Shown here: positions 1 to 64,000 of the stretch, one piece after another
How positions within the stretch are numbered: position 1 is the stretch's first letter
Layout: every line of letters begins with the position of its first letter
Source: an uncultured bacterium
Lineage (GTDB): Bacteria > Oederibacteriota > Muellerivitia > Muellerivitales > Muellerivitaceae
Length of the DNA stretch: 64,000 bases
Reading direction: 5' to 3'
NCBI GenBank assembly: GCA_964624625.1
Contig: CAZUXW010000003.1
Location: forward strand, 1,728-65,727
Position numbers and translations under genes: made by a program
Notes under the pieces: model-generated
The model's input: only the letters and a program-made list of their open reading frames with translations
Database searches by the model: none
What the model was told of the DNA's origin: nothing

Positions 1-368
1 TGGCGCAACCCTCTCCCACCGCGCAGCCGGGAGGATCAAGGAAAACCGAACGGTAATAGGCCTTCCGGTAGTAGTAACAGGTTCCCCGGAAACCGGCTGG
101 GGCCCAAAGAATCAGGAGGGCGGGAGACTGCAAAAGCGCCGGTAAAAACTTCAACCAATCAGGGTTGAAAAACGGCGAAAACATGGGGGATAGGTAGGGG
201 CCGTACTCATAATAGGCTTGACCGTTCGGCCCGAACGGGTGCAGACCAGCCCAGGTGGCGTAAATAATAAAGGAACCGAAAAGACATTGGTAAAATAACG
301 GCTCTAGCCACCAGGCGTCCTTTCGCTGGGTCGCGAAAAGGCCTTTTTCCGTCTTTACGTCCATTGCC
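1..368 (-). CDS. integral membrane protein, 5' part only (gene continues beyond the left window edge); family not recognised
   Basis: Minus-strand ORF starts at ATG 368..366, preceded by GGAGG (RBS). Translation: MAMDVKTEKGLFATQRKDAWWLEPLFYQCLFGSFIIYATWAGLHPF...GTCYYYRKAYYRS. Hydrophobic and aromatic-rich. No stop before position 1. Confidence 0.4.
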
Positions 369-390
369 ATTTCAATCCTCCGTGGATCGT

Positions 391-475
391 AATTAGGAAT
401 TAGTATTTAGGAATTAGAAATTATTACGGCATGAAAAGATTTAAATTCCTAACTCCCAATTCCTAACTCCTAATT
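391..475. repeat. imperfect inverted repeat made of 2 x TTAGGAATT(AG) and 2 x AATTCCTAA(CTCC), with a ~20 bp loop
   Basis: Left arm aattaggaattagtatttaggaattagaaatt (391-422); right arm aaattcctaactcccaattcctaactcctaatt (443-475), reverse-complementary motif copies. Sits between the fnr-like gene stop (478) and the start of the upstream membrane gene (368). Confidence 0.55.
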
Positions 476-477
476 TT

Positions 478-1470
478 TTAGAGTTTTAAGGAAGAGCTAT
501 GTCCAGGTTCCGCTTTTTCCCCGGGATTAATGTAGGTTTTGGAAAAATTAACCGCGATTGCCCCCTCCGCGAACCCCGTCGCGATCAGGTCCAGCTTGCC
601 CGGATGGGTCACGATGTCCCCCGCGGCGTAAATACCGGGAACATTGGTTTCCATCCTGTGGTTGACGGGAATCTTGTTCTTCTCCAGGTTGATTCCCCAT
701 TCCTTCAGGAAGGAAAGGCTGGCCTGAAAACCAAAATTGAGCACCACAAAATCCATCGGCAGGGTTTCCTCCGCCATGGTGTGATTCTCGTAAATCACCG
801 CTTCCTCCACCTTGCCGTTGCCCTTGACGGTTTTGAGCTCGTGCCACAGTTTGACCTCAACCTTGGAGGCCTTTAGTTTTTGAACCGAGGACTCGTGGGC
901 GCGGAATTCATCGCGCCGGTGGACCAGGGTGACCTTGGCGGCGATCGGCTCCAGCATCAAGGCCCAGTCCAGGGCCGAATCCCCGCCGCCCACGATCAGG
1001 ACTCTCTTTCCCTTGAAGGGTTCCATGGAAAGAACTCCATAGTTCACTCCCTTCCCCTCGTAAGGAACCAGCTCGGGATTCGGGTGTTTTTTCGGAGTAA
1101 AGGATCCCATCCCGAGGGCCAACACCACCGCCTTGGTGTAATGCTTCGCCCCCTTGTCGGTGGTCATTTCAAACACGTTGTCCGCGGGACGCTTGACCAA
1201 AGTGGAAACTTTCTCCCCCAAGATGATGTTGGGGTGGAATCTCATCAGCTGTTCTTCCAGGTCCTGAACGAGTTTTTTACCCGAGACGCGGGGAAACCCG
1301 GCCACGTCAAATATATCCTTTTCGGGGTACATGGCGGAAACCTGGCCGCCGAGAGCCTCCATGGAATCGATGATCTTGCATTTCATGCCCCGCAACCCTG
1401 CGTAAAACCCGCCGAACATGCCTGTCGGTCCGGCCCCCACGATCGTGACGTCGAATATTTCCTCAGCCAT
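478..1470 (-). CDS. ferredoxin-NADP+ reductase, thioredoxin-reductase-like (FNR type 2)
   Basis: 330 aa. N-terminal FAD motif TIVGAGPTGMFGGFYAG, second dinucleotide motif VLIVGGGDSALDWA, C-terminal AAGDIV. Length and architecture are typical of YumC-type Fd-NADP+ reductases. Confidence 0.8.
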   Translation of the reverse strand: MAEEIFDVTIVGAGPTGMFGGFYAGLRGMKCKIIDSMEALGGQVSAMYPEKDIFDVAGFPRVSGKKLVQDLEEQLMRFHPNIILGEKVSTLVKRPADNVFEMTTDKGAKHYTKAVVLALGMGSFTPKKHPNPELVPYEGKGVNYGVLSMEPFKGKRVLIVGGGDSALDWALMLEPIAAKVTLVHRRDEFRAHESSVQKLKASKVEVKLWHELKTVKGNGKVEEAVIYENHTMAEETLPMDFVVLNFGFQASLSFLKEWGINLEKNKIPVNHRMETNVPGIYAAGDIVTHPGKLDLIATGFAEGAIAVNFSKTYINPGEKAEPGHSSSLKL

Positions 1471-1582
1471 GGCATCCTCCCGATTTCACTGCGATTTTTG
1501 GAACAAACTGGCTTGGTTGAAGCAAAAACTTTAACCCGGCGAAACGTTCTTCTTTATGATCTAAAACATAGAAGGCCTTCAA

Positions 1583-1610
1583 ACAAAAAAAACGAACCCG
1601 AGGTTCGTTT
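1583..1610 (-). terminator. rho-independent terminator downstream of the polyferredoxin gene
   Basis: Minus-strand RNA: stem ACGAACC / GGUUCGU with a 3-nt loop, followed by UUUUUUUU (plus-strand A8 run 1585-1592, stem 1592-1608). Confidence 0.55.
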
Positions 1611-1650
1611 CCATAGCTGACAACGGCTGGCTGAGGACTGCGAACGGGGG

Positions 1651-2139
1651 TTAGCGGTTCGGTTGGAAACTCATCAGTTCCGCCGGACGGGCTATGGTGA
1701 TGCTTTCCTTGATGCAGACGGTCTCGCAAAGCTTGCAGCTGACGCACTTTTTCTCGTCCACAACGGCGATCTTGAAAAATTCGGGGTGGTCGGTCCGGGG
1801 CTGCATGGAGATGCAATCAAAGGGGCAAATATCAACGCAGAATTCGCAGGCGGTGCAGGTCTCCGGATCCACCTTGGCCTTGGGGATCGCCAGGGGCTTT
1901 ATCTTTTTTACCGTCTCGCCCTCGGGATTGATGATGGCCTCGACGGGGCAATGGATGCCGCAGACGCCGCAGTCGATGCAAAGGGCCGGATCGATGTGGA
2001 ACATGGCTTTTTTTTCGCCGGCGATGGCCTCCGTTGGGCACTTCACCGCGCAGAGGGTGCAGCCAATGCAGTTGTCGAGAATGACATGCGGCACGATGAA
2101 ACCTTTCATATTCGCGGGGAAGCGTTTGCGGCGGCCCAC
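1651..2139 (-). CDS. polyferredoxin with four [4Fe-4S] cluster motifs
   Basis: Four CxxCxxCxxxCP-type motifs: CIGCTLCAVKCP, CIDCGVCGIHCP, CTACEFCVDICP, CVSCKLCETVCIKE. The ORF starts at GTG 2139; an alternative ATG is at 2109. Confidence 0.75.
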   Translation of the reverse strand: MGRRKRFPANMKGFIVPHVILDNCIGCTLCAVKCPTEAIAGEKKAMFHIDPALCIDCGVCGIHCPVEAIINPEGETVKKIKPLAIPKAKVDPETCTACEFCVDICPFDCISMQPRTDHPEFFKIAVVDEKKCVSCKLCETVCIKESITIARPAELMSFQPNR

Positions 2140-2361
2140 GAATCCTTCATCGCCCTCGACCTGATGAAATTCTTCCGCAGAAATTCATGGTTTGGTTAAG
2201 GGCTGAATCCTTTAAACAGCCTGATCAACGGGAAGCATTTTACCCAAAAGGCCCGGAAAAAGAAAAGGCCCTTCTCGTTTCCAAGAAAGGCCTTTGTCAG
2301 GTTCTAGGTGTTAGGTTTCAGGGCCTGGCAAGCCCTGATAGCTTGTGCCTGGCGCCTGATT

Positions 2362-3255
2362 TTAGATGTACTCTTCGATCAACTTTTTGCGCTGATCCTT
2401 CGTTAAACCCAGCTTCTGGATCTTCGCCAAGCCCTGACCCTGCAAAGCCGGGTCCGCGGCGTCGATGGAAGGCTGGGGATTCGGGTTCTTATAGAAAACA
2501 CCGATCGGAATCTGGGTTCCCCATTCCTTGGAGCGCTCCATTCCCGTGGCCCAATCGCCGGGGTTGTGGCCCTTGTCTTCCAGCTTGTAAACGCGCTCCT
2601 TGAACCAGCCAAAGGTGTTCTGCTTGTTGAAGGTGACGCAGGGGCTGAAAACGTCGATAAAGGCGAAGCCGGGATATTGAATGGCCTGGGTATAGAGGCT
2701 CTTCAAATGGTTGATGTCGCCGGAAAATCCGCGGGCTACGAATCCGCAGCCAGCCGCCAAGGCCAAGGCGATGGGATTGAGCTGGCCTTCCGGGTTTCCG
2801 TTGGGCGTGGACTTGGTCTTCATGCCCGGCTCGGAAGTCGGGGAAGTTTGACCGGTGGTTAATCCATAAATTTCATTGTCCATGACGATGTAGGTCATGT
2901 TGACGTTGCGGCGCATGGAGTGGATGAAATGGCCTTGGCCGATGCCGAAGCCGTCCCCGTCGCCGCCGCAGGCGATGACGGTCATCTCATGATTGGCCAT
3001 CTTGGTGCCGGTCGCGACCGGCAAGGAACGGCCGTGCAGGGAATGCATGCCGTAGGATTTGAAGAATCCCGGCAGGTTGGAGGAGCATCCGATGCCGGAA
3101 ACCACCATCAACTTCTCATTCGGGATGCCCAGTTCCGCCACCGCACGCTGAAGAACGGTCAGAACACCGTAATCCCCGCAGCCCGGACACCAATCCGGCG
3201 GTACTTCCGGTTTGTATTGCTTAGCTTCTCTCGCTACCAATGTCGCTGTCGTCAT
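2362..3255 (-). CDS. korB: 2-oxoacid:ferredoxin oxidoreductase beta subunit (TPP-binding)
   Basis: WCPGCGDYGVL motif and GDGD...MDNEIYGLTTGQ TPP-binding region. GGAGG sits 7 nt upstream of the ATG. The 2-oxoacid substrate is not determinable from sequence. Confidence 0.8.
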   Translation of the reverse strand: MTTATLVAREAKQYKPEVPPDWCPGCGDYGVLTVLQRAVAELGIPNEKLMVVSGIGCSSNLPGFFKSYGMHSLHGRSLPVATGTKMANHEMTVIACGGDGDGFGIGQGHFIHSMRRNVNMTYIVMDNEIYGLTTGQTSPTSEPGMKTKSTPNGNPEGQLNPIALALAAGCGFVARGFSGDINHLKSLYTQAIQYPGFAFIDVFSPCVTFNKQNTFGWFKERVYKLEDKGHNPGDWATGMERSKEWGTQIPIGVFYKNPNPQPSIDAADPALQGQGLAKIQKLGLTKDQRKKLIEEYI

Positions 3256-3295
3256 AATTTCCTCCTCAGGTTGTCCCCTTGCGGGGGATGAATGA

Positions 3296-5119
3296 TTAGT
3301 GAGCGGAAGCCGTCGTCAACACCCCAGGTCCCGGAGGATGAGGAGTGCGCCAACCAGGCTCGATCGATTGAGACTCGACCAAAGCTTTTCCCTTTATGAC
3401 TTCCTTGATGCCCTCGACGATGTGTTTCGGCTCGAAGGGTTCGCCGTCGTATTTACGGACATTGCCGTGGGCCGTGATGCCTGTTTCGGCGCGCAGATGG
3501 CGGGCGAACTGACCCGACTTGTTCATCTCCACGACGATGATCTTTTTCTTATTTTTCAACAGGTCGGTGATTTCCTTTTCCTGGAAAGGAATCAGGTACT
3601 TGACCGAGAGGTGGTTCACCTTGATTCCCTCTTTATTCAAGCGTTCAATGGCTTCGCTGGCGGCGCCATAAGTGGAGCCGTAGGTAACCACGGTGGTGTC
3701 AGCGTCCGCCGGGCCTTCCAAAACCGGTTTGGGAAGGGCGGCCAAAACACCCTGCATTTTGCGTTCGCGTTTGTCCACCACCCGCTTGCGGGTGACGGGA
3801 TCGGTGTAAACATCCGAGATCGTAACGCCGTCGTCATCGTGTTCATCGGTGGCCGAGACATACAAGTGGTTCGGCAGTCCGGGGATCGCCCGGGGAGAAA
3901 CGCCCGAGGGAGTATCTTTATAACGCAGGTAGGACTTCGGTTTACCGTCATCCTCAAAGATCATTTCGCCCCGATCGATCTTGAACTCGCGGTCCAAGAA
4001 GGATGTTTCCAGGGTCATATGACCTTCGCTCATTAAAAGATCCGAGAGGATCAGGACCGGCATCTGGAACTTCTCGGCGTAGTTGAAGGCTTCTTCCATC
4101 GTGTTGTAGCAATCGGCGATGGAAGTGGGGGCGATGATCACGCGCTGGAAGTCTCCCTGGGAGGCTCCGATCGCCTGGTTCAAGTCGCCTTGTTCCTGCT
4201 TGGTCGGAAGTCCGGTGGAAGGTCCGCCGCGCATGACGTTGATCATGACGACTGGGATTTCCATGATGGAAGCCATACCGATCGCCTCGGTCATGAGGGC
4301 GAATCCCCCGCCCGAAGTGGCGCACATGGCGCGCACGCCCATTTGGCCGGCGCCGATGGTCATGTTGGCGACGCCGATCTCATCCTCAACCTGACGGACG
4401 CAGATGCCCAATTCCTTGCCATGGCCTGCCATCCAGTGAAGAACTCCCGTCGCCGGGCTCATGGGATAAGCGCAATAGACCTTGCAGCCGGCGTTGGCGG
4501 CGCCAAGCGCGAGCATATTGTTTCCATGGACCATGGCCAGCTTGGCCGGGGTCTTTCCGAGAGGGTTCGCGATTTTTTTGTAAGTCTTGACCGCGAAATC
4601 GAACCCCGCCTTGGCCGCGTCAATGTTCGCCTTAACGACCTGGGGTTTCTTCTTAAAGGTGTGCTCAAACACGGAGGAGAGGGACTCGAATTCCAACCCA
4701 AGCAACCCCGTCAAGGCTCCGAGAGCCACGGTGTTTTGCATGATCGGAAGGGCGTCTTTACCCGCCAACTCAAAAACAGGAAGGGGGCAGAGCTGCACGC
4801 CCTCGGGAGCCTTGCCTGGCTTGACCTTGTCGCCGTTATAAACACAGAGACCGCCGCTTTTGAGTTCCTGCAGATGGCGGTCCATCGAATCCTGGTTCAA
4901 GGCGATCATGGCGCCCACTTGGTCGCCGACATTAGTGACTTTTTTGGTGGAAATGCGCTGGCGGATCCAGGAATGCCCGCCGCGGATCAGGGATTGATAG
5001 CTGGTGTAAACATAAACATGCAGGCCTTGCCGGGCGCTGGCGAGAGCCAAGTTATCAGCCGTGGAAGCGCCTCCGTCTCCGGCCGCTCCGCCGATTCCAA
5101 TAATAATTTCATTTTCCAT
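3296..5119 (-). CDS. korA: 2-oxoacid:ferredoxin oxidoreductase alpha subunit with an N-terminal gamma-like domain (fused gamma-alpha)
   Basis: N-terminus IGIGGAAGDGGASTADNLALASARQG is gamma-subunit-like; the rest is a large alpha domain (GxGQMGVRA..SGGGFALMTE). Start reassigned to ATG 5119 (MENEIIIG), with GGAGGA 7 nt upstream. The ORF-finder start at 5137 overlaps that RBS. Confidence 0.8.
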   Translation of the reverse strand: MENEIIIGIGGAAGDGGASTADNLALASARQGLHVYVYTSYQSLIRGGHSWIRQRISTKKVTNVGDQVGAMIALNQDSMDRHLQELKSGGLCVYNGDKVKPGKAPEGVQLCPLPVFELAGKDALPIMQNTVALGALTGLLGLEFESLSSVFEHTFKKKPQVVKANIDAAKAGFDFAVKTYKKIANPLGKTPAKLAMVHGNNMLALGAANAGCKVYCAYPMSPATGVLHWMAGHGKELGICVRQVEDEIGVANMTIGAGQMGVRAMCATSGGGFALMTEAIGMASIMEIPVVMINVMRGGPSTGLPTKQEQGDLNQAIGASQGDFQRVIIAPTSIADCYNTMEEAFNYAEKFQMPVLILSDLLMSEGHMTLETSFLDREFKIDRGEMIFEDDGKPKSYLRYKDTPSGVSPRAIPGLPNHLYVSATDEHDDDGVTISDVYTDPVTRKRVVDKRERKMQGVLAALPKPVLEGPADADTTVVTYGSTYGAASEAIERLNKEGIKVNHLSVKYLIPFQEKEITDLLKNKKKIIVVEMNKSGQFARHLRAETGITAHGNVRKYDGEPFEPKHIVEGIKEVIKGKALVESQSIEPGWRTPHPPGPGVLTTASAH

Positions 5120-5383
5120 TGAAAACTTCCTCCTCAAAATTAATAAATAAGTCGCAAAACCGCCGGGGATTTAAGTCCGTCATTTCTCAAGTTCATCCGT
5201 TTTGGCGAGAAAATGACTCGTCCCGCCTTTTGTTGGATTCGGAATGCATCCTCAACCTTGGCAGGAAAAGCATGATACCCGTTGGAGCTTGGAATTCGCA
5301 ACACTTTTGAGGAATAACCAACCTGGAAAATCATTAAAATGAAGGGTATTTCAGCGGGTTGAAGTTCCCCGGAAGCGGTGATT

Positions 5384-5819
5384 TTATGAAACTTTTACCG
5401 CTATTTTCCCGAAAAAGTTCCGGTCCAACCTGCATTGTTGGGCTTCCTTGGTTTGGTCCAGTGAAAAAATTTTACCCACCACTGGTTTCAAACGGCCTTC
5501 TTCCGCCCATTGAACGGCTTTTTTCAACCCGGCCAAGGACTCCATGTAATTGCCGAAGATCGACCGGTTTTTAGAAAACAGAGCCCCCAGGTTCAAGTTG
5601 ATGTCCGGCCCCGAGGTGGATCCGCAGTTCCCCAACCGTCCCCCGGGAGCCAGGCAGCGGAGGGATTGGACAAAAACTTCAGGGCCAATAGGCTCAAAGG
5701 CCTCCTCGACGCCCTGGGCGGTTAATTCCCCCCGCCCAAGCCCCGGGCTCGGGCGACGGCAGGTCCAGGGATTTTAAAACTTCAAAACCACCCTGTTGTT
5801 CGAAAACGACGGCTTTCAT
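5384..5819 (-). pseudogene. decayed quinone oxidoreductase / zinc-ADH-family remnant (frameshifted, internally deleted)
   Basis: ATG at 5819 gives MKAVVFEQQGGFEVLKSLDLPSPEPG (canonical QOR N-terminus), then runs into a stop. The +1 frame continues ...GELTAQGVEEAFEPIGPEVFVQSLRCLAPGGRLGNCGSTSG...FGKIAVKVS (QOR C-terminal region). Total span ~145 codons against ~325 for intact members, so the Rossmann/GxGxxG region is missing. The frame switch lies at a GGGCGGGGGG tract (~5722-5735). Confidence 0.6.
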
Positions 5820-5825
5820 GGGGGG

Positions 5826-6707
5826 TTATTTCGACGCCTCGGCGTTGTCCAGGAGGGCGGTGGATTTGGCCTGGTCCAGCTTTAAACCTTTTCCATAAAC
5901 CTCAACCGCGACCAAACCCTTGCCCCTGGCGTAGTAGGAAATAATGGTGGAGGATTTTGTTTTTTCCGTGACGATGACGCAATCCGGGTAGATTTTTTGG
6001 TAGACCTGGGCCTGTCCAAAGGAAGCCTTAAAATAATTTCCCCCGCCCATCCAGCGGGCAACCGCCCCCTTGGCTGGAAATTGAAAAACAAAGTCATCGG
6101 TAAGGGCCTGGTCGTCCGTGAAGGTATGGGTGACCTTGCCGCCCGAAAGGGAGTATTTTTCCAAAACGGTTTTCCCCTGATCATTGACTTGAAATGTGGC
6201 CTGAAGGGATCCGTCGGACGACGTTTCCTGGGCCAGGCATTCCACGGACCGGATTTTTTTCGCTTCCTCCCCGGGGGCCGCCTTTAAATACTCATAGGAC
6301 CACTTCGTCCCCTTGAGGGTGGGAAAATACTCGGCGAATAGCCCCAGTGACGCAACCGGAACAGCCGCGGCATTTTTCTTGGTTTCCGGGGAGGGAGTTG
6401 GGGTTAAGGCCGCCGCCGCCATGGTCGGAGTGGGAACGAGGGCGGGGGTTTTCACAACCGCGGGGGTCGGGGTGGATTGGGATTCGTCCAAAACCTTGAG
6501 GATGGACTGGGCTTGGGCGGAGGGGCCCGTCACGGCGTTGGAGGCGGCCGGCAACGACACGGGGGTCAGTTGGTCCAAGTCCAAGGGGGGGGGCAGAACG
6601 TCCATGCCGTCGCCTGTATTCAGCGGCACGGGAGGTTTCAATTCGTCGGCCCAGGCGCTTGGCATCCACAGGAGAATGATCGCGAGGCATATTAAGTTTC
6701 GATACAT
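5826..6707 (-). CDS. secreted protein with signal peptide and Pro/Thr-rich linker
   Basis: MYRNLICLAIILLWMPSAWA|DEL signal peptide; TPTPAVVKTPALVPTPTMAAAALTPTPSP linker; C-terminal globular part with no recognised motifs. Start taken at the internal ATG (6707). Confidence 0.55.
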   Translation of the reverse strand: MYRNLICLAIILLWMPSAWADELKPPVPLNTGDGMDVLPPPLDLDQLTPVSLPAASNAVTGPSAQAQSILKVLDESQSTPTPAVVKTPALVPTPTMAAAALTPTPSPETKKNAAAVPVASLGLFAEYFPTLKGTKWSYEYLKAAPGEEAKKIRSVECLAQETSSDGSLQATFQVNDQGKTVLEKYSLSGGKVTHTFTDDQALTDDFVFQFPAKGAVARWMGGGNYFKASFGQAQVYQKIYPDCVIVTEKTKSSTIISYYARGKGLVAVEVYGKGLKLDQAKSTALLDNAEASK

Positions 6708-6838
6708 GGAACGGCCCCTTTGACGGAATGGTTGGAACACAAGAAGAACGGCTTCAATGCCCGAAAATTATATCCCCCGTTGTTTAAAAAGTCACTTTGA
6801 ACGGGGAGCCGGATAAACCCATGCTATAATCGGAAAAA

Positions 6839-8320
6839 ATGCGCCCTCGAAAAAATAAAATCCTTTACCGGACCCTATGGGGCGTCTTCTTCCTGGCGGC
6901 CCTTGGCCGCGCGTCCGAAACCAGGGTGGACTCGGCGGGTGGATTGAGCCTCGTTCTCTCGGACGAATCGAATGAGTTAAAACCGTTTATCTTCGGAAAC
7001 CCGGCAGGCCTTTCTTTCCTGGAGTCCCCCAACCGGTTTGACCTGGCGGGCTTCTGGCTTTCCCAATCCTCGGCGGCCTCCAACCTCACCAACTCTTTTT
7101 ACGGGACCGTCACGGACCCCCTTTCCACTTCCCTGGACTACCACGGCCTTATCCTGGAACCCTCGAAGGATTGGACCATCCAACTTGACGGGGATCTCCT
7201 CCATACCGAATCCCAGCCGGATTTCGGCGTCTTGGACCAAAGCCGTGACAGGTCCCGTGAACTTTTCCGCACTTCCATCAAAATCGGCGCCTTGGCCCTC
7301 GGCGGACAGGTTCAAGCGACCCAAGCCAGCCTGGCCTTGAAGCCGGGATATTTCGGAGCGGTCCAACTGGATTCGGGCCAGGGCACGGGCAGCGGACTGC
7401 TGGGAACCGGCGGATTGCTCCTTTCCTTCCCGGCCAATCCCCTGGCCCAGCAGAGCCGAGTGATCGCCGGGGGGATTTACAGCCGCGCCCTCATTCCAGG
7501 CCGTTCCAAGACGGACATGGTCCTGGAGGAGGCGGGACCCATCACGGTCAACCTGAGCCAATCGCTGCAGGAGGGCGACAGCCAAAGCTTTGGCCCCGAA
7601 ATTTATTTCGAGTCCCCCAATTCCCTTCAAGCGGTCCTTCTGGGCCGGATTTCCAACGGCGACATTTCCCTCCAACAGGAATCCTCCAACGATCCCCTTT
7701 TCAACCAGCCTTCGCACAAATACCAAAGCACCAGTTCCACGGCGGTCCTGGGCGCCCTCAAAACCAACAGCCCCCTTCAACGGTTGATGTCCCTTAAAAG
7801 CGGGGCTTCCTTTTTATTCCAAACCACCACGACGAGTTTATTCGATCCAAGCCAAAACCCGGCCGCCCTATCCGACAGCCAGACCTGGCAATTTCAAATG
7901 GGGACGGGTCTGGAGGGATTGGAAAAATACACGGTGGGGCTTCAGGCGAGACTGCAGGGGGTCAGCGGCGGATTCACGCCCGCCGGCGCTTCGGCCGAGC
8001 CGGTCAATTTCTTCAGTTATCAGCTCAGTCTAGGCGGGGAGCAATGGATTTCAAATCAATGGGCTTTCCGGGCGGGAATCATCTACGAGAACGACATCAA
8101 TGCCGGGGCTTCTTCCTACCCCTCGGGTATTTTTACCGTCCCCAGCGGCCAGCGCGTCGTCTCAACCGCCATCACCGCCGGCGCAGGCTATAAAAACTCA
8201 AGCTTCAAAGCCGATCTGGGTTTCTTTTTTGACCAGCCCTATGTTTACGACAGCCCCAACCCGGATGATTTCATGACGCAAATCGGGATCCAACTTTCCC
8301 TTTCCTTGTTATTGGAGTAG
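6839..8320 (+). CDS. secreted / putative outer-membrane protein (hypothetical)
   Basis: 493 aa with an N-terminal signal-like segment LWGVFFLAALGRASE. Gly/Ser/Gln/Leu-rich with alternating amphipathic stretches. No recognised catalytic motifs. Confidence 0.45.
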   Translation: MRPRKNKILYRTLWGVFFLAALGRASETRVDSAGGLSLVLSDESNELKPFIFGNPAGLSFLESPNRFDLAGFWLSQSSAASNLTNSFYGTVTDPLSTSLDYHGLILEPSKDWTIQLDGDLLHTESQPDFGVLDQSRDRSRELFRTSIKIGALALGGQVQATQASLALKPGYFGAVQLDSGQGTGSGLLGTGGLLLSFPANPLAQQSRVIAGGIYSRALIPGRSKTDMVLEEAGPITVNLSQSLQEGDSQSFGPEIYFESPNSLQAVLLGRISNGDISLQQESSNDPLFNQPSHKYQSTSSTAVLGALKTNSPLQRLMSLKSGASFLFQTTTTSLFDPSQNPAALSDSQTWQFQMGTGLEGLEKYTVGLQARLQGVSGGFTPAGASAEPVNFFSYQLSLGGEQWISNQWAFRAGIIYENDINAGASSYPSGIFTVPSGQRVVSTAITAGAGYKNSSFKADLGFFFDQPYVYDSPNPDDFMTQIGIQLSLSLLLE

Positions 8321-8332
8321 TCCTCTGCCTGT

Positions 8333-8369
8333 CCCGGAGAAGGTCATTACACTCCGGGTTTAAAATAAA
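8333..8369 (+). terminator. rho-independent terminator
   Basis: Stem CCCGGAG (8333-8339) / CTCCGGG (8352-8358), 12-nt loop, followed by TTTAAAATAAA. Sits 13 nt after the TAG of the 6839-8320 gene. Confidence 0.6.
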
Positions 8370-8454
8370 CCAAGAATTTCCGCGATCCCGCCTCTTCCTC
8401 CCTCATTGATTCGGAGGTTCAATCCAGCGGGAAGCATTCAGGAATATTTTAAGT

Positions 8455-8916
8455 CTATTCGAATCCGTAAAAGGAATAGGGGACGGCTCTGGAGTCTTTG
8501 ACGGTGCTGTTCACGTACATGGATCCGTTGGTACTGTCATACAACCATCCGGTCGCGCTGGAGTTGGGGGTTCCGCCGTTCGTCGTCATGGCGACCACCG
8601 CGCCTGTCGGACTGACGGCCCCGGGAACGTAATAGCCCGATGCCTTGACAGGGCCTAAATAATCCAAATACATGCTGAATGAATAAGAGGGATTAGCGGA
8701 GAGGGTGGTGGGCCAAATCCCTTTTTGGTCGCTGTAATAGATCGAGGCGGCCGAATGGATGCTATTCAGGTTGCCCTTGGTTTGCCCTTCCTTGGATTTT
8801 TCCAGCATTTGCCCGAATCGGGGAATAGCGATCGCCGCGAGGATGCCGATGATGGCTACGACAATCATTAATTCGATCAGCGTAAAACCCTGAGAACCCT
8901 TTTGTGTGCGGCCCAC
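8455..8916 (-). CDS. type IVa pilin (prepilin-type N-terminal cleavage/methylation domain)
   Basis: QG|FTLIELMIVVAIIGILAAIAIP class III signal with Glu5. Proposed GTG start at 8916 gives a 10-aa leader (MGRTQKGSQG) and has GGGAGG 6 nt upstream. The ORF-finder start is at 8943. Confidence 0.8.
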   Translation of the reverse strand: MGRTQKGSQGFTLIELMIVVAIIGILAAIAIPRFGQMLEKSKEGQTKGNLNSIHSAASIYYSDQKGIWPTTLSANPSYSFSMYLDYLGPVKASGYYVPGAVSPTGAVVAMTTNGGTPNSSATGWLYDSTNGSMYVNSTVKDSRAVPYSFYGFE

Positions 8917-9044
8917 GAAGCACCTCCCAGCGCGACTTTCCAACTCTTATTCCCGACAAGGAATAACGACCCAGGAATATTTTATCCCAGTTTTGGCGGC
9001 AAACCCCGATAAATATGTCGTTGGATTGGCGGAAAAAGCTGAAA

Positions 9045-9350
9045 CTACCGTTGGGCCATGCGCTTTTTGACGCTTTTGACTTTTTCTTCCATGGTTTGGC
9101 TGCGGTCGATTCTGGTTCCAAACTTCAAGGTCGTGGTGATGCGGGGCGCCCCCATTTGATGGACCACCTCATGGCAGCGCTTAATCGCCTTGAAGACTTT
9201 ATCCCAATCGCCCTCAATATTGGTGCCATAGGCGTGAAGCTGGATCTTTAACCCGGCTTTTTTCAGGACCTTCTCGCAGGCCGCCACGTACTCGGAAACC
9301 GAGACGCCTACGCCCAAGGGTATAACACAAAGATCAGCGATGACTTTCAT
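9045..9350 (-). CDS. MTH1187/YkoF-family protein (DUF77, thiamine-binding-like)
   Basis: 101 aa. MKVIADLCVIPLGVG...YVAAC N-terminus and size match the family. AGGGAGG RBS upstream. Confidence 0.6.
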   Translation of the reverse strand: MKVIADLCVIPLGVGVSVSEYVAACEKVLKKAGLKIQLHAYGTNIEGDWDKVFKAIKRCHEVVHQMGAPRITTTLKFGTRIDRSQTMEEKVKSVKKRMAQR

Positions 9351-9450
9351 GCCGAGCCTCCCTTCGAAAAATATCCTGTGTGGTTGGTATAGTCCCGATT
9401 ATTCCTCGAATTTATCCCCTTTGAGAATTGGGACATAGCGACCTCCTTCG

Positions 9451-10881
9451 TCAAAAAGGAAATTTCAAAAACCCGGCGACGAGGCTTCCCGCTGCGCAAA
9501 GAATAAAAGCGAGGGGCAAGCCGAGGGAAAGGGGCAACAAAGCCGGTTCCTTCCCTTCCAAGGGCCTCATATAAAGATACACCACCACCCTTAAATAATA
9601 GTAGGCGGAGATGAAACTATTGAGGACCGCGACCACCGCCAGCCATAATAAACCGTGATCGACCGCTAGTTTAAAAAGGAAGTATTTACCAAAGAACCCG
9701 GCTGTGGGCGTCATCCCGGCCAGGGAAAACATAAAAACCGCCATGGGCAGGCCCATCCAAGGCTGGCGCAGCCCCAAACCCCGGATATCCTCGATCTGGG
9801 TTTTGGTTTCGCTTTGGCCGGCGGACCAAGCGATCCAGCCAAAAGCGCCGGCGGTCATAAGGGTGTAAGCCAAAAGATAAAATGCCACGGCCCGCTCCGT
9901 CTCATCGGCCGGGGCCAGGGCGGCGGCCGACAAACCCACCAATAGATAGCCCGCGTGGGCCACGCTGGAATAGGCCAGCATGCGCTTCACGCTGGACTGT
10001 CCCAAGGCCCCCAAGTTGCCCAAAGTCATCGTGAGGACCGCCAAGACCACTAAACACCAGGACCAGCTTCCGGGAAGGCCGAAAACTTCCGTGAAAATCC
10101 TGGCGAAGGCCCCAAAGGCCGCGGCCTTGACGCCGGTGGAAAGAAATGCCGACACCGGCGCGGCGGCTCCGTCATACACGTCGGGGGCCCATCCGTGGAA
10201 TGGAACAAGGGCCACCTTAAAACCCAAGCCCACCAAAAGAAGCGCCGCCCCCAACTCCACGAAAAGGGAACGGGTATTCCCCTGTTCCAAAAAATGCCGC
10301 AATTCGGAAAAATGGGTCGTGTGGGAGGCGCCGTAGAGCAACGCGATCCCGTAAAGCAGGAAAGCCGAGGCGAAAACTCCCAGCATGAAATATTTCAGGG
10401 CCGCCTCGGTGGACCTTTCCTGGACGCGGAAATACCCGGCCAGAACGTACCCCGCCAGCGACATCAGCTCCAATCCGACGAAAAGGGTTAAAAATTCCGC
10501 CGCCAGCACCAACGTCAACATCCCCGCGGTTCCCATCAACAACAAGGCGTAATATTCGCCGGTAACGGCTTTTTCCCGCCGCAAATAGCTGGAGGAAAAA
10601 ACGCAGGTGAGCAGGGCGGACAGGAGGCAGATGCCCCCCATCGTCAGGGAATAGAGATCCACCACGACGGCGCCGTGAAAAAGCGGTCCCGGCATGCCCG
10701 AAACGGATAAAAGACGAAAGGTCGCGCCCAAGGCCAGCGCCAAAAAGGTTCCCGTCAAGAGGGGGGCGGTCTTTCGTCCCTCTTCTTTTAAGGTGACCTC
10801 CAGCAACAAAAGAAACAGGGAGCCGGCCGTGACGATCCAAAGGGGGAGCAACGCTGTTAATTCGGTTGGCAGTGAAAACAT
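9451..10881 (-). CDS. nuoN: NADH-quinone oxidoreductase subunit N
   Basis: 476 aa polytopic antiporter-like subunit. Last gene of the nuo cluster; family-typical length and position. Confidence 0.9.
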   Translation of the reverse strand: MFSLPTELTALLPLWIVTAGSLFLLLLEVTLKEEGRKTAPLLTGTFLALALGATFRLLSVSGMPGPLFHGAVVVDLYSLTMGGICLLSALLTCVFSSSYLRREKAVTGEYYALLLMGTAGMLTLVLAAEFLTLFVGLELMSLAGYVLAGYFRVQERSTEAALKYFMLGVFASAFLLYGIALLYGASHTTHFSELRHFLEQGNTRSLFVELGAALLLVGLGFKVALVPFHGWAPDVYDGAAAPVSAFLSTGVKAAAFGAFARIFTEVFGLPGSWSWCLVVLAVLTMTLGNLGALGQSSVKRMLAYSSVAHAGYLLVGLSAAALAPADETERAVAFYLLAYTLMTAGAFGWIAWSAGQSETKTQIEDIRGLGLRQPWMGLPMAVFMFSLAGMTPTAGFFGKYFLFKLAVDHGLLWLAVVAVLNSFISAYYYLRVVVYLYMRPLEGKEPALLPLSLGLPLAFILCAAGSLVAGFLKFPF

Positions 10882-10997
10882 GGTTAACCTTTTTTATCTT
10901 TTCTTGAGGATTTCTTGCGCCAGTGAGGGGTTAGAAGTTTTCGACTTCCCCCATCCTTGGTTTTTCAACTCCTAACCACTAACTTCTAAATTACTAA

Positions 10998-12530
10998 CTA
11001 TTTTTTCTTTTTGCCTTTTTCCACTTCTTCCTGAAGTCGCCGCTGTTGGGCGGCGAAATCCGTCATCGTGGGCGGCGGCTTGAGCTTTTCAATGACGCTC
11101 ATTTGCAGGGTTTTTTCCATCGGCCTGAGGAAAAAATTGGGGTTAAGGCCGATCCAAAGGACGGCTAGGACGAGGGGTAATAGGGCCAGTCCCTCGGTCC
11201 AGGAAAGGTCAGGGACGGATTGATTTTCTTTCTTTTTCACGGGCCCGAGGAAAACCTTGCCGTAGAGGTTAAAAAGATACCAGGCGGAGAGGACAAACCC
11301 GGTGATGGCGGTCAAGGCCAGCAGGGGTGCGCTCTTATAAACTGCCACCAGGATCAATATCTCGCCGGCGAACCCGGCGAAACCAGGAAGGCCCGCCGCC
11401 GCCAGCATCATCCATAGAAAAGCCGTGGATAGGACTGGAACGACCTTTGCCATTCCGCCGTAGGAATCCATCTCATGGGATTGGCGCCGTTGGTAAAGCA
11501 TGCCCATCAAAAGGAAAAGACCCGCCATGTAAACACCGTGGCTGATCATTTGAAGAACGCCGCCTTGAAGCCCGGTCAAGGAAAAGGTGAAGATGCCCAG
11601 CACGATCATCCCCATGTGGGATAAGGAGGAATAGGCGGCCAAACGCTTAAAGTCCGTTTGGATCGAGGCCATGAGGGCTCCATGCACCACCCCGGCCAGG
11701 GCCAACACCATGATCCAGGGGGCGAAATCCTTGGCCGCGTTGGGAAATAAGGGAACGCAGAATCGCAAGAGGCCATAGGCTCCCAATTTCACCAGGACCG
11801 AGGACAACATGACCGTAGCCCCGGCGGGGGCCTCCGTATAGGCGTCCGGCAGCCATCCGTGAAAGGGAAAGAGTGGAATTTTGATAAAGAAAGCCAGGCC
11901 AAAGGCCAAAAAACACCAGAATTGGACGTCCTCCGGGAAAAAATGCTCGAAGATCTTGGCGTACTCGAAGCTCTTGACCTCATGCGTCACGTAAAGAAGC
12001 GCGACCAGCATCAGGAGGGACCCCAACATCGTAAAAAGGACGAACTTGACCGTGGCCTTGACCCGGTTCGGGCCTCCCCAAACCCCGATCAGGAAAAAAG
12101 CGGGGATCAACATGAGCTCCCAAAAGAGATAGAAAAGGAATATATCCGTCGAGGCCAGGGTCCCCACGACCGAGGATTCCAGAAGAAGAAGGCAGGCGTA
12201 AAAACCCCGGACATTTATTTCAACCGCTTTGAAGCTGGCCAGAAGAACCAAAGGCGTCAGAAAGGTGGTTAAAAGAATCAGCCAAAGGGAGAGGCCGTCG
12301 ATACCCAGGCTGTAATGGATGCCCAGGGAGGGAACGAGCGGGGCCTGTTCCTTGAACTGAAATCCCCCATCCGAGAGGTCGAATCCGTTATAAAGGGCCA
12401 GGGAAAAAACAAAAGTGATGAAGGCGACCATGAGCGACAAGGTCTTCGCGGCCTTAGCCTGGGGAAAAAGGGCGACCAACAGGGCTCCCGATAACGGCAA
12501 ACCGATGAGTATGGATAAAATCACTTTCAA
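10998..12530 (-). CDS. nuoM: NADH-quinone oxidoreductase subunit M
   Basis: 510 aa antiporter-like subunit, with conserved gene order after nuoL. Confidence 0.9.
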   Translation of the reverse strand: MKVILSILIGLPLSGALLVALFPQAKAAKTLSLMVAFITFVFSLALYNGFDLSDGGFQFKEQAPLVPSLGIHYSLGIDGLSLWLILLTTFLTPLVLLASFKAVEINVRGFYACLLLLESSVVGTLASTDIFLFYLFWELMLIPAFFLIGVWGGPNRVKATVKFVLFTMLGSLLMLVALLYVTHEVKSFEYAKIFEHFFPEDVQFWCFLAFGLAFFIKIPLFPFHGWLPDAYTEAPAGATVMLSSVLVKLGAYGLLRFCVPLFPNAAKDFAPWIMVLALAGVVHGALMASIQTDFKRLAAYSSLSHMGMIVLGIFTFSLTGLQGGVLQMISHGVYMAGLFLLMGMLYQRRQSHEMDSYGGMAKVVPVLSTAFLWMMLAAAGLPGFAGFAGEILILVAVYKSAPLLALTAITGFVLSAWYLFNLYGKVFLGPVKKKENQSVPDLSWTEGLALLPLVLAVLWIGLNPNFFLRPMEKTLQMSVIEKLKPPPTMTDFAAQQRRLQEEVEKGKKKK

Positions 12531-12601
12531 ACCCCTTTTTGATTAGGGGCCAGGTTCAAGGTTCCAGCCGGAACCTGAGACCTTGACCCTGAAACCTGCC
12601 C

Positions 12602-14584
12602 TTAATGCAGCATCAAATAAATCAACAGCCCCGCGCCGGCGACCACGTAGGCCAGGTAAACCCGGACCAAACCCACTTGGAGTTTTTTTAATATCCCCGC
12701 CAGGGCGTAGAGGCCCCGGGTCAGGGCCTCGAGGACCCGGTTGATGAGCAGCTGCTCCACCAGTTTGTCCGAAATCCAATAGGCCAACCCCTTCACCCAT
12801 TTCACCACGGTGAGTTCATAAAGCTCGTCCACGTAATATTTTTGCTCGATGACTTTTTTCCCGCCGGGAATAAGCTTGAATATCCTCTGGCTCAAAACGT
12901 GTTTCAATCCATAAACATACCAAGCCACTCCCGCGCCCAATCCCGCCACGAGAAAGGACATCAGCATCAATAGGGGCTCCATTTTCTTGGAGACGCCGTC
13001 CGCTTCCAGGGTCGAGAGATGGAAGAGAGGGTCCAAAAACTTCCCCAGCGCGTTGCCTCCCCCGATGGCCTCGGGCATGCCGATCCAGCCGGAAACCAGC
13101 GAGCCGATCCCCAAAACAAACAAGGGAATGGTCATCCAACGGGGTGATTCGTGCAAATGCCCGAAGACTTCCTTGTCGCCCCGGTACTCGCCGAAAAAAA
13201 CCAAAACGACCAGGCGGGTCATGTAATAGGCCGTGAGAAAGGCCGTCGCCAGGGCGGTAAAATAAAGAAGCTCCGGCAAAAGCGGAAAGACTGCGTTGGG
13301 GGTGGCTAGGGCGCGCCAAAGGATCTCGTCCTTGCTGTTGAATCCCCCGCAAAGGGGCAATATCCCGGAAATGGCCAGCCATCCCAAAAGAAAGGAAAGG
13401 CTGGTAAGGGGGATATGCTTTAAAAGGCCTCCCATTTTGCGGATGTCCTGCTCCCCCTTCATGGCGTGGATCACCGATCCGGCCCCCAGGAAAAGACAGG
13501 CTTTAAAAAATCCATGGGTAATCAAGTGAAAGATTCCGGCACTGTAGGCGCTGACGCCAACCCCCAGGAACATAAAGCCCAGCTGGGAAATCGTGGAGTA
13601 GGCCAGGACTTTCTTGATGTCGTTTTGCGTCACCGCGATCGTGGCCGCCAATAGCGCGGTCAAGACCCCGATGACCGCCACCACCATGGAAGCCCAAGGC
13701 GCGAGCACGAAAAGGAAATGCAGGCGCGCCACCAGGTAAACGCCCGCCGTGACCATGGTCGCGGCATGAATGAGGGCGGATACAGGCGTGGGGCCCGCCA
13801 TGGCGTCAGGAAGCCAAACATAAAGGGGAATCTGGGCGGACTTCCCGGCTGCCCCAAAAAAGAAGCAGAGGCAAACGATGGTGGCCGAGAGATTGCTAAA
13901 CACCATTTTGTGGGCTTGAAGATCGTTGAAATTAAAGGTTCCGGCCAGGGCGAAGACCATGAGCAGGCCCGCCAGGAACCCGGCGTCCCCGATTCGGTTG
14001 ACGATGATGGCTTTTTTACCAGCGTTGGCCTTGGCCTCGTCCTCAAACCAAAAACCGATGAGGAGGTAGGAACAAAAGCCGACCCCCTCCCATCCCAGGA
14101 ATAAAACCAGCAGGTTTTGGGCCATGATCAGAACCAACATGGAAAACAAAAACAGATTCAAATAGGTGAAGTAGCGGCCAAATCCAGGGTCATCCTTCAT
14201 ATAACCAATTGAATATAGGTGGATCAAGCTTGAGACAAATGTGATGAAAACCACCATCACCAGGGAGAGGGAGTCCAATTGCAGGTTCATTTTAACCTGG
14301 AACGAACCCGCGTCCATCCAATCAAAAAGATCCTCCACCAAAATACTGTTGTCGGGCAATCCGTTGAAATGAAGAAAGGTAAACCAGGCCGCGATAAAGG
14401 ATGCGATCGCGGCTCCGCAGGCGACCGTGGCGTAAAGGGCCCGGGGAAAGGCAGGCTTCCCGCGGGAAGCGGTGAGCGTCAATAATCCGTTGACGGCCGC
14501 CCCGATCAGGGGGGCCACGGCGATCAACCAGATCCAATCAAAGTTGATCAGGGCTATGTTTTGAAAATGTTCCAATTTCAGCAT
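12602..14584 (-). CDS. nuoL: NADH-quinone oxidoreductase subunit L
   Basis: 660 aa antiporter-like subunit with a long C-terminal extension. GAGG RBS 5 nt before the ATG. Confidence 0.9.
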   Translation of the reverse strand: MLKLEHFQNIALINFDWIWLIAVAPLIGAAVNGLLTLTASRGKPAFPRALYATVACGAAIASFIAAWFTFLHFNGLPDNSILVEDLFDWMDAGSFQVKMNLQLDSLSLVMVVFITFVSSLIHLYSIGYMKDDPGFGRYFTYLNLFLFSMLVLIMAQNLLVLFLGWEGVGFCSYLLIGFWFEDEAKANAGKKAIIVNRIGDAGFLAGLLMVFALAGTFNFNDLQAHKMVFSNLSATIVCLCFFFGAAGKSAQIPLYVWLPDAMAGPTPVSALIHAATMVTAGVYLVARLHFLFVLAPWASMVVAVIGVLTALLAATIAVTQNDIKKVLAYSTISQLGFMFLGVGVSAYSAGIFHLITHGFFKACLFLGAGSVIHAMKGEQDIRKMGGLLKHIPLTSLSFLLGWLAISGILPLCGGFNSKDEILWRALATPNAVFPLLPELLYFTALATAFLTAYYMTRLVVLVFFGEYRGDKEVFGHLHESPRWMTIPLFVLGIGSLVSGWIGMPEAIGGGNALGKFLDPLFHLSTLEADGVSKKMEPLLMLMSFLVAGLGAGVAWYVYGLKHVLSQRIFKLIPGGKKVIEQKYYVDELYELTVVKWVKGLAYWISDKLVEQLLINRVLEALTRGLYALAGILKKLQVGLVRVYLAYVVAGAGLLIYLMLH

Positions 14585-14609
14585 GCAAACCTCAAACTTA
14601 AATTTTGAA

Positions 14610-14716
14610 CCACAGAGTGAACAGAGTTACACAGAGTAAGGCAATACAAGGCATTCTGAACGTTAGTGCTTAATAAAATTCTTGTCTTACTCTGCGTAAC
14701 TCTGTTCACTCCGTGG
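14610..14716. repeat. 107-bp dyad: 31-bp inverted-repeat arms around a 45-bp loop, between nuoK and nuoL
   Basis: Arms: ccacagagtgaacagagttacacagagtaag (14610-14640) and cttactctgcgtaactctgttcactccgtgg (14686-14716). The two arm differences are G-U wobbles in the minus-strand (nuo mRNA-sense) RNA and C-A mismatches in the other sense. Confidence 0.7.
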
Positions 14717-14723
14717 TTGATGA

Positions 14724-15041
14724 TTATCCTTTAAGACTTTTGAACAAATCCAAATCCACCGTTTCTTTTATACGGAAAAGCGCGATCACGATAGCCAGTC
14801 CCACGCAGGCTTCCGCCGCCGCCACCGCCACCACGAACAAAACGAACACATGGCCCGTCAAATCCCCGTTCACTCGGGAAAAAGTAACGAAGGTAAGGTT
14901 GACCGCGTTCAACATCAGTTCCAAGGACATGAGGGAAACGAATAAATTCCTGCGGGTCAAGACTCCCGCGATCCCAATGGCGAACAAAATGGCCGAGAGA
15001 ACGAGATAATGGGTCGGCGAAACAGGGTAAAGCAAATCCAT
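14724..15041 (-). CDS. nuoK: NADH-quinone oxidoreductase subunit K
   Basis: 105 aa with three TM segments, [16 protein letters not shown] motif. Confidence 0.9.
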
Positions 15042-15094
15042 TTCAAATCATCCTTTTTGAACTAATTTACGAATTCCGCATCCCGAAAGGTTAA

Positions 15095-15130
15095 TTGGTC
15101 CTTTCAAAGCTTCCGCTTTGAAAGGACCAA
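15095..15130. repeat. perfect 15/16-bp stem hairpin that overlaps the 3' end of nuoJ
   Basis: TTGGTCCTTTCAAAGC ttccg CTTTGAAAGGACCAA. The last nuoJ codons (..LVLSKRKL*) are encoded by the loop and the distal arm; the proximal arm is immediately 3' of the stop. Confidence 0.7.
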
Positions 15131-15619
15131 GGCCCCCACTACCGCCGCCAAGAGGAGCAGGGAAAGCATTTCGAACGGAAATAAATAATCCGAAAAAACC
15201 TTCATTCCGACAGCTCCAATGCTTCCAAAATCCTCCGGAATGTCGGCGAACTTCCATTGGCCCGAAGGAAAAACCACCAAAAACAGCGGGCCCAGCGCGC
15301 CTCCCAATACCAATAACAAAACCGCCGGGATCATAACGGCCCGGGCCTTTAAGGGCCTCAAGTCCTCCGGAGCCAGGTTCAATAGCATGATGACGAAAAT
15401 CACCAACACCATAATGCCGCCGGCATAAACCAGGATCTGGATGATCGCCGCCAGGGAAGCGGATAACGTGGCGTAGAGGGCGGCCAAAGCCACAAAGGCC
15501 CCCACCATGGACAGCGCGGACCCAATGGGGTTGGTGCGGGTGATCACCAATAACCCGAAGCCCAACAACAGGGCGGCTAGGATGTAAAAGACGGCGGCTT
15601 CCAACAAGTGATGCTCCAA
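15104..15619 (-). CDS. nuoJ: NADH-quinone oxidoreductase subunit J
   Basis: 171 aa hydrophobic, in conserved position between nuoI and nuoK. Confidence 0.88.
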   Translation of the reverse strand: MEHHLLEAAVFYILAALLLGFGLLVITRTNPIGSALSMVGAFVALAALYATLSASLAAIIQILVYAGGIMVLVIFVIMLLNLAPEDLRPLKARAVMIPAVLLLVLGGALGPLFLVVFPSGQWKFADIPEDFGSIGAVGMKVFSDYLFPFEMLSLLLLAAVVGALVLSKRKL

Positions 15620-15744
15620 GGATGGATTAGTAGTCAGGAATCAGGAATTTTGGAAGATTCTCATTTGAATTTCGCAAATGAAAATCACCTTATTTCCCTT
15701 CCAAACTACGACTGAATGCCTCTTTCCTAATTTCCAATTACGAA

Positions 15745-15775
15745 CGCCCCATGCCAAGCCTATGGCTTGGCATGG
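15745..15775. repeat. perfect 14-bp stem hairpin that overlaps the 3' end of nuoI
   Basis: CCCCATGCCAAGCC tat GGCTTGGCATGGGG. The nuoI stop codon lies in the loop and the final codons (HGPHAKP) are in one arm. Confidence 0.7.
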
Positions 15776-16305
15776 GGCCCGTGCGTCCAAATCACCGGCC
15801 GCGGCGGATTATATTCCGGCACGATATCTTTATTGTCATGGTCCATCAAAAATTCCTTGCCATAAACCAAGCTGTCCCTGGTGTAGCCCGCGATGGCGAT
15901 TTCCGGCACATCCATCCGGATGGCGTCCAAGGGGCAGGCGTCCACGCAAAAACCGCAGAAAACACAGCGAAGCATGTCGATCTCGAATTTTTCCGGCAGT
16001 TTCTCCACGTTCGGGTCGGCTGATTCAGCCGCCTTAATATGGATGCACTCTGCCGGGCAGGCGGTGGCGCACAACATGCAGGCCGTACAACGGGGCGACT
16101 CATCCTCCCTCTTCATCAGGCGGTGGCGTCCCCGGGTGGTCGGCGGCAGGGCCTTCTTTTGTTCCGGAAAAAAAATTACCGGCATCCCCTTGGGATTCAT
16201 TAAATTCCTCAAGACATGACCCATCGTCACGAGGAGCCCCTTGAGGACTTCGCCCAGGTAGAGCTTTTGGGAACCTGTCATTTCAGGCCGCTCAACAATT
16301 TTCAT
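15760..16305 (-). CDS. nuoI: NADH-quinone oxidoreductase subunit I (2 x [4Fe-4S])
   Basis: CTACMLCATACP and CVFCGFCVDACP motifs. Start reassigned to the internal ATG (MKIVERPE..., 16305) because the ORF-finder start (16374) would overlap the nuoH 3' end. Confidence 0.88.
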   Translation of the reverse strand: MKIVERPEMTGSQKLYLGEVLKGLLVTMGHVLRNLMNPKGMPVIFFPEQKKALPPTTRGRHRLMKREDESPRCTACMLCATACPAECIHIKAAESADPNVEKLPEKFEIDMLRCVFCGFCVDACPLDAIRMDVPEIAIAGYTRDSLVYGKEFLMDHDNKDIVPEYNPPRPVIWTHGPHAKP

Positions 16306-16345
16306 AAAACCCCTATTTTTACCTTTTCTGCGTCTCTGCGGCAAA

Positions 16346-17656
16346 TCATTGTTTTTGGACCAAAATAAAAACACCCGTCACCAGCAAATTCAGCAGCGCC
16401 AAAGGCAGCATCAGCTTCCATCCCAGGTTCATGAGCTGGTCGTAACGGAACCGGGGCATGGTCCAACGCACCCACACGAAAAGCCAGCAGAAAAAGAGGA
16501 CTTTGATGAGAAGGCAAATCATTTGCAGCAAGGCCGTTAATACACCAGGGGCCCAAACCGGCAAGGCCACAAAATGGGAAAAGACCAGCAGGCCCAGTGA
16601 CATACCGGCCCCGCCGAAACCCACGGCTGAGAATATGAAAGGTTCCCAGCGTTTCATCCCAGTATGCAGAACTTTTTGATCCAAGGCGCTTAAATAGAGG
16701 ACCCTTCCCAGGAAACCGCCGGCCAAGATCCCCCCCCCGCACAACAACAGGAGGGTCAATTGGGGTTTTTGAAGAAGAACTTGAGTCGGGGCAAAGGGAA
16801 CCTGGTAGCCGCCCAAAAATAAGGTTGAAATCAAAAAGGCCGCCACCACCATGTTGGAGTACTCGGCCATGAAGAATAAGGCGAACTTCACGCTGGAATA
16901 TTCGATATGGTAACCAGCCACTAATTCGGATTCACCCTCGGCCAAGTCAAAGGGATTGCGGTTGGTCTCGGCGAAAGAGGCCACCAGGAAAAGAAAGAAG
17001 CCCACCGGTTGGAGAAAGATCCCCCAATGGGGGAAGGGAAGGGTGTGGCCCGCCAGGGTCAAAAGCCCTCCTTGGGTCTCCACAATCGCGTCCACTTTCA
17101 CGCCTTGGAACACCATCAAAAGCCCCACCACGGACAGGCCCATGGATAATTCATAGGAAATCATCTGGGCGGAGGAACGAAGCCCTCCCAAGAGGGAAAA
17201 TTTGTTGTTCGAGGCCCAGCCCGCCAGGATGACCCCAAAGACCCCCATGCTGGTAATCGAAAGAATATAGAGGACCCCCACGCTAAAGTTCGCGGCCTGG
17301 AACCGGAGGCTGTGGCCGGCGACTTCCATGGGCGCGGCCAGGGGGATGATCAACAGCGGCAGCAGCGAAACCGTCATGGACCAAAAGGGCGCCAGCCAAT
17401 AATAAAAACCATTGGCGTGGGAGGGCGTGATGTTTTCCTTCATCAGGAGTTTGATGACATCCGCGAAGTTATGGACCATTCCAAATAAGCGGACGCCAAA
17501 AATTTCCGCCCGGTTGGGCCCGATTCGGTCCTGAATGATGGCGCTTCCCTTCCGCTCCAGCCAGATGAAAAATGGGATGAATTGGAGCGGTGTCAACCAC
17601 ATGACCACCGTCATGACCGCGATATTAATTAGGGTAAAAAGGTGGTTATCCAACAT
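16346..17656 (-). CDS. nuoH: NADH-quinone oxidoreductase subunit H, with a ~80-90 aa extra hydrophobic segment
   Basis: 436 aa against the usual 320-350. Conserved EYSSVKFALFFMAEYSNM... region, followed by an additional hydrophobic segment (..LLLLCGGGILAGGFLGRVLYL..VGFGGAGMSLGLLVF..) before the C-terminal helices. Confidence 0.85.
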   Translation of the reverse strand: MLDNHLFTLINIAVMTVVMWLTPLQFIPFFIWLERKGSAIIQDRIGPNRAEIFGVRLFGMVHNFADVIKLLMKENITPSHANGFYYWLAPFWSMTVSLLPLLIIPLAAPMEVAGHSLRFQAANFSVGVLYILSITSMGVFGVILAGWASNNKFSLLGGLRSSAQMISYELSMGLSVVGLLMVFQGVKVDAIVETQGGLLTLAGHTLPFPHWGIFLQPVGFFLFLVASFAETNRNPFDLAEGESELVAGYHIEYSSVKFALFFMAEYSNMVVAAFLISTLFLGGYQVPFAPTQVLLQKPQLTLLLLCGGGILAGGFLGRVLYLSALDQKVLHTGMKRWEPFIFSAVGFGGAGMSLGLLVFSHFVALPVWAPGVLTALLQMICLLIKVLFFCWLFVWVRWTMPRFRYDQLMNLGWKLMLPLALLNLLVTGVFILVQKQ

Positions 17657-17791
17657 GAACCTCCAACATTTTCACCCCAGGTCCCTTGGGGACCATCAAG
17701 ACAGGATTAAAGACGGTTGATATTAAACCAAGGACTTTCTTAACGGTGCCCTCCGGGGTCCCAAAGGGACCTGTGGTAACTGGTTTGCGTT

Positions 17792-19417
17792 TCATTCTTT
17801 CGCTTTCCCCAATACGTTCGGTTGGGATTTGATGCCCTGGAAAGGCTCAGCCGCGGCCGGCGGAAGATCCAATACCTTCCCCGCGGAAGGTATCGAACTA
17901 AAAGTTAACCCGTTCAAAAGCGGGACTTCCTTGGCCATGGCGTTGAACACGGCGGGAGTGTCCTCAAACTCAAACCCCTCTACCTTCAAGGCTTTCGCCA
18001 AACGGCAAATCCACATGGAAGCTTCCACCACATCCGGATTCTCAGGCTCAATGGCCTGCTTGAATTTTTGCAGGCGGCTGGTGCCGTTGACGAAAGTTCC
18101 GTTCTTTTCCGTGAAGGGACGGACGGGAAAAAGCATGGATCCCAGCTCCGCGACTTTCGTTTGATGGACCGACAGCACGATCAAGGCGTTCACTTTTCCA
18201 TAAACCTTCTTGGCCCTTTCCTCGTCCTGGCCGAAAGGATTGTTGTGCATCATGATGACGACCTTAATGGCGCCCTTTTCAATTTTGGCGAGCAGTTCTT
18301 TTCCCTCGGGATCAATCCCCAACAGTTTCAACCCTTGCGCGTTAGGGGTCTTGTCCGGCAGTTTAAGGATAGGGTCCCCGGCCCCCGGTTTGCCCCAGAA
18401 AGGAGCGGCCAGGTTTTTGACGTTGAATCTTTTCTCGAAAAGTTTCTTCAAAAGATAGTTGTCCTCCAGGGCCGCGGCAGGGGACGCGATTCCGGCCACT
18501 TCCTCCCGGGACAGGGCCTCGAGTATGTTCGCCAAGGAATCGATCCCCTTGGCCAGCGTGCTGATTCCGTGGCCTAGGCGAACTTCCGTGACCCGGTTGG
18601 TTTGGTAATAGTCGTAGGAAAACCTTCCCTCATCGCAGATCCAGGTCTTATTGAGCTCCGAGTTGTCCCTCGGCATGAAGCGGAAAACCTTTCCCTTATT
18701 ATGCTCCACCGTGATGTTGCATCCCCTCGCGCATCCAGGGCAAATGGAATCGGTTTTTTTGAGGAACCAGACCCTTTGCTTAAATCGGAATTCCTTGAGG
18801 GTCAAGGCGCCCACCGGACAAATGTCGGTCACATTGCCCGAGTAGGCGTTATCCAAGCGGCGGTCCGGGAAGGTGGTAATGGTGGAGGCATGGCCTCGAT
18901 TCACAATGCCCAGCTCGGACGTTTTCGGGACCTCATCCACGAAACGGATGCAGCGGGTGCAAAGCACGCAGCGTTCCTGGTCCAGGATAATATGCTCCCC
19001 GATATCCTCCGCCTTGCCGCCCTTGAAATCCCGGGGCACGCCGCGCCGGAAATCATAGAGGCCGTATTCCATATATTGGTTCTGGAGCTTGCACTCCCCC
19101 GCCTTGTCACAGACCGGGCAATCCAGCGGATGGTCTAATAAAAGGAATTCCAGGGCCGACTTTTGGGCGGCCTTGGCCTTAGGGGTTAGGGTATGGACCA
19201 CCATTCCCTCGGAAACCTTGGTATTGCAGCCAACGGTCAACATCGGACCCTTGGGCCCTTCGATCTCCACCATGCAGGTCCGGCAATTGCCGGCCACCGG
19301 CAGGTAGCGCTGGTAGCAAAAGTGCTCGAGGGGAATATGGTTGGACAAAGCCGCTTCCAGAACGTTGGTTCCGTCGGGCACTTCCATTTGTTTTCCATCG
19401 ATGGTGATTTTCGCCAT
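17792..19417 (-). CDS. nuoG: NADH-quinone oxidoreductase subunit G (short form)
   Basis: N-terminus MAKITIDGKQMEVPDGTNVLEAA..CYQRYLPVAGNCRTCMVEI is the 2Fe-2S ferredoxin fold, followed by a 4Fe-4S Cys-rich region. Start taken at ATG 19417. Confidence 0.88.
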   Translation of the reverse strand: MAKITIDGKQMEVPDGTNVLEAALSNHIPLEHFCYQRYLPVAGNCRTCMVEIEGPKGPMLTVGCNTKVSEGMVVHTLTPKAKAAQKSALEFLLLDHPLDCPVCDKAGECKLQNQYMEYGLYDFRRGVPRDFKGGKAEDIGEHIILDQERCVLCTRCIRFVDEVPKTSELGIVNRGHASTITTFPDRRLDNAYSGNVTDICPVGALTLKEFRFKQRVWFLKKTDSICPGCARGCNITVEHNKGKVFRFMPRDNSELNKTWICDEGRFSYDYYQTNRVTEVRLGHGISTLAKGIDSLANILEALSREEVAGIASPAAALEDNYLLKKLFEKRFNVKNLAAPFWGKPGAGDPILKLPDKTPNAQGLKLLGIDPEGKELLAKIEKGAIKVVIMMHNNPFGQDEERAKKVYGKVNALIVLSVHQTKVAELGSMLFPVRPFTEKNGTFVNGTSRLQKFKQAIEPENPDVVEASMWICRLAKALKVEGFEFEDTPAVFNAMAKEVPLLNGLTFSSIPSAGKVLDLPPAAAEPFQGIKSQPNVLGKAKE

Positions 19418-19440
19418 AAATCCTAAAACCTCATTTTCAC

Positions 19441-19525
19441 CACCAAGGCACCAAGGGGCCAAGAAAGGCTTTTAATTCCGCCCTTTCCGGTAAATGATTT
19501 TCTTGGTGTCTTGGTGTCTTGGTGG
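19441..19525. repeat. inverted tandem 8-mer repeats in the nuoF-nuoG spacer
   Basis: 2 x CACCAAGG (19441-19456) face 3 x TCTTGGTG (19501-19524). Nested GGTAAATGATTT / GGTAAATCATTG dyad. The nuoF stop codon is at 19536-19538. Confidence 0.6.
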
Positions 19526-19535
19526 TAAATCATTG

Positions 19536-20816
19536 TTAAGACACCTTTTCCGGAACCGAAACCGCCGTCGGCTTGCAGTACTTTTCAAAATCCTCCCGGA
19601 ACTTTTTGATGAAGCTCCGCACCGGGAAGGCCAGGGCGGAGGAGAAGACGCAGATAGTCTTGCCTTCCATGTTGTCCGCGATTTCCAGCATCAGGTCCAA
19701 TTCCTTGGCCGCGGCTTCCCCCGCGAGGATTTTCTTGAGGATCCTGTCCTCCCAAGCGCTCCCTTCCCGGCAGGGCGTGCATTGGCCGCAGGACTCGTCC
19801 CGGTAGAAATGGGTCAGGTTCTTGAGGATCTTGGCCATGTCCGTATGCTCGTTCATGATGATGGCGCAGCCCGTGCCAAACATGGTCTTGTGGTCCCTCA
19901 TGCTCTCGTAGGAGAGGGTCAAGTCCTCGCACTCCTTCGCGGTCAATACCGGACAGGAGGATCCGCCGGGAATGACGGCCTTGAGCTTGCCGCCCTTAAC
20001 GCCCTTGCCGTACTTCTCGATAAATTCCATCATGGGAAGGCCGAAGGGCATTTCCCAAAAGCCGGTTTGGTGGACGTGGCCCGAAAGCCCGAACACATGG
20101 GTACCGGGAGATTCCTTCGTGCCGATAGCGGCGTAGGCCGCGGCGCCATTTTCAATAATCCAGGGAACCGAGGACAGCGTCTTCACGTTGTTCACAATGG
20201 TGGGGCAGCCAAAGGCCCCCACGATGGCCGGAAAGGGCGGCTTGATGCGGGGCTGCCCCTTTTTGCCCTCGAGTGATTCCAGGAGCCCCGTCTCTTCCCC
20301 GCAGATGTAGGCTCCCGCTCCCCGGTGGACATAAACTTCCAAATCAAAACCTGAACCCTGGATATTTTTTCCGAGATAGCCGGCTTTTTTAGCGTCCTCA
20401 ATGGCGGCGTTCAAACGGTTGATCTGCTCCAAGAATTCGCCCCGGACGTATATATAGGAAGTGTGGCATCCAATGGCGTAACTGGCGCAGATGATTCCTT
20501 CGAGCAGCAAATGAGGGTCGTAGAGCATCATGAAGCGGTCGGTGAAGGTTCCCGGTTCACCCTCGTCGGCGTTCACCACCAGGTAAACAGGTTTTCCCGT
20601 GTTTTGTGGGACAAATGACCATTTCATGCCAGCCGGAAAACCCGCCCCGCCACGGCCCTTCAAACCCGAGGACTTCACTTCCTCGATTACCTCGGCGGGT
20701 TTTTTGGCGAAAAGATTTTTTAAGGACGCGTATCCACCCGTCTCCAGGTAGACCTTGAGTTGGTGGCCGTCCTTGGTTTCAAACCGCCTGGTGAGTTGAG
20801 GTTGAAATTCGGCCAT
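19536..20816 (-). CDS. nuoF: NADH-quinone oxidoreductase subunit F (NADH/FMN/4Fe-4S)
   Basis: GRGGAGFPAGMKW FMN/NADH motif and C-terminal CGQCTPCREG 4Fe-4S motif. Confidence 0.92.
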   Translation of the reverse strand: MAEFQPQLTRRFETKDGHQLKVYLETGGYASLKNLFAKKPAEVIEEVKSSGLKGRGGAGFPAGMKWSFVPQNTGKPVYLVVNADEGEPGTFTDRFMMLYDPHLLLEGIICASYAIGCHTSYIYVRGEFLEQINRLNAAIEDAKKAGYLGKNIQGSGFDLEVYVHRGAGAYICGEETGLLESLEGKKGQPRIKPPFPAIVGAFGCPTIVNNVKTLSSVPWIIENGAAAYAAIGTKESPGTHVFGLSGHVHQTGFWEMPFGLPMMEFIEKYGKGVKGGKLKAVIPGGSSCPVLTAKECEDLTLSYESMRDHKTMFGTGCAIIMNEHTDMAKILKNLTHFYRDESCGQCTPCREGSAWEDRILKKILAGEAAAKELDLMLEIADNMEGKTICVFSSALAFPVRSFIKKFREDFEKYCKPTAVSVPEKVS

Positions 20817-21296
20817 TTATTTCTTCCTCAATTCTTCGATCAACTTCTCGGTGCTTTGGGGGGTCAGGTTCTCGTGATAGTCGTCGTTCACCTGCATGCA
20901 GGGCCCCGTGTGGCAGGAGGCCAGGCATTCGACCGGTTGATAACTGAATTTCCCGTCGGGCGTTGTCTCGCCTGGTTTTAAATCGAGCTTCTTCTCGATC
21001 ACCTTTTTGATTTCTTCCGAGCCGTTTAAGAGGCAGGAAATGGTTTGGCACACCTGAAGATGGTACTGTCCGGGCTTTTTCTTTTGATACATGGTGTAGA
21101 ACTCGGCAACTTCCATCACCTGCATGGGGGAACAGCCCACCAGTTCGGACACAGCCACCATGGCGTCGGTGGAGATCCAGCCGAATTCCCTTTGGGCCAG
21201 CCAAAGGGCCGGAAGGAGCGCGGCCCGGCGCAAGGGATAGCGCTTGGCAATAGCCTCGAACTCTTCCAAGGTTTCTTTTTTGAACTGTACGGCCAT
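20817..21296 (-). CDS. nuoE: NADH-quinone oxidoreductase subunit E (2Fe-2S)
   Basis: 159 aa. CQTISC...ECLASCHTGPCMQVN thioredoxin-like ferredoxin motif. Directly abuts nuoF. Confidence 0.9.
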   Translation of the reverse strand: MAVQFKKETLEEFEAIAKRYPLRRAALLPALWLAQREFGWISTDAMVAVSELVGCSPMQVMEVAEFYTMYQKKKPGQYHLQVCQTISCLLNGSEEIKKVIEKKLDLKPGETTPDGKFSYQPVECLASCHTGPCMQVNDDYHENLTPQSTEKLIEELRKK

Positions 21297-21389
21297 TTCG
21301 AATTCCCTTTTCCCAAGTTAGAAGTTAGGAGCGAGAGGTTGGGAGTTTTGAACTTCTCACCGCCAACTCCTCACTCCTAATTGATTTTT

Positions 21390-22634
21390 TCAACGGTCCA
21401 GTTCGCCCGCAATGATGTTGATCGACCCCAAATTCGCAACCGCGTCGGCGATCATCGTCCCCTCGATCATGGTGTGGTAAGCCGCGAAATTCATGAAACA
21501 GGGGGGCCGGCACTTGATACGGTAGGGATTCTTCGATCCGTCCGAGACAATCGTAAAACCCAATTCCCCATTCGCGGCCTCGGTGGCGTCATAGACCCGC
21601 CCGGGCTCGGGACAAATGCCGTGCATGATGATCTTGAAGTGATTCATCAACCCTTCGATGTTTCCGTAGGTCTGCTGTTTGGGAGGAAGCGCCACCCTCT
21701 TGTCGTCCGTCATGACCGGACCGTTGGGTAATTTCCCCAGGGCCTGCTCGATGATGTGGATGGATTCCTCGATCTCAAGAAAACGTATGAAAATGCGGTC
21801 GAAAATATCGCCCCGGCTTCCCACAGGAACGTCGAATTTAAAGTCCTCATAATGGTAATAGGGCTCGGCTTTGCGCAGGTCGTACTCAACCCCGCTGGCC
21901 CGAAGCGTCGGCCCCGTCCAGCCGTAGGAAATCGCCTTCTCTTTCGAGATAACGCAAATATCCTTGGTGCGGTCGAGGAAAATCCGGTTTTTGGTAACCA
22001 GTTTCTGAACATCCAAAACACCTTTTCGTATTTCTTTCAATACCGCCGTGACTTCCGCGCCGAAAGCCGGATAAACATCGCGCGAAAGGCCCCCGATGCG
22101 GGTATAGCTGGACGTCAAGCGCGCTCCGCAAAGCTTTTCGAGAATGTTGTAAACCTTTTCCCGCACGTTGAAGGAATACCAGAAATTGGTAAGGGCGCCG
22201 ATATCCACGAGGTTCGCGCCGGCGCAAACCAAGTGGTCAATGATGCGGTTGAGCTCGCTGGTGATGACCCGGATGTAAATCGCCCTTTCCGGAACCTGAA
22301 TATTCATCATGCGCTCCACGGCCTTGCAGAAGCCCACGTTGTTCATGATGGCGGATACGTAATTAAGCCGGTCCGTGTAGGGAATGCATTGCTGGAAGGT
22401 ATGGACCTCGCAGTCCTTCTCAAAACCACGGTGCAGGTAGCCGATCTCGGTGACCGCCGCCACGATGGTTTCGCCGTCCAGGGCGCAAAGCGCCCGCAAG
22501 GTGCCGTGGGTCGCCGGGTGGCTGGGTCCCAGGTTCACCATGACCAGGTCCTTTTTCTCAAGGGATTGAACCGAGTTCAATCCCCGGGAAGAGGACTCGA
22601 CAGGTAGTAAAGTTTTCGTGTCGATCGCATTCAT
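21390..22634 (-). CDS. nuoD: NADH-quinone oxidoreductase subunit D
   Basis: 414 aa; N-terminus ..MVNLGPSHPATHGTLR and C-terminus ..AGELDR are typical of NuoD/49-kDa subunits. Confidence 0.92.
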   Translation of the reverse strand: MNAIDTKTLLPVESSSRGLNSVQSLEKKDLVMVNLGPSHPATHGTLRALCALDGETIVAAVTEIGYLHRGFEKDCEVHTFQQCIPYTDRLNYVSAIMNNVGFCKAVERMMNIQVPERAIYIRVITSELNRIIDHLVCAGANLVDIGALTNFWYSFNVREKVYNILEKLCGARLTSSYTRIGGLSRDVYPAFGAEVTAVLKEIRKGVLDVQKLVTKNRIFLDRTKDICVISKEKAISYGWTGPTLRASGVEYDLRKAEPYYHYEDFKFDVPVGSRGDIFDRIFIRFLEIEESIHIIEQALGKLPNGPVMTDDKRVALPPKQQTYGNIEGLMNHFKIIMHGICPEPGRVYDATEAANGELGFTIVSDGSKNPYRIKCRPPCFMNFAAYHTMIEGTMIADAVANLGSINIIAGELDR

Positions 22635-22686
22635 CGTTTTTCCTCTTTAATAACGCCGACTTTCAATGACAAATGGTTAACCCGCG

Positions 22687-23229
22687 TCAAACGTAGCCCT
22701 TTTCCTTTAAGCGGACTTCCATCTCGTCCATCAGCGACTCATTCATGGAAAGCGCCTGGCGGCGGGTGATGGGATAGTCTTTCCGCAGGGGATGTCCCAC
22801 GAACTCATGGTGGTTTAAAAGCCGCTTCAAGTTGGGATGGCCGGAGAAACGGATACCCATCTGGTCGAAGGCCTCCCTTTCCAGCCAATCAGCGTTGGCG
22901 TAAAGGGTGGTGAGGCTCGGCACCACCGGCCCGTCCTCGGGGGCGGTCAGGGAGAGTTGAATTCGGTGGCCATGGCCCAGGGATTTCAAATGATAAATCA
23001 CGCCGAACCTCTCACCGGTCCATCCGGAAAAGGCCGAATAGTCCACAGAGACGATATCCACGAGCATGTCGAACTGAAATTCCGGGTCATCCCGCAGTAT
23101 TTTCACCATGCCGGCGAGCTGGGCGCGGTCCACCTGGACCTCCAGGGCGCCAAAACGATCCGCCGAACCAAGAATGGCTTGGGGGGTTTTTTCTTTCAAT
23201 TTTTCCAATAGCGCCGAGAATTCCATCAA
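22687..23229 (-). CDS. nuoC: NADH-quinone oxidoreductase subunit C
   Basis: 180 aa, 30-kDa subunit family, in conserved position. Confidence 0.85.
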   Translation of the reverse strand: MMEFSALLEKLKEKTPQAILGSADRFGALEVQVDRAQLAGMVKILRDDPEFQFDMLVDIVSVDYSAFSGWTGERFGVIYHLKSLGHGHRIQLSLTAPEDGPVVPSLTTLYANADWLEREAFDQMGIRFSGHPNLKRLLNHHEFVGHPLRKDYPITRRQALSMNESLMDEMEVRLKEKGYV

Positions 23230-23349
23230 AACCTCCCACCTTTCACCCCATGCCGCCTAAGGCAGATCGCAAAGTTGCGGTTCGAAAAAATATTTTCCAT
23301 TTCCACCCAAAGGCCTTTGTCCAGCTGTGACTCCGTGGTGAAAAGGTTG

Positions 23350-23855
23350 TTAATAATCAAACTTCGGTTCCTTTGCCATGAACTGCGCCGCCGGCGTCGT
23401 TCCCGGATTCTCGATCTTGTGCTGGAGCTTCATCACCGCCGTCAAAATAGCTTCCGGCCTGGGGGGGCATCCGGAAATGTACACGTCCACCGGGATGATC
23501 TGGTCGATGCCCTGCACCGTGCAATAGTTGTTATAAAACCCGCCCGAGGAGGCGCAGACGCCCATCGAGATCACCCACTTGGGCTCGCACATCTGCTCGT
23601 AAATTTGTTTCAGGATGGGGGCCTGCTTGAAGGTGACGGTCCCCGCGACCAACAAAAGGTCCGATTGCCGGGGGGAGAAACGCACCAACTCGGCTCCGAA
23701 CCGGGAAATATCAAACACCGAGGAAACCACCCCCATGAACTCGATCGCGCAGCAGGCGGTTCCGAAGGGCATGGGCCAGAGGGAGTTCTTTTGCCCCCAG
23801 GCGATGACAGCGTCCTTGCGGGTGGTGATGGCCGGAAAAGTTTCTACTCCCATTC
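23350..23855 (-). CDS. nuoB: NADH-quinone oxidoreductase subunit B
   Basis: Start at the internal ATG (MGVETFP...). Conserved [17 protein letters not shown] and GCPPRPEA motifs. The longer ORF-finder version would overlap nuoA. Confidence 0.9.
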
Positions 23856-24221
23856 CAAGGCCCCCCTTTTCCAGAGGTAAAACCAACCAAAGGCCAGGAC
23901 GCCAAGGAACCCCAACATTGAAAGGAACCCGCCCCAAGCCATTTTTTGGAACAGCACCGCCCAGGGAAAGAGAAATACGATCTCGACGTCGAATACCAGG
24001 AAGCACATGGCCACCAGGTAAAATTTCACGTTGAAACGGTGGCGGGCGTCCCCCGTAAGGGCGCTGGATTGGATTCCGCATTCGTAAGGGGAAAGCTTCG
24101 TTTCGTTGTCCTTGCGGGGTCCTAGGGCCTTGGATAACAACAGCATGGCCGCCGGAACCGCCATGGCGAGGAAAAGGGAAAGAACGATGGGAAGTAGGTT
24201 TTCAATCAGCTCGAAATTCAC
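23844..24221 (-). CDS. nuoA: NADH-quinone oxidoreductase subunit A
   Basis: Start taken at GTG 24221 ([13 protein letters not shown]...), with GGAGG 6 nt upstream. Conserved KLSPYECG motif. The upstream ORF-finder extension has no family counterpart. Confidence 0.85.
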
Positions 24222-24332
24222 GCTTAGCCTCCGGTCAACGCTTAAGCTTTCACCCGGAAGTAAGGCTGGTTTGGCGGGGGGCAATGGGTGAAATTAGAGC
24301 GAATTATAAGGAGTTTTAAACCATTTGGTCAA

Positions 24333-24348
24333 TGTGAAATATTTCACA
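24333..24348. promoter_or_regulatory. perfect palindrome TGTGAAATATTTCACA (CRP/FNR-family consensus TGTGA-N6-TCACA), site 1 upstream of nuoA
   Basis: Exact 16-bp palindrome, ~120 bp upstream of the nuoA GTG. Confidence 0.6.
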
Positions 24349-24414
24349 AACTATTCATTTTTAGGCCTCAAATTCCCGAATTTTGAGGCCTATCCGTCCT
24401 TTTCATAAAATAGA

Positions 24415-24430
24415 TGTGAAATATTTCACA
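24415..24430. promoter_or_regulatory. second identical TGTGAAATATTTCACA palindrome, site 2
   Basis: Identical 16-mer 82 bp from site 1 (centre to centre). The hairpin AGGCCTCAAA ttcccgaa TTTTGAGGCCT (24363-24391) lies between them. Confidence 0.6.
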
Positions 24431-24470
24431 AGCCCTGGTAGGCCGCCTGGATCCCCCACAAGGATTAGGC

Positions 24471-24498
24471 AAAAAAAAGGCCCGGGGGCTCCCGGGCC
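24471..24498 (-). terminator. rho-independent terminator of the upstream OMP gene
   Basis: Minus-strand RNA: GGCCCGGG agcc CCCGGGCC followed by U8 (plus-strand A8 at 24471-24478). Confidence 0.7.
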
Positions 24499-24528
24499 TT
24501 GGTGCATTTTTAACGTCCTGACTCCCTA

Positions 24529-25101
24529 TTACATAAACGAAAAGCCGACCAAAAAGGTCAGAGTGCCATTTTGGATATTCACGTTTTGCGCCACATTGTC
24601 CAGGCCCAATTCATAACGCCCGCTGACCAAAAATTTGTCGATATCCACTTCCACCCCGGCCACCAGGCCCACATCCGAAGTGGCAATGTTGGAAATGTTG
24701 CCGCCAGAGGCGTCTTTGGCGACCACATTCCAAGCAAAGGAAGGGCCGAATAAAATTCCGGGATTAACCACCGGCGAACCCAACGAAAGCTTCAAAAGCA
24801 CCGGAATTTCAATGTAATCCAACTGGGTGGAGGTGCTGGTCCCCGATATCTGGTTTCCCTTTTGCTCATAAAGAACCTCGGGACGGATGGCGAAGCTGTT
24901 CCCGAAATTGAGGCTCAAGAACCCGCCTCCCACCAGACCCAGTTTGGAATCGTTCGCCCCGCTGATGGTGCTGACATCCGCCCCGAGGAAATTCGAGAAG
25001 TTCGCCCCGGCTTCCAATCCCAAACTGAAATTCTGGGCGGCAGCCCGGCCAAGGGACAGCCCCGCCAGCAACAAACTAAACAGCATTATCTTGATTTTCA
25101 T
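24529..25101 (-). CDS. outer-membrane beta-barrel protein (OmpA-like / opacity-porin-type barrel domain)
   Basis: Signal peptide MKIKIMLFSLLLAGLSLGRAAAQ, alternating amphipathic strands, aromatic C-terminus ..LTFLVGFSFM. AAGGAGAG RBS upstream. Confidence 0.7.
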   Translation of the reverse strand: MKIKIMLFSLLLAGLSLGRAAAQNFSLGLEAGANFSNFLGADVSTISGANDSKLGLVGGGFLSLNFGNSFAIRPEVLYEQKGNQISGTSTSTQLDYIEIPVLLKLSLGSPVVNPGILFGPSFAWNVVAKDASGGNISNIATSDVGLVAGVEVDIDKFLVSGRYELGLDNVAQNVNIQNGTLTFLVGFSFM

Positions 25102-25230
25102 CTTTCTCTCCTTTTTAAAAACTGAAAACCGAAATCCTCTGATCCACCGCGGTTGTCAACCAGCGGCTATTCACTAGTCATTAGACGTCCAGGAAGACCG
25201 CCTGGTTCCGCTTAATTTCAACTTCCGGCT

Positions 25231-26670
25231 TTAGGACTTGGTTTTCGACAGCCAATCGGTATGGATGAAGCCCCTTTCCGGATGGTCCACCCTCTCGTAG
25301 GTATGGGAACCGAAAAAGTCCCTCTGGGCTTGAGTCAGGTTCTGCGGCAGGTCCGCCGTGCGGTAGCTGTCGAAGTAGGCCAAACTGGCGCTCATGGCCG
25401 GGGTGGGGATTCCGTTTTCCACCGCCACGGTAATGGCTTTGCGCCAATTGCCCTGGGTTGATTCAATCTGCTTCTTGAAGGATTCATCCAACAAAAGGGA
25501 CTGCAGGTTCGGATTACGGTCATAGGCCTTCATGATCTCGTCCAACAGCTTGGCGCGGATAATGCAGCCGCCCTTCCAAATTCTGGCCATTTCCCTCAGG
25601 TTGACGTTCCACTTGTATTCGTCGGAGGCGGCCTTGATCAGCCTCATGCCTTGGGTATAAGAACAGACTTTCGAGTCGTAGAGGGCGTCCCGCACGGCGT
25701 CGATCAAGGCTTGCTTATCGCCCTTGTAGGAAATAGCCGGGCCCTTGATCTGTTTGCTGACCATCACCCTTTCTTCCTTGATGCTGGACATGCCGCGGCC
25801 GTCCAAGGAAGCCATGATGGTGGGAATCTGGATCCCCATGTCCAAGGCGATTTGCGCCGTCCATTTGCCCGTTCCCTTTTGCCCCGCCTTGTCCAAAATC
25901 AGGTCCACCAGGGGTTTGCCCGTCTCGTCATCCTTGACCGTGAAAACTTGAGCGGTCAATTCAATCAGGAAGGAATCCAGGATGCCTTTATTCCATTCGG
26001 TGAAAATGGCGCCGATTTCGGTCGCGCTCAATCCTAAAACCTTACGGAGAATATCGTAAGCCTCGGCGATCAATTGCATGTCGCCGTACTCAATGCCGTT
26101 ATGGACCATCTTCACGAAATGCCCGGCCCCGTCGGGGCCGCAATGGGTGACGCAGGGGCCCGAATTGGTCTTGGCTGAAATGGCCTCGAATATCGGCCGG
26201 ACAAACTCATAGGCCTTGGGCGATCCGCCCGGCATGATGGAGGGGCCGAAACGGGCGCCTTCCTCACCGCCCGAGACACCAGCCCCGAAAAAATAAAAAC
26301 CATCCTTCGTCAGGTCCGCTTCGCGCCTCTGGGTGTCCTTGAACCAGGAATTTCCCCCGTCGATGATGATATCGCCCTTGGAAAGGAGCGGTTTGAGCAT
26401 TTTAATGGCGTCATCCACCGGGTCCCCCGCCTTGAGCATGATCATGATTTTCCGCGGGGTTTCCAGGGCGTTGACCAATTCTTCCAGCGTCCTGGTTCCG
26501 ATGAATTTTTTTCCCTCATTTTTTTTCATGAAGGGGGTAACCCGGTCGCTGCGGAGATTGCAAACCGCCACGGAAAAACCATGGTCTTCCATGTTCATGG
26601 CCAAGTTTTCGCCCATGACGGCGATTCCGAGTATTCCAAAATTCGCTTTAGTTAACGCTGTGGCTGACAT
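25231..26670 (-). CDS. gnd: 6-phosphogluconate dehydrogenase (decarboxylating)
   Basis: N-terminus FGILGIAVMGENLAMN matches the Gnd NADP-binding start. Family-typical length (~480 aa from ATG 26670). AAGGGGG RBS. Confidence 0.88.
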   Translation of the reverse strand: MSATALTKANFGILGIAVMGENLAMNMEDHGFSVAVCNLRSDRVTPFMKKNEGKKFIGTRTLEELVNALETPRKIMIMLKAGDPVDDAIKMLKPLLSKGDIIIDGGNSWFKDTQRREADLTKDGFYFFGAGVSGGEEGARFGPSIMPGGSPKAYEFVRPIFEAISAKTNSGPCVTHCGPDGAGHFVKMVHNGIEYGDMQLIAEAYDILRKVLGLSATEIGAIFTEWNKGILDSFLIELTAQVFTVKDDETGKPLVDLILDKAGQKGTGKWTAQIALDMGIQIPTIMASLDGRGMSSIKEERVMVSKQIKGPAISYKGDKQALIDAVRDALYDSKVCSYTQGMRLIKAASDEYKWNVNLREMARIWKGGCIIRAKLLDEIMKAYDRNPNLQSLLLDESFKKQIESTQGNWRKAITVAVENGIPTPAMSASLAYFDSYRTADLPQNLTQAQRDFFGSHTYERVDHPERGFIHTDWLSKTKS

Positions 26671-26823
26671 AAACGCCCCCTTAATTTTTGGCATCGATCC
26701 GGCGAAAGCACGACATTTTAACACGAACCATTCAGCAAAATAGAGAAGTTACGGGAACGACTTTATGAGCTCGGTCATCCTTTTGGAACATTTCACGAGA
26801 AACGTCGTTTCCGCCAAAATTTG

Positions 26824-27783
26824 TTATTTCGATTTTACCCCCTCCATCCGCTTCCAAACCTCCTGGAGGGTTTCCGCGGCTTCGGTGGAAGGCCCCAAAA
26901 CCCAAAAATAAAGCCACACCTGCCTGGCGTTTCCATCCGGATTCCGCGGCTTGGCGACCCACAGGCCCCTTCTTTCCAACCGATCCTTCACTTCTTCCGC
27001 CCTGCCTTCGTCCAATAACATCCGGCCGGTCCCAGCCACGATATCCTTTGAAATCGCGCTCCCCCAACCCCAACCCTTTTTCTTTCCGACCACCACTCCC
27101 TGGACCTTTTGAAGCCGAAGGACGGTTTCCAATCCTACCCCGAATGGAGTGCCGGGGCTTTCAGGGGTTCCGGCGGCGGCTGGCTCAATTTCATAGCTGA
27201 GAACCTTTCCCAAAAGCTTGCCTGGGCCTAAAACCGACTCCACCCCCGCCCAAACAATGGCCGGACTGGGGGCAGGGGCAGCGGGAGTAGGCGGCGGAGC
27301 TTGGCGGGGGGCAGGTTCTTCCCTATTCTCGCTCAAGGGCTTGGCGGTTAAGACCCGCCTCAAAGCCTGGGCCAGGTTCGCCCGCGAACCCTGACCACTT
27401 ATATAGAGGATTCGGAGGGAGGGGTATCCATTGGGGAGAAAATCTTGAACACCCAAGGGTTGAAAACCGTTTTGGGTCATTTCAGCCTCGACTCGGGGGA
27501 CTTCCGACTCCAGCAAAACCACCTCCCCCGACAGGAGGGTGCCCTTCGCCATGGGTCTAAAGAAAAAACGGCTGGTGAGGGCCAACTCAGGCTCCAAGGG
27601 AATTCCTTGAACCGTCACGTTCAGATCGGCCCTGGGAATCTCGACTAGGAATCCCCCCTCCCTTTCCTGTCCAGCGCGTCCCATAATTTTCTCGACTGAA
27701 CTCCACCCGCCTGGGACCGCTTCCGCGGGAGAATTGGAAAAAGCGGCGGCCATTAATAAGAATGAAAAAAACCGGAGATTCAA
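26824..27783 (-). CDS. secreted tandem-domain protein (DUF1259-like, tentative)
   Basis: Signal peptide MNLRFFSFLLMAAAFSNSPAEA. Two related halves separated by a Pro/Ala-rich linker (APRQAPPPTPAAPAPSPA). Confidence 0.4.
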   Translation of the reverse strand: MNLRFFSFLLMAAAFSNSPAEAVPGGWSSVEKIMGRAGQEREGGFLVEIPRADLNVTVQGIPLEPELALTSRFFFRPMAKGTLLSGEVVLLESEVPRVEAEMTQNGFQPLGVQDFLPNGYPSLRILYISGQGSRANLAQALRRVLTAKPLSENREEPAPRQAPPPTPAAPAPSPAIVWAGVESVLGPGKLLGKVLSYEIEPAAAGTPESPGTPFGVGLETVLRLQKVQGVVVGKKKGWGWGSAISKDIVAGTGRMLLDEGRAEEVKDRLERRGLWVAKPRNPDGNARQVWLYFWVLGPSTEAAETLQEVWKRMEGVKSK

Positions 27784-27826
27784 TTAGTCCTCCAAATAAC
27801 GCCGATGATACCTTAACATCGTCCCT

Positions 27827-28978
27827 ATGGACATCAAGAACAGCCGCGATGAATACTCTTGGGCGGGCCTGCTTTACTATTTTCTAAAATTAGGTTCAAC
27901 GATTTTGGGCGGCTCACTGGTATTGGTTCAGCATCTCCAAAAGGATTTAGTATTAAAGCGCCGATGGATTTCCGACCAAGATTATCAAAAAGGGCTTGCC
28001 CTTAGCTTGACGGCTCCTGGCCCCGTGGCTCCCCAATTGGTGGTTTTTATCGGCACGACCAAAAGGGGGACCTGGGGAGGGCTTCTCTGCGGCCTTGTTT
28101 TCCTTCTTCCCTCTTTTTGCCTCAGCCTGGTCTTAGGTCTTTTATACCGGCATTTTGAAAATACGGCCTTTCTACGATCCATCCTGTACGGAATGGGCGG
28201 CACCGTCATCGGTATCCTGGCCAAGTCCACTTTTGATCTTTCCCGGCCCGTTTTCCTCATGCGCTTGCTTTACCGGATTCTTTTCCTGATGGTGGCGGCC
28301 CTGACGGCTTTGACCGGTCAAGTGTCCATTTGGCTCTTTTTGTTAAATGGTTTCATCGCCTGGCTGGTTTTTGCCCCCTCCAAAAGTCCGTCGGGAGTCC
28401 CCAAGGCGCTGGGCCAGCCCTGGGCGGGGGTATTCTTGACGCCCCTTTTAACCCCCTCCCTCCCGGCGCTCTTTCTTTTTTTCGCCAAAGCCAGCTTGCT
28501 GGTTTTTGGAAGCGGCCTAGTGATCCTCCCCTTCCTCCACGGGGAAATGGTCCGGGACCAAGGATGGCTCACGGACCGTCAGTTTTTGGACTCGGTCGCC
28601 GTTGGATTGGTCACGCCCGGCCCCTTCCTGATGGTGGTGGGATTCATGGGATTTCTCATCCGGGGTTGGCAGGGAGCCTTGGCCGCCTTCGGCGGGCTTT
28701 TCCTGCCGGCCTATCTCCTGGTGCTCCTGCTGGCCCCCCTCTTCAAGGACCGTTCCTCCAATCCCGGGCTGGATGCTTTTGTCAAAGGGATAACGGCCGC
28801 GGCACTTGGCGCCGTGGCGGGCATGGTCCTGTGGCTGGGCCTCCAGAACCTAACGGATATTCCCAACCTTCTTCTCGCGGCGGGGGCCCTGGCCATATTA
28901 AGTTTGAGTAAAATTCCGGAAGCCTGGGTGATCCTGGCGGGAGCTCTATTGGGACTCCTGATCCGCTCAACCGCCTGA
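27827..28978 (+). CDS. chrA: chromate transporter (CHR family, two-domain)
   Basis: 383 aa; N-terminus LLYYFLKLGSTILGGSLVLVQHLQKDLV and duplicated domain organisation typical of ChrA. Confidence 0.75.
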   Translation: MDIKNSRDEYSWAGLLYYFLKLGSTILGGSLVLVQHLQKDLVLKRRWISDQDYQKGLALSLTAPGPVAPQLVVFIGTTKRGTWGGLLCGLVFLLPSFCLSLVLGLLYRHFENTAFLRSILYGMGGTVIGILAKSTFDLSRPVFLMRLLYRILFLMVAALTALTGQVSIWLFLLNGFIAWLVFAPSKSPSGVPKALGQPWAGVFLTPLLTPSLPALFLFFAKASLLVFGSGLVILPFLHGEMVRDQGWLTDRQFLDSVAVGLVTPGPFLMVVGFMGFLIRGWQGALAAFGGLFLPAYLLVLLLAPLFKDRSSNPGLDAFVKGITAAALGAVAGMVLWLGLQNLTDIPNLLLAAGALAILSLSKIPEAWVILAGALLGLLIRSTA

Positions 28979-29152
28979 AGGCTTTTGTTTCATTTTTCTT
29001 CCCCCTCCGCCCTCCGGGGCTTATGATTTCCAAGCGGTTCTGGAAGGTTCATCGGAGAAGGAGGCGGTCCAGGGCTGCCATCCCCTCCGGAGGCAAATGC
29101 CCGGACTTCTGAGTCCATTCTTTTCCAAGTCGGTTACGAAAGATTCCTCACC

Positions 29153-30943
29153 ATGGAAATTAAAAACATTTTGGGCGGAAGCGCCCCCAGCCAGATCAAA
29201 AAAGTTTGGGGCGAAGCCACCTCCTTCCTGACGCGATACCAGAAAATTTGGTGGATCGACCTTTCCCTCCTGCTGGGGCTCATCGGGTTGATTTTCGGGA
29301 TCCTAACCGTCGCCGGCGAATGGACGGGACAGCACCGTTCCTCCATCGAGATCGACCTTTCCCCCTGGGCCCTCCCTAAATACACCTTCTTCTCCCTCTG
29401 CCGTGGCCTCATGGCCTATCTTCTCTCCTTTATTTTCACCATCGCTTACGGTTACTGGGCCGCCAAGGACAAAATCGCCGAAAAAGTCCTGATCCCCATG
29501 CTGGACATCCTCCAAAGCATCCCCGTCCTCGGTTTTATGCCGGGGTTGATCCTGGCCCTGGCCGCCCTTTTTCCCAACAGCAATATCGGTTTGGAATTGG
29601 CGGCGGTCCTGATGATATTCACGGGCCAGGTTTGGAACATGACTTTCAGTTTTTACCAATCCCTCCGGTCCATTCCCCTTTATCTCCAGGAAGCGGCGGC
29701 GGTCTACCGATTCAATTGGCTCCAAAAAGCCCTGAAACTGGAAATCCCTTTTTCCGCCATGGGTCTCATTTGGAACAGCATGATGAGCATGGCGGGCGGC
29801 TGGTTTTTCCTGACGGTGGTGGAGGCCTTTCGATTGGGCGACAAGGATTTCCGGCTGCCGGGCCTGGGCTCCTACATGAGCGTGGCCAGCGACAAGGGCG
29901 ACAATGTGGCGAGATTTTGGGGTGTGATCGCCATGATCCTCATGATCACTTTCCTGGACCAGTTCCTCTGGCGCCCCTTGGTGGTGTGGGGGCAAAAATT
30001 CCGCGTGGAGGAAGGCGGCAGCGAGGAAGCCATGAGCTCCTGGTTTTTGGATTTTCTCAACCGCTCCCAAATCGTCCAATTGGTTCAGTCCCTTTTTAAA
30101 TCCAAACCTTCCTCGGCCACCCCTGGCGCCGCGCCCCCGGACGAGAACCTTCCCGCGAAACCGAAAAAGGTGGCTTCCCCTTCCAACGCCCGATGGATCA
30201 AACTCGTCTCGATTCTGGCCTTTTCAACCCTGGTGGCCGCCATGGCCTTCGGTGCCTGGAAAATCATCGAGCTCTTCAGCAGGGTCAGCCTGGCCCAATG
30301 GGCCCTCATCCTAGAAGAAGCCCTGGCGACCTTGGGTCGTGTCCTTTTGGCCGTCGGATTCTCCGCTCTCTGGACCGTCCCCGTCGGGCTGGCCATCGGC
30401 TTGTCGCCCCGCCTCTCCCGCCTGGCCCAGCCTTTCGTCCAGGTGGCGGCGTCCTTTCCCGCTCCCATGCTTTTTTCCTATCTGTTAGTCCTCATGAAAT
30501 TGATGGGGATTTCCCTCAATTGGGGCAGCATCGCCCTGATGCTTTTGGGCGCCCAATGGTACATCCTTTTCAACGTCATCGCGGGCGCCATGGCGATTCC
30601 TTCGGATCTATTGGAAGCGGCCCGGATGTACCGCCTCACCGGCTGGCGGCTGTTCACGAAGGTCCACCTGCCTGGTATTTTTCCCTACCTGGTGACGGGA
30701 ATGGTCACGAGCGCCGGGGGCACTTGGAACGCCAGCATCGTGGCCGAATTCGTCACGGATAAGGGGCAAACCCTTACCGCCTTCGGGCTGGGTTCCCAGA
30801 TCAGCATCGCCGCGGCCCAGGCCGATTTCCCCATGCTGGCGGCCAGCGTCGTCGTGATGTCCCTGATGGTCGTCGCATTCAACCGGTTGGTGTGGAAGAG
30901 GCTGTACCGTTTGGCGGAAGAAAAGTATTCTTTAAGCAAGTGA
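29153..30943 (+). CDS. ABC transporter permease, duplicated (two fused NitT/TauT-type transmembrane domains)
   Basis: 596 aa. Two permease modules (~residues 60-290 and ~340-590) joined by a hydrophilic linker (EEGGSEEAMSSW...PAKPKKVASPSNA). Confidence 0.7.
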   Translation: MEIKNILGGSAPSQIKKVWGEATSFLTRYQKIWWIDLSLLLGLIGLIFGILTVAGEWTGQHRSSIEIDLSPWALPKYTFFSLCRGLMAYLLSFIFTIAYGYWAAKDKIAEKVLIPMLDILQSIPVLGFMPGLILALAALFPNSNIGLELAAVLMIFTGQVWNMTFSFYQSLRSIPLYLQEAAAVYRFNWLQKALKLEIPFSAMGLIWNSMMSMAGGWFFLTVVEAFRLGDKDFRLPGLGSYMSVASDKGDNVARFWGVIAMILMITFLDQFLWRPLVVWGQKFRVEEGGSEEAMSSWFLDFLNRSQIVQLVQSLFKSKPSSATPGAAPPDENLPAKPKKVASPSNARWIKLVSILAFSTLVAAMAFGAWKIIELFSRVSLAQWALILEEALATLGRVLLAVGFSALWTVPVGLAIGLSPRLSRLAQPFVQVAASFPAPMLFSYLLVLMKLMGISLNWGSIALMLLGAQWYILFNVIAGAMAIPSDLLEAARMYRLTGWRLFTKVHLPGIFPYLVTGMVTSAGGTWNASIVAEFVTDKGQTLTAFGLGSQISIAAAQADFPMLAASVVVMSLMVVAFNRLVWKRLYRLAEEKYSLSK

Positions 30944-31029
30944 ACCGAAGGTTGCGCCTTCGGAATCAGCATTTTTTGGACGCGCGGCATTAAGAATTCA
31001 GAATCGCCGTTAGTAAAAGGGAGGTTGTC

Positions 31030-32511
31030 ATGGCCGTGGATTCAACCCTGGTTCTGCAAAATCAAAAACTCATCGAGGTGAAAAACGTCACCCAGGAATT
31101 TAACCTTCCCAACGGCAAGTCCTTGAAGGTGCTGGAGAATGTGAGCCTTTGCGTCAACAAACGCGAGGTGGTGGCGCTCCTCGGCCCTTCCGGCTGCGGC
31201 AAATCCACCCTGTTGCGCGTCATGGCTGGTTTGATCACGCCAACCCAAGGCGAGGTCCTTTCTCACGACCAGCCTCTGCATGATCTCAACATCGGGGTCA
31301 GCATCGTGTTCCAAAGTTTCGCCTTGTTTCCCTGGATGACGGTGGCGGAAAACATCCAAACTGCCCTGCAATCCCGCGGCTTCCCTGGTAACGAGATCGA
31401 GGAAAGGGCCCAAAAGGCCATCCAAATGGTGGGCTTGGCTGGTTTTGAGGAGACCTATCCGCGGGAACTGTCCGGCGGCATGAAACAAAGGGTGGGAATC
31501 GCCCGGGCCCTTTCCGTCGACCCGGAGATTTTATTCATGGACGAGCCCTTCAGCCATGTGGACGCCCTGACCGCCGAATCCCTCCGCGCCGAGGTCATCG
31601 ACATCTGGGCGGCCCATGACAAGAATCCTTCCTCGGTCCTGATGGTCAGCCATGACATCCCGGAAGTGGTCTATATGTCCGACCGCATCGTTCTTTTAGG
31701 AGCCCATCCCGGGCATATTTTAAAGATCGTGGAAAATCCCCTGCCCCGTCCCCGGGACTACCGGTCCCCCGATTTCAGCAAGCTGGTGGAACAATTGCAT
31801 GAAATCATCACCGGCCATGAGATTCCCGACGTTCCGGAGCCCATCCTCCAACCCAACGAATTGCCCCCCGCCGAGTCCCTGCCCGACGCCAGGGCCGGGG
31901 AAATCGTCGGTATCCTCGAATACCTGGACGCCCGCGGCGGCAAGGAAGATGTGTTCCGTATCGCCACGGAAACCGAGCGGGAATTCGGCGAGATCCTCAA
32001 GGTCGTCAAGGCGGCGGAGCTTTTGGATTTTGTCGACACGCCCAAGCGCATGGTGGTCCTGACCCCCGACGGCCAGCGTTTTGTGAAGGCCACCTCCCAG
32101 GAAAGGCAGAACATCTGGAAGGAGCAATTGCTGAAGCTGAGGATCTTCAAACAGGTGAATGACATGCTCGCCAAACACCCCCGCATGAAATTGGACGCGG
32201 ACCTGGCCCAGGAAATCATCATCTTCAATTTACCGTCGGAAAATTTCGAGAGGACCTTCGACACCTTCACCCATTGGGCCAGGTTCGGGAACCTTTTCGC
32301 CTACGATGAGGACACCAAGAAAATATTTTATCCCCGCAAACGCCAATATAAACCCAAGCCCAAACCGGAGATGAAAGCGGACGGATCGGTGGCGGTTTCA
32401 GAGGAACATACTCCTTCCGAATCAAACGCCCCCCTTGGGGCCCCTGTTTCCGCTGCCGGACCCTCGAAAGATGAGCCTCCGCCGCCGGAAACAACGGCCC
32501 CGAAATCCTGA
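31030..32511 (+). CDS. ABC transporter ATP-binding protein (NitT/TauT-like) with a ~230-aa C-terminal extension
   Basis: Walker [10 protein letters not shown], signature [15 protein letters not shown], Walker [13 protein letters not shown]. Extra C-terminal domain ending in a Pro/Lys-rich tail. Confidence 0.8.
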
Positions 32512-32685
32512 TTACACCGGACTTCTATTCCCTTCATCCTTGAGGGGCGTTGGAGGAGGCCCGCCGCGTTTTTTTATTTCGCGGTTTTCCTTCTTTTCTT
32601 CGGCGGAAGCCGGAAGGCGGTCAGCGGAAAGGGGCCTTTAGTGGTAAACTAACGGCGCTTCACCCACCAAACTTAAAGGGGACTT

Positions 32686-33351
32686 ATGGAATTCCTGCAC
32701 CATGCCGTCACCGTGATCCTTCATTTAAACCAGTACCTTCCCGAGATGGTTCAATCCTACGGCACCCTGATCTACGTCGTTTTGTTCGCCGTCATCTTTT
32801 GCGAGACAGGCCTGGTGGTCACGCCCATCCTCCCGGGCGATTCCCTCTTATTTACGGTCGGGGCCCTTTGTGCCACCGCCAAGTTGAACATCGGTTTTTC
32901 CTACCTTTTACTCACGGCCGCGGCCCTCCTGGGGGACCACAGCAATTATTGGATCGGCCGTTTTTTTGGCCCCAATGTTTTCGGAAGGCTGCTCAACCGT
33001 AAATACCTGGATAAAACCCATGAGATTTACGAACAACACGGGGTCCAGACCCTCATCCTGTTCCAGTTCGCGCCGATCTTCCGCACCTTCGCCCCCTTCG
33101 TGGCGGGCGTGGGCAAAATGACCTACGGAAAATTTACCCGCTACAACCTGACAGGGGTCCTCTTGTGGACCACCATTTGCATTTTTTCAGGGTTTTTCTT
33201 TGGAAACTTAGAAGTCGTGCAGAAGAATTTCGAACTGGTCATCCTGGGAATCGTGGCGGTTTCGCTGATCCCCACCTTTATCCAGGTGATTAAATTCTTC
33301 CTGGGACCCAAAAACAAAAAGCCTTCTACCGGCAAAACCCGGAAAAATTAA
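32686..33351 (+). CDS. DedA-family membrane protein
   Basis: 221 aa; ...FCETGLVVTPILPGDSLLF..G motif typical of the DedA/SNARE-associated family. Confidence 0.75.
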   Translation: MEFLHHAVTVILHLNQYLPEMVQSYGTLIYVVLFAVIFCETGLVVTPILPGDSLLFTVGALCATAKLNIGFSYLLLTAAALLGDHSNYWIGRFFGPNVFGRLLNRKYLDKTHEIYEQHGVQTLILFQFAPIFRTFAPFVAGVGKMTYGKFTRYNLTGVLLWTTICIFSGFFFGNLEVVQKNFELVILGIVAVSLIPTFIQVIKFFLGPKNKKPSTGKTRKN

Positions 33352-35232
33352 CTACTTCACTTCAACCCTGTAGACGGGAATGGTTTTTTTCGCCCATTTC
33401 ATCTCGAAATCCAATTTTTGCGCAGGCAATCGATTTTCTCCCAGGAAATTTTTAACTTCCGCGTCATCGGCCACGCTTTGGGTGAAGCCGATCTGCCCGG
33501 CGTTGGAGGTGGATTGGATTTTGGCGCTTAGATTCACGGTGTTCCCGAAATAATCGATGTTGCTGTTCAGGTTCACCGCCAGGCAGGAGCCGCTGTTTAA
33601 GGTGACCCGGAGCCTCAGGCGCGTTTCGGGGTTATGGCCGTTGAAATACTTCTGCATCTCCACCGCCGCCTTCATGGCGTCCAGGGGATGGGCAAAGGCC
33701 GCCATGACCGCGTCGCCGATGGTCTTCACCACCGCCCCATCGTGCTTGACGATGGACTCGTAGGCCTTCAGGAAATGCTGGCGCACCTCGGCGAAAGCGA
33801 CCGTATCCCCTTCCAGCTCGTAAAACTGGGTGGAACCCACCAGGTCCGTGAAAAGGATGGTTTGGACCCCCACTTCCAATTTGATGTCGGCGGACAGGGC
33901 CTGCTCCGAGAAGAGATCCCGAAATCCCTGGAACGAGAATAAATCCACCGGCCGCAAGGTGTCCTGGTCCGTTTTATTTTCTTCCAAAATAAAGGTGCGC
34001 GCTTCGGCCGAGGTGTTCTGGAGAACGACCGTTGGAAAATGGACGCTCTGGAAATTTTCCTGGGCCGCGATATCCTTCCACAAGACCTGGTTCCCCGCGA
34101 CATCATCGGTAATATCCAGCAGGTTATAGACTTCCTTCCCCTGGATCCTCAGGCGGTACCGGCCTTGGCTGAGCAGGGTTCCCAGGGACAATTCGTCCTT
34201 GGGCCTTATGGTTTTTTGCATCTTGATATGGGGCTTGGTGCCCGGCTCCGCGGCGCAAAAAAGTTTCTTCTCGATCGGCCGGATGGAGGGGTTCACGTGA
34301 AAGGTGACTTCCAACACGTTGAAGGAAGTGGCGTCAAAATCGATCTTGCAAACCTCGCAGTTCCCTCTTTTCGGCAGGTCTCCCAGGTTTCTCATCTCGT
34401 TGCGCACGCCCCGGCAATGGGGGCAAAGCACGTCCCAGGTTAAATTGAACAAACCCAGGCGGGTGGCCGTGAGGAAGGCCAGCAATAGCTCCTTTTCCCG
34501 GACATTCCATTCCCGGGCCAAGGGCTTCACCCGGATCCGGTAAAGGGTGTCGTCGGAAGCCGTTTCCACGTAGCGGACCATCTGGTCGGCCAGGGCCGGC
34601 AAGATTCCCGCCTTCACCAAGTCCTGCCTAATCCGATTCAACTTTTCCTTGACCGCGGGTGAAAACTTAAAGGCGGGCCCCACCGGGATGGGTGGCGCTT
34701 GCCCTTGGATGGCTTTCACGATCTCCCCCAGCGCCTTGACATAACCCTGCTTGATTTGGATCAGGCCGATATTTATCAGCAGCCGGGCCTTGAGGCCGCG
34801 GGGGATCCAGGATAAATAAACCGTCAGGCGGGTTTGGCCCGGCTTTATTTCCTCAAACAAGTAACGGGCCTTCATGTAATAGGGCAGCCCCTCGCTGTAA
34901 ACCCTGGCGTGGCTGAACTCCCTGCCATATTCCCATTCCCATGGCACTTCTTCCCAGACCATGCGGGTCCCGACATTCATGGCGAAACCTTGCAGGCGCC
35001 CGTTCTTCTCCGTGAACTTCATCTCCCCCAGCCCCACCCTTTTATTGAAGGTGGAGAGGTCGGCCAAGTAGGGCCAAAGCTTTTCCGCGGCGACGGGCAG
35101 GTCGAATTTCCAGAAGAAGTGCATGGGTTTGCCCTTGGCGAGCCAGTCGGAGGGCCAAGGATATTTTTCCAGGAACTGGTCGAGGGTCATCCCCTGGTTT
35201 GTTTCGAAACTTTTAGTTGAGGACATCGACAC
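33352..35232 (-). CDS. class III adenylate/guanylate cyclase with a large N-terminal sensory region
   Basis: C-terminal ~190 aa: ILFTDLVGSTQFYE...KTIGDAVMAAF...YFGNTVNLSAKIQS (cyclase homology domain). N-terminal ~430 aa unassigned; includes CPHCRGVRNEMRNLGDLPKRGNCEVCKIDF (CxxC-N16-CxxC). Confidence 0.75.
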   Translation of the reverse strand: MSMSSTKSFETNQGMTLDQFLEKYPWPSDWLAKGKPMHFFWKFDLPVAAEKLWPYLADLSTFNKRVGLGEMKFTEKNGRLQGFAMNVGTRMVWEEVPWEWEYGREFSHARVYSEGLPYYMKARYLFEEIKPGQTRLTVYLSWIPRGLKARLLINIGLIQIKQGYVKALGEIVKAIQGQAPPIPVGPAFKFSPAVKEKLNRIRQDLVKAGILPALADQMVRYVETASDDTLYRIRVKPLAREWNVREKELLLAFLTATRLGLFNLTWDVLCPHCRGVRNEMRNLGDLPKRGNCEVCKIDFDATSFNVLEVTFHVNPSIRPIEKKLFCAAEPGTKPHIKMQKTIRPKDELSLGTLLSQGRYRLRIQGKEVYNLLDITDDVAGNQVLWKDIAAQENFQSVHFPTVVLQNTSAEARTFILEENKTDQDTLRPVDLFSFQGFRDLFSEQALSADIKLEVGVQTILFTDLVGSTQFYELEGDTVAFAEVRQHFLKAYESIVKHDGAVVKTIGDAVMAAFAHPLDAMKAAVEMQKYFNGHNPETRLRLRVTLNSGSCLAVNLNSNIDYFGNTVNLSAKIQSTSNAGQIGFTQSVADDAEVKNFLGENRLPAQKLDFEMKWAKKTIPVYRVEVK

Positions 35233-35302
35233 TCCAGTTTAAACAGAAATGAGCAATTCGAAATTTTAAAGGATCCAATTCCCAACTCCTAATTCCGCAT
35301 TC

Positions 35303-35638
35303 CTAATTGGTTTTCAGCAGTTGGTCGATTTTCGCGGCGCAGATGAAGTCGTTTTCCGACAGCCCCTTGATGGAATGGGTCGAGTAGTGGATCTTGCATT
35401 TTTTATAGCCGACTTCCAGTTCCGGATGGTGGTCTTCCCGGTTGGCGATAAAGGCCACCGCGTTGACGAAAGACATGGTCTCGTGAAAATTTTGGAAGGT
35501 GAAGGTCTTGACGATCTCTCCGCCGATATAGTCCCAACCGGACAATTTCAACAAGTAGGCCTTGATGCCGTTCTCGGCCAGGGGCTGGGTTACCCCCTCG
35601 CAAGGTTTGCATTTTTTTTGGGATAAGTCTTCCGACAC
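35303..35638 (-). CDS. pterin-4-alpha-carbinolamine dehydratase
   Basis: 111 aa; REDHHPELEVGYKKCKIHYSTHSIKGLSENDF matches the PCD/DCoH signature ([DE]HHP...TH...GLS..D). Confidence 0.8.
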   Translation of the reverse strand: MSEDLSQKKCKPCEGVTQPLAENGIKAYLLKLSGWDYIGGEIVKTFTFQNFHETMSFVNAVAFIANREDHHPELEVGYKKCKIHYSTHSIKGLSENDFICAAKIDQLLKTN

Positions 35639-35820
35639 AGGCGCCTCCGGGAAAACAGGATAAGACTTAAGTGTTTCGAAAAGATTAAGTTACAGGAAAA
35701 GCCATTTTACTTCAAATTGAGGGAGGATGATTCCACAGAGGATCGATGAGGCTTCCATTACATCCAATTTTCGGGGAGACTTCCCGCTTTAGCCTGGGAT
35801 GAAACTGAAAGGAAAGGCCT

Positions 35821-36975
35821 TTACCAAGAATCCCGGAGATTGTGGATCATTTCACCCTCGTTATAAACCACTCGAGGGGAAGCTCCCTTGGCCACGATGA
35901 AACTGCGGGTAAAGACCTGCCTTCCGGTCCCGGTCCCGGAGATCCCCACCTCAAATCCGCCCGGAAAGGAACCGTTCGCCGTGGCGTAACGGGGAGAGAC
36001 GACGGGAGGGGCGTCGGCCCAACCAGCCGTATTCGGACTGACGCCATAGCCAAACCCCGTGCTTAAAACGCCAGCTGGTACCTTGGTCAAGCACAAGACC
36101 TGCCCCTCGGGAATCGAGGGATTGGTGATGGAGGTCGCGGCTCCTGCCGTGGTCAAGGTGTAAAAGGTGCCGTTGGTCGGATCGGTTTGGGTCGGGTCCC
36201 AGGCCAAGGTCACCGCGATTCCGGTGCCGGCGTTTCCCGTGGTCGCCAGCCAAGTGACGACGTCCTTCATCAGGTTCGGCCCTCCCAAGGTCGATTTGGA
36301 AAGGTTCAACAATTGGTAATAATCCGCGAATTGGACGCTTTGCCACTCCACCAAACGGTAGGAAGAGGCTCCCTTAATGCTCTTGGGGTTGTTGCTGGTC
36401 AGGTAATAATAATAAAAACGGTAAAGGTCGACGACGATCGTGGCGGGCTTGCTATCCAGGAAGGTGACGGGACAGGCCCCCTTGGTGAAGACCGTCACCG
36501 GCGAGACATAAGTTACGTTATTGATGGTTTGGGCCATGTCATAGGCTCCGAAAAGAAGGCTGTTCCCGAAATTGGAAGCGGCCCCGCCGGCGGCCGTTGA
36601 AAAAGAGGCGAAACTGGAAACGGGTACCGACTGGGTGGTGGGAAGGAGGGTCCCGGCCAGGATGGGATAATTGGATTTCGTGGCCGCCGACATGCCCTGT
36701 GTCACGGCTTGAAGGAAGGCCGTTCCCGAGGCGTCGCCCTCCAGCAAATGCCTCGAGGCGGTGGCCCTCTCATGGATCCGGAGCAAGTTCAAGGAATTCA
36801 GGCTCTCGAGCTGGATATGCATCTCATCCGCGGCCATGCCTTGGGCGCACTTGGAGAAGAGCATGGTCATGGCTGGCGTGATGACTCCAATGATGGCCGT
36901 GACGATCATCAATTCCACCAGGGTCCATCCCCGGGAATTGAGCCCCTTCCGCCTCTCTCCCATGAGGGTCCTCAT
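35821..36975 (-). CDS. pilin-like protein with prepilin-type N-terminal cleavage/methylation domain (384 aa)
   Basis: NSRG|WTLVELMIVTAIIGVITPAMTMLF, with Glu at +5. Its ATG overlaps the upstream gene's stop (ATGA). Confidence 0.7.
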   Translation of the reverse strand: MRTLMGERRKGLNSRGWTLVELMIVTAIIGVITPAMTMLFSKCAQGMAADEMHIQLESLNSLNLLRIHERATASRHLLEGDASGTAFLQAVTQGMSAATKSNYPILAGTLLPTTQSVPVSSFASFSTAAGGAASNFGNSLLFGAYDMAQTINNVTYVSPVTVFTKGACPVTFLDSKPATIVVDLYRFYYYYLTSNNPKSIKGASSYRLVEWQSVQFADYYQLLNLSKSTLGGPNLMKDVVTWLATTGNAGTGIAVTLAWDPTQTDPTNGTFYTLTTAGAATSITNPSIPEGQVLCLTKVPAGVLSTGFGYGVSPNTAGWADAPPVVSPRYATANGSFPGGFEVGISGTGTGRQVFTRSFIVAKGASPRVVYNEGEMIHNLRDSW

Positions 36976-39900
36976 CGGTTAACCGAGATGTTGAGGTCGT
37001 GGTAGGAATAATGAAGGGGATAATTGGGCCGGTAGGCTTCCCCGCGGATCCAATAATTTCCCTGCTTAAACATGACTGGGTCGGAGATGTCCCAGTTGTA
37101 AACCATGGGGGCGTTGGACGCGAAGGTCATCCCGTGGGCCGCCGAATTGCTGTAGACCCCGATGGTAGCCCCCGCGTTGTCCCCGGCGAAATACCAATTT
37201 TTCTCGTCGGTGGACCATTTGAAATTGACCCAGAGGCTCGTCGCGGCCGATTCGGTATAGGTGCTCAACGACAGGGGCGCCCCTGCCGCGTAGCCGGGAT
37301 ACTCGTCGGTATAGAAATTCGCCGTATTGGAGCTGATCCCGGGGTAACGGTACCAAATATTCGTGATGGCCTGGGAGAAGGAAACCCCTCCCGAGGTGGT
37401 GACAGGGCTGGTCAAGGTAATGCCGACCGTATAGGTGGAGCTGGTGGGATAGGGATATTGGTTGTTGGGGCTGTTGACATAGACCTTCACCATGGGCAAT
37501 TGGGCGATATGGGCCGCGCCCGCGTAACGGCCGCCGTCCAGGAAAGACCGCAACAGCATGGCCATGGTGATTTTACCCAAGGCGGAGGTATCGAAGGTTC
37601 CTTGGGGCGCCAATCCGGAAAAGCTGAAGAAACAGGCTTGCGACACGGGGGAGTTGATGGACATCTGCACCACGCCCACCGTGTGCCAGAGGGCGTCCGG
37701 AGAGGAAGGTCCCGCGCCGGGCCCGCCGACGTTGTCGTAAAAGACCCGGTTCACGCCGCCAATGGACGGCATGGAAAGAAGGGTCCTGCGGCCATTGGCC
37801 GCGTCACTGTAATAGCTGCTGTTCCACTCGGGCGGGAGGTTGCCCGAGATGTTATCGGTCCAGGCCCAGGGCCGGGATCCCACCAGGGGGCTTTCCATCG
37901 GGAAATTGGTGATGTAGTAATTATTATCCGCCAGGGTCGTGGAATTGGCCGTGCCGTTGAAGTCGTGCATGAAGCCTTTTTTACTGCCCGCTGCCGTTTC
38001 CCCGTTCATAAAGGCGATGGGAGCCCTGCCCCCGACGCCCCATTGGTAATCACGGTTGTAATCATAACCAGTTTGAAAGTCGGTCGCGCCAGTATTGATT
38101 TGCTGGAGAGGTACCCGCCAAAAACCGGAGGTTCCCGTGGGAAGGTTGCCGTAAGGCTCCCAGGAATTTTGAAACCAATCGTCGGGAGAAAGCTCCCCTT
38201 CCCAGGTGCGGGCGAACCAAACGGTGTTGGGGTCTTGGGATCCCCCTGAAATATAGCGCATAATGCTGCGGGCAACGCCGGCTCCCGCGGAGGAAGTCCA
38301 GTTATCCGAGTTTTGGATCTCGTCGATGGAAACGGCGCCGCTGTTGGCGAAAGCCGGATCCCAAGGTTTCTTATCGAACTGGAGCGAATTCACCCAAGGG
38401 TTATAGGTACTGCCGATCTCGCCTCCCTCGCTGGCGTGCCAAAAGCTGTAACCGTTCAAGTTGCCGTAGATGGTCGTGTTGTTCAACAGGCCGTGGCGGT
38501 AGGTGTAGTAATAGCGGGGAATATCCCTGAGATCATGGTCGGTCGTATCGTAACCGGCGGCGGTTTGGGTGAAGCCCGAATATCCGTTGTTACCGTCAAA
38601 ATCCCGGAAGTACCAGTTATAGCCGTCCGCGTCGATGGTAACCGCCGAATCGGTCGGGTCCACCACTGTCGTTCCAAATTTGACGTCGAGGTAGGGGCAA
38701 TCACGGGGATCGCCATTAAATTGGAAGCGCTCGGTCCAAGGCACGATACCGCTGGTGGAGGTTCCCACCGTCCCGGATCCGGTGCCGACCCAAAAATAAG
38801 TTCGAGATAGGTTCAGCTTTTGGTCCACCGATCCCGCGGAGGTTCCCGTGGTCAGGTCGTTGCCCAAGCGGGTTTCCACGGCGAATTGGCCTTGCGGAAT
38901 AAAACCGCTGGAAGTGTTTTTAAGGGCGATGATCCACCTGGCGGTATTTCTCGCCGTTTTGTTGGGAGCGATTAGATCCGTCGCGAAACTAACCGAACTA
39001 GCCGTATCCACAGGACAGGGAATATATTCGGCTCCGTAAAGCCTAGAGCTTTTCGCCAAGCCCGTCGTCACGCCGCCTGTGACAACCTCCGGGCACCTCA
39101 TGGGTGTGTTGAAAAGAGTTAAAAGCGTATCCGTACCATTGGGATGAGAAATGGAGGTTGCCATACCATAGACGGTGGTACTCGTATTCGCGATGGCGGC
39201 ATAACTGTAAGCCGTGGAAACTCCGGCATTATCCACGCCTCCAATGACCGCGGTGATCCCCATGTTGAGATAATCCATTTGAAGATTTGGAAAATAAAGC
39301 GAGATGGTGGAGGCCCGGTTGCCGATGGAAGTCGCTTGGGAGGTATCCAAAGCCGAGGGATCGATCAACCCGTCATAATAATTATAAACCCGCAAGGTCA
39401 CGCCGTTGCCGAATTTGCTATGGAGCAATTGGGGATGGGTCACCACTCGGCGGTAGCGGTTGCTGGTCGGGTCATAGACGCCTCCCGGCAAGGGATCGTC
39501 CAGGGGATCCTTGGCCGGGTCGGAGTAATTGCGCATATTGGGCAGGGGCAAAACTTCCCCGTGCATGGAAAGGATTAGGGCGTTTTTGTAGTTGGTGGAG
39601 CTGTTCAACTGCTCCAGGAACATGCGCAAGGTGGGAGCCGGCAGGTCCGAGGGTACGACCGGCTGGCCCTGGGCGACCTTGGCGGCTGCGGCGGCGATGG
39701 TGATGGCCGCGTATTGGGCCAGGGCGTCCGGATAGCGCATGTCCGCGTTATACATGTCGCACATTGCGGTTTTGTAGGGACTGTCCTGTAGGTTGTAGTC
39801 GAGCAGGATATTGCCTGCCGCTTGAAGTTCGGTATTATCAAAAAAATTGGCGTTGGAGAATGGTGGGGAAGCTGAATAATCCTGACCGCAAAGTCCTGGA

Positions 39901-40712
39901 TAAAGATAAACAAAGGGTAGATCACTCGTAGCATAGCCGGAAATGGTAGTCACTCCGCCTGCTATCGTATATCCAGTAATGGAAGCAGCAGCTTGGGCCG
40001 CGTTAATACTGGGACGGTAATAGGGATCCCGGCCATAGCCCGTTTGCGTGATGTTATGAAGGCGCAGTTCCAGGCCCGGGTTGCGTTCCTGGATATCCTG
40101 GGCGACCCGCTTGAAGGTGGGAACCATGCTGGGAATGGTGGTGAACCATCCCAAAACGTTGGAGAGTCCTAAGCAGTAAACATCCAGGACCTGCTTGGAC
40201 GATTCCACGCTGGCGATGGTCCTTAAGTAGCCCCCCACGGTGGCCAGGAGGTCGCCCGGATTGTTGGGGTCCGAGTCCGAATCGTAAAGCCAAACCTTCA
40301 CCACCACCTGCCTGGCCCAAACATCGTTGGGCACGTTGTTGACGGCGATTTGGCGCAGGTAGCGCATATGGCCGTTGGAGAGCCTGTTGCCGCTGAGCGG
40401 ATCCAGGGGATTGGCCGTGGGCAGGCCCGTGTCCACGAGTTGGTCCGTGGTCAGCACCGTGTTGTAGCTTTTACCGTCGCTGTAATTGTTGAGGACGGAA
40501 ACCCCCAATTTTTCCGATCCGTTGACCAGGGCCCTCAGTTCCTCGAACATTTGGATGGCCTTTTGGGTGGCGTAGGCCTTATCCGAGGCCTTGACCGTCT
40601 GCTTGGCCATGTAGGAACGGGCGATCATGACGCTGGAAGCCAGGATGGCCAGGAGCGCCACGGCGATGGAAAGTTCGACCAGGTTGTAGCCTTGTTGATT
40701 TAATTTTTTCAT
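36972..40712 (-). CDS. giant pilin-like protein (1246 aa) with prepilin-type N-terminus; putative pilus-associated adhesin
   Basis: MKKLNQQG|YNLVELSIAVALLAILASSVMIA class III signal with Glu5. The remainder is Asn/Thr/Ser/Tyr/Trp/Gly-rich, and I recognise no catalytic motifs in it. Confidence 0.65.
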   Translation of the reverse strand: MKKLNQQGYNLVELSIAVALLAILASSVMIARSYMAKQTVKASDKAYATQKAIQMFEELRALVNGSEKLGVSVLNNYSDGKSYNTVLTTDQLVDTGLPTANPLDPLSGNRLSNGHMRYLRQIAVNNVPNDVWARQVVVKVWLYDSDSDPNNPGDLLATVGGYLRTIASVESSKQVLDVYCLGLSNVLGWFTTIPSMVPTFKRVAQDIQERNPGLELRLHNITQTGYGRDPYYRPSINAAQAAASITGYTIAGGVTTISGYATSDLPFVYLYPGLCGQDYSASPPFSNANFFDNTELQAAGNILLDYNLQDSPYKTAMCDMYNADMRYPDALAQYAAITIAAAAAKVAQGQPVVPSDLPAPTLRMFLEQLNSSTNYKNALILSMHGEVLPLPNMRNYSDPAKDPLDDPLPGGVYDPTSNRYRRVVTHPQLLHSKFGNGVTLRVYNYYDGLIDPSALDTSQATSIGNRASTISLYFPNLQMDYLNMGITAVIGGVDNAGVSTAYSYAAIANTSTTVYGMATSISHPNGTDTLLTLFNTPMRCPEVVTGGVTTGLAKSSRLYGAEYIPCPVDTASSVSFATDLIAPNKTARNTARWIIALKNTSSGFIPQGQFAVETRLGNDLTTGTSAGSVDQKLNLSRTYFWVGTGSGTVGTSTSGIVPWTERFQFNGDPRDCPYLDVKFGTTVVDPTDSAVTIDADGYNWYFRDFDGNNGYSGFTQTAAGYDTTDHDLRDIPRYYYTYRHGLLNNTTIYGNLNGYSFWHASEGGEIGSTYNPWVNSLQFDKKPWDPAFANSGAVSIDEIQNSDNWTSSAGAGVARSIMRYISGGSQDPNTVWFARTWEGELSPDDWFQNSWEPYGNLPTGTSGFWRVPLQQINTGATDFQTGYDYNRDYQWGVGGRAPIAFMNGETAAGSKKGFMHDFNGTANSTTLADNNYYITNFPMESPLVGSRPWAWTDNISGNLPPEWNSSYYSDAANGRRTLLSMPSIGGVNRVFYDNVGGPGAGPSSPDALWHTVGVVQMSINSPVSQACFFSFSGLAPQGTFDTSALGKITMAMLLRSFLDGGRYAGAAHIAQLPMVKVYVNSPNNQYPYPTSSTYTVGITLTSPVTTSGGVSFSQAITNIWYRYPGISSNTANFYTDEYPGYAAGAPLSLSTYTESAATSLWVNFKWSTDEKNWYFAGDNAGATIGVYSNSAAHGMTFASNAPMVYNWDISDPVMFKQGNYWIRGEAYRPNYPLHYSYHDLNISVNR

Positions 40713-40737
40713 TTTCGTCCCGTCCTTTCAACGCTTC

Positions 40738-42489
40738 CTACAAGTTCGGTATGGCCAATAAGGTTCTTCGGGCGGAGATGGTTTCCCGGTATTGGGCCAC
40801 CAGGTTTTTCGCCTGGAGAATTTGGCCCGGGTTATAAGTGACCTTGGCGTAGCTGCTGCCGGTCCCGTTCAAGTAAAGAAGGCCCGGCCTGGCGTGGAAA
40901 TAAGGCTGGCCCATGATGAGGGCTCCCTCGATCTCGCAGCCCGCGAGGACCGTCACATCGCCCGTCACGAAAACCACGCCCTTATAGCTGCTGGGCAATA
41001 CGGTGGAGGTCCCCGGATTCAAGGTCAAATCCCCATCCACGATCAGGATTCCGGAGGCGCGGAGGGTGTCGTAGGGCGGGTCCAAGTTTCCGTCATAAGT
41101 CAGGTTGCCCGTGAAATAGGTAAGCTTCCAATCGCTGGTGATGGTGAGGGGCGAGTTGTTATCGCCGGTGTAATCCGCCAGGCTTTTTAATTCCTGTAGG
41201 GACATGCCGAAGACCGATTGGTCCAGGGTGAGGTCGGTAACGGTGATGGGCGCCGGACCCACTCCGACCGTGGGCGTGGGGTAATTAAAGCAATAGGCGT
41301 TCCCGTCCATATCGGTGGTGTTGGACCCGGGAACCACGCAGGCCCCGGTGGCCGGGGGAATGACCGGTGTTCGGGTAAAGGTGGAGGTAAAGGTGGCCGT
41401 GGGTTGGACGGTTCCGGTAAAGGTGATGGAGGGGGTGAAGGTGAAGGTATCGGTGGGAATCAAGAATCCCGGGGTGCTGGTGGAAGTCGGGGTTTGAGTG
41501 GGTGTGTTGGACGGCGAATTGGTCGGGGTTTTAGTAGGCGTGTTGGTGGGGGTAACAGTCGGCGTGTTCGTCGGGGTTCTCGTGGGAGTATTGGTGGGGG
41601 TAATGGTCGGAGTGTTACTTGGTGTATTGGTGGGGGTAATGGTCGGTGTGGCCGTCGGGGTTCTGGTGGGAGTAGGGGTCGACGAATTTGTCGGCGTGGC
41701 CGTCGGGGTTCTGGTGGGAGTAGGGGTCGGTGTGTTACTCGGGGTTTTAGTGGGGGTAGCGGTCGATGAATCAGTCGGCGTGTTCGTGGGGGTTTTGGTG
41801 GGAGTAGTAGTTGGCGTGTTCGTCGGCGTATTGGTAGCCGTCAAGGTCGCGGTAAGGGTAAACGTCTTGGTGAAGGTAGTGGTAAAGGTGGGAGTGGGGC
41901 TATTCGTCGGGGTAAAGGTCGGGGTAATCGTCGGGGAATTGGTGGGGGTACGGGTAAAGGTATTGGCCAAGGTCAGCGTAAAAGTTTGGGTGGGAGTTGC
42001 CGTATTGCAGGGCACCGTAAAGGGAATGGCGTCCGAATCCTGGGTCGTAACGACCGCGGGGCATTGGGGAGCAGCATTATGCCTGGCGGAAACGACAAGG
42101 AACCCCGAGGTAAAACCGGCGGGAATGGTGAGGGTCTGGCTGATGACCTTAGGACTGGCGGTGCAGGTGACATTGCAAGAGGCGGAATTGCAGCCGCCGC
42201 AAAGGGCGAAAACATCGCCCGCGTCCATGACATTATCCGCCGAAAAGGCGTAGTTTAAATCATAGGACCCTGTGGTGAAATTGGTGATTTGAAAATTGAC
42301 GGTGACGGTCCCTCCGACGTTGCCGCAATTCGTCGAAACACTGGTAATGGTCACGGTCGTTAGGGACGCGGCCCGTGCCTGGGGAACCCCCGCGCCTAAC
42401 CACAAGCCCAGCAGCAAGCAGAAGGCTCCGGCCTTCATGCCGGATCGGGTTGGCGGGGTTAAGTTCGTTGGTGTGACTTTCGATACCAT
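40738..42489 (-). CDS. secreted protein with a ~150-aa (T/N)TPT(N/R)TPT repeat linker
   Basis: Signal peptide [23 protein letters not shown]|AS. Cys-rich N-domain, long TPT repeat region, C-terminal domain. ATG 42489 has AAGGA 8 nt upstream. The ORF-finder TTG start is at 42516. Confidence 0.6.
41480..41950. repeat. coding tandem repeat (12/24/57-nt periodicities) encoding the TPT-rich linker
   Basis: Reiterated gtcggNgtgttNgtNggggtt... units. A near-identical ~57-bp unit (..tggccgtcggggttctggtgggagtaggggtcg..) is duplicated in tandem. Confidence 0.7.
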
Positions 42490-42544
42490 GTCGCTGTCCT
42501 TTTTAGTCTGCCGCAATTGTCGCTGTCTCGAGGCTCCCGGCCCC

Positions 42545-43561
42545 TTACTTGGTCATGGAGATGGCCGGATAAGTTCCGGTTCCCGAGACCGAACCGCCGA
42601 AAAGATAAGTTTGGTTGTTCTTGAGGTAAATTTGGGTGGTGCTGTTCACGTAAACCCCGGCGGTAATGTTGTTGATGTCGGTGGTGGGCATATTCAAGGC
42701 GAGCTTGCGGTACTCGGTGCTGAACTTGGCCTGGGCCAGGACTTTTCCGGCCAGACCCGTGGTGCCGGGAACCGGCGTCGCGTAACCGTACTTCCAAGTT
42801 CCGTCGGGATTGGTTTGCTTGTCGAAGCGCCGGTAGACGATGCCGCGGCTGACGACGGTCCAGATCATGCCGTCCCCGCTGACGAGCCCCGTGGAACTGC
42901 GTATGCTGGTGACGTCATGGGCCGCGTCCGGATCGGTGGCGCCGACCGGCTGCTTTTTAATCTCGTACCTGCCCCACAAGAGGGCCTCCGCCGTCACCGC
43001 GCTGTCAATCGGATATTCGTTGACGATGCCGATATTCGAGTCCAAGGTGTCGGATAACTGGAGATTGGGGTTGTTTTGCGGATTGAAGGCCTGGTCCACG
43101 TAGGAAAAGGAGACGCCTGTCGCGGGGTTGGTGGCGAAGGTGGCGGGCGCCGCCACTTTTTCCGTATAGGAAGAATTGGGATAGGCCCTCACCACGTAGT
43201 CGCCCCCCGCGCCTGGCTGGCGCCGGAACCAACTCAAGGCGTCGACGAGGCCGGCCCTGGACACATTCTCGGCTTCGGAAACGAACAACTCCCTCTGTTG
43301 GACCTCTTTGGAGGCGTAGTTGATCAGCTTCACCCCGGTGGTGATCAAAATGGTCGCGATCAGCATGAACATGATGGCCAAAATGAGGGCCGAGCCATGG
43401 TCTTTTTGGGTGTTGGGAATAAAAAAGAAGGGTTTTTTGCCAAGACGGAACGAGGAGTACGGGTTTAAAAATCCCCGGCGAAGGCGTGTCGAATTAAATT
43501 GTCGCAGGTGTTGATCCATAATCTGCCGCTCCCGACCCGTTAATATTCCATAATTTATCAT
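42545..43561 (-). CDS. PilX/GspK-like minor (pseudo)pilin-type protein (start uncertain)
   Basis: Hydrophobic segment [23 protein letters not shown] resembles PilX_N/GspK N-termini (GSALIxALxxxLxL). 338-aa ORF. Candidate ATGs at 43561 and 43519. Confidence 0.45.
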
Positions 43562-43921
43562 GAAATCCAGAAAAACGCCGGAGCGGCAACTCCATTGGAA
43601 CGCTTTCTAAACTTCGACTTCCGACCTCATTATCCACCCATTGTTTTTATTAGTCAATTAACGTTCAAACAAATCCGGGAAAACGACCCGCATTCCCCCC
43701 AACCCCATGGGTTGATTGGGATGACGGCTCGCTAGGGGTAGCAGATTGGACAATCAAGGAAGATTTTGACCCAAAAAGGTATTTTTCCAGGAATTTTCAC
43801 CAAAGCCCTGAAAGACCGCCTTGCGTAAGGCGCCGCTTCGGCCTGGAAGGTGCCGGTGGGTTTGGCGAGGGTTCCCTTACTTCCAAAGGCCGTCTTCTGG
43901 AGCGGACTGGTCCGCTCTGCT

Positions 43922-44773
43922 TTATTTTGTAAATTCAGCGACCAAAAAAGTATGGTCCGAGGGTCTTTCCAGTCCCCGGGGCTTGGTGTCGATCCATATT
44001 TTTTGAAGCCTTTGAACCATGGGCGGCGTGCCGAGGATATGGTCGATTCTCCAGCCCAGGTTTTTCTCGAAGGTTCCCGGCTGGCGGAAATCCCAAAAGG
44101 TATAGTGCCCCGGCTCTTTGATTTTTTCCCGGAACAGGTCCGTCCATTTCCCCTTCATGGTCTGGGCGTAGGCCTCACGGGCGTCAATGTGGAAACAAGG
44201 GTGGTCCTTGTTCCCCTTAGGATTGTTCAAGTCGATCTCCGTGGGGGCCACGTTCATGTCGCCCATCCAGAGGGCCGGCTGGGTGGCCGGCACGTTCTTA
44301 TCAAAATATTTTTTCAGGTCCGTGAAGAACTTAAGCTTGTACTGGTATTTATCCGACTCGATGTCAAACCCCTGGGGGATGTAGGTGTTGATCAGCTTGA
44401 TTCCCTCGAACTCACCCACGAGAAACCGCGCCTGCTCCTCCGGATCCTTGGGGTAGAGGCGGTTCACGAGGATCTCCACCGGTTTTTTCGAGACGAAGGC
44501 CACGCCGTTGTAACTCTTCTGGCCCCGGAAAACCACTTTCCATCCCGCCGCCTCAAAGGCCTCCCGGGGGAACTCATGGTCCTGGACCTTGGTTTCCTGG
44601 ATGGACAAAACATCCGGCTGTTCCTTCTTGAGCCAATCCAGGACGATCGGAAGCCTGGCCCGGACCGAGTTGGCGTTGAAGGTGGCGATTTTGAACGTGC
44701 CGCCTTTTGATTTCGGGGATTTCGCCGGCGAGGGCTTGGATTTGGAAACCTTGGGCATTGCCACACCTCTCAA
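43922..44773 (-). CDS. xth: exodeoxyribonuclease III with a Lys/Ser/Pro-rich N-terminal extension
   Basis: IATFNANSVRAR...VLSIQETK...WMGDMNVAPTEID...RIDHIL matches the ExoIII/APE1 catalytic motifs. N-terminus PKVSKSKPSPAKSPKSKGG. Confidence 0.85.
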   Translation of the reverse strand: MRGVAMPKVSKSKPSPAKSPKSKGGTFKIATFNANSVRARLPIVLDWLKKEQPDVLSIQETKVQDHEFPREAFEAAGWKVVFRGQKSYNGVAFVSKKPVEILVNRLYPKDPEEQARFLVGEFEGIKLINTYIPQGFDIESDKYQYKLKFFTDLKKYFDKNVPATQPALWMGDMNVAPTEIDLNNPKGNKDHPCFHIDAREAYAQTMKGKWTDLFREKIKEPGHYTFWDFRQPGTFEKNLGWRIDHILGTPPMVQRLQKIWIDTKPRGLERPSDHTFLVAEFTK

Positions 44774-44889
44774 GCTAAAATTGCACGAAGCCGCGGGTAA
44801 AGGGGAGGATTAAGGACGAATTCATTTTCGTTAAGCCTATCGGCGGCTTCCTTCATCCCCTTCCCCCGCGGCAAAACAGTCCAGTCCTT

Positions 44890-45192
44890 TTACATTTCGT
44901 AATCCGTAACCCGCCTTTCGGCGGCGTACTTCTTCACCAACTCGGCCACCTTGAGGTGCTCCGGGTGTTTTTGATAAATGTCCAGGTCCTGGCGGGTCTT
45001 GAATTCCGAGTAAAGGGATAGATCGCAGGCGATCTCCGCGGGGTTGAAATTAACCCCGCATTCCAAAAAATAGATTTCTTGAATCTTCATCCTCAGCCCT
45101 TCCAGGGCCTCCTTCAACAGGGTGGCGGCTTCGGTCCTGGATTTGCCTTCCACCGAATCCTTCAATTTCCACAACACGATGTGCTTGATCAT
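44890..45192 (-). CDS. Dabb-family stress-responsive alpha/beta-barrel protein
   Basis: 100 aa; MIKHIVLWKLKD...HPEHLKV pattern typical of the Dabb domain. Confidence 0.6.
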   Translation of the reverse strand: MIKHIVLWKLKDSVEGKSRTEAATLLKEALEGLRMKIQEIYFLECGVNFNPAEIACDLSLYSEFKTRQDLDIYQKHPEHLKVAELVKKYAAERRVTDYEM

Positions 45193-45373
45193 ATTGCCTC
45201 TCGGGGAACTAAACTTGGGATTGGCTATTATTCTTCAGTCTGGTCGAAAAATGAAACGGTTTTCGAGGGAGCAGGTCGAAAATCCAGGCGCCGGACCCCT
45301 GTTTTTAGGCTTTAAAGTGCCGGAGAAAAACGTTAAGTTAAGTCGCATTCATCAGCCTCACGGAGGAACATTC

Positions 45374-46186
45374 ATGGGATTACTTTCAGGGAAAAAAGCC
45401 TTTATTTTCGGCGTCGCCAACGACCGGTCCATCGCCTGGGGCATCGCCAAAGCCTTGCACGCGGAAGGCGCGGAGGTGGGTTTTAATTTCCTGGGAGAAG
45501 CCCTGGAAAAACGCGTCCGGCCCTTGGCGGATTCATTAGGCGCCAAACTCATTCTTCCCTGCGATGTTTCCAAAGATGAGGAAATCAACGCCTTATATAA
45601 GAAGGTAGCCGAAACTTGGGGCAAGTTTGACATCCTGATCCATTGTATCGCCTTCGCGAATAAAGACGATTTAACCGGAGCCTTTTCCAACACCAGCCGG
45701 GCGGGATTCCACTTAGCCATGGATATCTCCGCTTACAGCCTCATTGCCATCACCAAACCAGCGGTTCCGCTTTTAAACGAAGGGGCCAGTATTATCGCTT
45801 TGACCTATTACGGTTCCGTGAAGGTGATTCCCAATTACAACATTATGGGCGTGGCGAAAGCCGCCCTCGAAAGCACGGTGCGTTATTTGGCTTATGATTT
45901 GGGACCCAAGGGCATCCGGGTCAACGCCATCTCCGCCGGACCCATCAAGACTCTGGCCGCCTCCGCCGTAGGCGGGATTAAGACCATGTTGAAGGCCGCT
46001 GGTGAAATGACCCCCTTGAAGCGGAATGTGTCCCAAGACGAGGTGGGAACCACGGCCACCTACCTGGCCAGTTCCTGGTCCTCGGGCGTGACGGGCGAGG
46101 TGATTTACGTGGACGCCGGGGGCAATATCGTGGGCATGCACTTTGACGAGAAAAAAGAAGAGGGTTCCGCTCCCGCCGCTACTTGA
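45374..46186 (+). CDS. fabI: enoyl-[acyl-carrier-protein] reductase (NADH), FabI
   Basis: GKKAFIFGVANDRSIAWGIA Rossmann motif, Y-x6-K (YNIMGVAKAALE) catalytic motif, SAGPIKT. GGAGG 7 nt upstream of ATG 45374. The ORF-finder's 5' extension overlaps the Dabb gene. Confidence 0.88.
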   Translation: MGLLSGKKAFIFGVANDRSIAWGIAKALHAEGAEVGFNFLGEALEKRVRPLADSLGAKLILPCDVSKDEEINALYKKVAETWGKFDILIHCIAFANKDDLTGAFSNTSRAGFHLAMDISAYSLIAITKPAVPLLNEGASIIALTYYGSVKVIPNYNIMGVAKAALESTVRYLAYDLGPKGIRVNAISAGPIKTLAASAVGGIKTMLKAAGEMTPLKRNVSQDEVGTTATYLASSWSSGVTGEVIYVDAGGNIVGMHFDEKKEEGSAPAAT

Positions 46187-46595
46187 GGTCCTGGGGTATG
46201 AAGCAATAGGACATGCTCTTGATCTTGTCCACCGTCAAATGTCGGAACACGACGTGCCACCTAAAAGTTTCTTCCGAATCTGAAATGGCGACCCTGCTGA
46301 TTTCAAATTGACCCAGGGACGCCAGTTCCCCTCCCGGCAAGGGCACCGAATAGTCCACCGTTAGGACCCAGGTTTGGGCCTCACTGAAGGCCAGGGTGTG
46401 AAGCCCTGAGCAGTCCAATGCCCTTCCAAAACTTTCCGAGAAAGCCAAAAGCTCCACCGCGTCCTTCGGCCAGCGGTTTTTTTCCATCCTGAAAACCTGG
46501 ATCATCGGGACGATTTGCTCGAAATGCAATTCTTCCTGCGTCATGTCGGCCTCCTGAAAGACCTTGGGGGTTGGGATTGTCCTGGAAGAGTTCAA
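46179..46595 (-). CDS. hypothetical protein (138 aa)
   Basis: ORF overlapping the radC stop by 4 nt. No recognised motifs. Confidence 0.4.
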   Translation of the reverse strand: MNSSRTIPTPKVFQEADMTQEELHFEQIVPMIQVFRMEKNRWPKDAVELLAFSESFGRALDCSGLHTLAFSEAQTWVLTVDYSVPLPGGELASLGQFEISRVAISDSEETFRWHVVFRHLTVDKIKSMSYCFIPQDLK

Positions 46596-47407
46596 GCCAA
46601 TAACCCTGCCTGGCGGAATGAAAAATGTCCTTCCGTCGTTAAGATCAGGTGGTCATGAACAGTGATTCCCATGGCCCGGGAAGCGGTGAGAATCTGCCGG
46701 GTCAATTGCTTATCCCCCTCGGACGGTTCCAAACTTCCCGCCGGATGGTTGTGGGCGAGAATGAGCCCCGTCGCATGGAGCTCCAACGAGCGCTTGATAA
46801 TTTCGCGCGGGTAGACCGCCGTATGGTCCACCGTGCCTTCTTGCAGGTGCTCGAAGGCCAGCAGATGGTTGCGGTGGTCCAAAAAAAGGGCGGTAAAGAC
46901 TTCCCGGGGCCTGCTTCCGATTTGCTCCCGGAGAAAGGACGCCACGTCGTCCGGGCTGGCGATAACCCTTCCCCTTTTAAAATCCTCCCGGGGAACCATC
47001 CGGTATAAGTCCCCCATGGCCTTTAAATGAAGGGCGCTTTGGGGCGGCAGCCCTCCCAGGGTTTGAAGGGTGGTGATATCCGAGTCCAGGATCCTCCGGA
47101 TATTCTTGAAAACCGAAAGAAGTTTTTTCGCGTAGGGTTTGGTATCCCGGTGGGGAATGGAGAAGGAAAGCAGCAGCTCCAAAAGCTCGTAGTCCTGAAG
47201 CGCCCTGGCCCCCAGGGTCGCGTACCTTTCCTTCAAACGGCGCCGGTGGCCTAAATAATCGGGATGCTCCCCTTTTAAATCCAACGCCAGGGCCGGCTCA
47301 TGGGCATCGGCCCCCGGCCCCTTGGGGTTTGGGGGCGGGAAGGCGGGGGCCGCTTTTTCCCGGCAACCGGGCAATTCCTTTGTGTTTTGAAGCTCCATTT
47401 CCACCAT
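46592..47407 (-). CDS. radC: RadC-family JAB/MPN-domain protein
   Basis: C-terminal HNHPAGSLEPSEGDKQLT (JAMM-like H-x-H...S..D motif) with an upstream helix-hairpin-helix region. Has an N-terminal extension. Confidence 0.8.
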   Translation of the reverse strand: MVEMELQNTKELPGCREKAAPAFPPPNPKGPGADAHEPALALDLKGEHPDYLGHRRRLKERYATLGARALQDYELLELLLSFSIPHRDTKPYAKKLLSVFKNIRRILDSDITTLQTLGGLPPQSALHLKAMGDLYRMVPREDFKRGRVIASPDDVASFLREQIGSRPREVFTALFLDHRNHLLAFEHLQEGTVDHTAVYPREIIKRSLELHATGLILAHNHPAGSLEPSEGDKQLTRQILTASRAMGITVHDHLILTTEGHFSFRQAGLLA

Positions 47408-47425
47408 GTTCGTCCTCCTTTTTTG

Positions 47426-47468
47426 CTTGACGAAGAATACACTCGTATACTAGTATACAACCGTATTC
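47426..47468. promoter_or_regulatory. candidate LexA operator overlapping a sigma70-like promoter: GAATAC-N4-GTATACTAGTATAC-N4-GTATTC
   Basis: Perfect 14-bp palindrome GTATACTAGTATAC (47445-47458) flanked by GAATAC (47435-47440) and GTATTC (47463-47468). TTGACG (47426-47431) and TATACT (47447-47452) look like -35/-10 elements directed toward lexA. The lexA ATG is at 47501. Confidence 0.5.
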
Positions 47469-47500
47469 TTATTCAACTACGAAATTCACGAGGGGGATTT

Positions 47501-48118
47501 ATGGCGCCATCCGACGAAAACTTAACCGACATCCAACGATTGGTGCTCCAGTATGTCCAGAACCGCCTCACCCAGGACCACCGCCCGCCGACCGTGCGGG
47601 AAGTAATGCGCCACTTCAAATGGAATTCCCCCCAAAGCGCCCGTAAACATCTTTTGGCTTTGGAGGAAAAAGGCTATCTGGAAAGGGAAGACCGAACGGC
47701 GAGGGGTTTGAAGGTTTCCGGCGATTCCTCCGGCGGTCTTTCCATCCCCATTTTAGGGAAAGTCGCGGCTGGTTTGCCGCTGTTGGCTGAGGAAAACCGC
47801 GAGGGAACCATGGTGGTGGATCAGGCCATGTCCCGGGGAGGCCGGAACCTATTCGCCTTGACGGTCCGCGGCGATTCGATGGTCAACGCCCATATTCTTT
47901 CGGGGGATAAAGTGATCGTCCAACAAACGACCCACGCCAATCCCGGGGAAATCGTGGTGGCGTTGATTGAGGGAGAGGCCACGGTCAAGACTTTCCGCAA
48001 AACCGCCTCCAAGGTGATCTTGGAACCGGCCAATCCCAAGTACAAGGATATCGTGGTCAACGAGGGCCAGGATTTCCGGATTATCGGCAAGGTCGTCGGG
48101 GTCTTCAGTCCCCGGTAA
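47501..48118 (+). CDS. lexA: LexA repressor
   Basis: N-terminal winged-HTH (LTDIQRLVLQYVQNRL...PTVREV), C-terminal S24 peptidase with GDSM (Ser) and VKTFRK (Lys) dyad. AGGGGG RBS. Confidence 0.88.
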   Translation: MAPSDENLTDIQRLVLQYVQNRLTQDHRPPTVREVMRHFKWNSPQSARKHLLALEEKGYLEREDRTARGLKVSGDSSGGLSIPILGKVAAGLPLLAEENREGTMVVDQAMSRGGRNLFALTVRGDSMVNAHILSGDKVIVQQTTHANPGEIVVALIEGEATVKTFRKTASKVILEPANPKYKDIVVNEGQDFRIIGKVVGVFSPR

Positions 48119-48173
48119 AAACAGCCGCTGGCTGTCAAAGCCCCGCTCGCGGCAAAATCCCTCAAAATCCTAA

Positions 48174-48686
48174 ATGAACCTTCAAGGAACAGTTATGTCC
48201 GATCTCCCCGCGATTCAGGTCTCGGTTGTTCAGGAAATACAATCCGGCTATTCCGCTCCCTTTCGAGAGATGGTTTACGAGGTTTCCTTACGAACCGCCG
48301 CCTACAGCGATTGGTTAAAAAAAATAAACGGCGCCCACCGCCTCCTTCAAGCCTTGCTGCAAGGCCAAATGATGGGGCAATATCAACTTTTGGATTTTAT
48401 CATTCAGCCGGACGGACTATTTACCAGGGTCACGTTGAAAAACGGTTCCTCCTTGTCCGACTTCTTAAATTGGGTCAAAGAAAAATCCATCCCCGCCGGC
48501 GAACCTTCCCGGACCTTTTGGAACGATGAGCTTCAATGGATCAAGCTGGTGCCGCCGGACCGGCTCGCCGAATCCACCAGGTTGTTTCTTCAAAAAGCGG
48601 AAAGCCTGCACCGGGAAGTCCACCTGACCGAAAGTGGCCCGCCGGAGCTCTTCTTTTTCTACCGGGACCAGCGTTTCACCTCCTAA
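48174..48686 (+). CDS. hypothetical protein (170 aa), between lexA and the radical-SAM gene
   Basis: Same strand, 55 bp after lexA. No recognised motifs. An alternative ATG at 48195 has AAGGA upstream. Confidence 0.45.
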   Translation: MNLQGTVMSDLPAIQVSVVQEIQSGYSAPFREMVYEVSLRTAAYSDWLKKINGAHRLLQALLQGQMMGQYQLLDFIIQPDGLFTRVTLKNGSSLSDFLNWVKEKSIPAGEPSRTFWNDELQWIKLVPPDRLAESTRLFLQKAESLHREVHLTESGPPELFFFYRDQRFTS

Positions 48687-48709
48687 AAATTGTTCCGGCG
48701 GTTTTTTAA

Positions 48710-49684
48710 ATGCCCGATCCTTTTCTTTCCACTTCCTTATCGCCCTCTTACGTCCAAGGGGACGACAACCCCCGGGAGGTGGAATATATCGAGATCCAGG
48801 TCAAATCCGCCCTCCATCACACCCGTCTTCCCTACAGCCCCAAACCCTTTTATTACAGCTTGAACCTCTACCGCGGATGCCGCCACGGCTGCCCCTATTG
48901 TTTCGCCCGCTATACCCATTGGTTCCTGGGTTTCCAGAACGCCTTCGACTTTCAGCGCAAGATACAAGTAAAAGTCAATCTATTGGAGGTTTTGGAAAGG
49001 GAATTGGCCCAACCCCGGAGGAAAAAAGACTGGGTGAGCCTGGGAGCCGTCACCGATCCCTACCAGCCGGCCGAAAAAAAATACGGATTGGCCAGGGGCG
49101 CCTTCAAATTGCTGGCCCAATACGCCTGGCCCGCGGTTTTTTCCACCAAATCGGATTTAGTCGTCAGGGATTTGGATGTGTTAAAGGAATTGGTCGGCCG
49201 CGCCAATGGCGGAGTGGCCATGACGATGACAACCCTGGATCCCCAGCTTCAAAAGTGGCTGGAGCCCCACGCGGTGTCGATCGACCGGCGGCTGGAAGCC
49301 CTCCGGCTCTTGAAAAAAGCCGGCATCCCATGCGGCATCCATTTGATGCCGATCCTGCCCTTCCTGACCGACAGCGATGAAGCCATGGAAGGCATGGTCA
49401 AAATGGGGGCCGAAATCGGCGTGGATTATTTCGTGTACAACGTCCTTCGATTGCGCGGCCAAGTCGTCAAAGGAGCCTATTATGAGGTTTTAAAAAAGGC
49501 CGACCCATCCCTCTTCCACCAAACGCTCAAGCTTTACAGCGGCAGGTCCGCCTACCCTCCGGACCCTTACCTGGCGCGGATTAAAGAAAAAATGAGTTTT
49601 TTCAGGGAAAAATGGGGGATGAAAAACCGCTGGCGCGCCGACTTCACCGAATCCCAATTGAATTTGTTCAATGAGCCAAATTAG
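48710..49684 (+). CDS. radical SAM protein, spore-photoproduct-lyase-like (SplB / DNA-photolyase family)
   Basis: CRHGCPYC (CxxxCxxC radical-SAM motif) near the N-terminus. Size and overall pattern are like SplB-type radical-SAM DNA repair enzymes. Confidence 0.6.
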   Translation: MPDPFLSTSLSPSYVQGDDNPREVEYIEIQVKSALHHTRLPYSPKPFYYSLNLYRGCRHGCPYCFARYTHWFLGFQNAFDFQRKIQVKVNLLEVLERELAQPRRKKDWVSLGAVTDPYQPAEKKYGLARGAFKLLAQYAWPAVFSTKSDLVVRDLDVLKELVGRANGGVAMTMTTLDPQLQKWLEPHAVSIDRRLEALRLLKKAGIPCGIHLMPILPFLTDSDEAMEGMVKMGAEIGVDYFVYNVLRLRGQVVKGAYYEVLKKADPSLFHQTLKLYSGRSAYPPDPYLARIKEKMSFFREKWGMKNRWRADFTESQLNLFNEPN

Positions 49685-49714
49685 GAATTATTCTTTAAAT
49701 ACAAATTCCTAATT
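49680..49714. repeat. hairpin of the TTAGGAATT/AATTCCTAA family between convergent genes
   Basis: AATTAGGAATT (49680-49690) ... AAATTCCTAATT (49703-49714). The TAG stop of the radical-SAM gene lies inside the left arm. The NYN gene stop is at 49720. Confidence 0.6.
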
Positions 49715-49719
49715 GTCTT

Positions 49720-50307
49720 TCAGACCCCGAAAGCCATTTCCTCATCCGCGTGAGCCTTGTCCTCCGCGGTCTGGGAAGGCGGGAACACATGCGTCGCGTG
49801 CGAGTTAACCACCTCATCCAAGTTAAGGATTTTATCCGCGGCGCGGATCATTTCACGGCTTTGGGCGTCGGGAAAAACCGCCAGTTCCACGTGCTTTCCC
49901 AATTCCTTGACCAGCCCCATCGCGGGGGAGAAATCCTGGTCCTCGGTGACCACGATGGCCGTGTCGTAAAAATCCCGGGCCGCGTAATAAACCATGTCGG
50001 CCGCCATCCTCACATCCACGCCTTTTTCCATCCGGTGCCCTTCGCGGTTTTGGATGATCCGGCCCAGGCGGAGTTCCAGGAACGGGGTCCTGTCCAAAGA
50101 ATCAAAAAAGGACTGCTGGCTCTTGGCCTTGTCGGAAAAATGAGTCGCGTCGAACACCGCGTTGTAATAGAAGGTTCGGACCAGTTTCCGCCTGTCCCCG
50201 CACAAGGCCAGCGAGAATTGGTAATAATCAACCCGGGTCATCTTGTTGTTCCGCTTCAGGGCGAAATAAAGATTGCTGCCGTCGATAAAGACGCAGATTC
50301 GGGACAT
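49720..50307 (-). CDS. NYN-domain (LabA-like, PIN-related) protein
   Basis: MSRICVFIDGSNLYFALK N-terminus and internal acidic residues, typical of NYN/LabA domains. Confidence 0.65.
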   Translation of the reverse strand: MSRICVFIDGSNLYFALKRNNKMTRVDYYQFSLALCGDRRKLVRTFYYNAVFDATHFSDKAKSQQSFFDSLDRTPFLELRLGRIIQNREGHRMEKGVDVRMAADMVYYAARDFYDTAIVVTEDQDFSPAMGLVKELGKHVELAVFPDAQSREMIRAADKILNLDEVVNSHATHVFPPSQTAEDKAHADEEMAFGV

Positions 50308-50334
50308 GGCGCACCTCTTTCATAACAATAGCTG

Positions 50335-50350
50335 ATACAGTTAACTGTAT
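50335..50350. promoter_or_regulatory. perfect 16-bp palindrome ATACAGTTAACTGTAT, 28 bp upstream of the NYN gene start
   Basis: Exact dyad symmetry in a 160-bp intergenic region. Confidence 0.4.
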
Positions 50351-50466
50351 TAAAACTAAACTACTACCGTGATTTCAAAACCGCAAGAGGGACGCCTCCG
50401 GTTTTTTTGGAAGAGATAAAATTGTTTGACAGATTAGGCAGGAGTGAAGCCTCATAAGGATTTTGG

Positions 50467-51027
50467 TCAAACTTTACCGGGATTTTGATTTTGGAATAGG
50501 CCCAGAAAATGAAAGGCGGCCACCACGAGGGCATGGCGGATGCCCCCTTTTCGGATGAGTTCCGGGATTGCGTCCAAATCCCATAGGCTCACTTCCAGCT
50601 CCTCCGCCTCATCCAGCTTTAAATCCGCCACTTTTTTCGCCCCCAGCGCTAGAAAATAATGACAGGTATTGTTGAGGATCGCCGGATTAGGCTGGACCTG
50701 GCCCAAGGAGTGCCATTCGGCGGCCTCGTAGCCCGTTTCCTCCAGCAATTCCCTCTTGGCGGCCTCCAGGGTCGAATGATCCTTGAGGTCCACCGCGCCG
50801 CCCGGTGTTTCCAGGGCGACTTCCCCCGATCCATGCCGGTATTGGGAAACCATCAGCACCTTTTTATCCGGGGTGAGCGCGACAATATTGATCCAATCAC
50901 GAGTGTTGAGGATATAAAAGGGGTGCTGTTTCCCGGTTTGAGGCGAGGAGCTTTGGTGGACCTGGACTTGAAAAAAGCCGCAGTCATAATCAATTTTTTG
51001 GCCGTGTTTCTTCCAGGGTAAAATCAC
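50467..51027 (-). CDS. NUDIX hydrolase (ADP-ribose pyrophosphatase-like)
   Basis: Nudix box GGAVDLKDHSTLEAAKRELLEETG. Its start overlaps the AKR stop (ATGA). Confidence 0.8.
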   Translation of the reverse strand: MILPWKKHGQKIDYDCGFFQVQVHQSSSPQTGKQHPFYILNTRDWINIVALTPDKKVLMVSQYRHGSGEVALETPGGAVDLKDHSTLEAAKRELLEETGYEAAEWHSLGQVQPNPAILNNTCHYFLALGAKKVADLKLDEAEELEVSLWDLDAIPELIRKGGIRHALVVAAFHFLGLFQNQNPGKV

Positions 51028-52160
51028 TTTTTTCCCCTTTTTTTCGCTTGAGGCCGCTTTTTTTTCGCCGCCTTATCCCCGCCTTTTGCCTTGGGTCTCC
51101 CCTTTTTTCCGGTCTTTGATTTTTTCGCGGGTATTTCCACCACGCCCGACATGAAAACGGCGGGGATTCCCTCGGTCGTCAAAACTTTCCGCTTGGGCAG
51201 TCCGAAATGAGCCAGGTAAAGTTTCTCCGATTTCCGGACCGCCTGGGATGAAAGCTTTTCCCCATCACCCGCGGAGCAATTGAAAACCGCTTGTTTTATA
51301 TTTCGGATGCCGGGAATGGACGTGGAGACCTCGGAAAAGGCGAGGGTCCATTTGAGCGCGGCTTCGCTGAGCGGCTGGTTTTTCGAGGTCAAAAATTTCA
51401 GTTTTTCGACTTTTTTCAAAGTGAGCCTCAGGCCTTCGCCCTTATATAAATTCCGCCGGTGGTCATCCCCGATAAACCTTGTTTGAAGGTTGAATTTTCC
51501 GCTCAAAGCGCCAAAGGCCAGCGGCACCCTCGCGATAACCCCAACCCCGTATTGGCGGGCTAAGGGAAAAACTTTCCAAAGGGGATCCTGGTAAAACAAG
51601 TTGAAAAATATTTGCAAAGCGTCCACCTGCCTCCAACGGATCAAGTCGTTGGCTTCCTCCGGCCCCTTGTCCCTTAAGGAAATGCCGAAAGCCCTGATTT
51701 TGCCTTCCCTTTTCAACCTGGCGACGGTGGACAGCAGCGGCTCCGATTCCTGGTTCCATTCCCGCGACCAAGTGTGGAGCTGTAAAACGTCCAGGCAGTC
51801 CACTCCCAGGTTCCTGAGGGACTCCTCGGTTTTGGATTGGACCCAATCCCCCGGGAACACTTGGGCCAGGGCCGTCCCGGGTGGATTGTCCCAGTTCCAG
51901 TTCTTGGGAGGAACCTTGGTGGCGATAATGGGCCTCTCCCCCCTTTCTTTTATTACCCCTCCGATGAGTTTTTCGCTATGGCCGTCGCCATAAACCCATG
52001 CCGTATCGATGAAATTACAGCCCATATCCAAGGATTGGTGCAGGGCCATCCTGGAATCGTTGTCGTCCTGGGGGCCCCACCAGGCTCCCCCGATCGCCCA
52101 GGCGCCGAAACCTATCTCACTGACCTTCAATCCCGTATTTCCCAGCCACCGGTAACGCAT
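51024..52160 (-). CDS. aldo/keto reductase with a Lys-rich C-terminal tail
   Basis: N-terminus MRYRWLGNTGLKVSEIGFGAW..., AKR fold. C-terminal 35 aa is PAKKSKTGKKGRPKAKGGDKAAKKKRPQAKKRGKK. Confidence 0.8.
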   Translation of the reverse strand: MRYRWLGNTGLKVSEIGFGAWAIGGAWWGPQDDNDSRMALHQSLDMGCNFIDTAWVYGDGHSEKLIGGVIKERGERPIIATKVPPKNWNWDNPPGTALAQVFPGDWVQSKTEESLRNLGVDCLDVLQLHTWSREWNQESEPLLSTVARLKREGKIRAFGISLRDKGPEEANDLIRWRQVDALQIFFNLFYQDPLWKVFPLARQYGVGVIARVPLAFGALSGKFNLQTRFIGDDHRRNLYKGEGLRLTLKKVEKLKFLTSKNQPLSEAALKWTLAFSEVSTSIPGIRNIKQAVFNCSAGDGEKLSSQAVRKSEKLYLAHFGLPKRKVLTTEGIPAVFMSGVVEIPAKKSKTGKKGRPKAKGGDKAAKKKRPQAKKRGKK

Positions 52161-52244
52161 TGACCCTCTCCTCCCGCTTGGACTCTTTTGGTGAGGTTAG
52201 CCCCATCCCAACCAATCCGAAAATTCTCCCGGCCCTTCCCTCTT

Positions 52245-53348
52245 TCAGGATTTTTTCCTCACCGAAGGGGATCTTTTCAAATTCAAATAGACTTCCCGGT
52301 AAATCGCCAAAAAGGCCATCCCCATGGAAAGAATGATCGGGCCCAGGAATATTCCCAGGAAGCCGTAAACCTTGAGTCCCCCGATGGTGGTAAAAAAAAG
52401 CCAAAAGAGGGGAAGCTTGGCCTCACTGCCGATCAACAGGGGCCTTAAGACATGGTCAATGACCGTCAAGGTGGAACCCCAAAGGGTGATGCCCACCGCC
52501 GCCGTGGTATGGTCCTGGTAAAAAAGCCAAGCCGCCACCGGCACCCAAACCCACGTCACGCCCATAAAGGGAATAAAAGAAAGAACGAAAACAGCCAATC
52601 CCAACAGGACGGGAACCGGCACCCCCGCCGCCAAAAAACCCAGGGTGGAAAGGACTCCCTCCACCAGGGCCGTTAAGAAAATAGCCCGGACGACGGCGGT
52701 GACCGTCACGGAAAAAGTGCGGGCCACGTCCCCCTGATGCTCCTTTTCCAGCGGCAAGAACTCGATGGCCTTCAAGGACAGGCGGGCTCCGTCCCGGAAG
52801 AAAAAAAACACCGCGACCGACACGAACGCGGCCTCCATGATAAAGGCGGCTAGGTTCTTGAAAATATTGGTTATTTTTTCCAACAGCACCTGGGAAAAAT
52901 TCTGCATGGCGTTGGCGATCTGCTTCTGGATCTCCGCCTCATATTGGCTGGAATCGATGCCCCAATTCTGAAGCCAAGATCCTAAATCAATGGATTTCAA
53001 TTTCATCATGAGCCAAAGGCTTTTCTCGTCCCATTGGGCCGAGGAAAGAAATGCATAGGCCTTGGGCAGCTCCTTCCCGAGGTTGATCACCATGAAAAAA
53101 CCCGGCAAGGCCAGAAAGAGCAGGACTAAAAGGGTGCAAGCCAGGGAGGATAAGGTCGTCTTGCCGTTGGTCCACTTCAAGAGCTTGGCATAGACAGGGT
53201 AAAAAACCATGACCATGATCGTGGCCCAAACAAAAGACCGCAGGAAGGGTTCCAAGAGGGAAAAGAGCAGGCTTAAGAGGCCCAGCAATAGGCCAAAAAA
53301 AGCGATCACGAAAATATTCTGCCGGCTGATGGTAAATTCGTTTTTCAC
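52245..53348 (-). CDS. AI-2E family transporter (UPF0118/PerM-like)
   Basis: 367 aa, ~8 TM segments, conserved ..VVRAIFLTALVEGVLS.. and GLKVYGFLGIFLGPI regions. Confidence 0.7.
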   Translation of the reverse strand: MKNEFTISRQNIFVIAFFGLLLGLLSLLFSLLEPFLRSFVWATIMVMVFYPVYAKLLKWTNGKTTLSSLACTLLVLLFLALPGFFMVINLGKELPKAYAFLSSAQWDEKSLWLMMKLKSIDLGSWLQNWGIDSSQYEAEIQKQIANAMQNFSQVLLEKITNIFKNLAAFIMEAAFVSVAVFFFFRDGARLSLKAIEFLPLEKEHQGDVARTFSVTVTAVVRAIFLTALVEGVLSTLGFLAAGVPVPVLLGLAVFVLSFIPFMGVTWVWVPVAAWLFYQDHTTAAVGITLWGSTLTVIDHVLRPLLIGSEAKLPLFWLFFTTIGGLKVYGFLGIFLGPIILSMGMAFLAIYREVYLNLKRSPSVRKKS

Positions 53349-53442
53349 GGTTTCTCCTGGAGGTTGGGGTTATTCTACAGGAAGGCCTTTGGAAAAAGCA
53401 CCAGGGCCGGGAAAAGGACCCCGAAACGCCTTTATCCCTTGA

Positions 53443-54114
53443 ATGGAACCGTTCCCCAAGTATATTGTTTGGGAAATTAACGAGAACCCACAAGAGGTCC
53501 CGATGACCCCCAAACCCTGGAACCCCGGCTTTTCCCTCCCGGACAAGACTGTTTTCACACAGGCTTGGAATATTTTTATTTTCTCGGCCATCTTCGCCAT
53601 ACTTTTCAACACCTTTTACGTCGACGGGATTGAACTGAAGGTCAAACCGGCCAAAATTCCGCCCCATGTCACGGCTGGTTCAACCCCGCCGCCCTCCTAT
53701 CCCGGTTGGAAACCATCCCAAGCCAAAACCCCCCCCGCCAAAACCACTCCGGAAAAATCACCCTGGGGAAACATCACCCGGCTGAGTTTGATCGGTACGA
53801 AGGCCCGGTTTGACAAAAAAACCTGTCTGTTTCTTGACGCGCGGGAAGCCGATAAGTATAAGGAGGGACATATCCCCGGTTCCCTGAATTTTTCCGCGTT
53901 GGAGATGGATAAATTCGCGCCCTTGGTCATGCCCAAATTAACCGATAAAAATCAGGAAATGATCGTCTATTGCAACGGCGGGGATTGTACCTTGTCGCTG
54001 GAGCTGGCTCAAACCCTCATCGAACAAGGGTTTACCCAGGTCAAGGTTTTTGAGGGCGGCTGGCCCGAATGGAAAAAAGCCGCCTATCCTTTTCAAACCG
54101 GTGAAAACCCATGA
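53443..54114 (+). CDS. membrane-anchored rhodanese-domain protein
   Basis: One TM (IFIFSAIFAILFNTFYV), then a rhodanese domain (LFLDAREADKYKEGHIPGSLN...IVYCNGGDC...GGWPEW) with a candidate active-site Cys. Confidence 0.7.
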   Translation: MEPFPKYIVWEINENPQEVPMTPKPWNPGFSLPDKTVFTQAWNIFIFSAIFAILFNTFYVDGIELKVKPAKIPPHVTAGSTPPPSYPGWKPSQAKTPPAKTTPEKSPWGNITRLSLIGTKARFDKKTCLFLDAREADKYKEGHIPGSLNFSALEMDKFAPLVMPKLTDKNQEMIVYCNGGDCTLSLELAQTLIEQGFTQVKVFEGGWPEWKKAAYPFQTGENP

Positions 54115-54575
54115 TCGTCCCGAAAGCTTCCACCGACCGGCAGGCGGTCTTAGCCACCCTATTACGCCTGGCCTGCGGCCTCGTTTTTCTCTACGCCAGC
54201 CAGGACAAATTAGGCGAGGCGGAAAAATTCACGGGGATCCTCAAGGAATACCACATTCTTCCCCCCGTCCTCATTCCCTTGTCGGCGGTGGTCCTTCCCT
54301 GGCTGGAATTTTTTATCGGCGCTTGTCTAGTGGCGGGATTTAAGTGGCGCGGCGCGGCCCTTCTTTTTTGCGGCCTCATGGGCCTTTACTCACTGGCCCT
54401 CAGTTGGAATTTGCTGCAGGGGGTGGAAATGAATTGTGGATGCTTCTCCATGGACTCCACCGAAAAAACCACCTGGCTTTCCGTGCTGCGCGACGCAGGA
54501 TTCTTCTCCATGGGATTTTTTGTTTTGGTCACCCCGCGCACTTATTTTCCGTTGGACCGTTCCCCCCGCCCTTAA
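54111..54575 (+). CDS. MauE/DoxX-like membrane protein
   Basis: 154 aa, 4 TM, GCGCF motif. Overlaps the rhodanese gene stop by 4 nt. Confidence 0.5.
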   Translation: MIVPKASTDRQAVLATLLRLACGLVFLYASQDKLGEAEKFTGILKEYHILPPVLIPLSAVVLPWLEFFIGACLVAGFKWRGAALLFCGLMGLYSLALSWNLLQGVEMNCGCFSMDSTEKTTWLSVLRDAGFFSMGFFVLVTPRTYFPLDRSPRP

Positions 54576-54688
54576 AACAACTCTTAAAAACATGCAACCG
54601 GTTTTGGTTGAGCGTGAATCCCGTCATTACAGGTTATTGACCCCAGGGGTTCATTCCTTATTCCTCGACTTGTGATAGTATTTTAATT

Positions 54689-55279
54689 GTGCCGGCGGAT
54701 CAACCGGCGGTCGCTACCATTTCAACGCGCATGAAGGTTTTTATGGCACTGGACCGTTTGTCACCTGAGCAATTGAACGCACTTGGAAGCATGAGCAGGG
54801 AAATCCATGACGAGTATAGAAACTTGGGCTTCGCCGGATTCTCCCCGGACCCCATCCGTTACCTGGCCTTCCGCACCCAAACCAAAAATTTCCTCCAAAC
54901 GAAGCTGGTGGTTTCCGACGCCGGGGTATTTTTCTTGGATCCCGCCAGGAAAATAAAATATAAATTCCATCAGGGTTATTTTTTCGTTTATCACGAGGGA
55001 TTTCATCAAGTGGATGAGCAAAAAATCAAGGAAGCCGAGGGCCCCGTCATCCTCCTGGATAACCTGTTGGAGTTCTGGAAACGCCAGGGAACAGGGCTTT
55101 GCCTCGTAGCGGACCACCTCAATCACTGCGATTATCTTTTTCCCGAGCAAAAAGCCGAGTTGGAGCGGGTCCAGCGTTTATACAACAAGGATGAATTCGT
55201 CATCAATCCCATGCTCCAAAAAAAATCCAAGGAAAACCCCGCCGGACAAGCGGTAGGAGTTTTCGACCTGGAAGATTAA
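54689..55279 (+). CDS. hypothetical protein (196 aa)
   Basis: ORF with no recognised motifs. Confidence 0.4.
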   Translation: MPADQPAVATISTRMKVFMALDRLSPEQLNALGSMSREIHDEYRNLGFAGFSPDPIRYLAFRTQTKNFLQTKLVVSDAGVFFLDPARKIKYKFHQGYFFVYHEGFHQVDEQKIKEAEGPVILLDNLLEFWKRQGTGLCLVADHLNHCDYLFPEQKAELERVQRLYNKDEFVINPMLQKKSKENPAGQAVGVFDLED

Positions 55280-55288
55280 ACCGGCTTT

Positions 55289-57388
55289 TTAGAGGCCTGC
55301 CTGGTCCAAAGCCTTTAAATTTTCCGCCGCTGGAGTCAGGTTCAATTTCGAGTGTACCGCTTTTTGAAAAGCCGCCCTGGCTAACGCGGTCTTTCCCTGC
55401 TGGACGAGGATGGCTCCCTCCTCGTTGTAAAATTCCGCCAAGGGATAGCCGTTTTGAAGTCCCTCCCGGATGGCCTCCAAACATCCCAATTCGTCATGGT
55501 CGATGGCACGGTGGGTGAAGACCTTTTCCCAAAAACAGGACTGTAAGAAGGGATCATCCCCCAAAAGGTCCTTCACTTGATAAATCCGGTCCAGAATGAG
55601 GCTTTGTGATACCCAGGGGGAAGAACTGATGACCGCGTAGGTCGCCCCTCTCAATCCCTGATTGACTTCGAACCATTTGCTCAAGCCGGCCCGATTTTCC
55701 TCATTCAAAGGAATGACGCCCAGCATCCAATAGCCCACGGATTTTTTTTCACCGATCCAGTACCACTTCCCCGCGGGAAACCTCTCGGCCAGAAAAGGAC
55801 GGTAATTGGCGTCCGTCACCACAGAAACCCAATGGGCATCCTCAAAAGTGAATTTGGGATTGCGGCAAACATCAAAGGGATAAGCCGCCATGATGAGCGA
55901 AGGATCCGCCACATGGGTTCTCAAATCCGCCAGAACCGCTCCCGGACCCAGATCCTTGTTCGTTTTCATTAATATATCGTAAGCCCTGGACAGTTCCGGC
56001 GACTTCCGCAGTTCCCAACCAGTCCCCGGCTCCCCCCAAACCCGGTGGAACCGGGAGAAAAGATGGTGGCAGTCCAAAGCCACCGAGGACAGGAATAGAA
56101 TAATAATCAACGTGATTTTTCCAACGGTCTTCGGCGCGTCCCACAGCGAGAACATTCCCATCACCACGGCGACAATCACCAAAGGAAGGATTTGGAATAT
56201 CCTAAAGGTATCAAACCCCGTGGCTGCGACCGCTGGCAGAAAAAATACCCCGAAAGAAAGGAAAACCCAACGGACCGCGGTACGCCGACGCCATTTCCAC
56301 CCTTCCATGAGGCCCAGCAAAAAAAAAGAACCCAAGATGGGGTTCAACATCCCACCCCAAACAGGACCGTAAAGAATGGACCAATCGTATCCCCAAAAAA
56401 CCGCCCGCACATGGGCGAAGAAATCAGATCCCTGTTGTGCCCAATCCATTCCCGAATGAAGGGCCCATAGTTTTTGGAAATATCGGCCGTTCTTCTCGTG
56501 GAGGGAAGCCCATGCGAACAAAAACGCGGGAGGTGCCATGGAACTCAAAAGCGGAAGAAGGAATCCCTTTTCCTTCGGCTTTTTTCGATCCATAAAATGA
56601 ACCGCCAGGACCACCGAACTGGCGACCACCAACCAGGCCCGGGCCACAAAAAAACCAAGCCCGGCCGCCCATCCCAGCGCCCGAAGAAGACAAGGCCTCC
56701 GAACGGGGGATTTCTCGGTTATGAAGAGGGATAGCAACAGGAACGTCAACGCTTCCCAAAAAGGCATGGCGGCTTCGGGTATGCAAAAGCGGCCGTTGAA
56801 CCAAGGCCAAAAGCTAAACCCCATCCAGCAAAAACAAATCAGGGAAAATGTTTTTGAGAATATAGTCCTAAAGGCGAAACAATAAAGCCCCAAAGTCATG
56901 GCGGAGAGCATGGCTGGGAATAACCAAATCGTAAAAAGAGAAGGCTGGAAAAACTTGAAAAATAAGGCCAGGCTCCAATTGAAAAATAGCGGCTCCTGCC
57001 CAAAGGTAAAGAAAAAATGCCAGGACCAGGCTTTGGAAAGTTCCGAAGAATAATAAGAAAAGTAGCCGTCGTCGGGAAAAAGCCAGCGGGAAAGTTCGGT
57101 GAGTTGAAAAAACCGGGGAATGAGCGCCAACAACCCAACCGCCCAATAGATCCAGGGAGGAATGGATTCGAACGATTCCCGCTCAAAGGCTGGTTTTTCA
57201 TCCGGAAGGGGTGAAGACTCCTGGCGCATCAACCAACCCAGGGGGATTAAAATTCCTGCCAAACCCAAAAGAATTTTGACGTAACTTCCCAGGGGGCCAT
57301 AAGACAATAAAACATTCGTGAGGAGGAAAACAATAAAAACAACAGGCCGAGAATGACCGGGAACCCGCTTGACGTTAGGGAAGGTCAT
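55289..57388 (-). CDS. GT-C-type glycosyltransferase-like polytopic membrane protein (ArnT/PMT/TMTC-like) with C-terminal TPRs, paralog A
   Basis: ~12 TM segments. First-loop acidic motif W-LFPDDGYFSYYSSELS is like the ArnT/PMT DE-x-RY motif. C-terminal TPR-like helices. Start taken at the ATG overlapping the upstream TPR gene stop (57388). Confidence 0.55.
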   Translation of the reverse strand: MTFPNVKRVPGHSRPVVFIVFLLTNVLLSYGPLGSYVKILLGLAGILIPLGWLMRQESSPLPDEKPAFERESFESIPPWIYWAVGLLALIPRFFQLTELSRWLFPDDGYFSYYSSELSKAWSWHFFFTFGQEPLFFNWSLALFFKFFQPSLFTIWLFPAMLSAMTLGLYCFAFRTIFSKTFSLICFCWMGFSFWPWFNGRFCIPEAAMPFWEALTFLLLSLFITEKSPVRRPCLLRALGWAAGLGFFVARAWLVVASSVVLAVHFMDRKKPKEKGFLLPLLSSMAPPAFLFAWASLHEKNGRYFQKLWALHSGMDWAQQGSDFFAHVRAVFWGYDWSILYGPVWGGMLNPILGSFFLLGLMEGWKWRRRTAVRWVFLSFGVFFLPAVAATGFDTFRIFQILPLVIVAVVMGMFSLWDAPKTVGKITLIIILFLSSVALDCHHLFSRFHRVWGEPGTGWELRKSPELSRAYDILMKTNKDLGPGAVLADLRTHVADPSLIMAAYPFDVCRNPKFTFEDAHWVSVVTDANYRPFLAERFPAGKWYWIGEKKSVGYWMLGVIPLNEENRAGLSKWFEVNQGLRGATYAVISSSPWVSQSLILDRIYQVKDLLGDDPFLQSCFWEKVFTHRAIDHDELGCLEAIREGLQNGYPLAEFYNEEGAILVQQGKTALARAAFQKAVHSKLNLTPAAENLKALDQAGL

Positions 57389-58836
57389 CCCTTTTCGAAT
57401 TCCCTTAGGATCACCGTCGCTCTTCCCCTTTCCACCGGAGATAATCCGGGGCGATTGAGGAAATCGTTTAAAACTTTTTTCCCCTTTTCCCATTGGCCGA
57501 TTTGGCTTTGAGCCAGGGCTAAATTGATGGTCAGGGATAGGGGCAGGGGCTCGGATTCGGCCTCCAGCAGCTCAATCAACCCGGTTTTATTTCCTCTTTT
57601 TCCTAATTCGGAGGAAAAGAAAAGGAGTATTTCCTCGTTATGGGGCGAGCGGCGGAGCGCTTCCCTCAAGGTTTCCTCCGCTCCGGGCCATTGGTCGTCG
57701 TCCGCCTGGCCCTGAGCCTTGACCAAAAGGGGCGCGAACCCCGCGGGATTTTCGGCCGCCAACCGGTCCAGCCATTCCAATCCCTCCTCTTTTCGGTCCG
57801 TCTCCCGGAACAAATGATAAAGCTGGCGCAAAACGTCCAAGCGCTGGGGATCCAATTGGACCGCTGTTTGGATCTCCTCCCAAGCCAGGTCCCTTTCATC
57901 GAGGGCTAAATATACCTTGAATAGATTCAAATGAGCCGTTACCGACTGTGGATTTTCATCCAAATAACCCATCAAATGTTTTTCCGCTTCCTGATAACGG
58001 CCCGCCTCCAAATGGACCGTTCCCAGGCCCAAGAGGGCCTCCAAGTTATCCGGGGCGCTTTTCAACGCCTTCTCAAAAGCCTGGACGGAGAGGCCGTGGA
58101 TTTGGTTTTGAAGCAGGCCCCAACCCAATTTCAATAAGGCTTCCGGCGCCTGTTCTTTTTCGACGATTTCCCCCATTTTTTTCTCGTACTCGGCCCTGCG
58201 GATGAAAGTCGCCGCCTCCCCTTCCTTTTTACCCAGGCCACGCAGTAAAAAAAGCTCCCCCAATCCCATGAGCTGCTCCAGCACAAAATGGTCCCCCGGC
58301 AGCAGTTCCAAGGCTTTCCAAAAAACTTCCGAGGCTTTTTTCTTTTCCCCCATCGCCTGGTAGGTCCGCCCCAAGTTGCTGTAAATCCATCCGGACTCGG
58401 GAGCCATCCTCAAGGCCTGTTTGTAAAAGGATTCGGATTTTTCCAATTCCCCTGTTATCCGAAAGCAGTATCCCAGTTGAAAACAAGTTAAAGGGCATTC
58501 CGGATCAATATCGAGGATTTCCACCAGTTTCGGGATCGCCTCGGCGAATCGGCCGGATTCGAAATAGGGATTCACTTCCAATAATTTCGGCCATTTTTTC
58601 ACGAAGAGCTGGTAAAGGTAAGCCCCTGGAGCCCCCGGCGACTGCTTTAAAAGCTCTTCCATGGCTCCCACCCCAGCCTGGAAGTCATAACCCTTTTTTT
58701 CTACTTCCTCCTGTTGGTGGATCCAAAGAGGCGCGTGGGAGGGAAGGTGATGGAATTGGGCCAAGGCCTTCGGAAGGGATACAAAGGTAATTTCCGGCGG
58801 AACACCGGGTGATCTTTCAAAAGAATCCGCGCTCAA
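57385..58836 (-). CDS. TPR-repeat protein (483 aa)
   Basis: Multiple 34-residue TPR-like repeats (A/Y/L patterns, e.g. ..AEKHLMGYLDENPQSVTAHLNLFKVYLAL..). Sandwiched between the two GT-C-like paralogs. Confidence 0.6.
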   Translation of the reverse strand: MSADSFERSPGVPPEITFVSLPKALAQFHHLPSHAPLWIHQQEEVEKKGYDFQAGVGAMEELLKQSPGAPGAYLYQLFVKKWPKLLEVNPYFESGRFAEAIPKLVEILDIDPECPLTCFQLGYCFRITGELEKSESFYKQALRMAPESGWIYSNLGRTYQAMGEKKKASEVFWKALELLPGDHFVLEQLMGLGELFLLRGLGKKEGEAATFIRRAEYEKKMGEIVEKEQAPEALLKLGWGLLQNQIHGLSVQAFEKALKSAPDNLEALLGLGTVHLEAGRYQEAEKHLMGYLDENPQSVTAHLNLFKVYLALDERDLAWEEIQTAVQLDPQRLDVLRQLYHLFRETDRKEEGLEWLDRLAAENPAGFAPLLVKAQGQADDDQWPGAEETLREALRRSPHNEEILLFFSSELGKRGNKTGLIELLEAESEPLPLSLTINLALAQSQIGQWEKGKKVLNDFLNRPGLSPVERGRATVILREFEKG

Positions 58837-58922
58837 AGTGTTTCTCCTTTCCCGTCCCAGGATGTCGCGACCCCTAGATTATCCGCCCTCCCGCCGGCCC
58901 TGACAACCGCCTCGGCAGGCTC

Positions 58923-61091
58923 TCACTCGTTTGGCTTGACTCCCGTTTTTTCCAGCTCCTCCAAAGCGGCCAGGCCAGCGGCAGCGGAAGTATGGTTCAG
59001 GCCGCAGTGGATGGCTTGTTGAAAATTCTTCCGGGCCATTTCCCAGTAACCGCGCCGCATGTAAAGAGCCCCCAAACTATTATAAAGATGGGCCGCTGGA
59101 ATCCCCCGCGCCAGGGCCTTTTGCAGAGCCTGGACTTGGGCGGAATATTCCCGGTCGTGGTAATCATACTCCGCAATTTTTTCCCAAAAACAGGATTCTA
59201 AGAACGGCTCGCCTTTGAACAAGGGATAGAGGCCCGCCAGGCTTTGTAATATCGGTTTTGAACTTTTCCAATCGTGGTTATCGTAAACCTGGCCTGTCAA
59301 ACTATGGGAAGCCTGCTCGGCCTCGATATACTTGTTCAAAACCTCAGGGCGGGAAACAGGAAGCGGAAGGACCCCAAGCATGAGCCCCCCATGGGGTGGG
59401 ACGCAGTCCGAGGCCAGCCAAAACCAGCTGGCTTCGGGAAATTGTCCGGATAGATAAGGCTGATAATGAACATTGATTAAAATCGCCGCCCACCGGCATG
59501 GAACCTTCGATAGTTTCTGGTTTTGAGCGGCGTTGAAGGGATAAGTCGCCACGGATAAGCTTTGATCGAATATATCCGGAACCAGGTCCGAGAGAATGGC
59601 CCCCGGGCCTTGTTCCTTGTTCAATCTCTCCAATATTCCGAAGGCCCTCAATCTTTCGACCGACTTGGAAGCGAACCAATTATCCTTAGGGGCCGTCCAA
59701 AGGGAATGATAAACCCCGAATAATTGCCTGGCGTCCAAAAGGCTGGAAAACAACATCATTGCCGCCACGAAATATATTCTTTTGTTCTGAGAGAGAGTTG
59801 AGGCCAGCGAGGCGAGTCCCAGGCTTGAAGTGAAAATCAAAAATGGCATGGTTTGAACCACGCGGTGGCCGTCCAACCCGCCCGTCAAAAACCCTGGTAG
59901 AATTAAGATGAAAAAGAAGATTCCCTGTTTCCAATAAGAGAATCCCGCCCTCGCTAAAATCACCGTTCCCCAAAAACAAAAGGCCCCCAACAGGGGATTT
60001 AAAAAACCCCCTCCAAAGGGCCGATAAGCGAAAAGGTAGGGAGGAAGACGGCTTCCCCAAAACATGGCGCAGGTATCGTTCAAACCGGTCCATCCCGGGC
60101 CCAATGGGTTTTGCAAAACATAGCGGAAATGTCCCCCTCGATCACCCAGCGTGGTCCAGGCCAAAATCAGGAACAATATGATTTCCGGAATAAAAAAATA
60201 AAGAAATTTACCCCATTCCCCTCTCCGGGCCCCCACGGTTAGCTTAAAAACAAATAGGGTCAGGATAAAAGCGACGATCGACCAGGAGGTGAAGGTGTAA
60301 AAACCGACCCCGGCGCAAAATCCCAAAATCCAACTGGATTTCAACCGGGCTTTTTCGCCTTCCGCTCGCAAAAAAATCCCGAGACAATAAAAGGTCAGGG
60401 CCATCCAACCGGCGAGAAAACCACCCTGAACCGAAAATCGACCCAAATAAAGCGGCCAAAAACTGACCGCCCAAAAACCCGTCAACAGGAACGTGAAGGA
60501 CCTTGAAAATAATAAGCGCGCGCCGGCGAAAACGAATCCCACGGCCAAGGTGGAAAGCAACGCCGGAAAAAACCAAAGCGTCGCAAGGGAAATCCCAAAA
60601 ATCTTAAAAAATAACCCAAGGCCCCAAACATAGAGAGGAGGCATCCCGCTGAAATCATAGGTGAGCTGCCAAGCCCCTTTTTCGGCCAACTCGATGGCGT
60701 AATGCCCGTTCATCGCCTCGTCTTCCAAGGGCCATTCGGATAGAGTGGTGAGTTGATGGAACCTCAAAAAAAGAGCGGTCAAAGCCAATAAGATCCAGGC
60801 CAGAAGCGGAATTTTGGGGATCCACTCCCCTTGTAAAGCCTCATTCAACGAAGACCTTTTCCCCTGAACGGCCCGAACGGCAAGAAGGGCCGGCAAGAAA
60901 AGGCCGATCAGCGCGATCCAAAATTTCCACTCCAAGGAAATGGTAAAATAAGACAGGACGCTGTTGGCGGCGCAGAATAAACCAAAAATCATCCAGGGAA
61001 AAAAGCGTGATTCCAGCGGGTAAAGCGGTAAACGTTTCAAAGGAGCCGCCTTAAAAAAGATGAACGATCTCTTCATTAATAAAAACACCAC
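58923..61091 (-). CDS. GT-C-type glycosyltransferase-like membrane protein with C-terminal TPRs, paralog B
   Basis: Clear paralogy to 55289-57388 (FLESCFWEKI vs FLQSCFWEKV, YPFNAAQNQK vs YPFDVCRNPK). First-loop motif WPLEDEAMNGHYAIELAEK. Confidence 0.55.
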   Translation of the reverse strand: MVFLLMKRSFIFFKAAPLKRLPLYPLESRFFPWMIFGLFCAANSVLSYFTISLEWKFWIALIGLFLPALLAVRAVQGKRSSLNEALQGEWIPKIPLLAWILLALTALFLRFHQLTTLSEWPLEDEAMNGHYAIELAEKGAWQLTYDFSGMPPLYVWGLGLFFKIFGISLATLWFFPALLSTLAVGFVFAGARLLFSRSFTFLLTGFWAVSFWPLYLGRFSVQGGFLAGWMALTFYCLGIFLRAEGEKARLKSSWILGFCAGVGFYTFTSWSIVAFILTLFVFKLTVGARRGEWGKFLYFFIPEIILFLILAWTTLGDRGGHFRYVLQNPLGPGWTGLNDTCAMFWGSRLPPYLFAYRPFGGGFLNPLLGAFCFWGTVILARAGFSYWKQGIFFFILILPGFLTGGLDGHRVVQTMPFLIFTSSLGLASLASTLSQNKRIYFVAAMMLFSSLLDARQLFGVYHSLWTAPKDNWFASKSVERLRAFGILERLNKEQGPGAILSDLVPDIFDQSLSVATYPFNAAQNQKLSKVPCRWAAILINVHYQPYLSGQFPEASWFWLASDCVPPHGGLMLGVLPLPVSRPEVLNKYIEAEQASHSLTGQVYDNHDWKSSKPILQSLAGLYPLFKGEPFLESCFWEKIAEYDYHDREYSAQVQALQKALARGIPAAHLYNSLGALYMRRGYWEMARKNFQQAIHCGLNHTSAAAGLAALEELEKTGVKPNE

Positions 61092-61189
61092 TGGTAAGCT
61101 TCTCTTGCCCCCAACCCGTCGGGCCTAGTTTAAGGGGAATAAGGGTCGTTCCGGTTAGGCATTTCCAAATAAAAGCGCCTGGAGAATAC

Positions 61190-62167
61190 ATGGAAACTCT
61201 GATTTCTTTAGTGGGACCCCTTCATCCGCCCCTGGTGCATTTCGCGGTGGCATGCCCCATTTTAGCTTTCTTCGCCCTGGCGGCCCAAAGGGTTCTTCAA
61301 AAAGAATGGCTGGGCCAGGCCGCCGCGGCCCTTTGGTTTCTCGCATTTTTAACTTCTCTGGCGGCCGGTGTAACCGGTCATTTTTTTTCCGTTCATTTAG
61401 GATTGGAAACGCAGCTTTCCATTCTTCCCCCCGAGAGCGCCTCCCAAGGCAGGCTTCGGGAGCATGTTTTACTGGGAAGTGGCTCGATGTTGCTTTCGAT
61501 CGCCGTCCTTTTCGCGGCCATCCGGACTTTCCGTGAAAAACCCCTCCCTCGGAACACCCAACTTTGGCTCGCCCTAACCGCCGCGCTCCTCGCCGGTTGG
61601 ACGGGCCACGAGGGCGGGGAAATGGTTTACGGTTCGGATAACGCCGCCGCTTCGTCGGAGGCAGCCCAAGAAAAACCGCAAACAGGTGATCCAGCCCATT
61701 CCCCCGCTTCGGTAAAATCCACGGAATTCACCAGTCTTTTTCGCGATTATCGAAAAACCCTCACGCCCATGAACAGCCGGCCCTGGAACAGCCGGACCCA
61801 CGGGCACCGCTGGGTCAATACTTTCGTCTCCAAGGACGCCGTAACAGCCTACCAAAAATCCGACCCTTTACCGGAAGGAAGCCAGGTCGTCAAAGAATCC
61901 TTTGAGGACGCCGGCGGTAAACCCTCGGGACAAGCGGGACCCCTTTACGTCATGGTCAAGGGTCCCGCCGCCGCCTCACCGCGAACGGGAGGGTGGCGTT
62001 ACGCCCTCGTCTGGGATAAGCCCGTGCCGAACAATCCGGAAAATATTTTATCCCCGGTCCAATGGCTCCCGGGCGACCCCCATTTAAATTCCTGCGTTAA
62101 ATGCCACAATCATTTCAAGCTGGCGGATTACCTGGGCGGGATTCCCGAAGGTTTTGAGAATAAATAA
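61190..62167 (+). CDS. membrane protein with DUF2231-like N-terminal domain and C-terminal CXXCH (heme c-binding) motif
   Basis: N-terminus LHPPLVHFAVACPILAF... is DUF2231-like, with 4 TM. C-terminal soluble part ends ..NSCVKCHNHFKLADY (CxxCH), compatible with a small c-type / P460-like cytochrome domain. Confidence 0.45.
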   Translation: METLISLVGPLHPPLVHFAVACPILAFFALAAQRVLQKEWLGQAAAALWFLAFLTSLAAGVTGHFFSVHLGLETQLSILPPESASQGRLREHVLLGSGSMLLSIAVLFAAIRTFREKPLPRNTQLWLALTAALLAGWTGHEGGEMVYGSDNAAASSEAAQEKPQTGDPAHSPASVKSTEFTSLFRDYRKTLTPMNSRPWNSRTHGHRWVNTFVSKDAVTAYQKSDPLPEGSQVVKESFEDAGGKPSGQAGPLYVMVKGPAAASPRTGGWRYALVWDKPVPNNPENILSPVQWLPGDPHLNSCVKCHNHFKLADYLGGIPEGFENK

Positions 62168-62327
62168 TAAAGGAAAAGGGATCCGCCCAAGCCGTCAAAC
62201 CACCCTAAAACTTCAATACCATGGATTTTGGAAGACTCATGGGGCGAATTGAGTTTACCTGGATGGACACTTTTGGACCGGCCGGCCAAGGCGGCCCGGT
62301 GGACCTGGGGTTGTAAAATTGGGTTTC

Positions 62328-64000
62328 TTAAATTTTTTGAAGGGGAAATTGCAGGGTGAAGCGGGTCCCATGGGGCTCGATACGGTGAACCTCGATTTTT
62401 CCACGGTGGGCTTCGGCGATTTTTTGGCTGATCGGAAGCCCCAGCCCTGATCCATTTTTTTTGGTCGTGAAAAAAGGCTCGAACAAATGGGGCAGGTCCG
62501 CCTCATTAATGCCGGCGCCATTGTCCTGGACTCCCAAAAAGATCCATCCTTCCTGGACCTTGGCGGACAAGGTTAATACCCCATTGTCGTTCATCGATTG
62601 AAACGCGTTGAGGATTAAGTTGGACAATACCTGCTCCAGCCTCTCGCCGTCCGCCCAAAGCTCGGGGAAACCCTTGTCCAATTCCTGCCTCACCTCAAAA
62701 TTCACGTGCTGGGTGCCAAACTGGGTTTGCGCCGTGACAAGGGACCGTTCCAGTAAGTTTTGAAGGTCGACTTTTTCCTTTTTAATCTCCGTTTCCCGGG
62801 AATAATCCAAAATATCGTTCATGAATAGGCGCAACCGATCCGTTTGGGAGAGAATCGTGGCCAATTCCTGGGAATATTCCGAACGGTTTTCGAGTTTGGC
62901 CTTTAAAATTTGGCTCATTCCCGACACCACGGCCAAGGGGTTACGGATCTCATGGGCGATGGCGGCAATGACGTTGCCCACCGCGGCCAGCCGCTCATAC
63001 CGGAGCAGCATCCCCTGGGTTTTCTTCCGGTCGGTAACATCCCGGACTATCGTTAAGACCGCCGGCCGGCCCTGATAGACAAAGGCCGTGCCCTTGGTTT
63101 CCGCGTCCATCACTTGGCCGTCGGTCCGAAGGAGTTTTTGCTCGGCCCATTCGGTCTGATCCCCGGAATCATTGATTTTTTGGATACGGTTCAAACTCAA
63201 TTCGCGGTAATCGGGATGGACAAAATCCAGGATCATTTTACCGATGATCTTTTCAGGGTGGCTTGTCCCAAACATCCTCAAACCGGAGGAATTCACGTAA
63301 AGAATCCTTCCCTCCGAGTGAACCACCACTGCCTCCGGCGAAAACTCGATCAACTTCCGATAGCGTTCCTCGCTTTCCCGCAAGTCATTCTCGGCCTTCT
63401 TCCGTTCATCAATAAAAACCAATGAAAAGCAAACCCCGTCTACCCCGCCATGGTCGTTTGCGACCGGCTGGTAATTGACCTCCACCCATCGTTCCCGGCC
63501 GTCGGCGGCCCGGATGGATCTTTCAGCCTTCGTCTCCTTGCCTCCGAGCGCGGCTTGAAAGCTTTTGTGAAACATCTCCAGGCTGGCCCCCGAGGGGAGA
63601 GTGTCCGCGAAGAGCATTCCGACCTGGATGCCCTGTCCCAAAACCCGGGGCGCCATTATTTCCGCTGTTTTATTAAACCCGTGAATCAGGCCGTCTTTTC
63701 CGATGAGAACCATGACGTTGGACCCGCTGTTGAAGACTGCTTTCAAATCCGCTTCCGAACGCCGCAGGGCTTCCTCGACTTTTTTACGCTCGTCGATGGC
63801 GATGGCGGTCATACAGACTCCTGTAATAGTCCCGGCGGCCTCATAAACGGGGTTATAGGAAAAACCAAGCCAAAATTCGGCTCCCTCCCCCGATCTTACG
63901 GCCCTCTCCAGGGTGACCACTTCGCCCTTTAAGGCCCGGCTGATATGGTCATCAAATTCCTTTTTAAATTCCACGTTGAAGGTCATATAGTCCTTGAATG
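62328..64000 (-). CDS. PAS-domain sensor histidine kinase (5' end beyond window)
   Basis: HEIRNPLAVVSGMSQIL (H-box), HATPase motifs (NLILNAFQS, DNGAGI, GSGLGL). Upstream PAS repeats; the first PAS is incomplete at the window edge. Confidence 0.8.
   Translation of the reverse strand, partial: FKDYMTFNVEFKKEFDDHISRALKGEVVTLERAVRSGEGAEFWLGFSYNPVYEAAGTITGVCMTAIAIDERKKVEEALRRSEADLKAVFNSGSNVMVLIGKDGLIHGFNKTAEIMAPRVLGQGIQVGMLFADTLPSGASLEMFHKSFQAALGGKETKAERSIRAADGRERWVEVNYQPVANDHGGVDGVCFSLVFIDERKKAENDLRESEERYRKLIEFSPEAVVVHSEGRILYVNSSGLRMFGTSHPEKIIGKMILDFVHPDYRELSLNRIQKINDSGDQTEWAEQKLLRTDGQVMDAETKGTAFVYQGRPAVLTIVRDVTDRKKTQGMLLRYERLAAVGNVIAAIAHEIRNPLAVVSGMSQILKAKLENRSEYSQELATILSQTDRLRLFMNDILDYSRETEIKKEKVDLQNLLERSLVTAQTQFGTQHVNFEVRQELDKGFPELWADGERLEQVLSNLILNAFQSMNDNGVLTLSAKVQEGWIFLGVQDNGAGINEADLPHLFEPFFTTKKNGSGLGLPISQKIAEAHRGKIEVHRIEPHGTRFTLQFPLQKI

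Follow-up and report, generated by a model that had tools for sequence, protein, structure and literature searches.

REP/MITE-like palindromic repeats at the gene junctions of a nuo operon in candidate division FCPU426

Introduction

The window studied here, a 64-kb stretch of DNA from candidate division FCPU426, an uncultured phylum, carries a nuo operon in which a sequence-only reading had seen inverted repeats at most gene junctions. Do these hairpins belong to a regulatory design conserved in the operon, or are they copies of a repeat found elsewhere too? REP elements are high-copy, short imperfect palindromes that occupy transcribed spacers at the ends of genes, within operons or where two genes converge, and are rare in promoter regions, and their mRNA hairpins, which lack U-tracts, are known to stabilise upstream mRNA (PMC3184786, PMC3116915). 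ERIC and Correia (CREE/NEMIS) elements are MITEs of about 100-150 nt with terminal inverted repeats, co-transcribed with flanking genes as long hairpins on which RNase III or RNase E acts, and close strains differ in their insertions (PMC2649163, PMC3184786). Cyanobacterial STRR form intercistronic hairpins with arms of tandem ~7-nt repeats, for example between hupS and hupL, for which transcript stability or translational coupling has been proposed (PMC2670836), and mycobacterial interspersed repetitive units (MIRU) are small intercistronic operon repeats, transcribed in polycistronic mRNA, with filled and empty sites between related species and short direct repeats (PMC3184786).

Results

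The nuo operon

The claim of a complete nuoA-N operon in canonical order was borne out, as all 14 genes lie on the minus strand at 9451-24221. Gene identities were assigned from ORFs and translations, and from gene calls and Pfam families on identical metagenome contigs:

23844-24221, minus strand, nuoA
23350-23856, minus strand, nuoB
22687-23226, minus strand, nuoC
21390-22634, minus strand, nuoD
20817-21296, minus strand, nuoE
19536-20816, minus strand, nuoF
17792-19417, minus strand, nuoG
16346-17656, minus strand, nuoH
15760-16305, minus strand, nuoI
15104-15607, minus strand, nuoJ
14724-15041, minus strand, nuoK
12602-14584, minus strand, nuoL
10998-12479, minus strand, nuoM
9451-10881, minus strand, nuoN

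Gene calls placed spurious small ORFs (35-49 aa) inside the intergenic elements, and real ORFs can be extended. The same nuo sequences occur in six independent assemblies at 99.8-99.96% identity, thus the junction hairpins are not an assembly artefact.

Hairpins in the window

The long nuo hairpins described before are real, with inverted-repeat arms at or near the positions first given. Fold stability at each junction was expressed as a z-score against 200 dinucleotide shuffles, and the following elements were recognised:

14603..14722, minus strand, K/L family-1 element (arms, z = -9.4, model R1 61.3 bits)
19433..19531, minus strand, F/G family-1 element, TTTACC-(CACCAAGA)x3 ... (CTTGGYG)x3-GGTGAAA (z = -5.3, R1 68.1 bits)
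17668..17782, minus strand, G/H element with family-1 ends, TTACCACAGG...CCTGGGGTGAAAA (arms, z = -2.6)
15746..15778, minus strand, nuoI-stop hairpin, arms 15746-15760 / 15764-15778, 15/15 paired (z = -5.3)
15630..15709, minus strand, second I/J hairpin, GTAGTTTGGAAGGGAAA...TTCCTGATTCCTGACTAC, CAGGA/TCAGG-unit type (z = -2.6)
15095..15130, minus strand, nuoJ-stop hairpin, arms 15095-15110 / 15115-15130, 16/16 paired (z = -3.6)
21325..21380, minus strand, D/E family-2 hairpin (z = -2.4)
12551..12591, minus strand, L/M family-4 hairpin, CAGGGT CAAGGTCT CAGGTTCC ... GGAACCTTGAACCTG (z = -2.0, marginal)
10915..10995, minus strand, M/N degenerate family-2 remnant, TTAGAAGTTAGTGGTTAGGAGTT ... AACTTCTAACCCCTCAC (z = 0.0)
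16322..16345, minus strand, H/I half element, TTTGCCGCAGAGACGCAGAAAAGG, a family-1 5' arm without partner arm (z = +0.2)
23239..23344, minus strand, B/C degenerate family-1 remnant, TTTTCACCACGGAGTCACAGC ... GGGGTGAAAGG (z = -0.8)
391..475, minus strand, family-2 hairpin outside nuo, AATTAGG-type heptamers, 30 bp (z = -6.1)

Folding was strong at K/L, F/G and the nuoI and nuoJ stops, moderate at the second I/J hairpin, G/H, D/E and L/M, and at chance level, by the 200 shuffles, at M/N (0.0), B/C (-0.8), C/D (+1.9) and H/I (+0.2). A z of -2.4 or lower was reached at 6 of 11 spaced nuo junctions and at 1 of 21 intergenic regions elsewhere in the window (Fisher p = 0.003), and the three R1 model matches in the 64 kb all fall within nuo, a clustering that is thus directly observed. 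The family-2 hairpin outside the operon lies directly downstream of the gene at 478-1470.

The K/L element, previously sized at 107 bp, is present but measures about 120 nt; its 44-nt arms (14601-14644 / 14682-14725, 86% complementary) end in AACCAC...GTGGTT, form a stem of about 36 bp around an AT-rich loop, and contain three units of 9-10 nt each (CACGGAGTG / AACAGAGTT / ACGCAGAGT). It begins 5-6 nt past the nuoK stop, and in strain L004 precisely one 9-nt unit is missing from one arm (14619-14627), direct evidence of unit slippage. The inverted tandem 8-mers reported at F/G belong to the family-1 element there (arms 19436-19474 / 19491-19529). At G/H, both reported copies of GGTCCC-N3-GGGACC lie inside the 21-nt arms (17674-17694 / 17757-17777, 90% complementary), one palindrome in each, and model R1 matches the element weakly (18.6 bits, E = 0.26).

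As had been proposed, the final codons of nuoI and nuoJ do form stem arms, in perfect hairpins of 15 and 16 bp. In the former, the 5' arm is the end of nuoI (…GPHAKP) with the TAG stop in the loop; its orthologue in L008 carries one compensatory change (CAT/ATG versus CAC/GTG), and L088 has a different 7-bp stem tracking its own coding sequence. In the latter, the 5' arm is the end of nuoJ with the TGA stop within the stem, and among the relatives compared this hairpin is restricted to the species of the window.

The TTAGGAG/CTCCTAA repeat noted at D/E corresponds to a family-2 hairpin, whose 5' arm has the tandem heptamers TTAGGAG/TGAGGAG/TTGGCGG/TGAGAAG and whose 3' arm has CTCCTAA-type units; the same unit type occurs at D/E in L087 and L008. 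The GGTTCC agcc GGAACC dyad at L/M does mark a family-4 hairpin, of a unit type also present at L/M in L008, but folds only marginally, and the supposed TTAGAAGTT dyad at M/N, a degenerate remnant, folds no better than its shuffles.

The stated lack of a U-run was also confirmed, since the terminator scan returned none of the junction hairpins and no T-runs follow their stems. The sole strong stem-plus-U-tract on the nuo strand is at 24477-24500, upstream of nuoA, and canonical terminators of this kind stand at operon ends in the window (24477-24500, about 1520-1550 and 2264-2295). The junction hairpins lie outside the definition of an intrinsic (Rho-independent) terminator, a GC-rich stem followed by a U-tract, and their lack of U-tracts implies no transcription termination there.

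Architecture of family 1

Family-1 elements, in the window F/G, K/L and G/H with remnants at B/C and H/I, are about 100-130 nt long (range 83-151 nt) and end in (T)TTACCRC...GYGGTGAAA. Each arm is a tandem series of about three CRCNRAG-type units, 8-10 nt long, with a variable AT-rich loop between the arms, and the unit word differs by copy (CACCAAG, CGCCAAG, CGCGAAG, CACAGAG, CGCCACG and others). Arm co-variation is directly evident in an alignment of 18 copies, in which 87% of cells are paired versus about 42% with the partner slid, and compensatory change occurs at 17 of 29 pairs, a count reached by 0 of 500 shuffles. Identity at variable unit positions was 0.87 within a copy and 0.57 from copy to copy (0 of 5000 permutations as extreme). 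By alignment and structure counts, the copies have terminal inverted repeats around a non-coding core, as do MITEs, which are defined by a core of about 100-400 nt.

Spread beyond nuo

The unit pattern was matched by at least 120 unrelated metagenome stretches, and full hairpins were present at about 40 of 80 retrieved metagenome loci. Some family-1 copies lie within suf and msrPQ operons, others at convergent gene ends, and others in nuo loci of Bacteroidota. Gene contexts were co-directional in 12 cases, convergent in 10 and divergent in 2, and the copies are, like REP elements, many, dispersed, intergenic and biased to gene 3' ends. The sequence-only reading had proposed that recurrence at many unrelated loci with no bias to gene ends would refute its view; the recurrence was found, but the bias was kept. 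Its suggestion of a REP-like family is upheld by direct evidence of family membership, namely conserved ends, presence and absence junction by junction, the at least 120 unrelated loci and a second phylum.

Rfam gave no match in the window at gathering thresholds and chance-level matches alone at E <= 1 in 9300-24600. Neither a RAYT nor a transposase flanked by the same repeats was seen in the 64-kb window and 20-kb pieces of relatives, and no description of the family-1 repeat class was found in the literature.

Filled and empty junctions in relatives

Five relatives (L007, L093, L094, L009 and L090) have compact operons whose stop and start codons overlap, with genes spaced by -16 to +27 nt except at L/M throughout and at two junctions of 54-71 nt; they carry no junction hairpins, the sole exception being a low-scoring R1 match at L/M of L090. 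Six others (L087, L088, L091, L089, L092 and L008) each have their own set of filled junctions. F/G and G/H, filled in the window, are empty in its closest relative L087 (a 17-nt spacer at F/G), and L090 and L092, whose NuoH-N are 92% identical, have none and eight filled junctions, respectively, so that insertion polymorphism between close relatives, a mark of MITEs, is observed directly. At B/C, L092 has a full element where the window has a remnant, L009 has one TCACAG unit, and L008 has three TCACGG/TCACAG units without partner arm. The M/N junction holds family 2 in the window, family 1 in L087 and family 3 in L088.

Comparison of filled with empty sites showed a short duplication spanning the old stop/start overlap, AATG at F/G and ATG(A/G) at G/H in L092, and AATGA stands at both flanks of the window's F/G element; several other copies show none. 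Neighbouring copies can be nearly identical, including the loop start (L092 F/G and G/H; L092 B/C and C/D, inverted; L088 D/E and F/G). Every copy lies 0-20 nt past a stop codon and 20-35 nt ahead of the next start.

Discussion

These results suggest that the junction hairpins are probably copies of several small non-autonomous palindromic repeat families of REP/MITE type that colonised the nuo spacers, and our verdict is that they are generic repeats of this kind rather than regulatory features conserved with the operon. The compact operon with overlapping stop and start codons is best explained as the ancestral state. The invasion of the junctions is recent, in some FCPU426 lineages, because L090 and L092 differ by eight filled junctions at 92% identity. 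Spread would have been of a copy-and-paste kind, often into neighbouring junctions, and later evolution may have proceeded by slippage of whole units and homogenisation of the two arms. Surviving insertions would be those that kept the upstream stop and left the next gene with, or gave it, a Shine-Dalgarno site and a start codon; other insertions would not survive, which accounts for the uniform placement. Against mobility stand target-site duplications at only two or three sites, with none at others, and the lack of any transposase or RAYT gene linked to the elements in the 64 kb and the 20-kb pieces of relatives. The hairpins at the nuoI and nuoJ stops, built from the last codons of each gene, seem to have formed in place and not by insertion.

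The tandem-unit architecture of the hairpins is unusual. They resemble the REP/BIME of Enterobacteria and Pseudomonas (REPINs) as gene-end palindromes with U-less hairpins, but they lack the GTAG/CGTC head, measure about 100-130 nt versus 20-40 for REP, have arms of tandem 8-10-nt units varying in concert and reside in a different host phylum; by their ends ((T)TTACCRC...GYGGTGAAA) and size (83-151 nt) they do not fit the REP/REPIN form of a 20-40-nt palindrome with such a head. Size, terminal inverted repeats, long hairpins and polymorphic insertion are shared with ERIC and Correia, whereas sequence similarity is absent, no TA duplication occurs (AATG/ATGA-type ones at few sites only) and the tandem-unit arms are a feature of neither. 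The likeness to STRR is one of architecture only, since the units are of 7-10 nt with other sequences, conserved terminal motifs and an AT-rich loop; STRR membership was rejected on the units (CRCNRAG(N), TTAGGAG, GTTTTGA, CAGGT) and on the hosts, FCPU426 and Bacteroidota rather than heterocystous cyanobacteria. MIRU are likewise small transcribed repeats between cistrons with filled and empty sites among relatives, but are direct tandem repeats with small coupling-preserving ORFs and form no long hairpins. Integron attC sites were also rejected: their RYYYAAC...GTTRRRY core fits, by eye, only the CCAAC...GTTGG subfamily while most copies end in ACCRC...GYGGT, and the flanking genes form a canonical syntenic nuo operon with no adjacent integrase.

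Within the nuo mRNA the elements would be transcribed and fold into hairpins of 15-36 bp, which, by analogy with REP, ERIC and Correia, might incidentally block 3' exonucleases or serve as RNase III targets, and ribosome release may be slower where a stem abuts the stop codon. In a study by Liang, Rudd and Deutscher (2015), REPs lying no more than about 15 nt from a stop codon reportedly stalled ribosomes and so lowered expression of the gene upstream. By the same analogy, the elements may plausibly affect RNA stability or processing.

Could the hairpins instead be kept by selection, to cut the 15-kb mRNA into stability segments or slow ribosomes at stops and so tune complex I modules? This, the main idea of the sequence-only reading, appears possible though doubtful. 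The strong nuo clustering (all three R1 matches; 6 of 11 junctions versus 1 of 21 other regions, p = 0.003) is unexplained by neutral mobility alone, on the tree nuo was colonised independently at least three or four times (the clade of the window, L087 and L088, then L008, L092 and L089), and Bacteroidota nuo operons were colonised too. Arm mismatches favour sense-strand G·U by 36 to 18 (p = 0.02) and the orientation marker AAGTAAGGC reads in the sense direction in 9 copies against 1 antisense, both counts including related, non-independent copies; the nuoI-stop hairpin tracks coding sequence in three species. Stems of 20-36 bp, as in these hairpins, have the size of RNase III substrates. However, regulatory design is weakened because five relatives with the same 14-gene operon are hairpin-free and the family at a given junction switches between close species, as at M/N. 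The same elements also turn up in unrelated operons and at convergent gene pairs, both orientations are present (L092 B/C versus C/D), remnants and half elements persist at H/I, B/C and M/N, and one strain tolerates an unbalanced arm.

It is rather improbable that the hairpins arose locally, without mobility, from a seed amplified by slippage and then duplicated in inverse by template switching, their likeness being convergent. The whole-unit deletion in one strain, the homogeneity of units within copies, the nuoI and nuoJ stop hairpins as inverted copies of the last 15-16 nt of each gene, and the B/C units of L009 (one) and L008 (three, without partner arm) would all be expected, but this reading does not account for ends (ACCRC...GYGGT), an apical motif and an architecture common to many unrelated loci and two phyla, for near-identical neighbouring copies including loop sequence, once inverted, or for 92%-identical sister species differing by eight whole elements. 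We give only a slim chance to a distinct, undescribed element class whose unit word, repeated three times per arm, is kept by a dedicated mechanism or read by a modular nucleic-acid-binding factor and whose capture by nuo is adaptive; if so, repeated independent capture in FCPU426 and Bacteroidota would let complex I modules be processed in segments or paced in translation. That these stable stems right behind stop codons are U-less terminators or attenuators splitting nuo into several transcription units is highly improbable, given that none has a U-tract while the same genome has canonical terminators at operon ends, that no sigma-70-like promoter above 9/12 follows the junction hairpins, and that termination at eight sites would abolish distal essential subunits.

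With REP/MITE-type repeats as the preferred explanation, a tempting regulatory story is replaced by a tested one, and a widespread repeat class is documented in FCPU426, in Bacteroidota and in many metagenome contigs from soil and freshwater. Its concerted, arm-covarying tandem units make it a good system for studying the concerted evolution of palindromes, and the natural filled and empty pairs, L090 versus L092 and the window versus L087, make the effect of the hairpins on complex I expression directly measurable. Within a short evolutionary time, selfish hairpin repeats can punctuate an operon that is conserved, essential and 14 genes long.

The nuo junctions carry the strongest inverted repeats of the window

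Open reading frames for nuoA, B, C, D, E, F, G, H, I, J, K, L, M and N lie in canonical order on the minus strand (24221 to 9451), and the Pfam families expected of these genes are present in their identical counterparts on six metagenome contigs. Six same-species contigs agree with the window at 99.8-99.96% identity, ruling out an assembly artefact. No spacer separates nuoA from nuoB, which overlap, or nuoE from nuoF, which abut; spacers at the remaining eleven junctions measure 40-152 nt and are long compared with this operon in its lineage.

In an inverted-repeat scan of all 64 kb the top dyad was K/L, whose 44-nt arms are 86% complementary; F/G (39-nt arms) came second and G/H eighth, while the fully paired stems at the stop codons of nuoJ and nuoI ranked 12 and 16. 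When each junction or stem was folded against 200 dinucleotide shuffles, four junctions (B/C, M/N, H/I and C/D) were at chance level.

Folding z-scores of nuo junctions and stems (200 dinucleotide shuffles each)
K/L: -9.4
F/G: -5.3
nuoI stop: -5.3
nuoJ stop: -3.6
Second I/J hairpin: -2.6
G/H: -2.6
D/E: -2.4
L/M: -2.0
B/C: -0.8
M/N: 0.0
H/I: +0.2
C/D: +1.9

Clustering in nuo is real in the window: z was -2.4 or below at 6 of 11 nuo junctions versus 1 of 21 other intergenic regions scored (Fisher p = 0.003), the exception being 391-475 (z -6.1). The scan, the z-scores and the absence of U-runs thus confirm what the sequence-only reading had described, namely strong dyads at most junctions and none followed by a U-run, with two corrections: the K/L element is present but spans about 120 nt rather than 107, and the M/N dyad is a degenerate remnant. 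Since no U-tract lies 3' of the stems at any nuo junction, a terminator reading of these hairpins is rejected. Terminator and promoter features elsewhere in the window are as follows.

24477-24500, nuo strand, upstream of nuoA: the only strong stem-plus-U-tract on that strand
24415-24430, minus strand, upstream of nuoA: perfect 16-bp palindrome TGTGAAATATTTCACA
24333-24348, minus strand, upstream of nuoA: second perfect 16-bp palindrome TGTGAAATATTTCACA
24332-24303, minus strand: best sigma-70-like promoter of the region, TTGACC-18-TATAAT, adjoining the nuoA-proximal palindrome
~1520-1550: canonical terminator
2264-2295: canonical terminator

The palindrome is the CRP/FNR-type TGTGA-N6-TCACA consensus, and the pair is kept 5' of nuoA with 66-67-nt spacing in the related loci L008 and L009, and with a variant sequence in L007. 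Palindromes and promoter together (24303-24430) are probably the real transcriptional control of the operon. The hairpin scan also returned long G·U-rich pseudo-hairpins at 41501-41835, a run of imperfectly repeated tandem units, GTCGGGGTTCTCGTGGGAGTATTGGTGGG among them, within a large minus-strand ORF (40738-42516) that probably encodes a repetitive protein domain there.

Junction elements are built of short tandem units

The arms are not arbitrary palindromes, being composed of short tandem units: (CACCAAGA)x3 opposite (CTTGGYG)x3 at F/G, three 9-10-nt units with (A/G)GAGT at K/L, heptamers of TTAGGAG type at D/E and M/N, and units of CAGGT type at L/M. Hairpins of like style occur outside nuo in the window at 391-475, 2296-2360, 35244-35305 and 49679-49714. 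A common plan unites 22 junction elements of the window and its relatives into a main family. Its ends read (T)TTACCRC or CCAAC on the 5' side and GYGGTGAAA or GTTGG on the 3' side; the 5' arm has some three units CRCNRAG(N) of 8-10 nt in tandem, complemented by those of the 3' arm, the apex is frequently AAGTAAGGC, and the AT-rich loop shows no conservation.

In an alignment of 18 main-family sequences, 87% of cells were paired over a 29-pair hairpin, falling to about 42% when partner columns were slid by 1-3 positions; compensatory changes occurred in 17 of 29 pairs, and none of 500 shuffles matched the observed covariation. Identity at variable unit positions was 0.87 among the three units within a copy versus 0.57 between copies (0 of 5000 permutations), and therefore each copy spells a unit word of its own that the opposite arm mirrors. 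Unit number is unstable, with two to five units per arm in metagenome copies. In L004, a same-species contig, one exact 9-nt unit ACTCTGTTC (14619-14627) is gone from the K/L 3' arm, leaving an unbalanced stem. This was the only indel in the operon among the six same-species contigs and, with a few substitutions, all that their comparison for compensatory changes yielded; that comparison is uninformative because the contigs are 99.8-99.96% identical.

Remnants comprise a lone 5' arm at H/I (16322-16345) and a decayed main-family copy at B/C of the window, and a further copy in the relative L092. There, nuoE (6258-6785) is called at 175 aa rather than 159 because its reading frame enters the 5' arm of an element, with the stop codon in the loop. 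Spurious ORFs of 35-49 aa without Pfam match were also called within elements (L088 13040-13177, L089 12601-12708, L092 8109-8258), and such repeats may seed numerous 'hypothetical proteins' in databases.

Elements are lineage-specific gains in related nuo operons

Judged by NuoH, the window belongs to candidate division FCPU426, and we tabulated every junction of eleven related nuo loci. Five (L007, L093, L094, L009, L090) are compact, with gaps mostly of -16 to +27 nt and many TAATG or ATGA stop/start overlaps; exceptions are measured L/M spacers of 55-205 nt, which mostly reflect the choice of nuoM start except for a true insert in L090, and two further junctions with 54-71 nt. These five carry no junction hairpins except a low-scoring match at L090 L/M to R1, the covariance model of the main family. 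In the other six (L087, L088, L091, L089, L092, L008), junctions are expanded by hairpins of the kinds present in the window, and the mosaic of filled junctions differs from locus to locus. In the L009 record, the NuoH match within nuoH (10001-11320) ends at residue 291 with the remainder in another frame, while the database protein has 361 aa; a frameshift or assembly error is likely.

A neighbour-joining tree of NuoH-N with L007 as outgroup, (WIN, L087, L088), L091, (L008, (L009, (L090, L092))), L094, (L093, L089), where WIN is the window, interleaves compact and expanded operons, and thus implies at least three or four independent colonisations. L092 and L090 share 92% protein identity, and yet eight L092 junctions (B/C to H/I, J/K) hold elements where neither L090 nor the next relative L009 has any; likewise, the F/G and G/H elements of the window are missing from its closest relative L087. 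This filled/empty pattern identifies the hairpins as lineage-specific gains rather than a conserved feature of the operon.

Comparison of filled L092 with empty L090 showed the old stop/start overlap duplicated on either side of the insert (TAATG to TAATG...AAAATG at F/G, ATGA to ATGA...ATGG at G/H), and AATGA flanks the window F/G element on both sides but is single in L087; no target duplication was visible at several other copies. Near-identical copies, loop beginning included, occupy neighbouring junctions (L092 F/G and G/H; L088 D/E and F/G), and L092 B/C and C/D hold the same element in opposite orientations.

The repeats extend to unrelated loci and another phylum

The 64-kb window has three R1 matches, all in nuo; in relatives, R1 also matched the 6PGD/OMP spacer of L094 and a site after nuoN in L090. 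Copies with main-family ends and units were found in Bacteroidota nuo loci.

Examples of R1 copies in Bacteroidota nuo loci
L048 (Flavobacteriales): B/C, TTTTACCACAGAGACACAGAG...CTCTGTGGTGAAC
L047: B/C
L077 (Chitinophagaceae): G/H
L040 (Sphingobacteriales): nuo locus

At least 120 stretches of JGI metagenome contigs match a pattern of three CCAAG-type units, and about 40 of 80 fetched loci contain complete R1 hairpins. Where both flanking ORFs were callable, 12 contexts were co-directional, 10 convergent and 2 divergent; among the examples, the sufS-sufB spacer holds two copies in tandem, a single copy follows sufC, and another separates msrQ from msrP. The REP-like family envisaged by the sequence-only reading is thus supported by insertion polymorphism, near-identical neighbouring copies and copies at unrelated loci.

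Several loci of FCPU426 and of Bacteroidota also carry hairpins of TTAGGAG, GTTTTGA, CAGGT and GTCATTGCGAGG type. A longer palindromic repeat with ends GTCATTGCGAGG...CCTCGCAATGAC lies at H/I, I/J or K/L of several FCPU426 species and is present in Bdellovibrionales and Bacteroidetes loci too.

Occurrences of the GTCATTGCGAGG...CCTCGCAATGAC repeat
L088: 11950-12080
L092: 11320-11440
L008: 11340-11460
L091: ~3030-3090
L028
L051

At L008 I/J (12040-12330) and J/K (12845-13090), hairpins of GTTTTGA/GTTTTAA units enclose a GC-rich palindromic element, CCCTCTCCCTTGAGGGGAGAGGG...GGGGTGAGGGTGG..., in spacers of up to 317 and 260 nt; these are therefore insertions into earlier insertions.

Discussion

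The junction hairpins are most likely REP/MITE-like repeats that invaded the nuo operon. REP/BIME, ERIC and Correia repeats are closest in presumed mode of action, although the GTAG/CGTC head of REPs is missing, and cyanobacterial STRR heptamer hairpins are closest in arm architecture, although their consensus units and host range differ; an STRR example between hupS and hupL is likewise of unknown function (PMC2670836). The intercistronic habit resembles that of MIRU (PMC3184786). With MITEs the elements share terminal inverted repeats and insertion polymorphism, but they duplicate the target inconsistently and have no known parent element. They lack the defining sequence features of attC, which rules out an integron reading, and the defining feature of intrinsic terminators. 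Rfam gave no relevant match at gathering thresholds or E <= 1, a full-text search for the unit sequences returned no paper from the library covered, and the literature retrieved for heptameric hairpins, tandem-repeat hairpins and MITE/RNase III offered analogies only.

We propose that a compact, translationally coupled ancestral operon would have been invaded by such repeats, and that surviving insertions would be those that kept the upstream stop, the Shine-Dalgarno site and the start codon of the next gene. Such survival would trivially explain why the elements lie 0-20 nt downstream of stop codons and 20-35 nt upstream of start codons. The stems do not include the GRGG Shine-Dalgarno site, and their 3' arms stop 20-35 nt short of the start codon, so that sequestration of this site is ruled out; nor is the site part of the element, copies between convergent genes having no GRGGTTT tail.

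Co-variation of a palindrome alone is no proof of selection on RNA. In arm-to-arm alignments of 22 nuo copies, used in place of the G·U to A·C ratio in MFE structures (62:17), which is a biased estimator, 36 mismatches were G·U in sense versus 18 antisense-only (p = 0.02), and 9 copies had the apical AAGTAAGGC marker on the sense strand, against 1 with it on the antisense strand. These counts lean weakly to constraint on the transcript, because copies are non-independent, both orientations occur and R1 scores show no clear orientation rule (about 7:5 among non-training and metagenome copies between co-directional genes). Folding energy was better in sense for 16 of 24 elements, which is not decisive, and the window F/G copy folds better in antisense. 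The nuoI-stop hairpins are more telling on RNA versus DNA level: the stem is orthologous in the window and L008 with a compensatory change (CAT/ATG to CAC/GTG) between them, in L088 another stem, of 7 bp, matches the differing codons of that locus, and thus the 3' arm tracks the coding sequence.

The elements would be co-transcribed with nuo without terminating transcription, and by analogy with REP, ERIC and Correia they might act as exonuclease barriers or RNase III targets (PMC3184786, PMC2649163). Ribosomes might also be released more slowly at the stop codons of nuoI and nuoJ. Terminating ribosomes reportedly stall at REPs near stop codons. A putative regulatory design for differential expression of complex I, as the sequence-only reading had entertained, is weakened by the comparative data. 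As to why the repeats cluster in nuo, expanded spacers serving as safe landing pads are consistent with the data and are suggested by the nested insertions at L008 I/J and J/K; local hopping and selection for punctuation are consistent with the data as well.

While the class of mechanism is ordinary, what is new is an architecture of tandem units that evolve in concert and co-vary, a spread across phyla, and an essential operon colonised rapidly and more than once; these aspects are testable through the filled/empty species pairs found here.

Follow-up and report, generated by a model that had tools for sequence, protein, structure and literature searches.

Paired palindromes at the complex I promoter of an uncultured FCPU426 bacterium as probable operators of a Rex-type repressor

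Within the window, i.e., the whole 64 kb stretch of DNA analyzed, two identical palindromes were found upstream of the nuoA-N operon encoding NADH:quinone oxidoreductase (complex I). Their interpretation as functional protein-binding sites controlling nuo is supported because they are kept in 15 related promoters, show a fixed spacing and are located at the predicted promoter. Based on sequence comparisons, the two palindromes probably represent operators of a dimeric, NADH/NAD+-sensing repressor of the Rex type acting on the nuoA-N promoter.

In total, two exact matches to the pattern TGTGA-N6-TCACA were detected in the window (24333-24348 and 24415-24430), both reading TGTGAAATATTTCACA. As deduced from dinucleotide-preserving shuffles, 0.03 matches per window are expected by chance, and two or more matches occurred in 0 of 100 shuffled sequences. 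These results bear out the preliminary description of this DNA, which had reported two exact copies 82 bp apart and considered them unlikely to arise by chance; the true repeat unit, however, comprises 18 nt (ATGTGAAATATTTCACAA, read as TTGTGAAATATTTCACAT on the nuoA strand), located at 24332-24349 and 24414-24431 with a start-to-start distance of 82 nt. With up to three mismatches allowed, the pattern was found 20 times in the window versus 20.9 expected matches, representing no excess. The G+C content of the window is approximately 54% (0.50–0.58 per 2 kb), lower than the value of about 58% previously given for the genome. The following features were assigned:

9451-24221, minus strand: nuoA-N operon encoding the 14-subunit NADH:quinone oxidoreductase, candidate regulated target (open reading frames; Pfam family for each gene)
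24222-24296, minus strand: predicted 5' UTR of nuoA (predicted start and GGAGG Shine-Dalgarno sequence)
24303-24308, minus strand: predicted -10 hexamer TATAAT (promoter scan; 18-bp spacer to the -35 hexamer)
24327-24332, minus strand: predicted -35 hexamer TTGACC (promoter scan; TTG invariant, TTGa.c in relatives)
24332-24349, minus strand: candidate proximal operator (exact palindrome; core invariant in 15 FCPU426-type promoters; 17/18 matches to the Rex consensus)
24350-24413, no strand: inter-operator spacer with A/T tracts every ~10–11 bp (tracts recur in relatives despite 45% identity)
24362-24392, no strand: perfect palindrome 11+9+11, TAGGCCTCAAA..TTTGAGGCCTA (arms 24362-24372 and 24382-24392, 100% complementary)
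24414-24431, minus strand: candidate distal operator (identical 18-mer lying 82 bp farther upstream; in 15/15 related promoters at 82–83 bp)
24469-24500, minus strand: predicted intrinsic terminator of the upstream outer-membrane protein gene (10-bp G+C-rich stem, 24500-24477, then T8)

Upstream of nuo and co-directional with it lies a gene (24529-25101, minus strand) whose product is a beta-barrel protein of the outer membrane (OMP_b-brl). Its predicted terminator insulates the nuo promoter; since the upstream gene ends in such a strong terminator, the 250-bp interval harboring the palindromes can be regarded as a self-contained nuo promoter region. Within this interval, the promoter scan predicted TTGACC-18-TATAAT, corresponding to 11 of 12 matches to the sigma70-type consensus, and TATAAT or TACAAT is present at the equivalent distance (17–18 bp spacer) in 14 of the 15 relatives. 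The transcription start was inferred to be located at approximately 24296, about 7 nt past the -10 hexamer. Relative to this predicted start, the proximal palindrome is centered at about -43.5 to -44.5 and the distal one at about -126.5. The proximal 18-mer and the -35 hexamer overlap by 1 nt, the final T of the former also opening the latter. Since both palindromes lie upstream of the predicted minus-strand promoter, they are part of promoter DNA and not of the transcribed nuoA leader, where they had been placed before. The nuoA gene itself (Pfam Oxidored_q4, E = 6e-37) starts with GTG at 24221, preceded by the GGAGG Shine-Dalgarno sequence at 24232-24228, and the operon includes NuoE, NuoF and NuoG, the NADH-oxidizing module as assigned by Pfam.

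Regarding the 5' UTR, a possible stem at its 5' end was observed, in which ATTTCACCC (24294-24286) pairs with GGGTGAAA (24255-24248). Its arms vary among species, complementarity is kept in about half of them, and the folding energies are not significant. RNAalifold predicted no consensus structure for the poorly aligning 5' UTRs. Moreover, no Rfam family reached its threshold within 24100-24600; the best match, Phe_leader, was located over the terminator and was rejected as a chance match (27 bits compared to a gathering threshold of 55).

In order to follow the palindromes in related organisms, species-representative genomes were scanned with NuoB, and the closest relatives turned out to be MAGs labelled candidate division FCPU426. 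Several ENA samples and one JGI sample also contained metagenome contigs encoding the exact NuoD sequence, all of them with an identical intergenic region. Six near-identical strain contigs (L001-L006) sharing this intergenic region carry no footprint information and were excluded. In four further species showing NuoB identities of 80–93% (L007, L008, L009 and L021), paired TGTGAA-N4-TTCACA sites occur upstream of nuoA in 4 of 4 cases at a spacing of 82–83 bp; the mean column identity of the aligned nuoA intergenic region as a whole is 61%. Scanning metagenomes for the paired pattern yielded at least 12 further FCPU426-type nuoA promoter loci (NuoA identity 78–89%), at least 10 of which are non-identical. 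The footprint set accordingly comprised 15 non-identical promoters, namely five species representatives and ten metagenome contigs, with 30 sites representing nine distinct 18-mers. Conservation within the operator was as follows:

Operator position 1: T in 29/30 sites
Operator positions 2-7 and 11-17: invariant in 30/30 sites
Operator position 8: A in 29/30 sites
Operator positions 9 and 10: freely variable

Across the 15 promoters, pairwise identity amounts to 96% for the operators versus 45% for the DNA between them, and the 82–83 bp spacing is kept in all 15. In L009, the upstream genes differ, a gnd or outer-membrane protein homologue being absent, yet the paired sites remain with nuoA. 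As judged from this conservation pattern, the palindromes are protein-binding sites under selection within a genuine promoter and neither a repeat element nor a chance duplication. A non-regulatory origin, with the palindromes representing either the termini of a small mobile or repetitive element or an accidental duplication, and the hairpin between them a terminator or REP-like structure, is extremely improbable. Two identical copies do flank a perfect hairpin, and among the matches listed the same palindrome occurs in tandem arrays on unrelated metagenome and viral contigs. However, the window extended by 8 kb past its right end (72 kb in total, ~2% of the genome) contains the two copies only, no others were detected in the 12–20 kb loci of the relatives, and the hairpin is not conserved and lacks a trailing run of T residues on the nuo strand. 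Furthermore, an orthologous position in 15 genomes combined with an interior diverged to 45% identity is the opposite of a recent insertion. Dispersed elements of the MITE or REP type, for which many copies are expected, were rejected on the same grounds, both copies being located at nuoA. The motif being a genome-wide repeat, a caveat raised earlier, thus finds no counterpart in the 72 kb or the related loci, where it is always associated with nuoA.

Regarding the type of regulator, TTGTGAAATATTTCACAT shares 17 of its 18 bases with the generalized Rex operator TTGTGAANNNNTTCACAA, as given in the section of PMC5317091 citing Ravcheev 2012, and its center consists of A and T only. The Rex box of Staphylococcus aureus was described as TTGTGAAW4TTCACAA (PMC2883068); compared to it, half-sites are identical, the center is likewise all A/T and the match again amounts to 17/18. 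The deviation from the consensus concerns the 3' outer base, which is T in most sites versus A in the Rex operator. Any perfect TTGTGAA-N4-TTCACAA also fits TGTGA-N6-TCACA, and the latter pattern therefore cannot tell Rex from the CRP family. Outside the CRP pentamer, the bases characteristic of Rex (A6/A7, T10/T11 and the 5' T) remain fixed in 29–30 of 30 sites, whereas the two central bases vary. This constraint outside the CRP pentamer does separate the Rex-type from the CRP-type reading at the level of the predicted operators.

Control of nuo by a CRP-family (cAMP/redox-type) regulator had been proposed in the preliminary description. The regulatory nature of the sites and probably the redox link stood up to the present analysis, but the CRP/cAMP assignment is less likely than a Rex-type one, the sites fitting a Rex operator better. 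A CRP/FNR-family regulator responding to cAMP or another ligand and exerting tandem class III-like activation, or repression, of nuo is regarded as rather unlikely. In favor of this reading, CRP-family proteins carrying a recognition helix of the R-E type occur widely, and the match to the CRP-type pattern TGTGA-N6-TCACA is perfect. On the other hand, the half-site is constrained over seven bases (TGTGAAA), i.e., past the CRP pentamer, and is near-invariant in the 30 sites. CRP activator sites are centered at -41.5, -61.5, -71.5 etc., usually in combination with a weak -35 element; with a start predicted to within about 2 nt, the centers of the nuo sites would fit neither class I nor class II CRP/FNR positions, and the promoter is already strong, with conserved -35 and -10 elements. 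Like CRP-dependent promoters of Escherichia coli, the nuo promoter shows the TGTGA-N6-TCACA core, and the pairing of its sites recalls class III, but the predicted positions of the nuo sites (-44.5/-126.5), the near-consensus -35 hexamer and the fixed positions 6-7 and 10-11 differ. The FNR-type pattern TTGAT-N4-ATCAA is matched by neither palindrome.

A further argument brought forward for cAMP control was the protein encoded at 33352-35232, 9 kb from the sites. This protein does contain a cyclase domain of class III (Guanylate_cyc, E = 7e-17) in addition to DUF5939. However, no test joins the cyclase to the sites, and the related loci end before the cyclase position. Class III cyclases are common, and a nearby cyclase is therefore no evidence for cAMP control.

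The Rex-type reading also agrees with the promoter arrangement and the physiology of the target. Rex senses NADH/NAD+ and represses genes of NADH re-oxidation, nuo being an experimentally proven target (PMC5355995). In Streptomyces avermitilis, the Rex footprint on the nuoA1 promoter extends from -42 to -16 on TTGTGACCTGCTTCACAT and covers the -35 element; moreover, deletion of rex derepresses nuoA1, and NADH lowers DNA binding by Rex (PMC5355995). Since the proximal operator touches the -35 hexamer and the Rex footprint comprises about 27–29 bp (PMC5355995), RNA polymerase would be occluded by a bound dimer. The near-consensus, conserved -35/-10 elements, which should need no activator, and the placement of the putative operator at -35 argue for a repressor arrangement. 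The sites thus present an 18-bp inverted repeat placed at the predicted promoter of a target functioning in respiratory NADH re-oxidation. As nuoA-N carries the NADH-oxidizing NuoEFG, an NADH-sensing input is physiologically sensible. By analogy, motif, target, operator position and physiological logic coincide with the known Rex system.

Independent occurrences of the motif were sought in unrelated sequences. The metagenome scan was performed with paired TGTGAA-N4-TTCACA, and the figures given represent a sample among the 80 loci listed. A rex gene adjoins the paired sites in five of these 80 loci, and in four of them the pair is located 22–45 bp upstream of rex; in the remaining one (L210), rex is represented by its 3' end alone, which immediately precedes the site pair. 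All three rex neighbors checked by Pfam contain PF06971 and PF02629. The rex-associated operators of L227 and L254 include the 17-mer TTGTGAAATATTTCACA, which is identical to the nuo sites described here, and the one of L211 has the core TGTGAAATCTTTCACA, representing the commonest distal site of the FCPU426 relatives. A CRP-family gene was found 520 nt from a paired site in L221; among the metagenome loci listed, rex thus adjoins such pairs five times versus once for a crp-family gene. Comparison of the rex-bearing contigs with FCPU426 DNA by tblastx revealed no shared genes, indicating that these metagenome rex genes do not originate from the FCPU426 lineage.

In a cross-phylum analysis, 80 species-representative nuoB loci (1.24 Mb) were searched for TGTGA-N6-TCACA with at most one mismatch. 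The 600 nt preceding nuoA, accounting for 3.7% of the bases, contained 15 of 29 matches (binomial P ~2e-14); outside FCPU426, this applied to 7 of 20 matches (binomial P ~5e-6), which derive from Krumholzibacteriia-like, Gemmatimonadota and Planctomycetota genomes. Across the 80 loci, A at position 6 was present in 15/15 matches upstream of nuoA versus 3/14 elsewhere. Based on this enrichment and the A at position 6, sites of the TTGTGAA type recur across phyla in front of complex I genes.

Genes for the candidate regulators were searched by means of tblastn and Pfam. No rex gene was detected in the window plus 8 kb past its right end (72 kb, ~2% of the genome) or in the 12–20 kb loci of the relatives, and the same holds true for crp/fnr-family genes (cNMP_binding plus HTH_Crp_2) in these 72 kb and the relatives' loci; either absence counts against the respective reading, but carries little weight at this coverage. 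Queries for tblastn were Rex of Bacillus subtilis (identical to PDB 2VT2) and of Thermus thermophilus as well as CRP and FNR of E. coli; searched against the window and all loci, they retrieved nothing below E = 0.25. Likewise, Rex and CRP domains were absent from the Pfam results for 30 window ORFs and from the Pfam labels of the contig extensions, and a profile built from two Rex sequences retrieved Bacillus-type Rex proteins only when searched against a database. From the operators themselves, we infer Rex to be the cognate regulator.

Another explanation is a dimeric regulator of a different or undescribed family reading TGTGAAA-N2-TTTCACA. The host belongs to an uncultured candidate phylum, and neither the 7-2-7 conservation nor the fixed 83-bp pairing is standard in described Rex operators. 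Such a regulator is considered improbable, since motif, target and position match the known Rex system (PMC5355995) and make this assumption unnecessary; furthermore, identical sequences are located upstream of rex genes in metagenome contigs. LacI-type operators require a conserved central CG; this type was rejected for the nuo sites, as their central bases are variable and contain no CG.

The DNA between the operators shows a pattern of its own. Counted from the proximal site, tracts of A or T reappear in relatives near -55, -45, -36, -26 and -14. The AA/TT periodicity peaks at 10.5–11 bp with z ~15 compared to shuffled sequences, a value inflated by the kinship of the sequences. The phased A/T tracts probably confer an intrinsic bend on this DNA. 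The hairpin between the sites, described before as having a 10-bp stem, is present and perfect, but its arms comprise 11 nt and are separated by a 9-nt gap. As single-stranded DNA it reaches -11.1 kcal/mol (z = -3.8). In the relatives, the hairpin is not conserved and hence species-specific; it can probably be regarded as an elaborated form of the A-tract/T-tract pair that is conserved, rather than as a separate element. A function as terminator was rejected, because the terminator scan remained silent, the stem is followed by AAAAATG instead of a T-run on the nuo strand, and the structure is not conserved. An IHF site was likewise discarded, its consensus being unmatched.

Based on these results, the following mechanism is proposed. 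A Rex-type dimer at the proximal operator would repress the nuo promoter by touching the -35 hexamer. The distal operator, about 7.9 turns away and on approximately the same helical face, may raise occupancy by cooperative binding or a small loop, and bent A/T-tract DNA could allow cooperation between the two dimers once bound. At rising NADH levels, the repressor would leave its operators, more complex I would be made and NADH would be re-oxidized. The role assigned to the distal site is speculative, and Rex is not known to us to loop between distant operators. In a more specific and tentative version, which we consider possible rather than probable, the operator pair at 82–83 bp and the phased tracts would form a bent-DNA micro-loop or wrap in which two Rex dimers, or another partner, clamp the promoter. 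We know of no description of such a paired-operator bent-DNA loop or wrap architecture for Rex.

Among the closest known systems, the Rex operator of Streptomyces nuoA1-N1 (S. coelicolor and S. avermitilis Rex) shares with the sites described here complex I as target, an 18-bp inverted repeat (TTGTGACCTGCTTCACAT there, TTGTGAAATATTTCACAT here) and an operator at or over -35 (PMC5355995); both sequences also end in ...CACAT. Relief of repression by NADH was shown in Streptomyces (PMC5355995), whereas it is deduced for the present system. Streptomyces possesses one operator in the -35 to -10 interval; here, two operators 82–83 bp apart are present, the proximal one being located just upstream of or touching -35, and phased A/T tracts lie between them. 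Moreover, Streptomyces is an actinomycete, while the host in this study is an uncultured FCPU426 bacterium. The S. aureus Rex regulon includes genes for fermentation and nitrate respiration but not complex I (PMC2883068). The rex loci L211, L219 and L227/L254 share paired TGTGAA-N4-TTCACA sites 22–45 bp upstream of rex, but differ in the spacing (74–78 bp), in the downstream gene, which is rex itself, and in belonging to unrelated organisms. In Caldithrix abyssi, rex (Cabys_3675) is preceded by a single site 38 bp upstream (PMC5317091). The lac O1-O3 and gal OE-OI loops are alike in having paired operators separated by tens of bp on approximately the same helical face and bendable DNA between them, representing a functional analogy only. 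Looping repressors of lac and gal are tetramers or HU-dependent, whereas Rex is described as a dimer for which no loop has been shown.

Control of nuo by Rex is already known from Streptomyces, and the paired nuo operators do not overturn current understanding; the present data suggest, with fair likelihood, that the same type of control operates in a new, uncultured lineage, FCPU426. They also advise caution, since a perfect 'CRP consensus' may be a Rex box, the Rex motif representing a subset of TGTGA-N6-TCACA. Furthermore, owing to their constant spacing and phased A/T tracts, the paired operators represent a clean natural system for testing Rex-type cooperation at a distance. Members of FCPU426 are common in soils and peat. 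For these bacteria, the operators provide a testable regulatory link by which expression of complex I appears to be tied directly to a sensed signal, most likely the NADH/NAD+ ratio. If the loop reading holds true and the sites upstream of nuoA in Krumholzibacteriia-like, Gemmatimonadota and Planctomycetota genomes function in the same way, NADH feedback on complex I would be widespread in uncultured Gram-negative phyla.

The DNA separating the two operators of the nuoA promoter (24350-24413) was compared between the window and 14 further loci, comprising FCPU426-type species representatives (L007, L008, L009, L021) and metagenome loci (L218, L232, L235, L238, L250, L255, L261, L268, L269, L286). 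Operator spacing was constant at 82-83 bp in this set. Because A- and T-tracts recur at intervals of 10-11 bp although pairwise identity of the interval is just 45%, and with the spacing fixed, the sequences suggest that intrinsic DNA bending is conserved between the operators. Start-to-start spacings of simple-pair loci among the matches listed from the metagenome scan for paired TGTGAA-N4-TTCACA sites (L210-L289, a small sample of non-independent loci) cluster at approximately 73-79 and 85-88 bp, two values differing by roughly one helical turn.

Downstream of the operators, complementarity of AUUUCACCC with GGGUGAAA indicated a possible stem in the nuoA transcript:

24294-24286 and 24255-24248, minus strand: arms of the possible 5' stem

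AUUUCACCC represents the predicted 5' end of the mRNA, and GGGUGAAA follows approximately 35 nt further downstream. Arm sequences differ between relatives, yet pairing is kept in about half of them, e.g., UCCGCUCCU/AGGAGCGG in metagenome locus L218. Folding energies were not significant, and RNAalifold applied to the nuoA 5' region of the relatives found nothing. The pairing may represent a 5' stem-loop that stabilises the nuoA mRNA.

The palindrome TGTGAA-N4-TTCACA was also observed in tandem arrays, among the matches listed, in metagenome loci L278, L263, L216 and L252 and in viral contigs L144 and L137. These include 14 copies within 1.5 kb (L278), eight copies at intervals of mostly ~105-125 bp (L263) and four copies each with a period of 29 bp (L216 and L144), while L137 carries palindrome pairs at both contig ends. 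Furthermore, two Arcobacter/Aliarcobacter loci (L036 and L058) share the conserved near-palindrome TTTGTnATAGATTTCACAAG at an identical distance upstream of nuoB (approximately 2.5 kb), and a third (L068) features the variant TTTGTGATACATTTTACAAG at the matching offset.

In metagenome locus L221, a CRP-family gene lies 520 nt from a paired site:

968-1056 (L221): paired TGTGAA-N4-TTCACA site, directly upstream of a GPR1/SatP-like gene
1574-2263 (L221): CRP-family regulator gene (cNMP_binding and HTH_Crp_2 domains, helix RETVTTQ)

This arrangement makes L221 a candidate for a CRP-type protein using Rex-like sites.

Within the window, two further regions in the vicinity of nuo were considered:

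33352-35232, minus strand: 626-aa protein with DUF5939 and class III cyclase domains
478-5137, minus strand: 2-oxoacid:ferredoxin oxidoreductase set and pyridine-nucleotide-disulphide oxidoreductase

The preliminary description had cited the former as an adenylate cyclase in proposing CRP/FNR-type control of nuo; its class III cyclase domain was confirmed, and no link to the nuo sites was found. The 2-oxoacid:ferredoxin oxidoreductase set comprises a fused POR/POR_N subunit, a TPP-binding beta subunit and a 4Fe-4S ferredoxin. The genes of this region are located approximately 4 kb past the nuoN end; redox enzymes linked to ferredoxin and to NAD(P)H are therefore encoded near complex I.

What the first reader, a model, noticed from the sequence alone, without database searches (positions are those of the whole stretch)
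47407..49684. SOS-like cassette lexA-orf-SplB-like radical SAM; candidate operator GTATACTAGTATAC overlaps a promoter and is divergent from radC
The 95-bp spacer between divergent radC (-) and lexA (+) holds a perfect 14-bp palindrome, GTATACTAGTATAC. It is nested in an outer GAATAC...GTATTC dyad and overlaps a TTGACG-N15-TATACT promoter-like element reading into lexA.

lexA is followed on the same strand by a 170-aa ORF of unknown function and a radical-SAM protein with an N-terminal CxxxCxxC motif of spore-photoproduct-lyase type.

An SOS regulon built around a radical-SAM photoproduct-lyase-like enzyme and an unknown partner would be an uncommon damage-response arrangement. The palindrome also does not match the well-known LexA box classes (CTGT-N8-ACAG, GAAC-N4-GTTC).
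Basis: partly seen in the sequence, partly recalled or inferred. Interest (0 to 1): 0.6.

Follow-up and report, generated by a model that had tools for sequence, protein, structure and literature searches.

The report
LexA operator and SOS operon, FCPU426
This is the self-repressed DNA-damage (SOS) operon of an uncultured candidate phylum: its operator is real and conserved but is a local variant of a familiar LexA box, and its radical-SAM gene is a common SOS gene, so it is a modest finding rather than a surprising one.

Summary
The sequence features are there. The window comes from candidate division FCPU426.

- **Operator conservation.** The element CTTGAC-N3/4-GAATAC-N4-GTATAC-TA-GTATAC-N4-GTATTC is present upstream of lexA in all 27 species-level FCPU426 genomes retrieved. 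The hexamers are almost invariant and both N4 spacers vary freely.
- **Recognition unit.** The unit is a 16-bp dyad, G(A/T)ATAC-N4-GTAT(A/T)C, present twice. In the most divergent lineage the boxes lie 7 nt apart, and single boxes sit in the transposase promoter of an IS1595-family element in five different contexts.
- **Relation to known boxes.** The architecture (xxAC-N4-GTxx) is that of the classical GAAC-N4-GTTC class. The half-site sequence has not been described in the literature I could search.
- **LexA.** It is complete, with the wHTH domain, the Ala-Gly cleavage site and the Ser/Lys dyad.
- **Radical-SAM protein.** It belongs to the COG1533 "SplB-like" group (Rv2578c/PA0069), already known as LexA-regulated in many phyla. 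It is closest in fold to spore photoproduct lyase but fails that family's sequence tests.
- **The 170-aa ORF.** This phylum-restricted family is always found immediately after lexA. Its predicted fold resembles IS200/RAYT HUH transposases, without the HUH or catalytic Tyr motifs.
- **Not tested.** The regulon beyond lexA could not be examined.

The parts
46592..47407 (-). radC (271 aa), divergent from lexA and probably co-regulated by the shared operator
   Evidence: PF04002 E 1e-40; NF000642 205 bits against a cutoff of 180. It is divergent from lexA in 25 of 27 FCPU426 loci. radC is listed as an SOS gene in other phyla (PMC8565304).
46179..46595 (-). orf138, unknown function, overlaps the radC stop by 4 nt and is co-oriented, so it is likely in the radC transcript
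   Evidence: No Pfam or NCBIfam hit. It is syntenic but fast-evolving (25-75% identity) in 24 of 27 loci.
47427..47432 (+). -35 hexamer TTGACG of the lexA promoter
   Evidence: Promoter scan gives TTGACG-N18-TAGTAT. CTTGAC is at or near maximal information across the 27 operator sequences aligned: the window plus L001-L026. L027 has TTGACA-N17-TAAGAT at the same place.
47435..47450 (.). LexA box 1: GAATAC-ACTC-GTATAC, lying between -35 and -10
   Evidence: The hexamers are almost invariant and the N4 spacer has 7 variants across the 27 sequences. The same 16-bp form occurs singly in IS promoters.
47451..47456 (+). -10 hexamer TAGTAT
   Evidence: It is invariant in 25 of the 27 sequences; L016 and L018 read TAGCAT.
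47453..47468 (.). LexA box 2: GTATAC-AACC-GTATTC, overlapping -10 and the expected transcription start
   Evidence: The N4 spacer has 9 variants while the hexamers are conserved.
47445..47458 (.).
   Evidence: It is absent as such in L027 and L093, where the inner half-sites are 7 nt apart.
47471..47476 (-). Possible -35 (TTGAAT on the minus strand) of a mirror-image radC promoter; with an 18-nt spacer it would use TAGTAT at 47452-47447 as -10 (inference)
   Evidence: This follows from the symmetry of the 50-nt dyad. TTCAA is only partly conserved, and the site is below the promoter-scan threshold.
47501..48118 (+). lexA (205 aa)
   Evidence: TIGR00498 198.5 bits against a cutoff of 111; PF01726 and PF00717. 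A90-G91, S126 and K163 align with E. coli A84-G85, S119 and K156.
48121..48135 (+). Small hairpin ACAGCC-GCT-GGCTGT in the lexA-orf170 spacer, with no T-tract
   Evidence: Read from the sequence. It is not called as a terminator.
48195..48686 (+). orf170 (163 aa from Met8): a phylum-restricted protein with an HUH-transposase-like predicted fold that lacks the HUH and catalytic Tyr motifs
   Evidence: Only 19 representatives (2 of them spurious repeat proteins) in 1.84 billion. AF2 pLDDT 79. The top 26 Foldseek PDB hits are IS200/IS605 TnpA or RAYT. It lies directly after lexA in 21 of 27 loci and in distant L092 and L093.
48710..49684 (+). Radical-SAM protein (324 aa) of the COG1533 'SplB-like' group
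   Evidence: PF04055. The best NCBIfam hits are the Rv2578c family (218 bits) and the PA0069 family (212 bits), both below cutoff. The AF2 model (pLDDT 86.5) is closest to spore photoproduct lyase, E 6e-10 and TM 0.6.
49681..49712 (.). AT-rich 9-bp inverted repeat TTAGGAATT...AATTCCTAA between convergent rSAM and NYN genes; a possible bidirectional terminator (inference)
   Evidence: Read from the sequence. It is not called by the terminator scan, because the loop is 14 nt and there are too few G-C pairs.

Best explanation
This is the autoregulated lexA locus of a bacterium of candidate division FCPU426.

**Proposed mechanism**
- Two LexA dimers bind two adjacent 16-bp dyads with consensus G(A/T)ATAC-N4-GTAT(A/T)C, at 47435-47450 and 47453-47468.
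- The dyads fill the space between the -35 (TTGACG) and the -10 (TAGTAT) and cover the transcription start, so bound LexA blocks RNA polymerase.
- By the symmetry of the region they probably also block a mirror-image radC promoter.
- After DNA damage, RecA-stimulated self-cleavage of LexA at A90-G91 would derepress one transcript, lexA-orf170-rSAM, and probably radC-orf138.
- The radical-SAM enzyme, a COG1533 SplB-like protein, would then act on a DNA lesion by SAM-derived radical chemistry.
- orf170 would be a lineage-specific accessory protein of unknown role.

**Shown here**
- Gene identities.
- Phylum-wide conservation of the dyads with free spacers.
- A second independent target, the IS transposase promoters.
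- Intact LexA catalytic residues.

**Inferred**
- That LexA is the binder.
- Co-transcription of the three genes.
- radC co-regulation.
- Any biochemical activity of orf170 or the radical-SAM protein.
For: **Footprint**
- All 27 FCPU426 lexA loci carry the element. In 26 the arrangement is identical and all 27 sequences are distinct.
- The hexamers and the central TA are conserved, while the two N4 spacers show 7 and 9 variants.
- The left and right spacers are complementary at only 29% of positions, which is chance level. Selection is therefore on half-sites, not on a hairpin.

**Recognition unit is the N4 dyad**
- L027 and L093 keep both N4 boxes but separate them by 7 nt.
- Five copies of an ISXO2-like IS (PF12762), in different flanks, carry one GAATAC-N4-GTATAC box. 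It lies between a TTGAC/TTGAA -35 and the transposase start, and its spacer varies.

**LexA as the binder**
- The element overlaps the lexA promoter.
- The LexA recognition-helix region is invariant across the 27 loci. It differs from that of Rokubacteria/Methylomirabilota LexA, whose own promoters carry TCAAC-N4-GTTGA at the same position. Syntrophomonadaceae loci show canonical (C)GAAC/AAAC-N4-GTT boxes.
- LexA has all catalytic features.

**Specificity**
- No other box with at most 1 mismatch was found in the 64-kb window or in 91 kb of additional contigs.

**Operon**
- Same strand, with gaps of 76 and 23 nt and no predicted terminator.
- Synteny is conserved across the phylum.

**Precedent**
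- COG1533 radical-SAM genes and radC are known SOS genes.
- LexA-controlled IS transposases are known.
Against: - No binding or expression data exist.
- No FCPU426 recA, uvrA, dinB or imuAB promoter could be examined, so a regulon is not demonstrated. The only non-lexA targets found are IS copies, whose host taxon is proven only for L013.
- orf170 is missing in 6 of the 27 loci (L009, L014, L019, L020, L021, L024). The radical-SAM gene is missing in 8 (L007, L013, L015, L016, L018, L020, L023, L027). The cassette is therefore not an obligate unit.
- The centre-to-centre distance of 18 bp puts the two dimers on different faces of the helix, so cooperative binding is not obvious.
- The putative radC promoter is below the scan threshold.
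Confidence: 0.75

Rival explanations
1. One reading: the 14-bp palindrome GTATAC-N2-GTATAC is itself the LexA box, a new class with N2 spacing, and the outer hexamers are auxiliary.
For: - It is a perfect palindrome, identical in 24 of the 26 FCPU426 loci retrieved that share the window's arrangement, and in the window itself. L016 and L018 read GTATACTAGCATAC. The central TA is invariant.
Against: - L027 and L093 have the inner hexamers 7 nt apart while each keeps an N4 partner.
- The IS promoters carry a single GAATAC-N4-GTATAC box with no N2 partner.
- Related LexA proteins use N4 dyads at the same promoter position.
- The invariant central TA is also explained by the -10 hexamer TAGTAT.
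Confidence: 0.07
2. The dyad is bound by a factor other than LexA. One candidate is another repressor. Another is the adjacent HUH-fold orf170 protein recognising the 25+25-nt dyad as a hairpin or cruciform, as RAYT and TnpA proteins recognise REP or IS-end hairpins.
For: - The 50-nt region folds better than shuffles, z = -3.6.
- The predicted fold of orf170 resembles hairpin-binding HUH transposases.
- No direct evidence names LexA as the binder.
Against: - Six loci lack orf170 yet keep the operator intact.
- Spacer positions show no complementarity beyond chance, 29%.
- The IS copies have only one 16-bp box and no long dyad.
- orf170 is acidic (pI 5.9) and lacks the HUH and Tyr motifs.
- lexA autoregulation with a box at this promoter position is seen in the related LexA loci.
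Confidence: 0.08
3. The palindrome is a structural nucleic-acid element (an RNA leader hairpin, attenuator or terminator) rather than a protein operator.
For: - Predicted RNA hairpin of -11.8 kcal/mol, z = -3.6.
Against: - With the predicted promoter, most of the element lies upstream of or at the transcription start.
- There is no compensatory change in the spacers.
- It matches no Rfam family.
- Both flanking genes start here, not end here.
Confidence: 0.03

Closest known systems
GAAC-N4-GTTC LexA box (Cheo box) of Firmicutes and Actinobacteria, with lexA autoregulation
   Same: - A palindromic dyad with an unconstrained 4-nt spacer and an AC...GT core, placed over the lexA promoter.
- A canonical LexA with a wHTH domain and an S24 autopeptidase domain (motif history in PMC3323433).
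   Different: - The half-site is (G)(A/T)ATAC instead of (C)GAAC.
- Two boxes abut head-to-head, 18 bp centre to centre, and so create an extra 14-bp palindrome.
- The host is an uncultured candidate phylum with no described SOS system: no paper in the library holds both 'FCPU426' and 'LexA'.
SOS-regulated COG1533 'SplB-like' radical-SAM proteins (M. tuberculosis Rv2578c, P. aeruginosa PA0069, splB of alpha/beta-Proteobacteria, Bacteroidetes, Balneolaeota)
   Same: - The best family-specific HMM hits are the Rv2578c and PA0069 families.
- JGI annotates close homologues as 'DNA repair photolyase'.
- The gene is under a LexA operator.
   Different: - Scores are below both equivalog cutoffs (218 against 430, and 212 against 360).
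- Here the gene sits in the lexA transcript itself.
- It is absent from the lexA locus in 8 of 27 genomes.
Spore photoproduct lyase (SplB; PDB 4fhc, 4fhg)
   Same: - It is the closest solved fold: E 6e-10, TM about 0.6, roughly 300 aligned columns, well ahead of other radical-SAM enzymes.
- It shares the CxxxCxYC cluster motif.
   Different: - 17% identity.
- No sequence-level hit to solved SPL chains and no TIGR00620 hit.
- No fourth invariant Cys that could stand for the H-atom-donor Cys140/141.
- The organism is not known to form spores.
Standalone ImuB-C + SplB-like radical-SAM operons (Aravind, Anand & Iyer 2013, PMC3765255)
   Same: - A small uncharacterised protein encoded next to a SplB-like radical-SAM gene in an SOS context.
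   Different: - ImuB-C is described as about 80 residues and predicted to be a strand-built, SH3-like barrel.
- orf170 is about 135 structured residues with beta-alpha-beta-beta-alpha-beta-alpha-beta order and matches HUH transposases.
- No ImuB-length protein appears among its relatives.
IS200/IS605 TnpA and REP-associated tyrosine transposases (HUH Y1 enzymes)
   Same: - The predicted fold of orf170: the top 26 Foldseek PDB hits, probability 1.0, E 1e-4 to 1e-2.
- Weak NF047646 hits in 5 of 27 family members.
   Different: - No His-x-His and no conserved Tyr in the C-terminal helix.
- Profile comparison with RAYT is negative.
- It is a single-copy syntenic gene after lexA, not in an IS or next to REPs.
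LexA-controlled transposase promoters (ISCR1/2/8; PMC13393415)
   Same: - A LexA-type box lies in the promoter of an IS transposase.
   Different: - The IS family differs (DDE ISXO2-like/IS1595).
- The box sequence differs.
- The case here is computational only.

Membership tests
LexA repressor (TIGR00498) | N-terminal LexA wHTH domain plus C-terminal S24 peptidase domain, scoring above the equivalog cutoff | tested here: met
   PF01726 62 bits and PF00717 114 bits. TIGR00498 198.5 bits against a cutoff of 110.95.
LexA repressor (TIGR00498) | Ala-Gly cleavage site and Ser/Lys catalytic dyad | tested here: met
   A90-G91, S126 and K163 align with E. coli A84-G85, S119 and K156. All are invariant in the 5-sequence alignment.
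LexA repressor (TIGR00498) | Binds a dyad operator in its own promoter, and is cleaved when activated RecA is present | not testable with these tools
   Only indirect support is available: conserved dyads over the -35/-10 region in 27 genomes.
GAAC-N4-GTTC class of LexA boxes | Inverted repeat with a 4-nt spacer of free sequence | tested here: met
   The N4 spacers show 7 and 9 variants while the hexamers are fixed. The same holds in the IS boxes.
GAAC-N4-GTTC class of LexA boxes | Half-site consensus GAAC/GTTC | tested here: not met
   The half-site is ATAC/GTAT; only the AC...GT core is shared.
GAAC-N4-GTTC class of LexA boxes | Recurrence upstream of other damage-inducible genes (recA, uvrA, dinB and others) | not testable with these tools
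No further box was found in the window or in 91 kb of extra contigs. The only other targets are IS transposase promoters.
Spore photoproduct lyase (SplB, TIGR00620) | Radical-SAM CxxxCxxC cluster motif | tested here: met
   C57, C61 and C64. C61 and C64 are invariant and C57 is conserved in at least 90% of 41 homologues.
Spore photoproduct lyase (SplB, TIGR00620) | Sequence membership in the SPL family | tested here: not met
   No TIGR00620 hit at E <= 0.01. No solved chain matched at E <= 1 by sequence.
Spore photoproduct lyase (SplB, TIGR00620) | Conserved H-atom-donor cysteine (Cys140/141) outside the cluster motif; this feature rests on my own knowledge of SPL | tested here: not met
   There is no further invariant or near-invariant Cys in the 41-sequence alignment. 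The only other Cys, C208, falls at an unconserved position of the alignment consensus.
Spore photoproduct lyase (SplB, TIGR00620) | SPL-like three-dimensional fold | tested here: met
   The six SPL entries are the top Foldseek hits, E 6e-10 to 5e-9 and TM 0.58-0.64. The next-best hit has E 1.6e-7.
COG1533 / Rv2578c-PA0069 radical-SAM families | HMM score above the NCBIfam equivalog cutoff | tested here: not met
   218 bits against a cutoff of 430 (NF038135) and 212 against 360 (NF033668). These are nevertheless the two best hits and cover the full length. It is therefore a member of the broader group but of neither named equivalog.
Standalone ImuB-C domain (Aravind 2013) | Domain of about 80 residues, predicted strand-built SH3-like barrel, related to the C-terminus of ImuB | tested here: not met
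   The AF2 model is alpha/beta with 3 helices. The exhaustive profile search found no ImuB-like protein. No direct comparison with a GSU0042 sequence was possible.
HUH Y1 transposases (IS200/IS605 TnpA, RAYT) | HUH-type fold | tested here: met
HUH Y1 transposases (IS200/IS605 TnpA, RAYT) | His-hydrophobic-His metal site and catalytic Tyr on the C-terminal helix | tested here: not met
   No conserved His pair and no conserved Tyr in helix 128-151 in the 18- and 27-sequence alignments. RAYT controls show H59-x-H61 and Y115.
HUH Y1 transposases (IS200/IS605 TnpA, RAYT) | Detectable sequence homology | tested here: inconclusive
   NF047646 hits are weak: E 0.004 at best, in 5 of 27 members. hhalign against RayT alone and against a 5-sequence RAYT alignment is negative. 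The PDB profile search is negative.

The most novel reading that the evidence does not exclude
orf170 would be a domesticated, catalytically dead descendant of an IS200/RAYT-type HUH transposase. It would have become fixed across candidate phylum FCPU426 as the gene immediately downstream of lexA. That would make it a previously unrecognised SOS component, for example a structure-specific DNA binder at stalled forks or a modulator of LexA, RecA or the radical-SAM enzyme. It would operate under a LexA box variant that an IS1595-family element has also adopted to couple its transposition to DNA damage.
Probability: 0.2. Interest if true: 0.6.

Novelty: new variant of a known kind. Interest (0 to 1): 0.38.

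Why it matters
**What it provides**
- A first, testable description of the LexA operator of an uncultured candidate phylum. It yields a consensus, G(A/T)ATAC-N4-GTAT(A/T)C, that can be used to map that phylum's SOS regulon from MAGs.
- A further half-site variant, ATAC, alongside GAAC and the CAAC seen here in Rokubacteria. All keep the same N4 spacing, and each goes with a different LexA recognition-helix sequence.

**Two side results that may be worth more than the operator**
- A phylum-restricted HUH-fold protein that is locked to lexA.
- An insertion sequence that carries the host's LexA-type box in its transposase promoter.

**What is not new**
- None of this changes the general picture of the SOS response.

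Tried and rejected
**Searches for further boxes**
- In the window (up to 3 mismatches), only the two lexA boxes have at most 1 mismatch. The single 2-mismatch hit at 54246 breaks the GTA core.
- Searching all 27 loci gave one 1-mismatch hit, at L005:11216. It is not conserved and is consistent with chance.
- I extended the source contig with two look-ups. This gave 91 kb of contigs with no boxes and no SOS genes.
- A DNA-pattern scan of the metagenome collection for single boxes was not run. With only 14 specified bases, chance matches would swamp real ones.

**Tests on orf170**
- ImuB-C identity was considered because of PMC3765255. It was rejected on fold and on the absence of ImuB-like relatives.
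- Sequence tests were negative or noise: Pfam on 18 members, the PDB profile search, and hhalign against RayT and a RAYT alignment.
- The viral structure library gave only weak HUH Rep-like hits.
- Two hits of the exhaustive profile search (P0034, P0045) are repetitive proteins and were discarded.

**Other negatives**
- The RNA-element reading gave no Rfam match and no spacer covariation.
- Outside FCPU426, none of 53 other lexA loci has radC, orf170 or the radical-SAM gene within 6 kb.
- The genes downstream of orf170 in L016 are unrelated metabolic genes.

Full report
**1. What is in the sequence**

The region reads as follows.
- radC lies on the minus strand at 46592-47407. It is followed on that strand by an unannotatable orf138 (46179-46595).
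- A 93-bp spacer follows.
- On the plus strand come lexA (47501-48118), an ORF of 170 aa (48174-48686; homologues start at Met8, position 48195) and a radical-SAM gene (48710-49684).
- A NYN-domain gene converges on this cassette.

The spacer holds GTATACTAGTATAC at 47445-47458, flanked by GAATAC (47435-47440) and GTATTC (47463-47468). These lie inside a 25+25-nt dyad.

The hexamer GTATAC occurs only twice in the 64-kb window, both times here, against about 13 expected from base composition.

Three small corrections apply.
- The spacer is 93 bp, not 95.
- TATACT lies 13 nt, not 15, after TTGACG.
- The promoter scan returns TTGACG-N18-TAGTAT at 47427-47456.

**2. Origin and phylogenetic footprint**

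A scan of one genome per species with the LexA protein returned 27 loci with 71-96% identical LexA. Most are labelled candidate division FCPU426 and come from peat, bog and soil MAGs.

Synteny is conserved across them: xth, fabI, orf138 and radC on one side, then lexA-orf170-rSAM, then NYN, nudix and an aldo-keto reductase.

Every one of the 27 loci carries the element.
- In L005, L006 and L011 it lies about 150 nt further upstream of lexA.
- In L013 an insertion sequence separates it from lexA.
- Aligned with the window, the 27 sequences are all distinct. CTTGAC, the four hexamers and the central TA are at or near maximal information.
- The two 4-nt spacers show 7 and 9 different sequences.
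- The left spacer is complementary to the right one at 29% of positions, which is chance level.

This is the signature of protein recognition of half-sites. It is not the signature of a selected hairpin.

**3. The recognition unit is a 16-bp N4 dyad, present twice**

Three observations point away from the 14-bp N2 palindrome.
- In L027, the most divergent FCPU426 LexA (71% identity), and in the related metagenomic contig L093, the layout is GAATAC-ACCC-GTATAC, then 7 nt, then GTATAC-AACC-GTACAC. Both N4 boxes are kept and the N2 palindrome is gone.
- The insertion in L013 is an ISXO2-like (IS1595-family, PF12762) element.
  - It carries a single GAATAC-ACCC-GTATAC box 23 nt upstream of the transposase start.
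  - A metagenome scan with the transposase found four more copies, 70-79% identical and in different flanks.
  - Each has one GAATAC-N4-GTATAC box at the same place after a TTGAC/TTGAA -35. The spacers are GGGT, AGGC, GGGC and GGGT.
  - A 62%-identical copy has no box.
- The next-closest LexA proteins (Rokubacteria/Methylomirabilota, 42-51% identity) have TTGAC-N3-5-TCAAC-N4-GTTGA at the equivalent position of their own promoters. Syntrophomonadaceae loci show the canonical GAAC/AAAC-N4-GTT form.

The FCPU426 box is therefore a half-site variant (ATAC) within the familiar N4 architecture.

The LexA recognition-helix region is invariant in all 27 FCPU426 proteins (WNSPQSARKHLLALEEKGYL). It differs from the Rokubacteria version (VTPRAAFDHLRALERKG), in parallel with the change of half-site.

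**4. LexA**

The protein passes the equivalog model. It keeps the cleavage site and catalytic dyad: A90-G91, S126 and K163.

Box 1 fills the -35/-10 spacer. Box 2 covers the -10 and the expected start.

L027 supports the promoter assignment, with TTGACA-N17-TAAGAT directly after its box 1.

By symmetry the minus strand offers TTGAAT-N18-TAGTAT for radC. This is below the scan threshold and only partly conserved, so radC co-regulation is an inference. It is supported by reports of radC in other SOS regulons.

**5. The radical-SAM protein**

Family assignment.
- The best family-specific models are the Rv2578c and PA0069 radical-SAM families. Both are matched over their full length but below their cutoffs.
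- The family is very large, and JGI annotates close homologues as 'DNA repair photolyase'.

Published SOS regulation.
- Rv2578c has a RecA-dependent LexA ChIP-seq peak (PMC3381160).
- PA0069 is one of 15 SOS genes in P. aeruginosa.
- splB homologues are predicted or shown to be LexA targets in alpha- and beta-Proteobacteria (PMC3323433), Bacteroidetes (PMC8565304) and Balneolaeota.
- A radical-SAM protein is listed in the Gram-positive core regulon (PMC7739468).

Relation to spore photoproduct lyase.
- An AlphaFold model (pLDDT 86.5) is closest to spore photoproduct lyase among solved structures, with E 6e-10 and TM about 0.6. The next hits are two to three orders of magnitude weaker.
- It fails sequence membership of that family.
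- It has no conserved fourth cysteine.

'SplB-like' is therefore fair as a fold description. The protein groups with repair-associated families, and its presence in an SOS operon is ordinary.

**6. The 170-aa ORF**

Distribution.
- It has no Pfam family.
- An exhaustive profile search of 1.84 billion representatives found 19 proteins. Two of them are spurious repeat proteins.
- Even members at 26-34% identity lie directly after an FCPU426-type lexA.
- It evolves much faster than LexA: 26% against 71% identity in L027.

Predicted structure.
- The model (pLDDT 79, core above 90) has beta-alpha-beta-beta-alpha-beta-alpha-beta order.
- Its 26 best PDB matches are all IS200/IS605 TnpA or RAYT chains.
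- The only recurrent HMM hit is the RAYT model, and it is weak: 5 of 27 members, best E 0.004.
- Profile-profile comparison with RAYT sequences is negative.

Active-site features.
- The family has no His-x-His and no conserved Tyr in the C-terminal helix. RAYT controls show H59-x-H61 and Y115.
- By the register of the NCBIfam match and the order of secondary-structure elements, the two His positions would be occupied by G81 and F83. G81 is invariant across all 27 family members and F83 across the 18 closer ones. This placement is inference.
- The protein is acidic, with pI 5.9.

It is not the ImuB-C domain that Aravind et al. found next to SplB-like genes. I file it as an HUH-fold-like protein of unknown role, not as a transposase.

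orf170 and the radical-SAM gene are each missing independently. orf170 is absent in 6 of 27 loci and the radical-SAM gene in 8 of 27. They are therefore not obligate partners.

**7. What remains open**

No FCPU426 recA, uvr, dinB or imu promoter could be reached, so a regulon beyond lexA and the IS is untested.

Neither the window nor 91 kb of extra contigs contains further boxes. They also contain no classical SOS genes.

No paper in the library mentions FCPU426 together with LexA.

**8. Verdict**

This is a real, conserved, autoregulated lexA operon. Its operator is a new half-site variant of a known box architecture, in an uncharacterised candidate phylum.

The radical-SAM component is a known SOS gene. 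The small ORF and the box-bearing IS are the parts with some novelty.

Noticed in passing
L013:4990-5975 (box at 5027-5042); also L082:1307, L083:219, L084:1308, L085:575: An ISXO2-like (IS1595-family) insertion sequence carries a single GAATAC-N4-GTATAC box in its transposase promoter. This holds in five copies with different flanks; a 62%-identical copy (L086) lacks it. In L013 the IS sits between the lexA operator and lexA, so lexA there may be read from the box-controlled transposase promoter or from an outward IS promoter. The L013 transposase is frameshifted (ORFs 5065-5223 and 5153-5971).
   Followed up: partly
L028-L063, about 40-60 nt upstream of lexA: Rokubacteria/Methylomirabilota lexA promoters share TTGAC-N3-5-(C)TCAAC-N4-GTTGA(G). 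This looks like the LexA box of that group. I did not check whether it has been described.
   Followed up: no
L005:5880-5997, L006:200-317, L011:4520-4637: In three FCPU426 genomes about 150 nt are inserted between the operator and lexA, giving a long leader. In L005 and L006 it contains GTTC repeats (GTTCGACTGTTCGGTCCGTTTCG). A whole-locus Rfam search of L006 and L011 found no family match in it.
   Followed up: partly
window 46179-46595 (-): orf138 overlaps the radC stop by 4 nt. It is syntenic in 24 of 27 FCPU426 loci but only 25-39% identical in most, and it has no family match. It may be a second fast-evolving gene under the same operator.
   Followed up: no
window 49720-50307 (-): The convergent NYN-domain gene is more conserved than LexA across the phylum (75-96% identity). 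It stays next to the cassette even when the radical-SAM gene is deleted.
   Followed up: no
window 48195-48270 (orf170 residues 8-33): The N-terminal tail of orf170 is predicted disordered (pLDDT below 50). It nevertheless holds a Glu (E21) that is near-invariant across the family, and a Tyr (Y26) that is invariant among the closer homologues. This may be a short linear interaction motif.
   Followed up: no
L013:4690-4760: A small palindromic insert (GTCGTCATTGCGAGGAATACCCGCCGTATAGGCGGGTGGTTATGACGAAGCAAC) lies between radC and the operator in this genome only. It looks like a miniature repeat element.
   Followed up: no
window, whole: GTATAC is about six-fold under-represented in the window: 2 observed, both in the operator, against about 13 expected. 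This would fit palindrome avoidance, for example by a restriction system.
   Followed up: no
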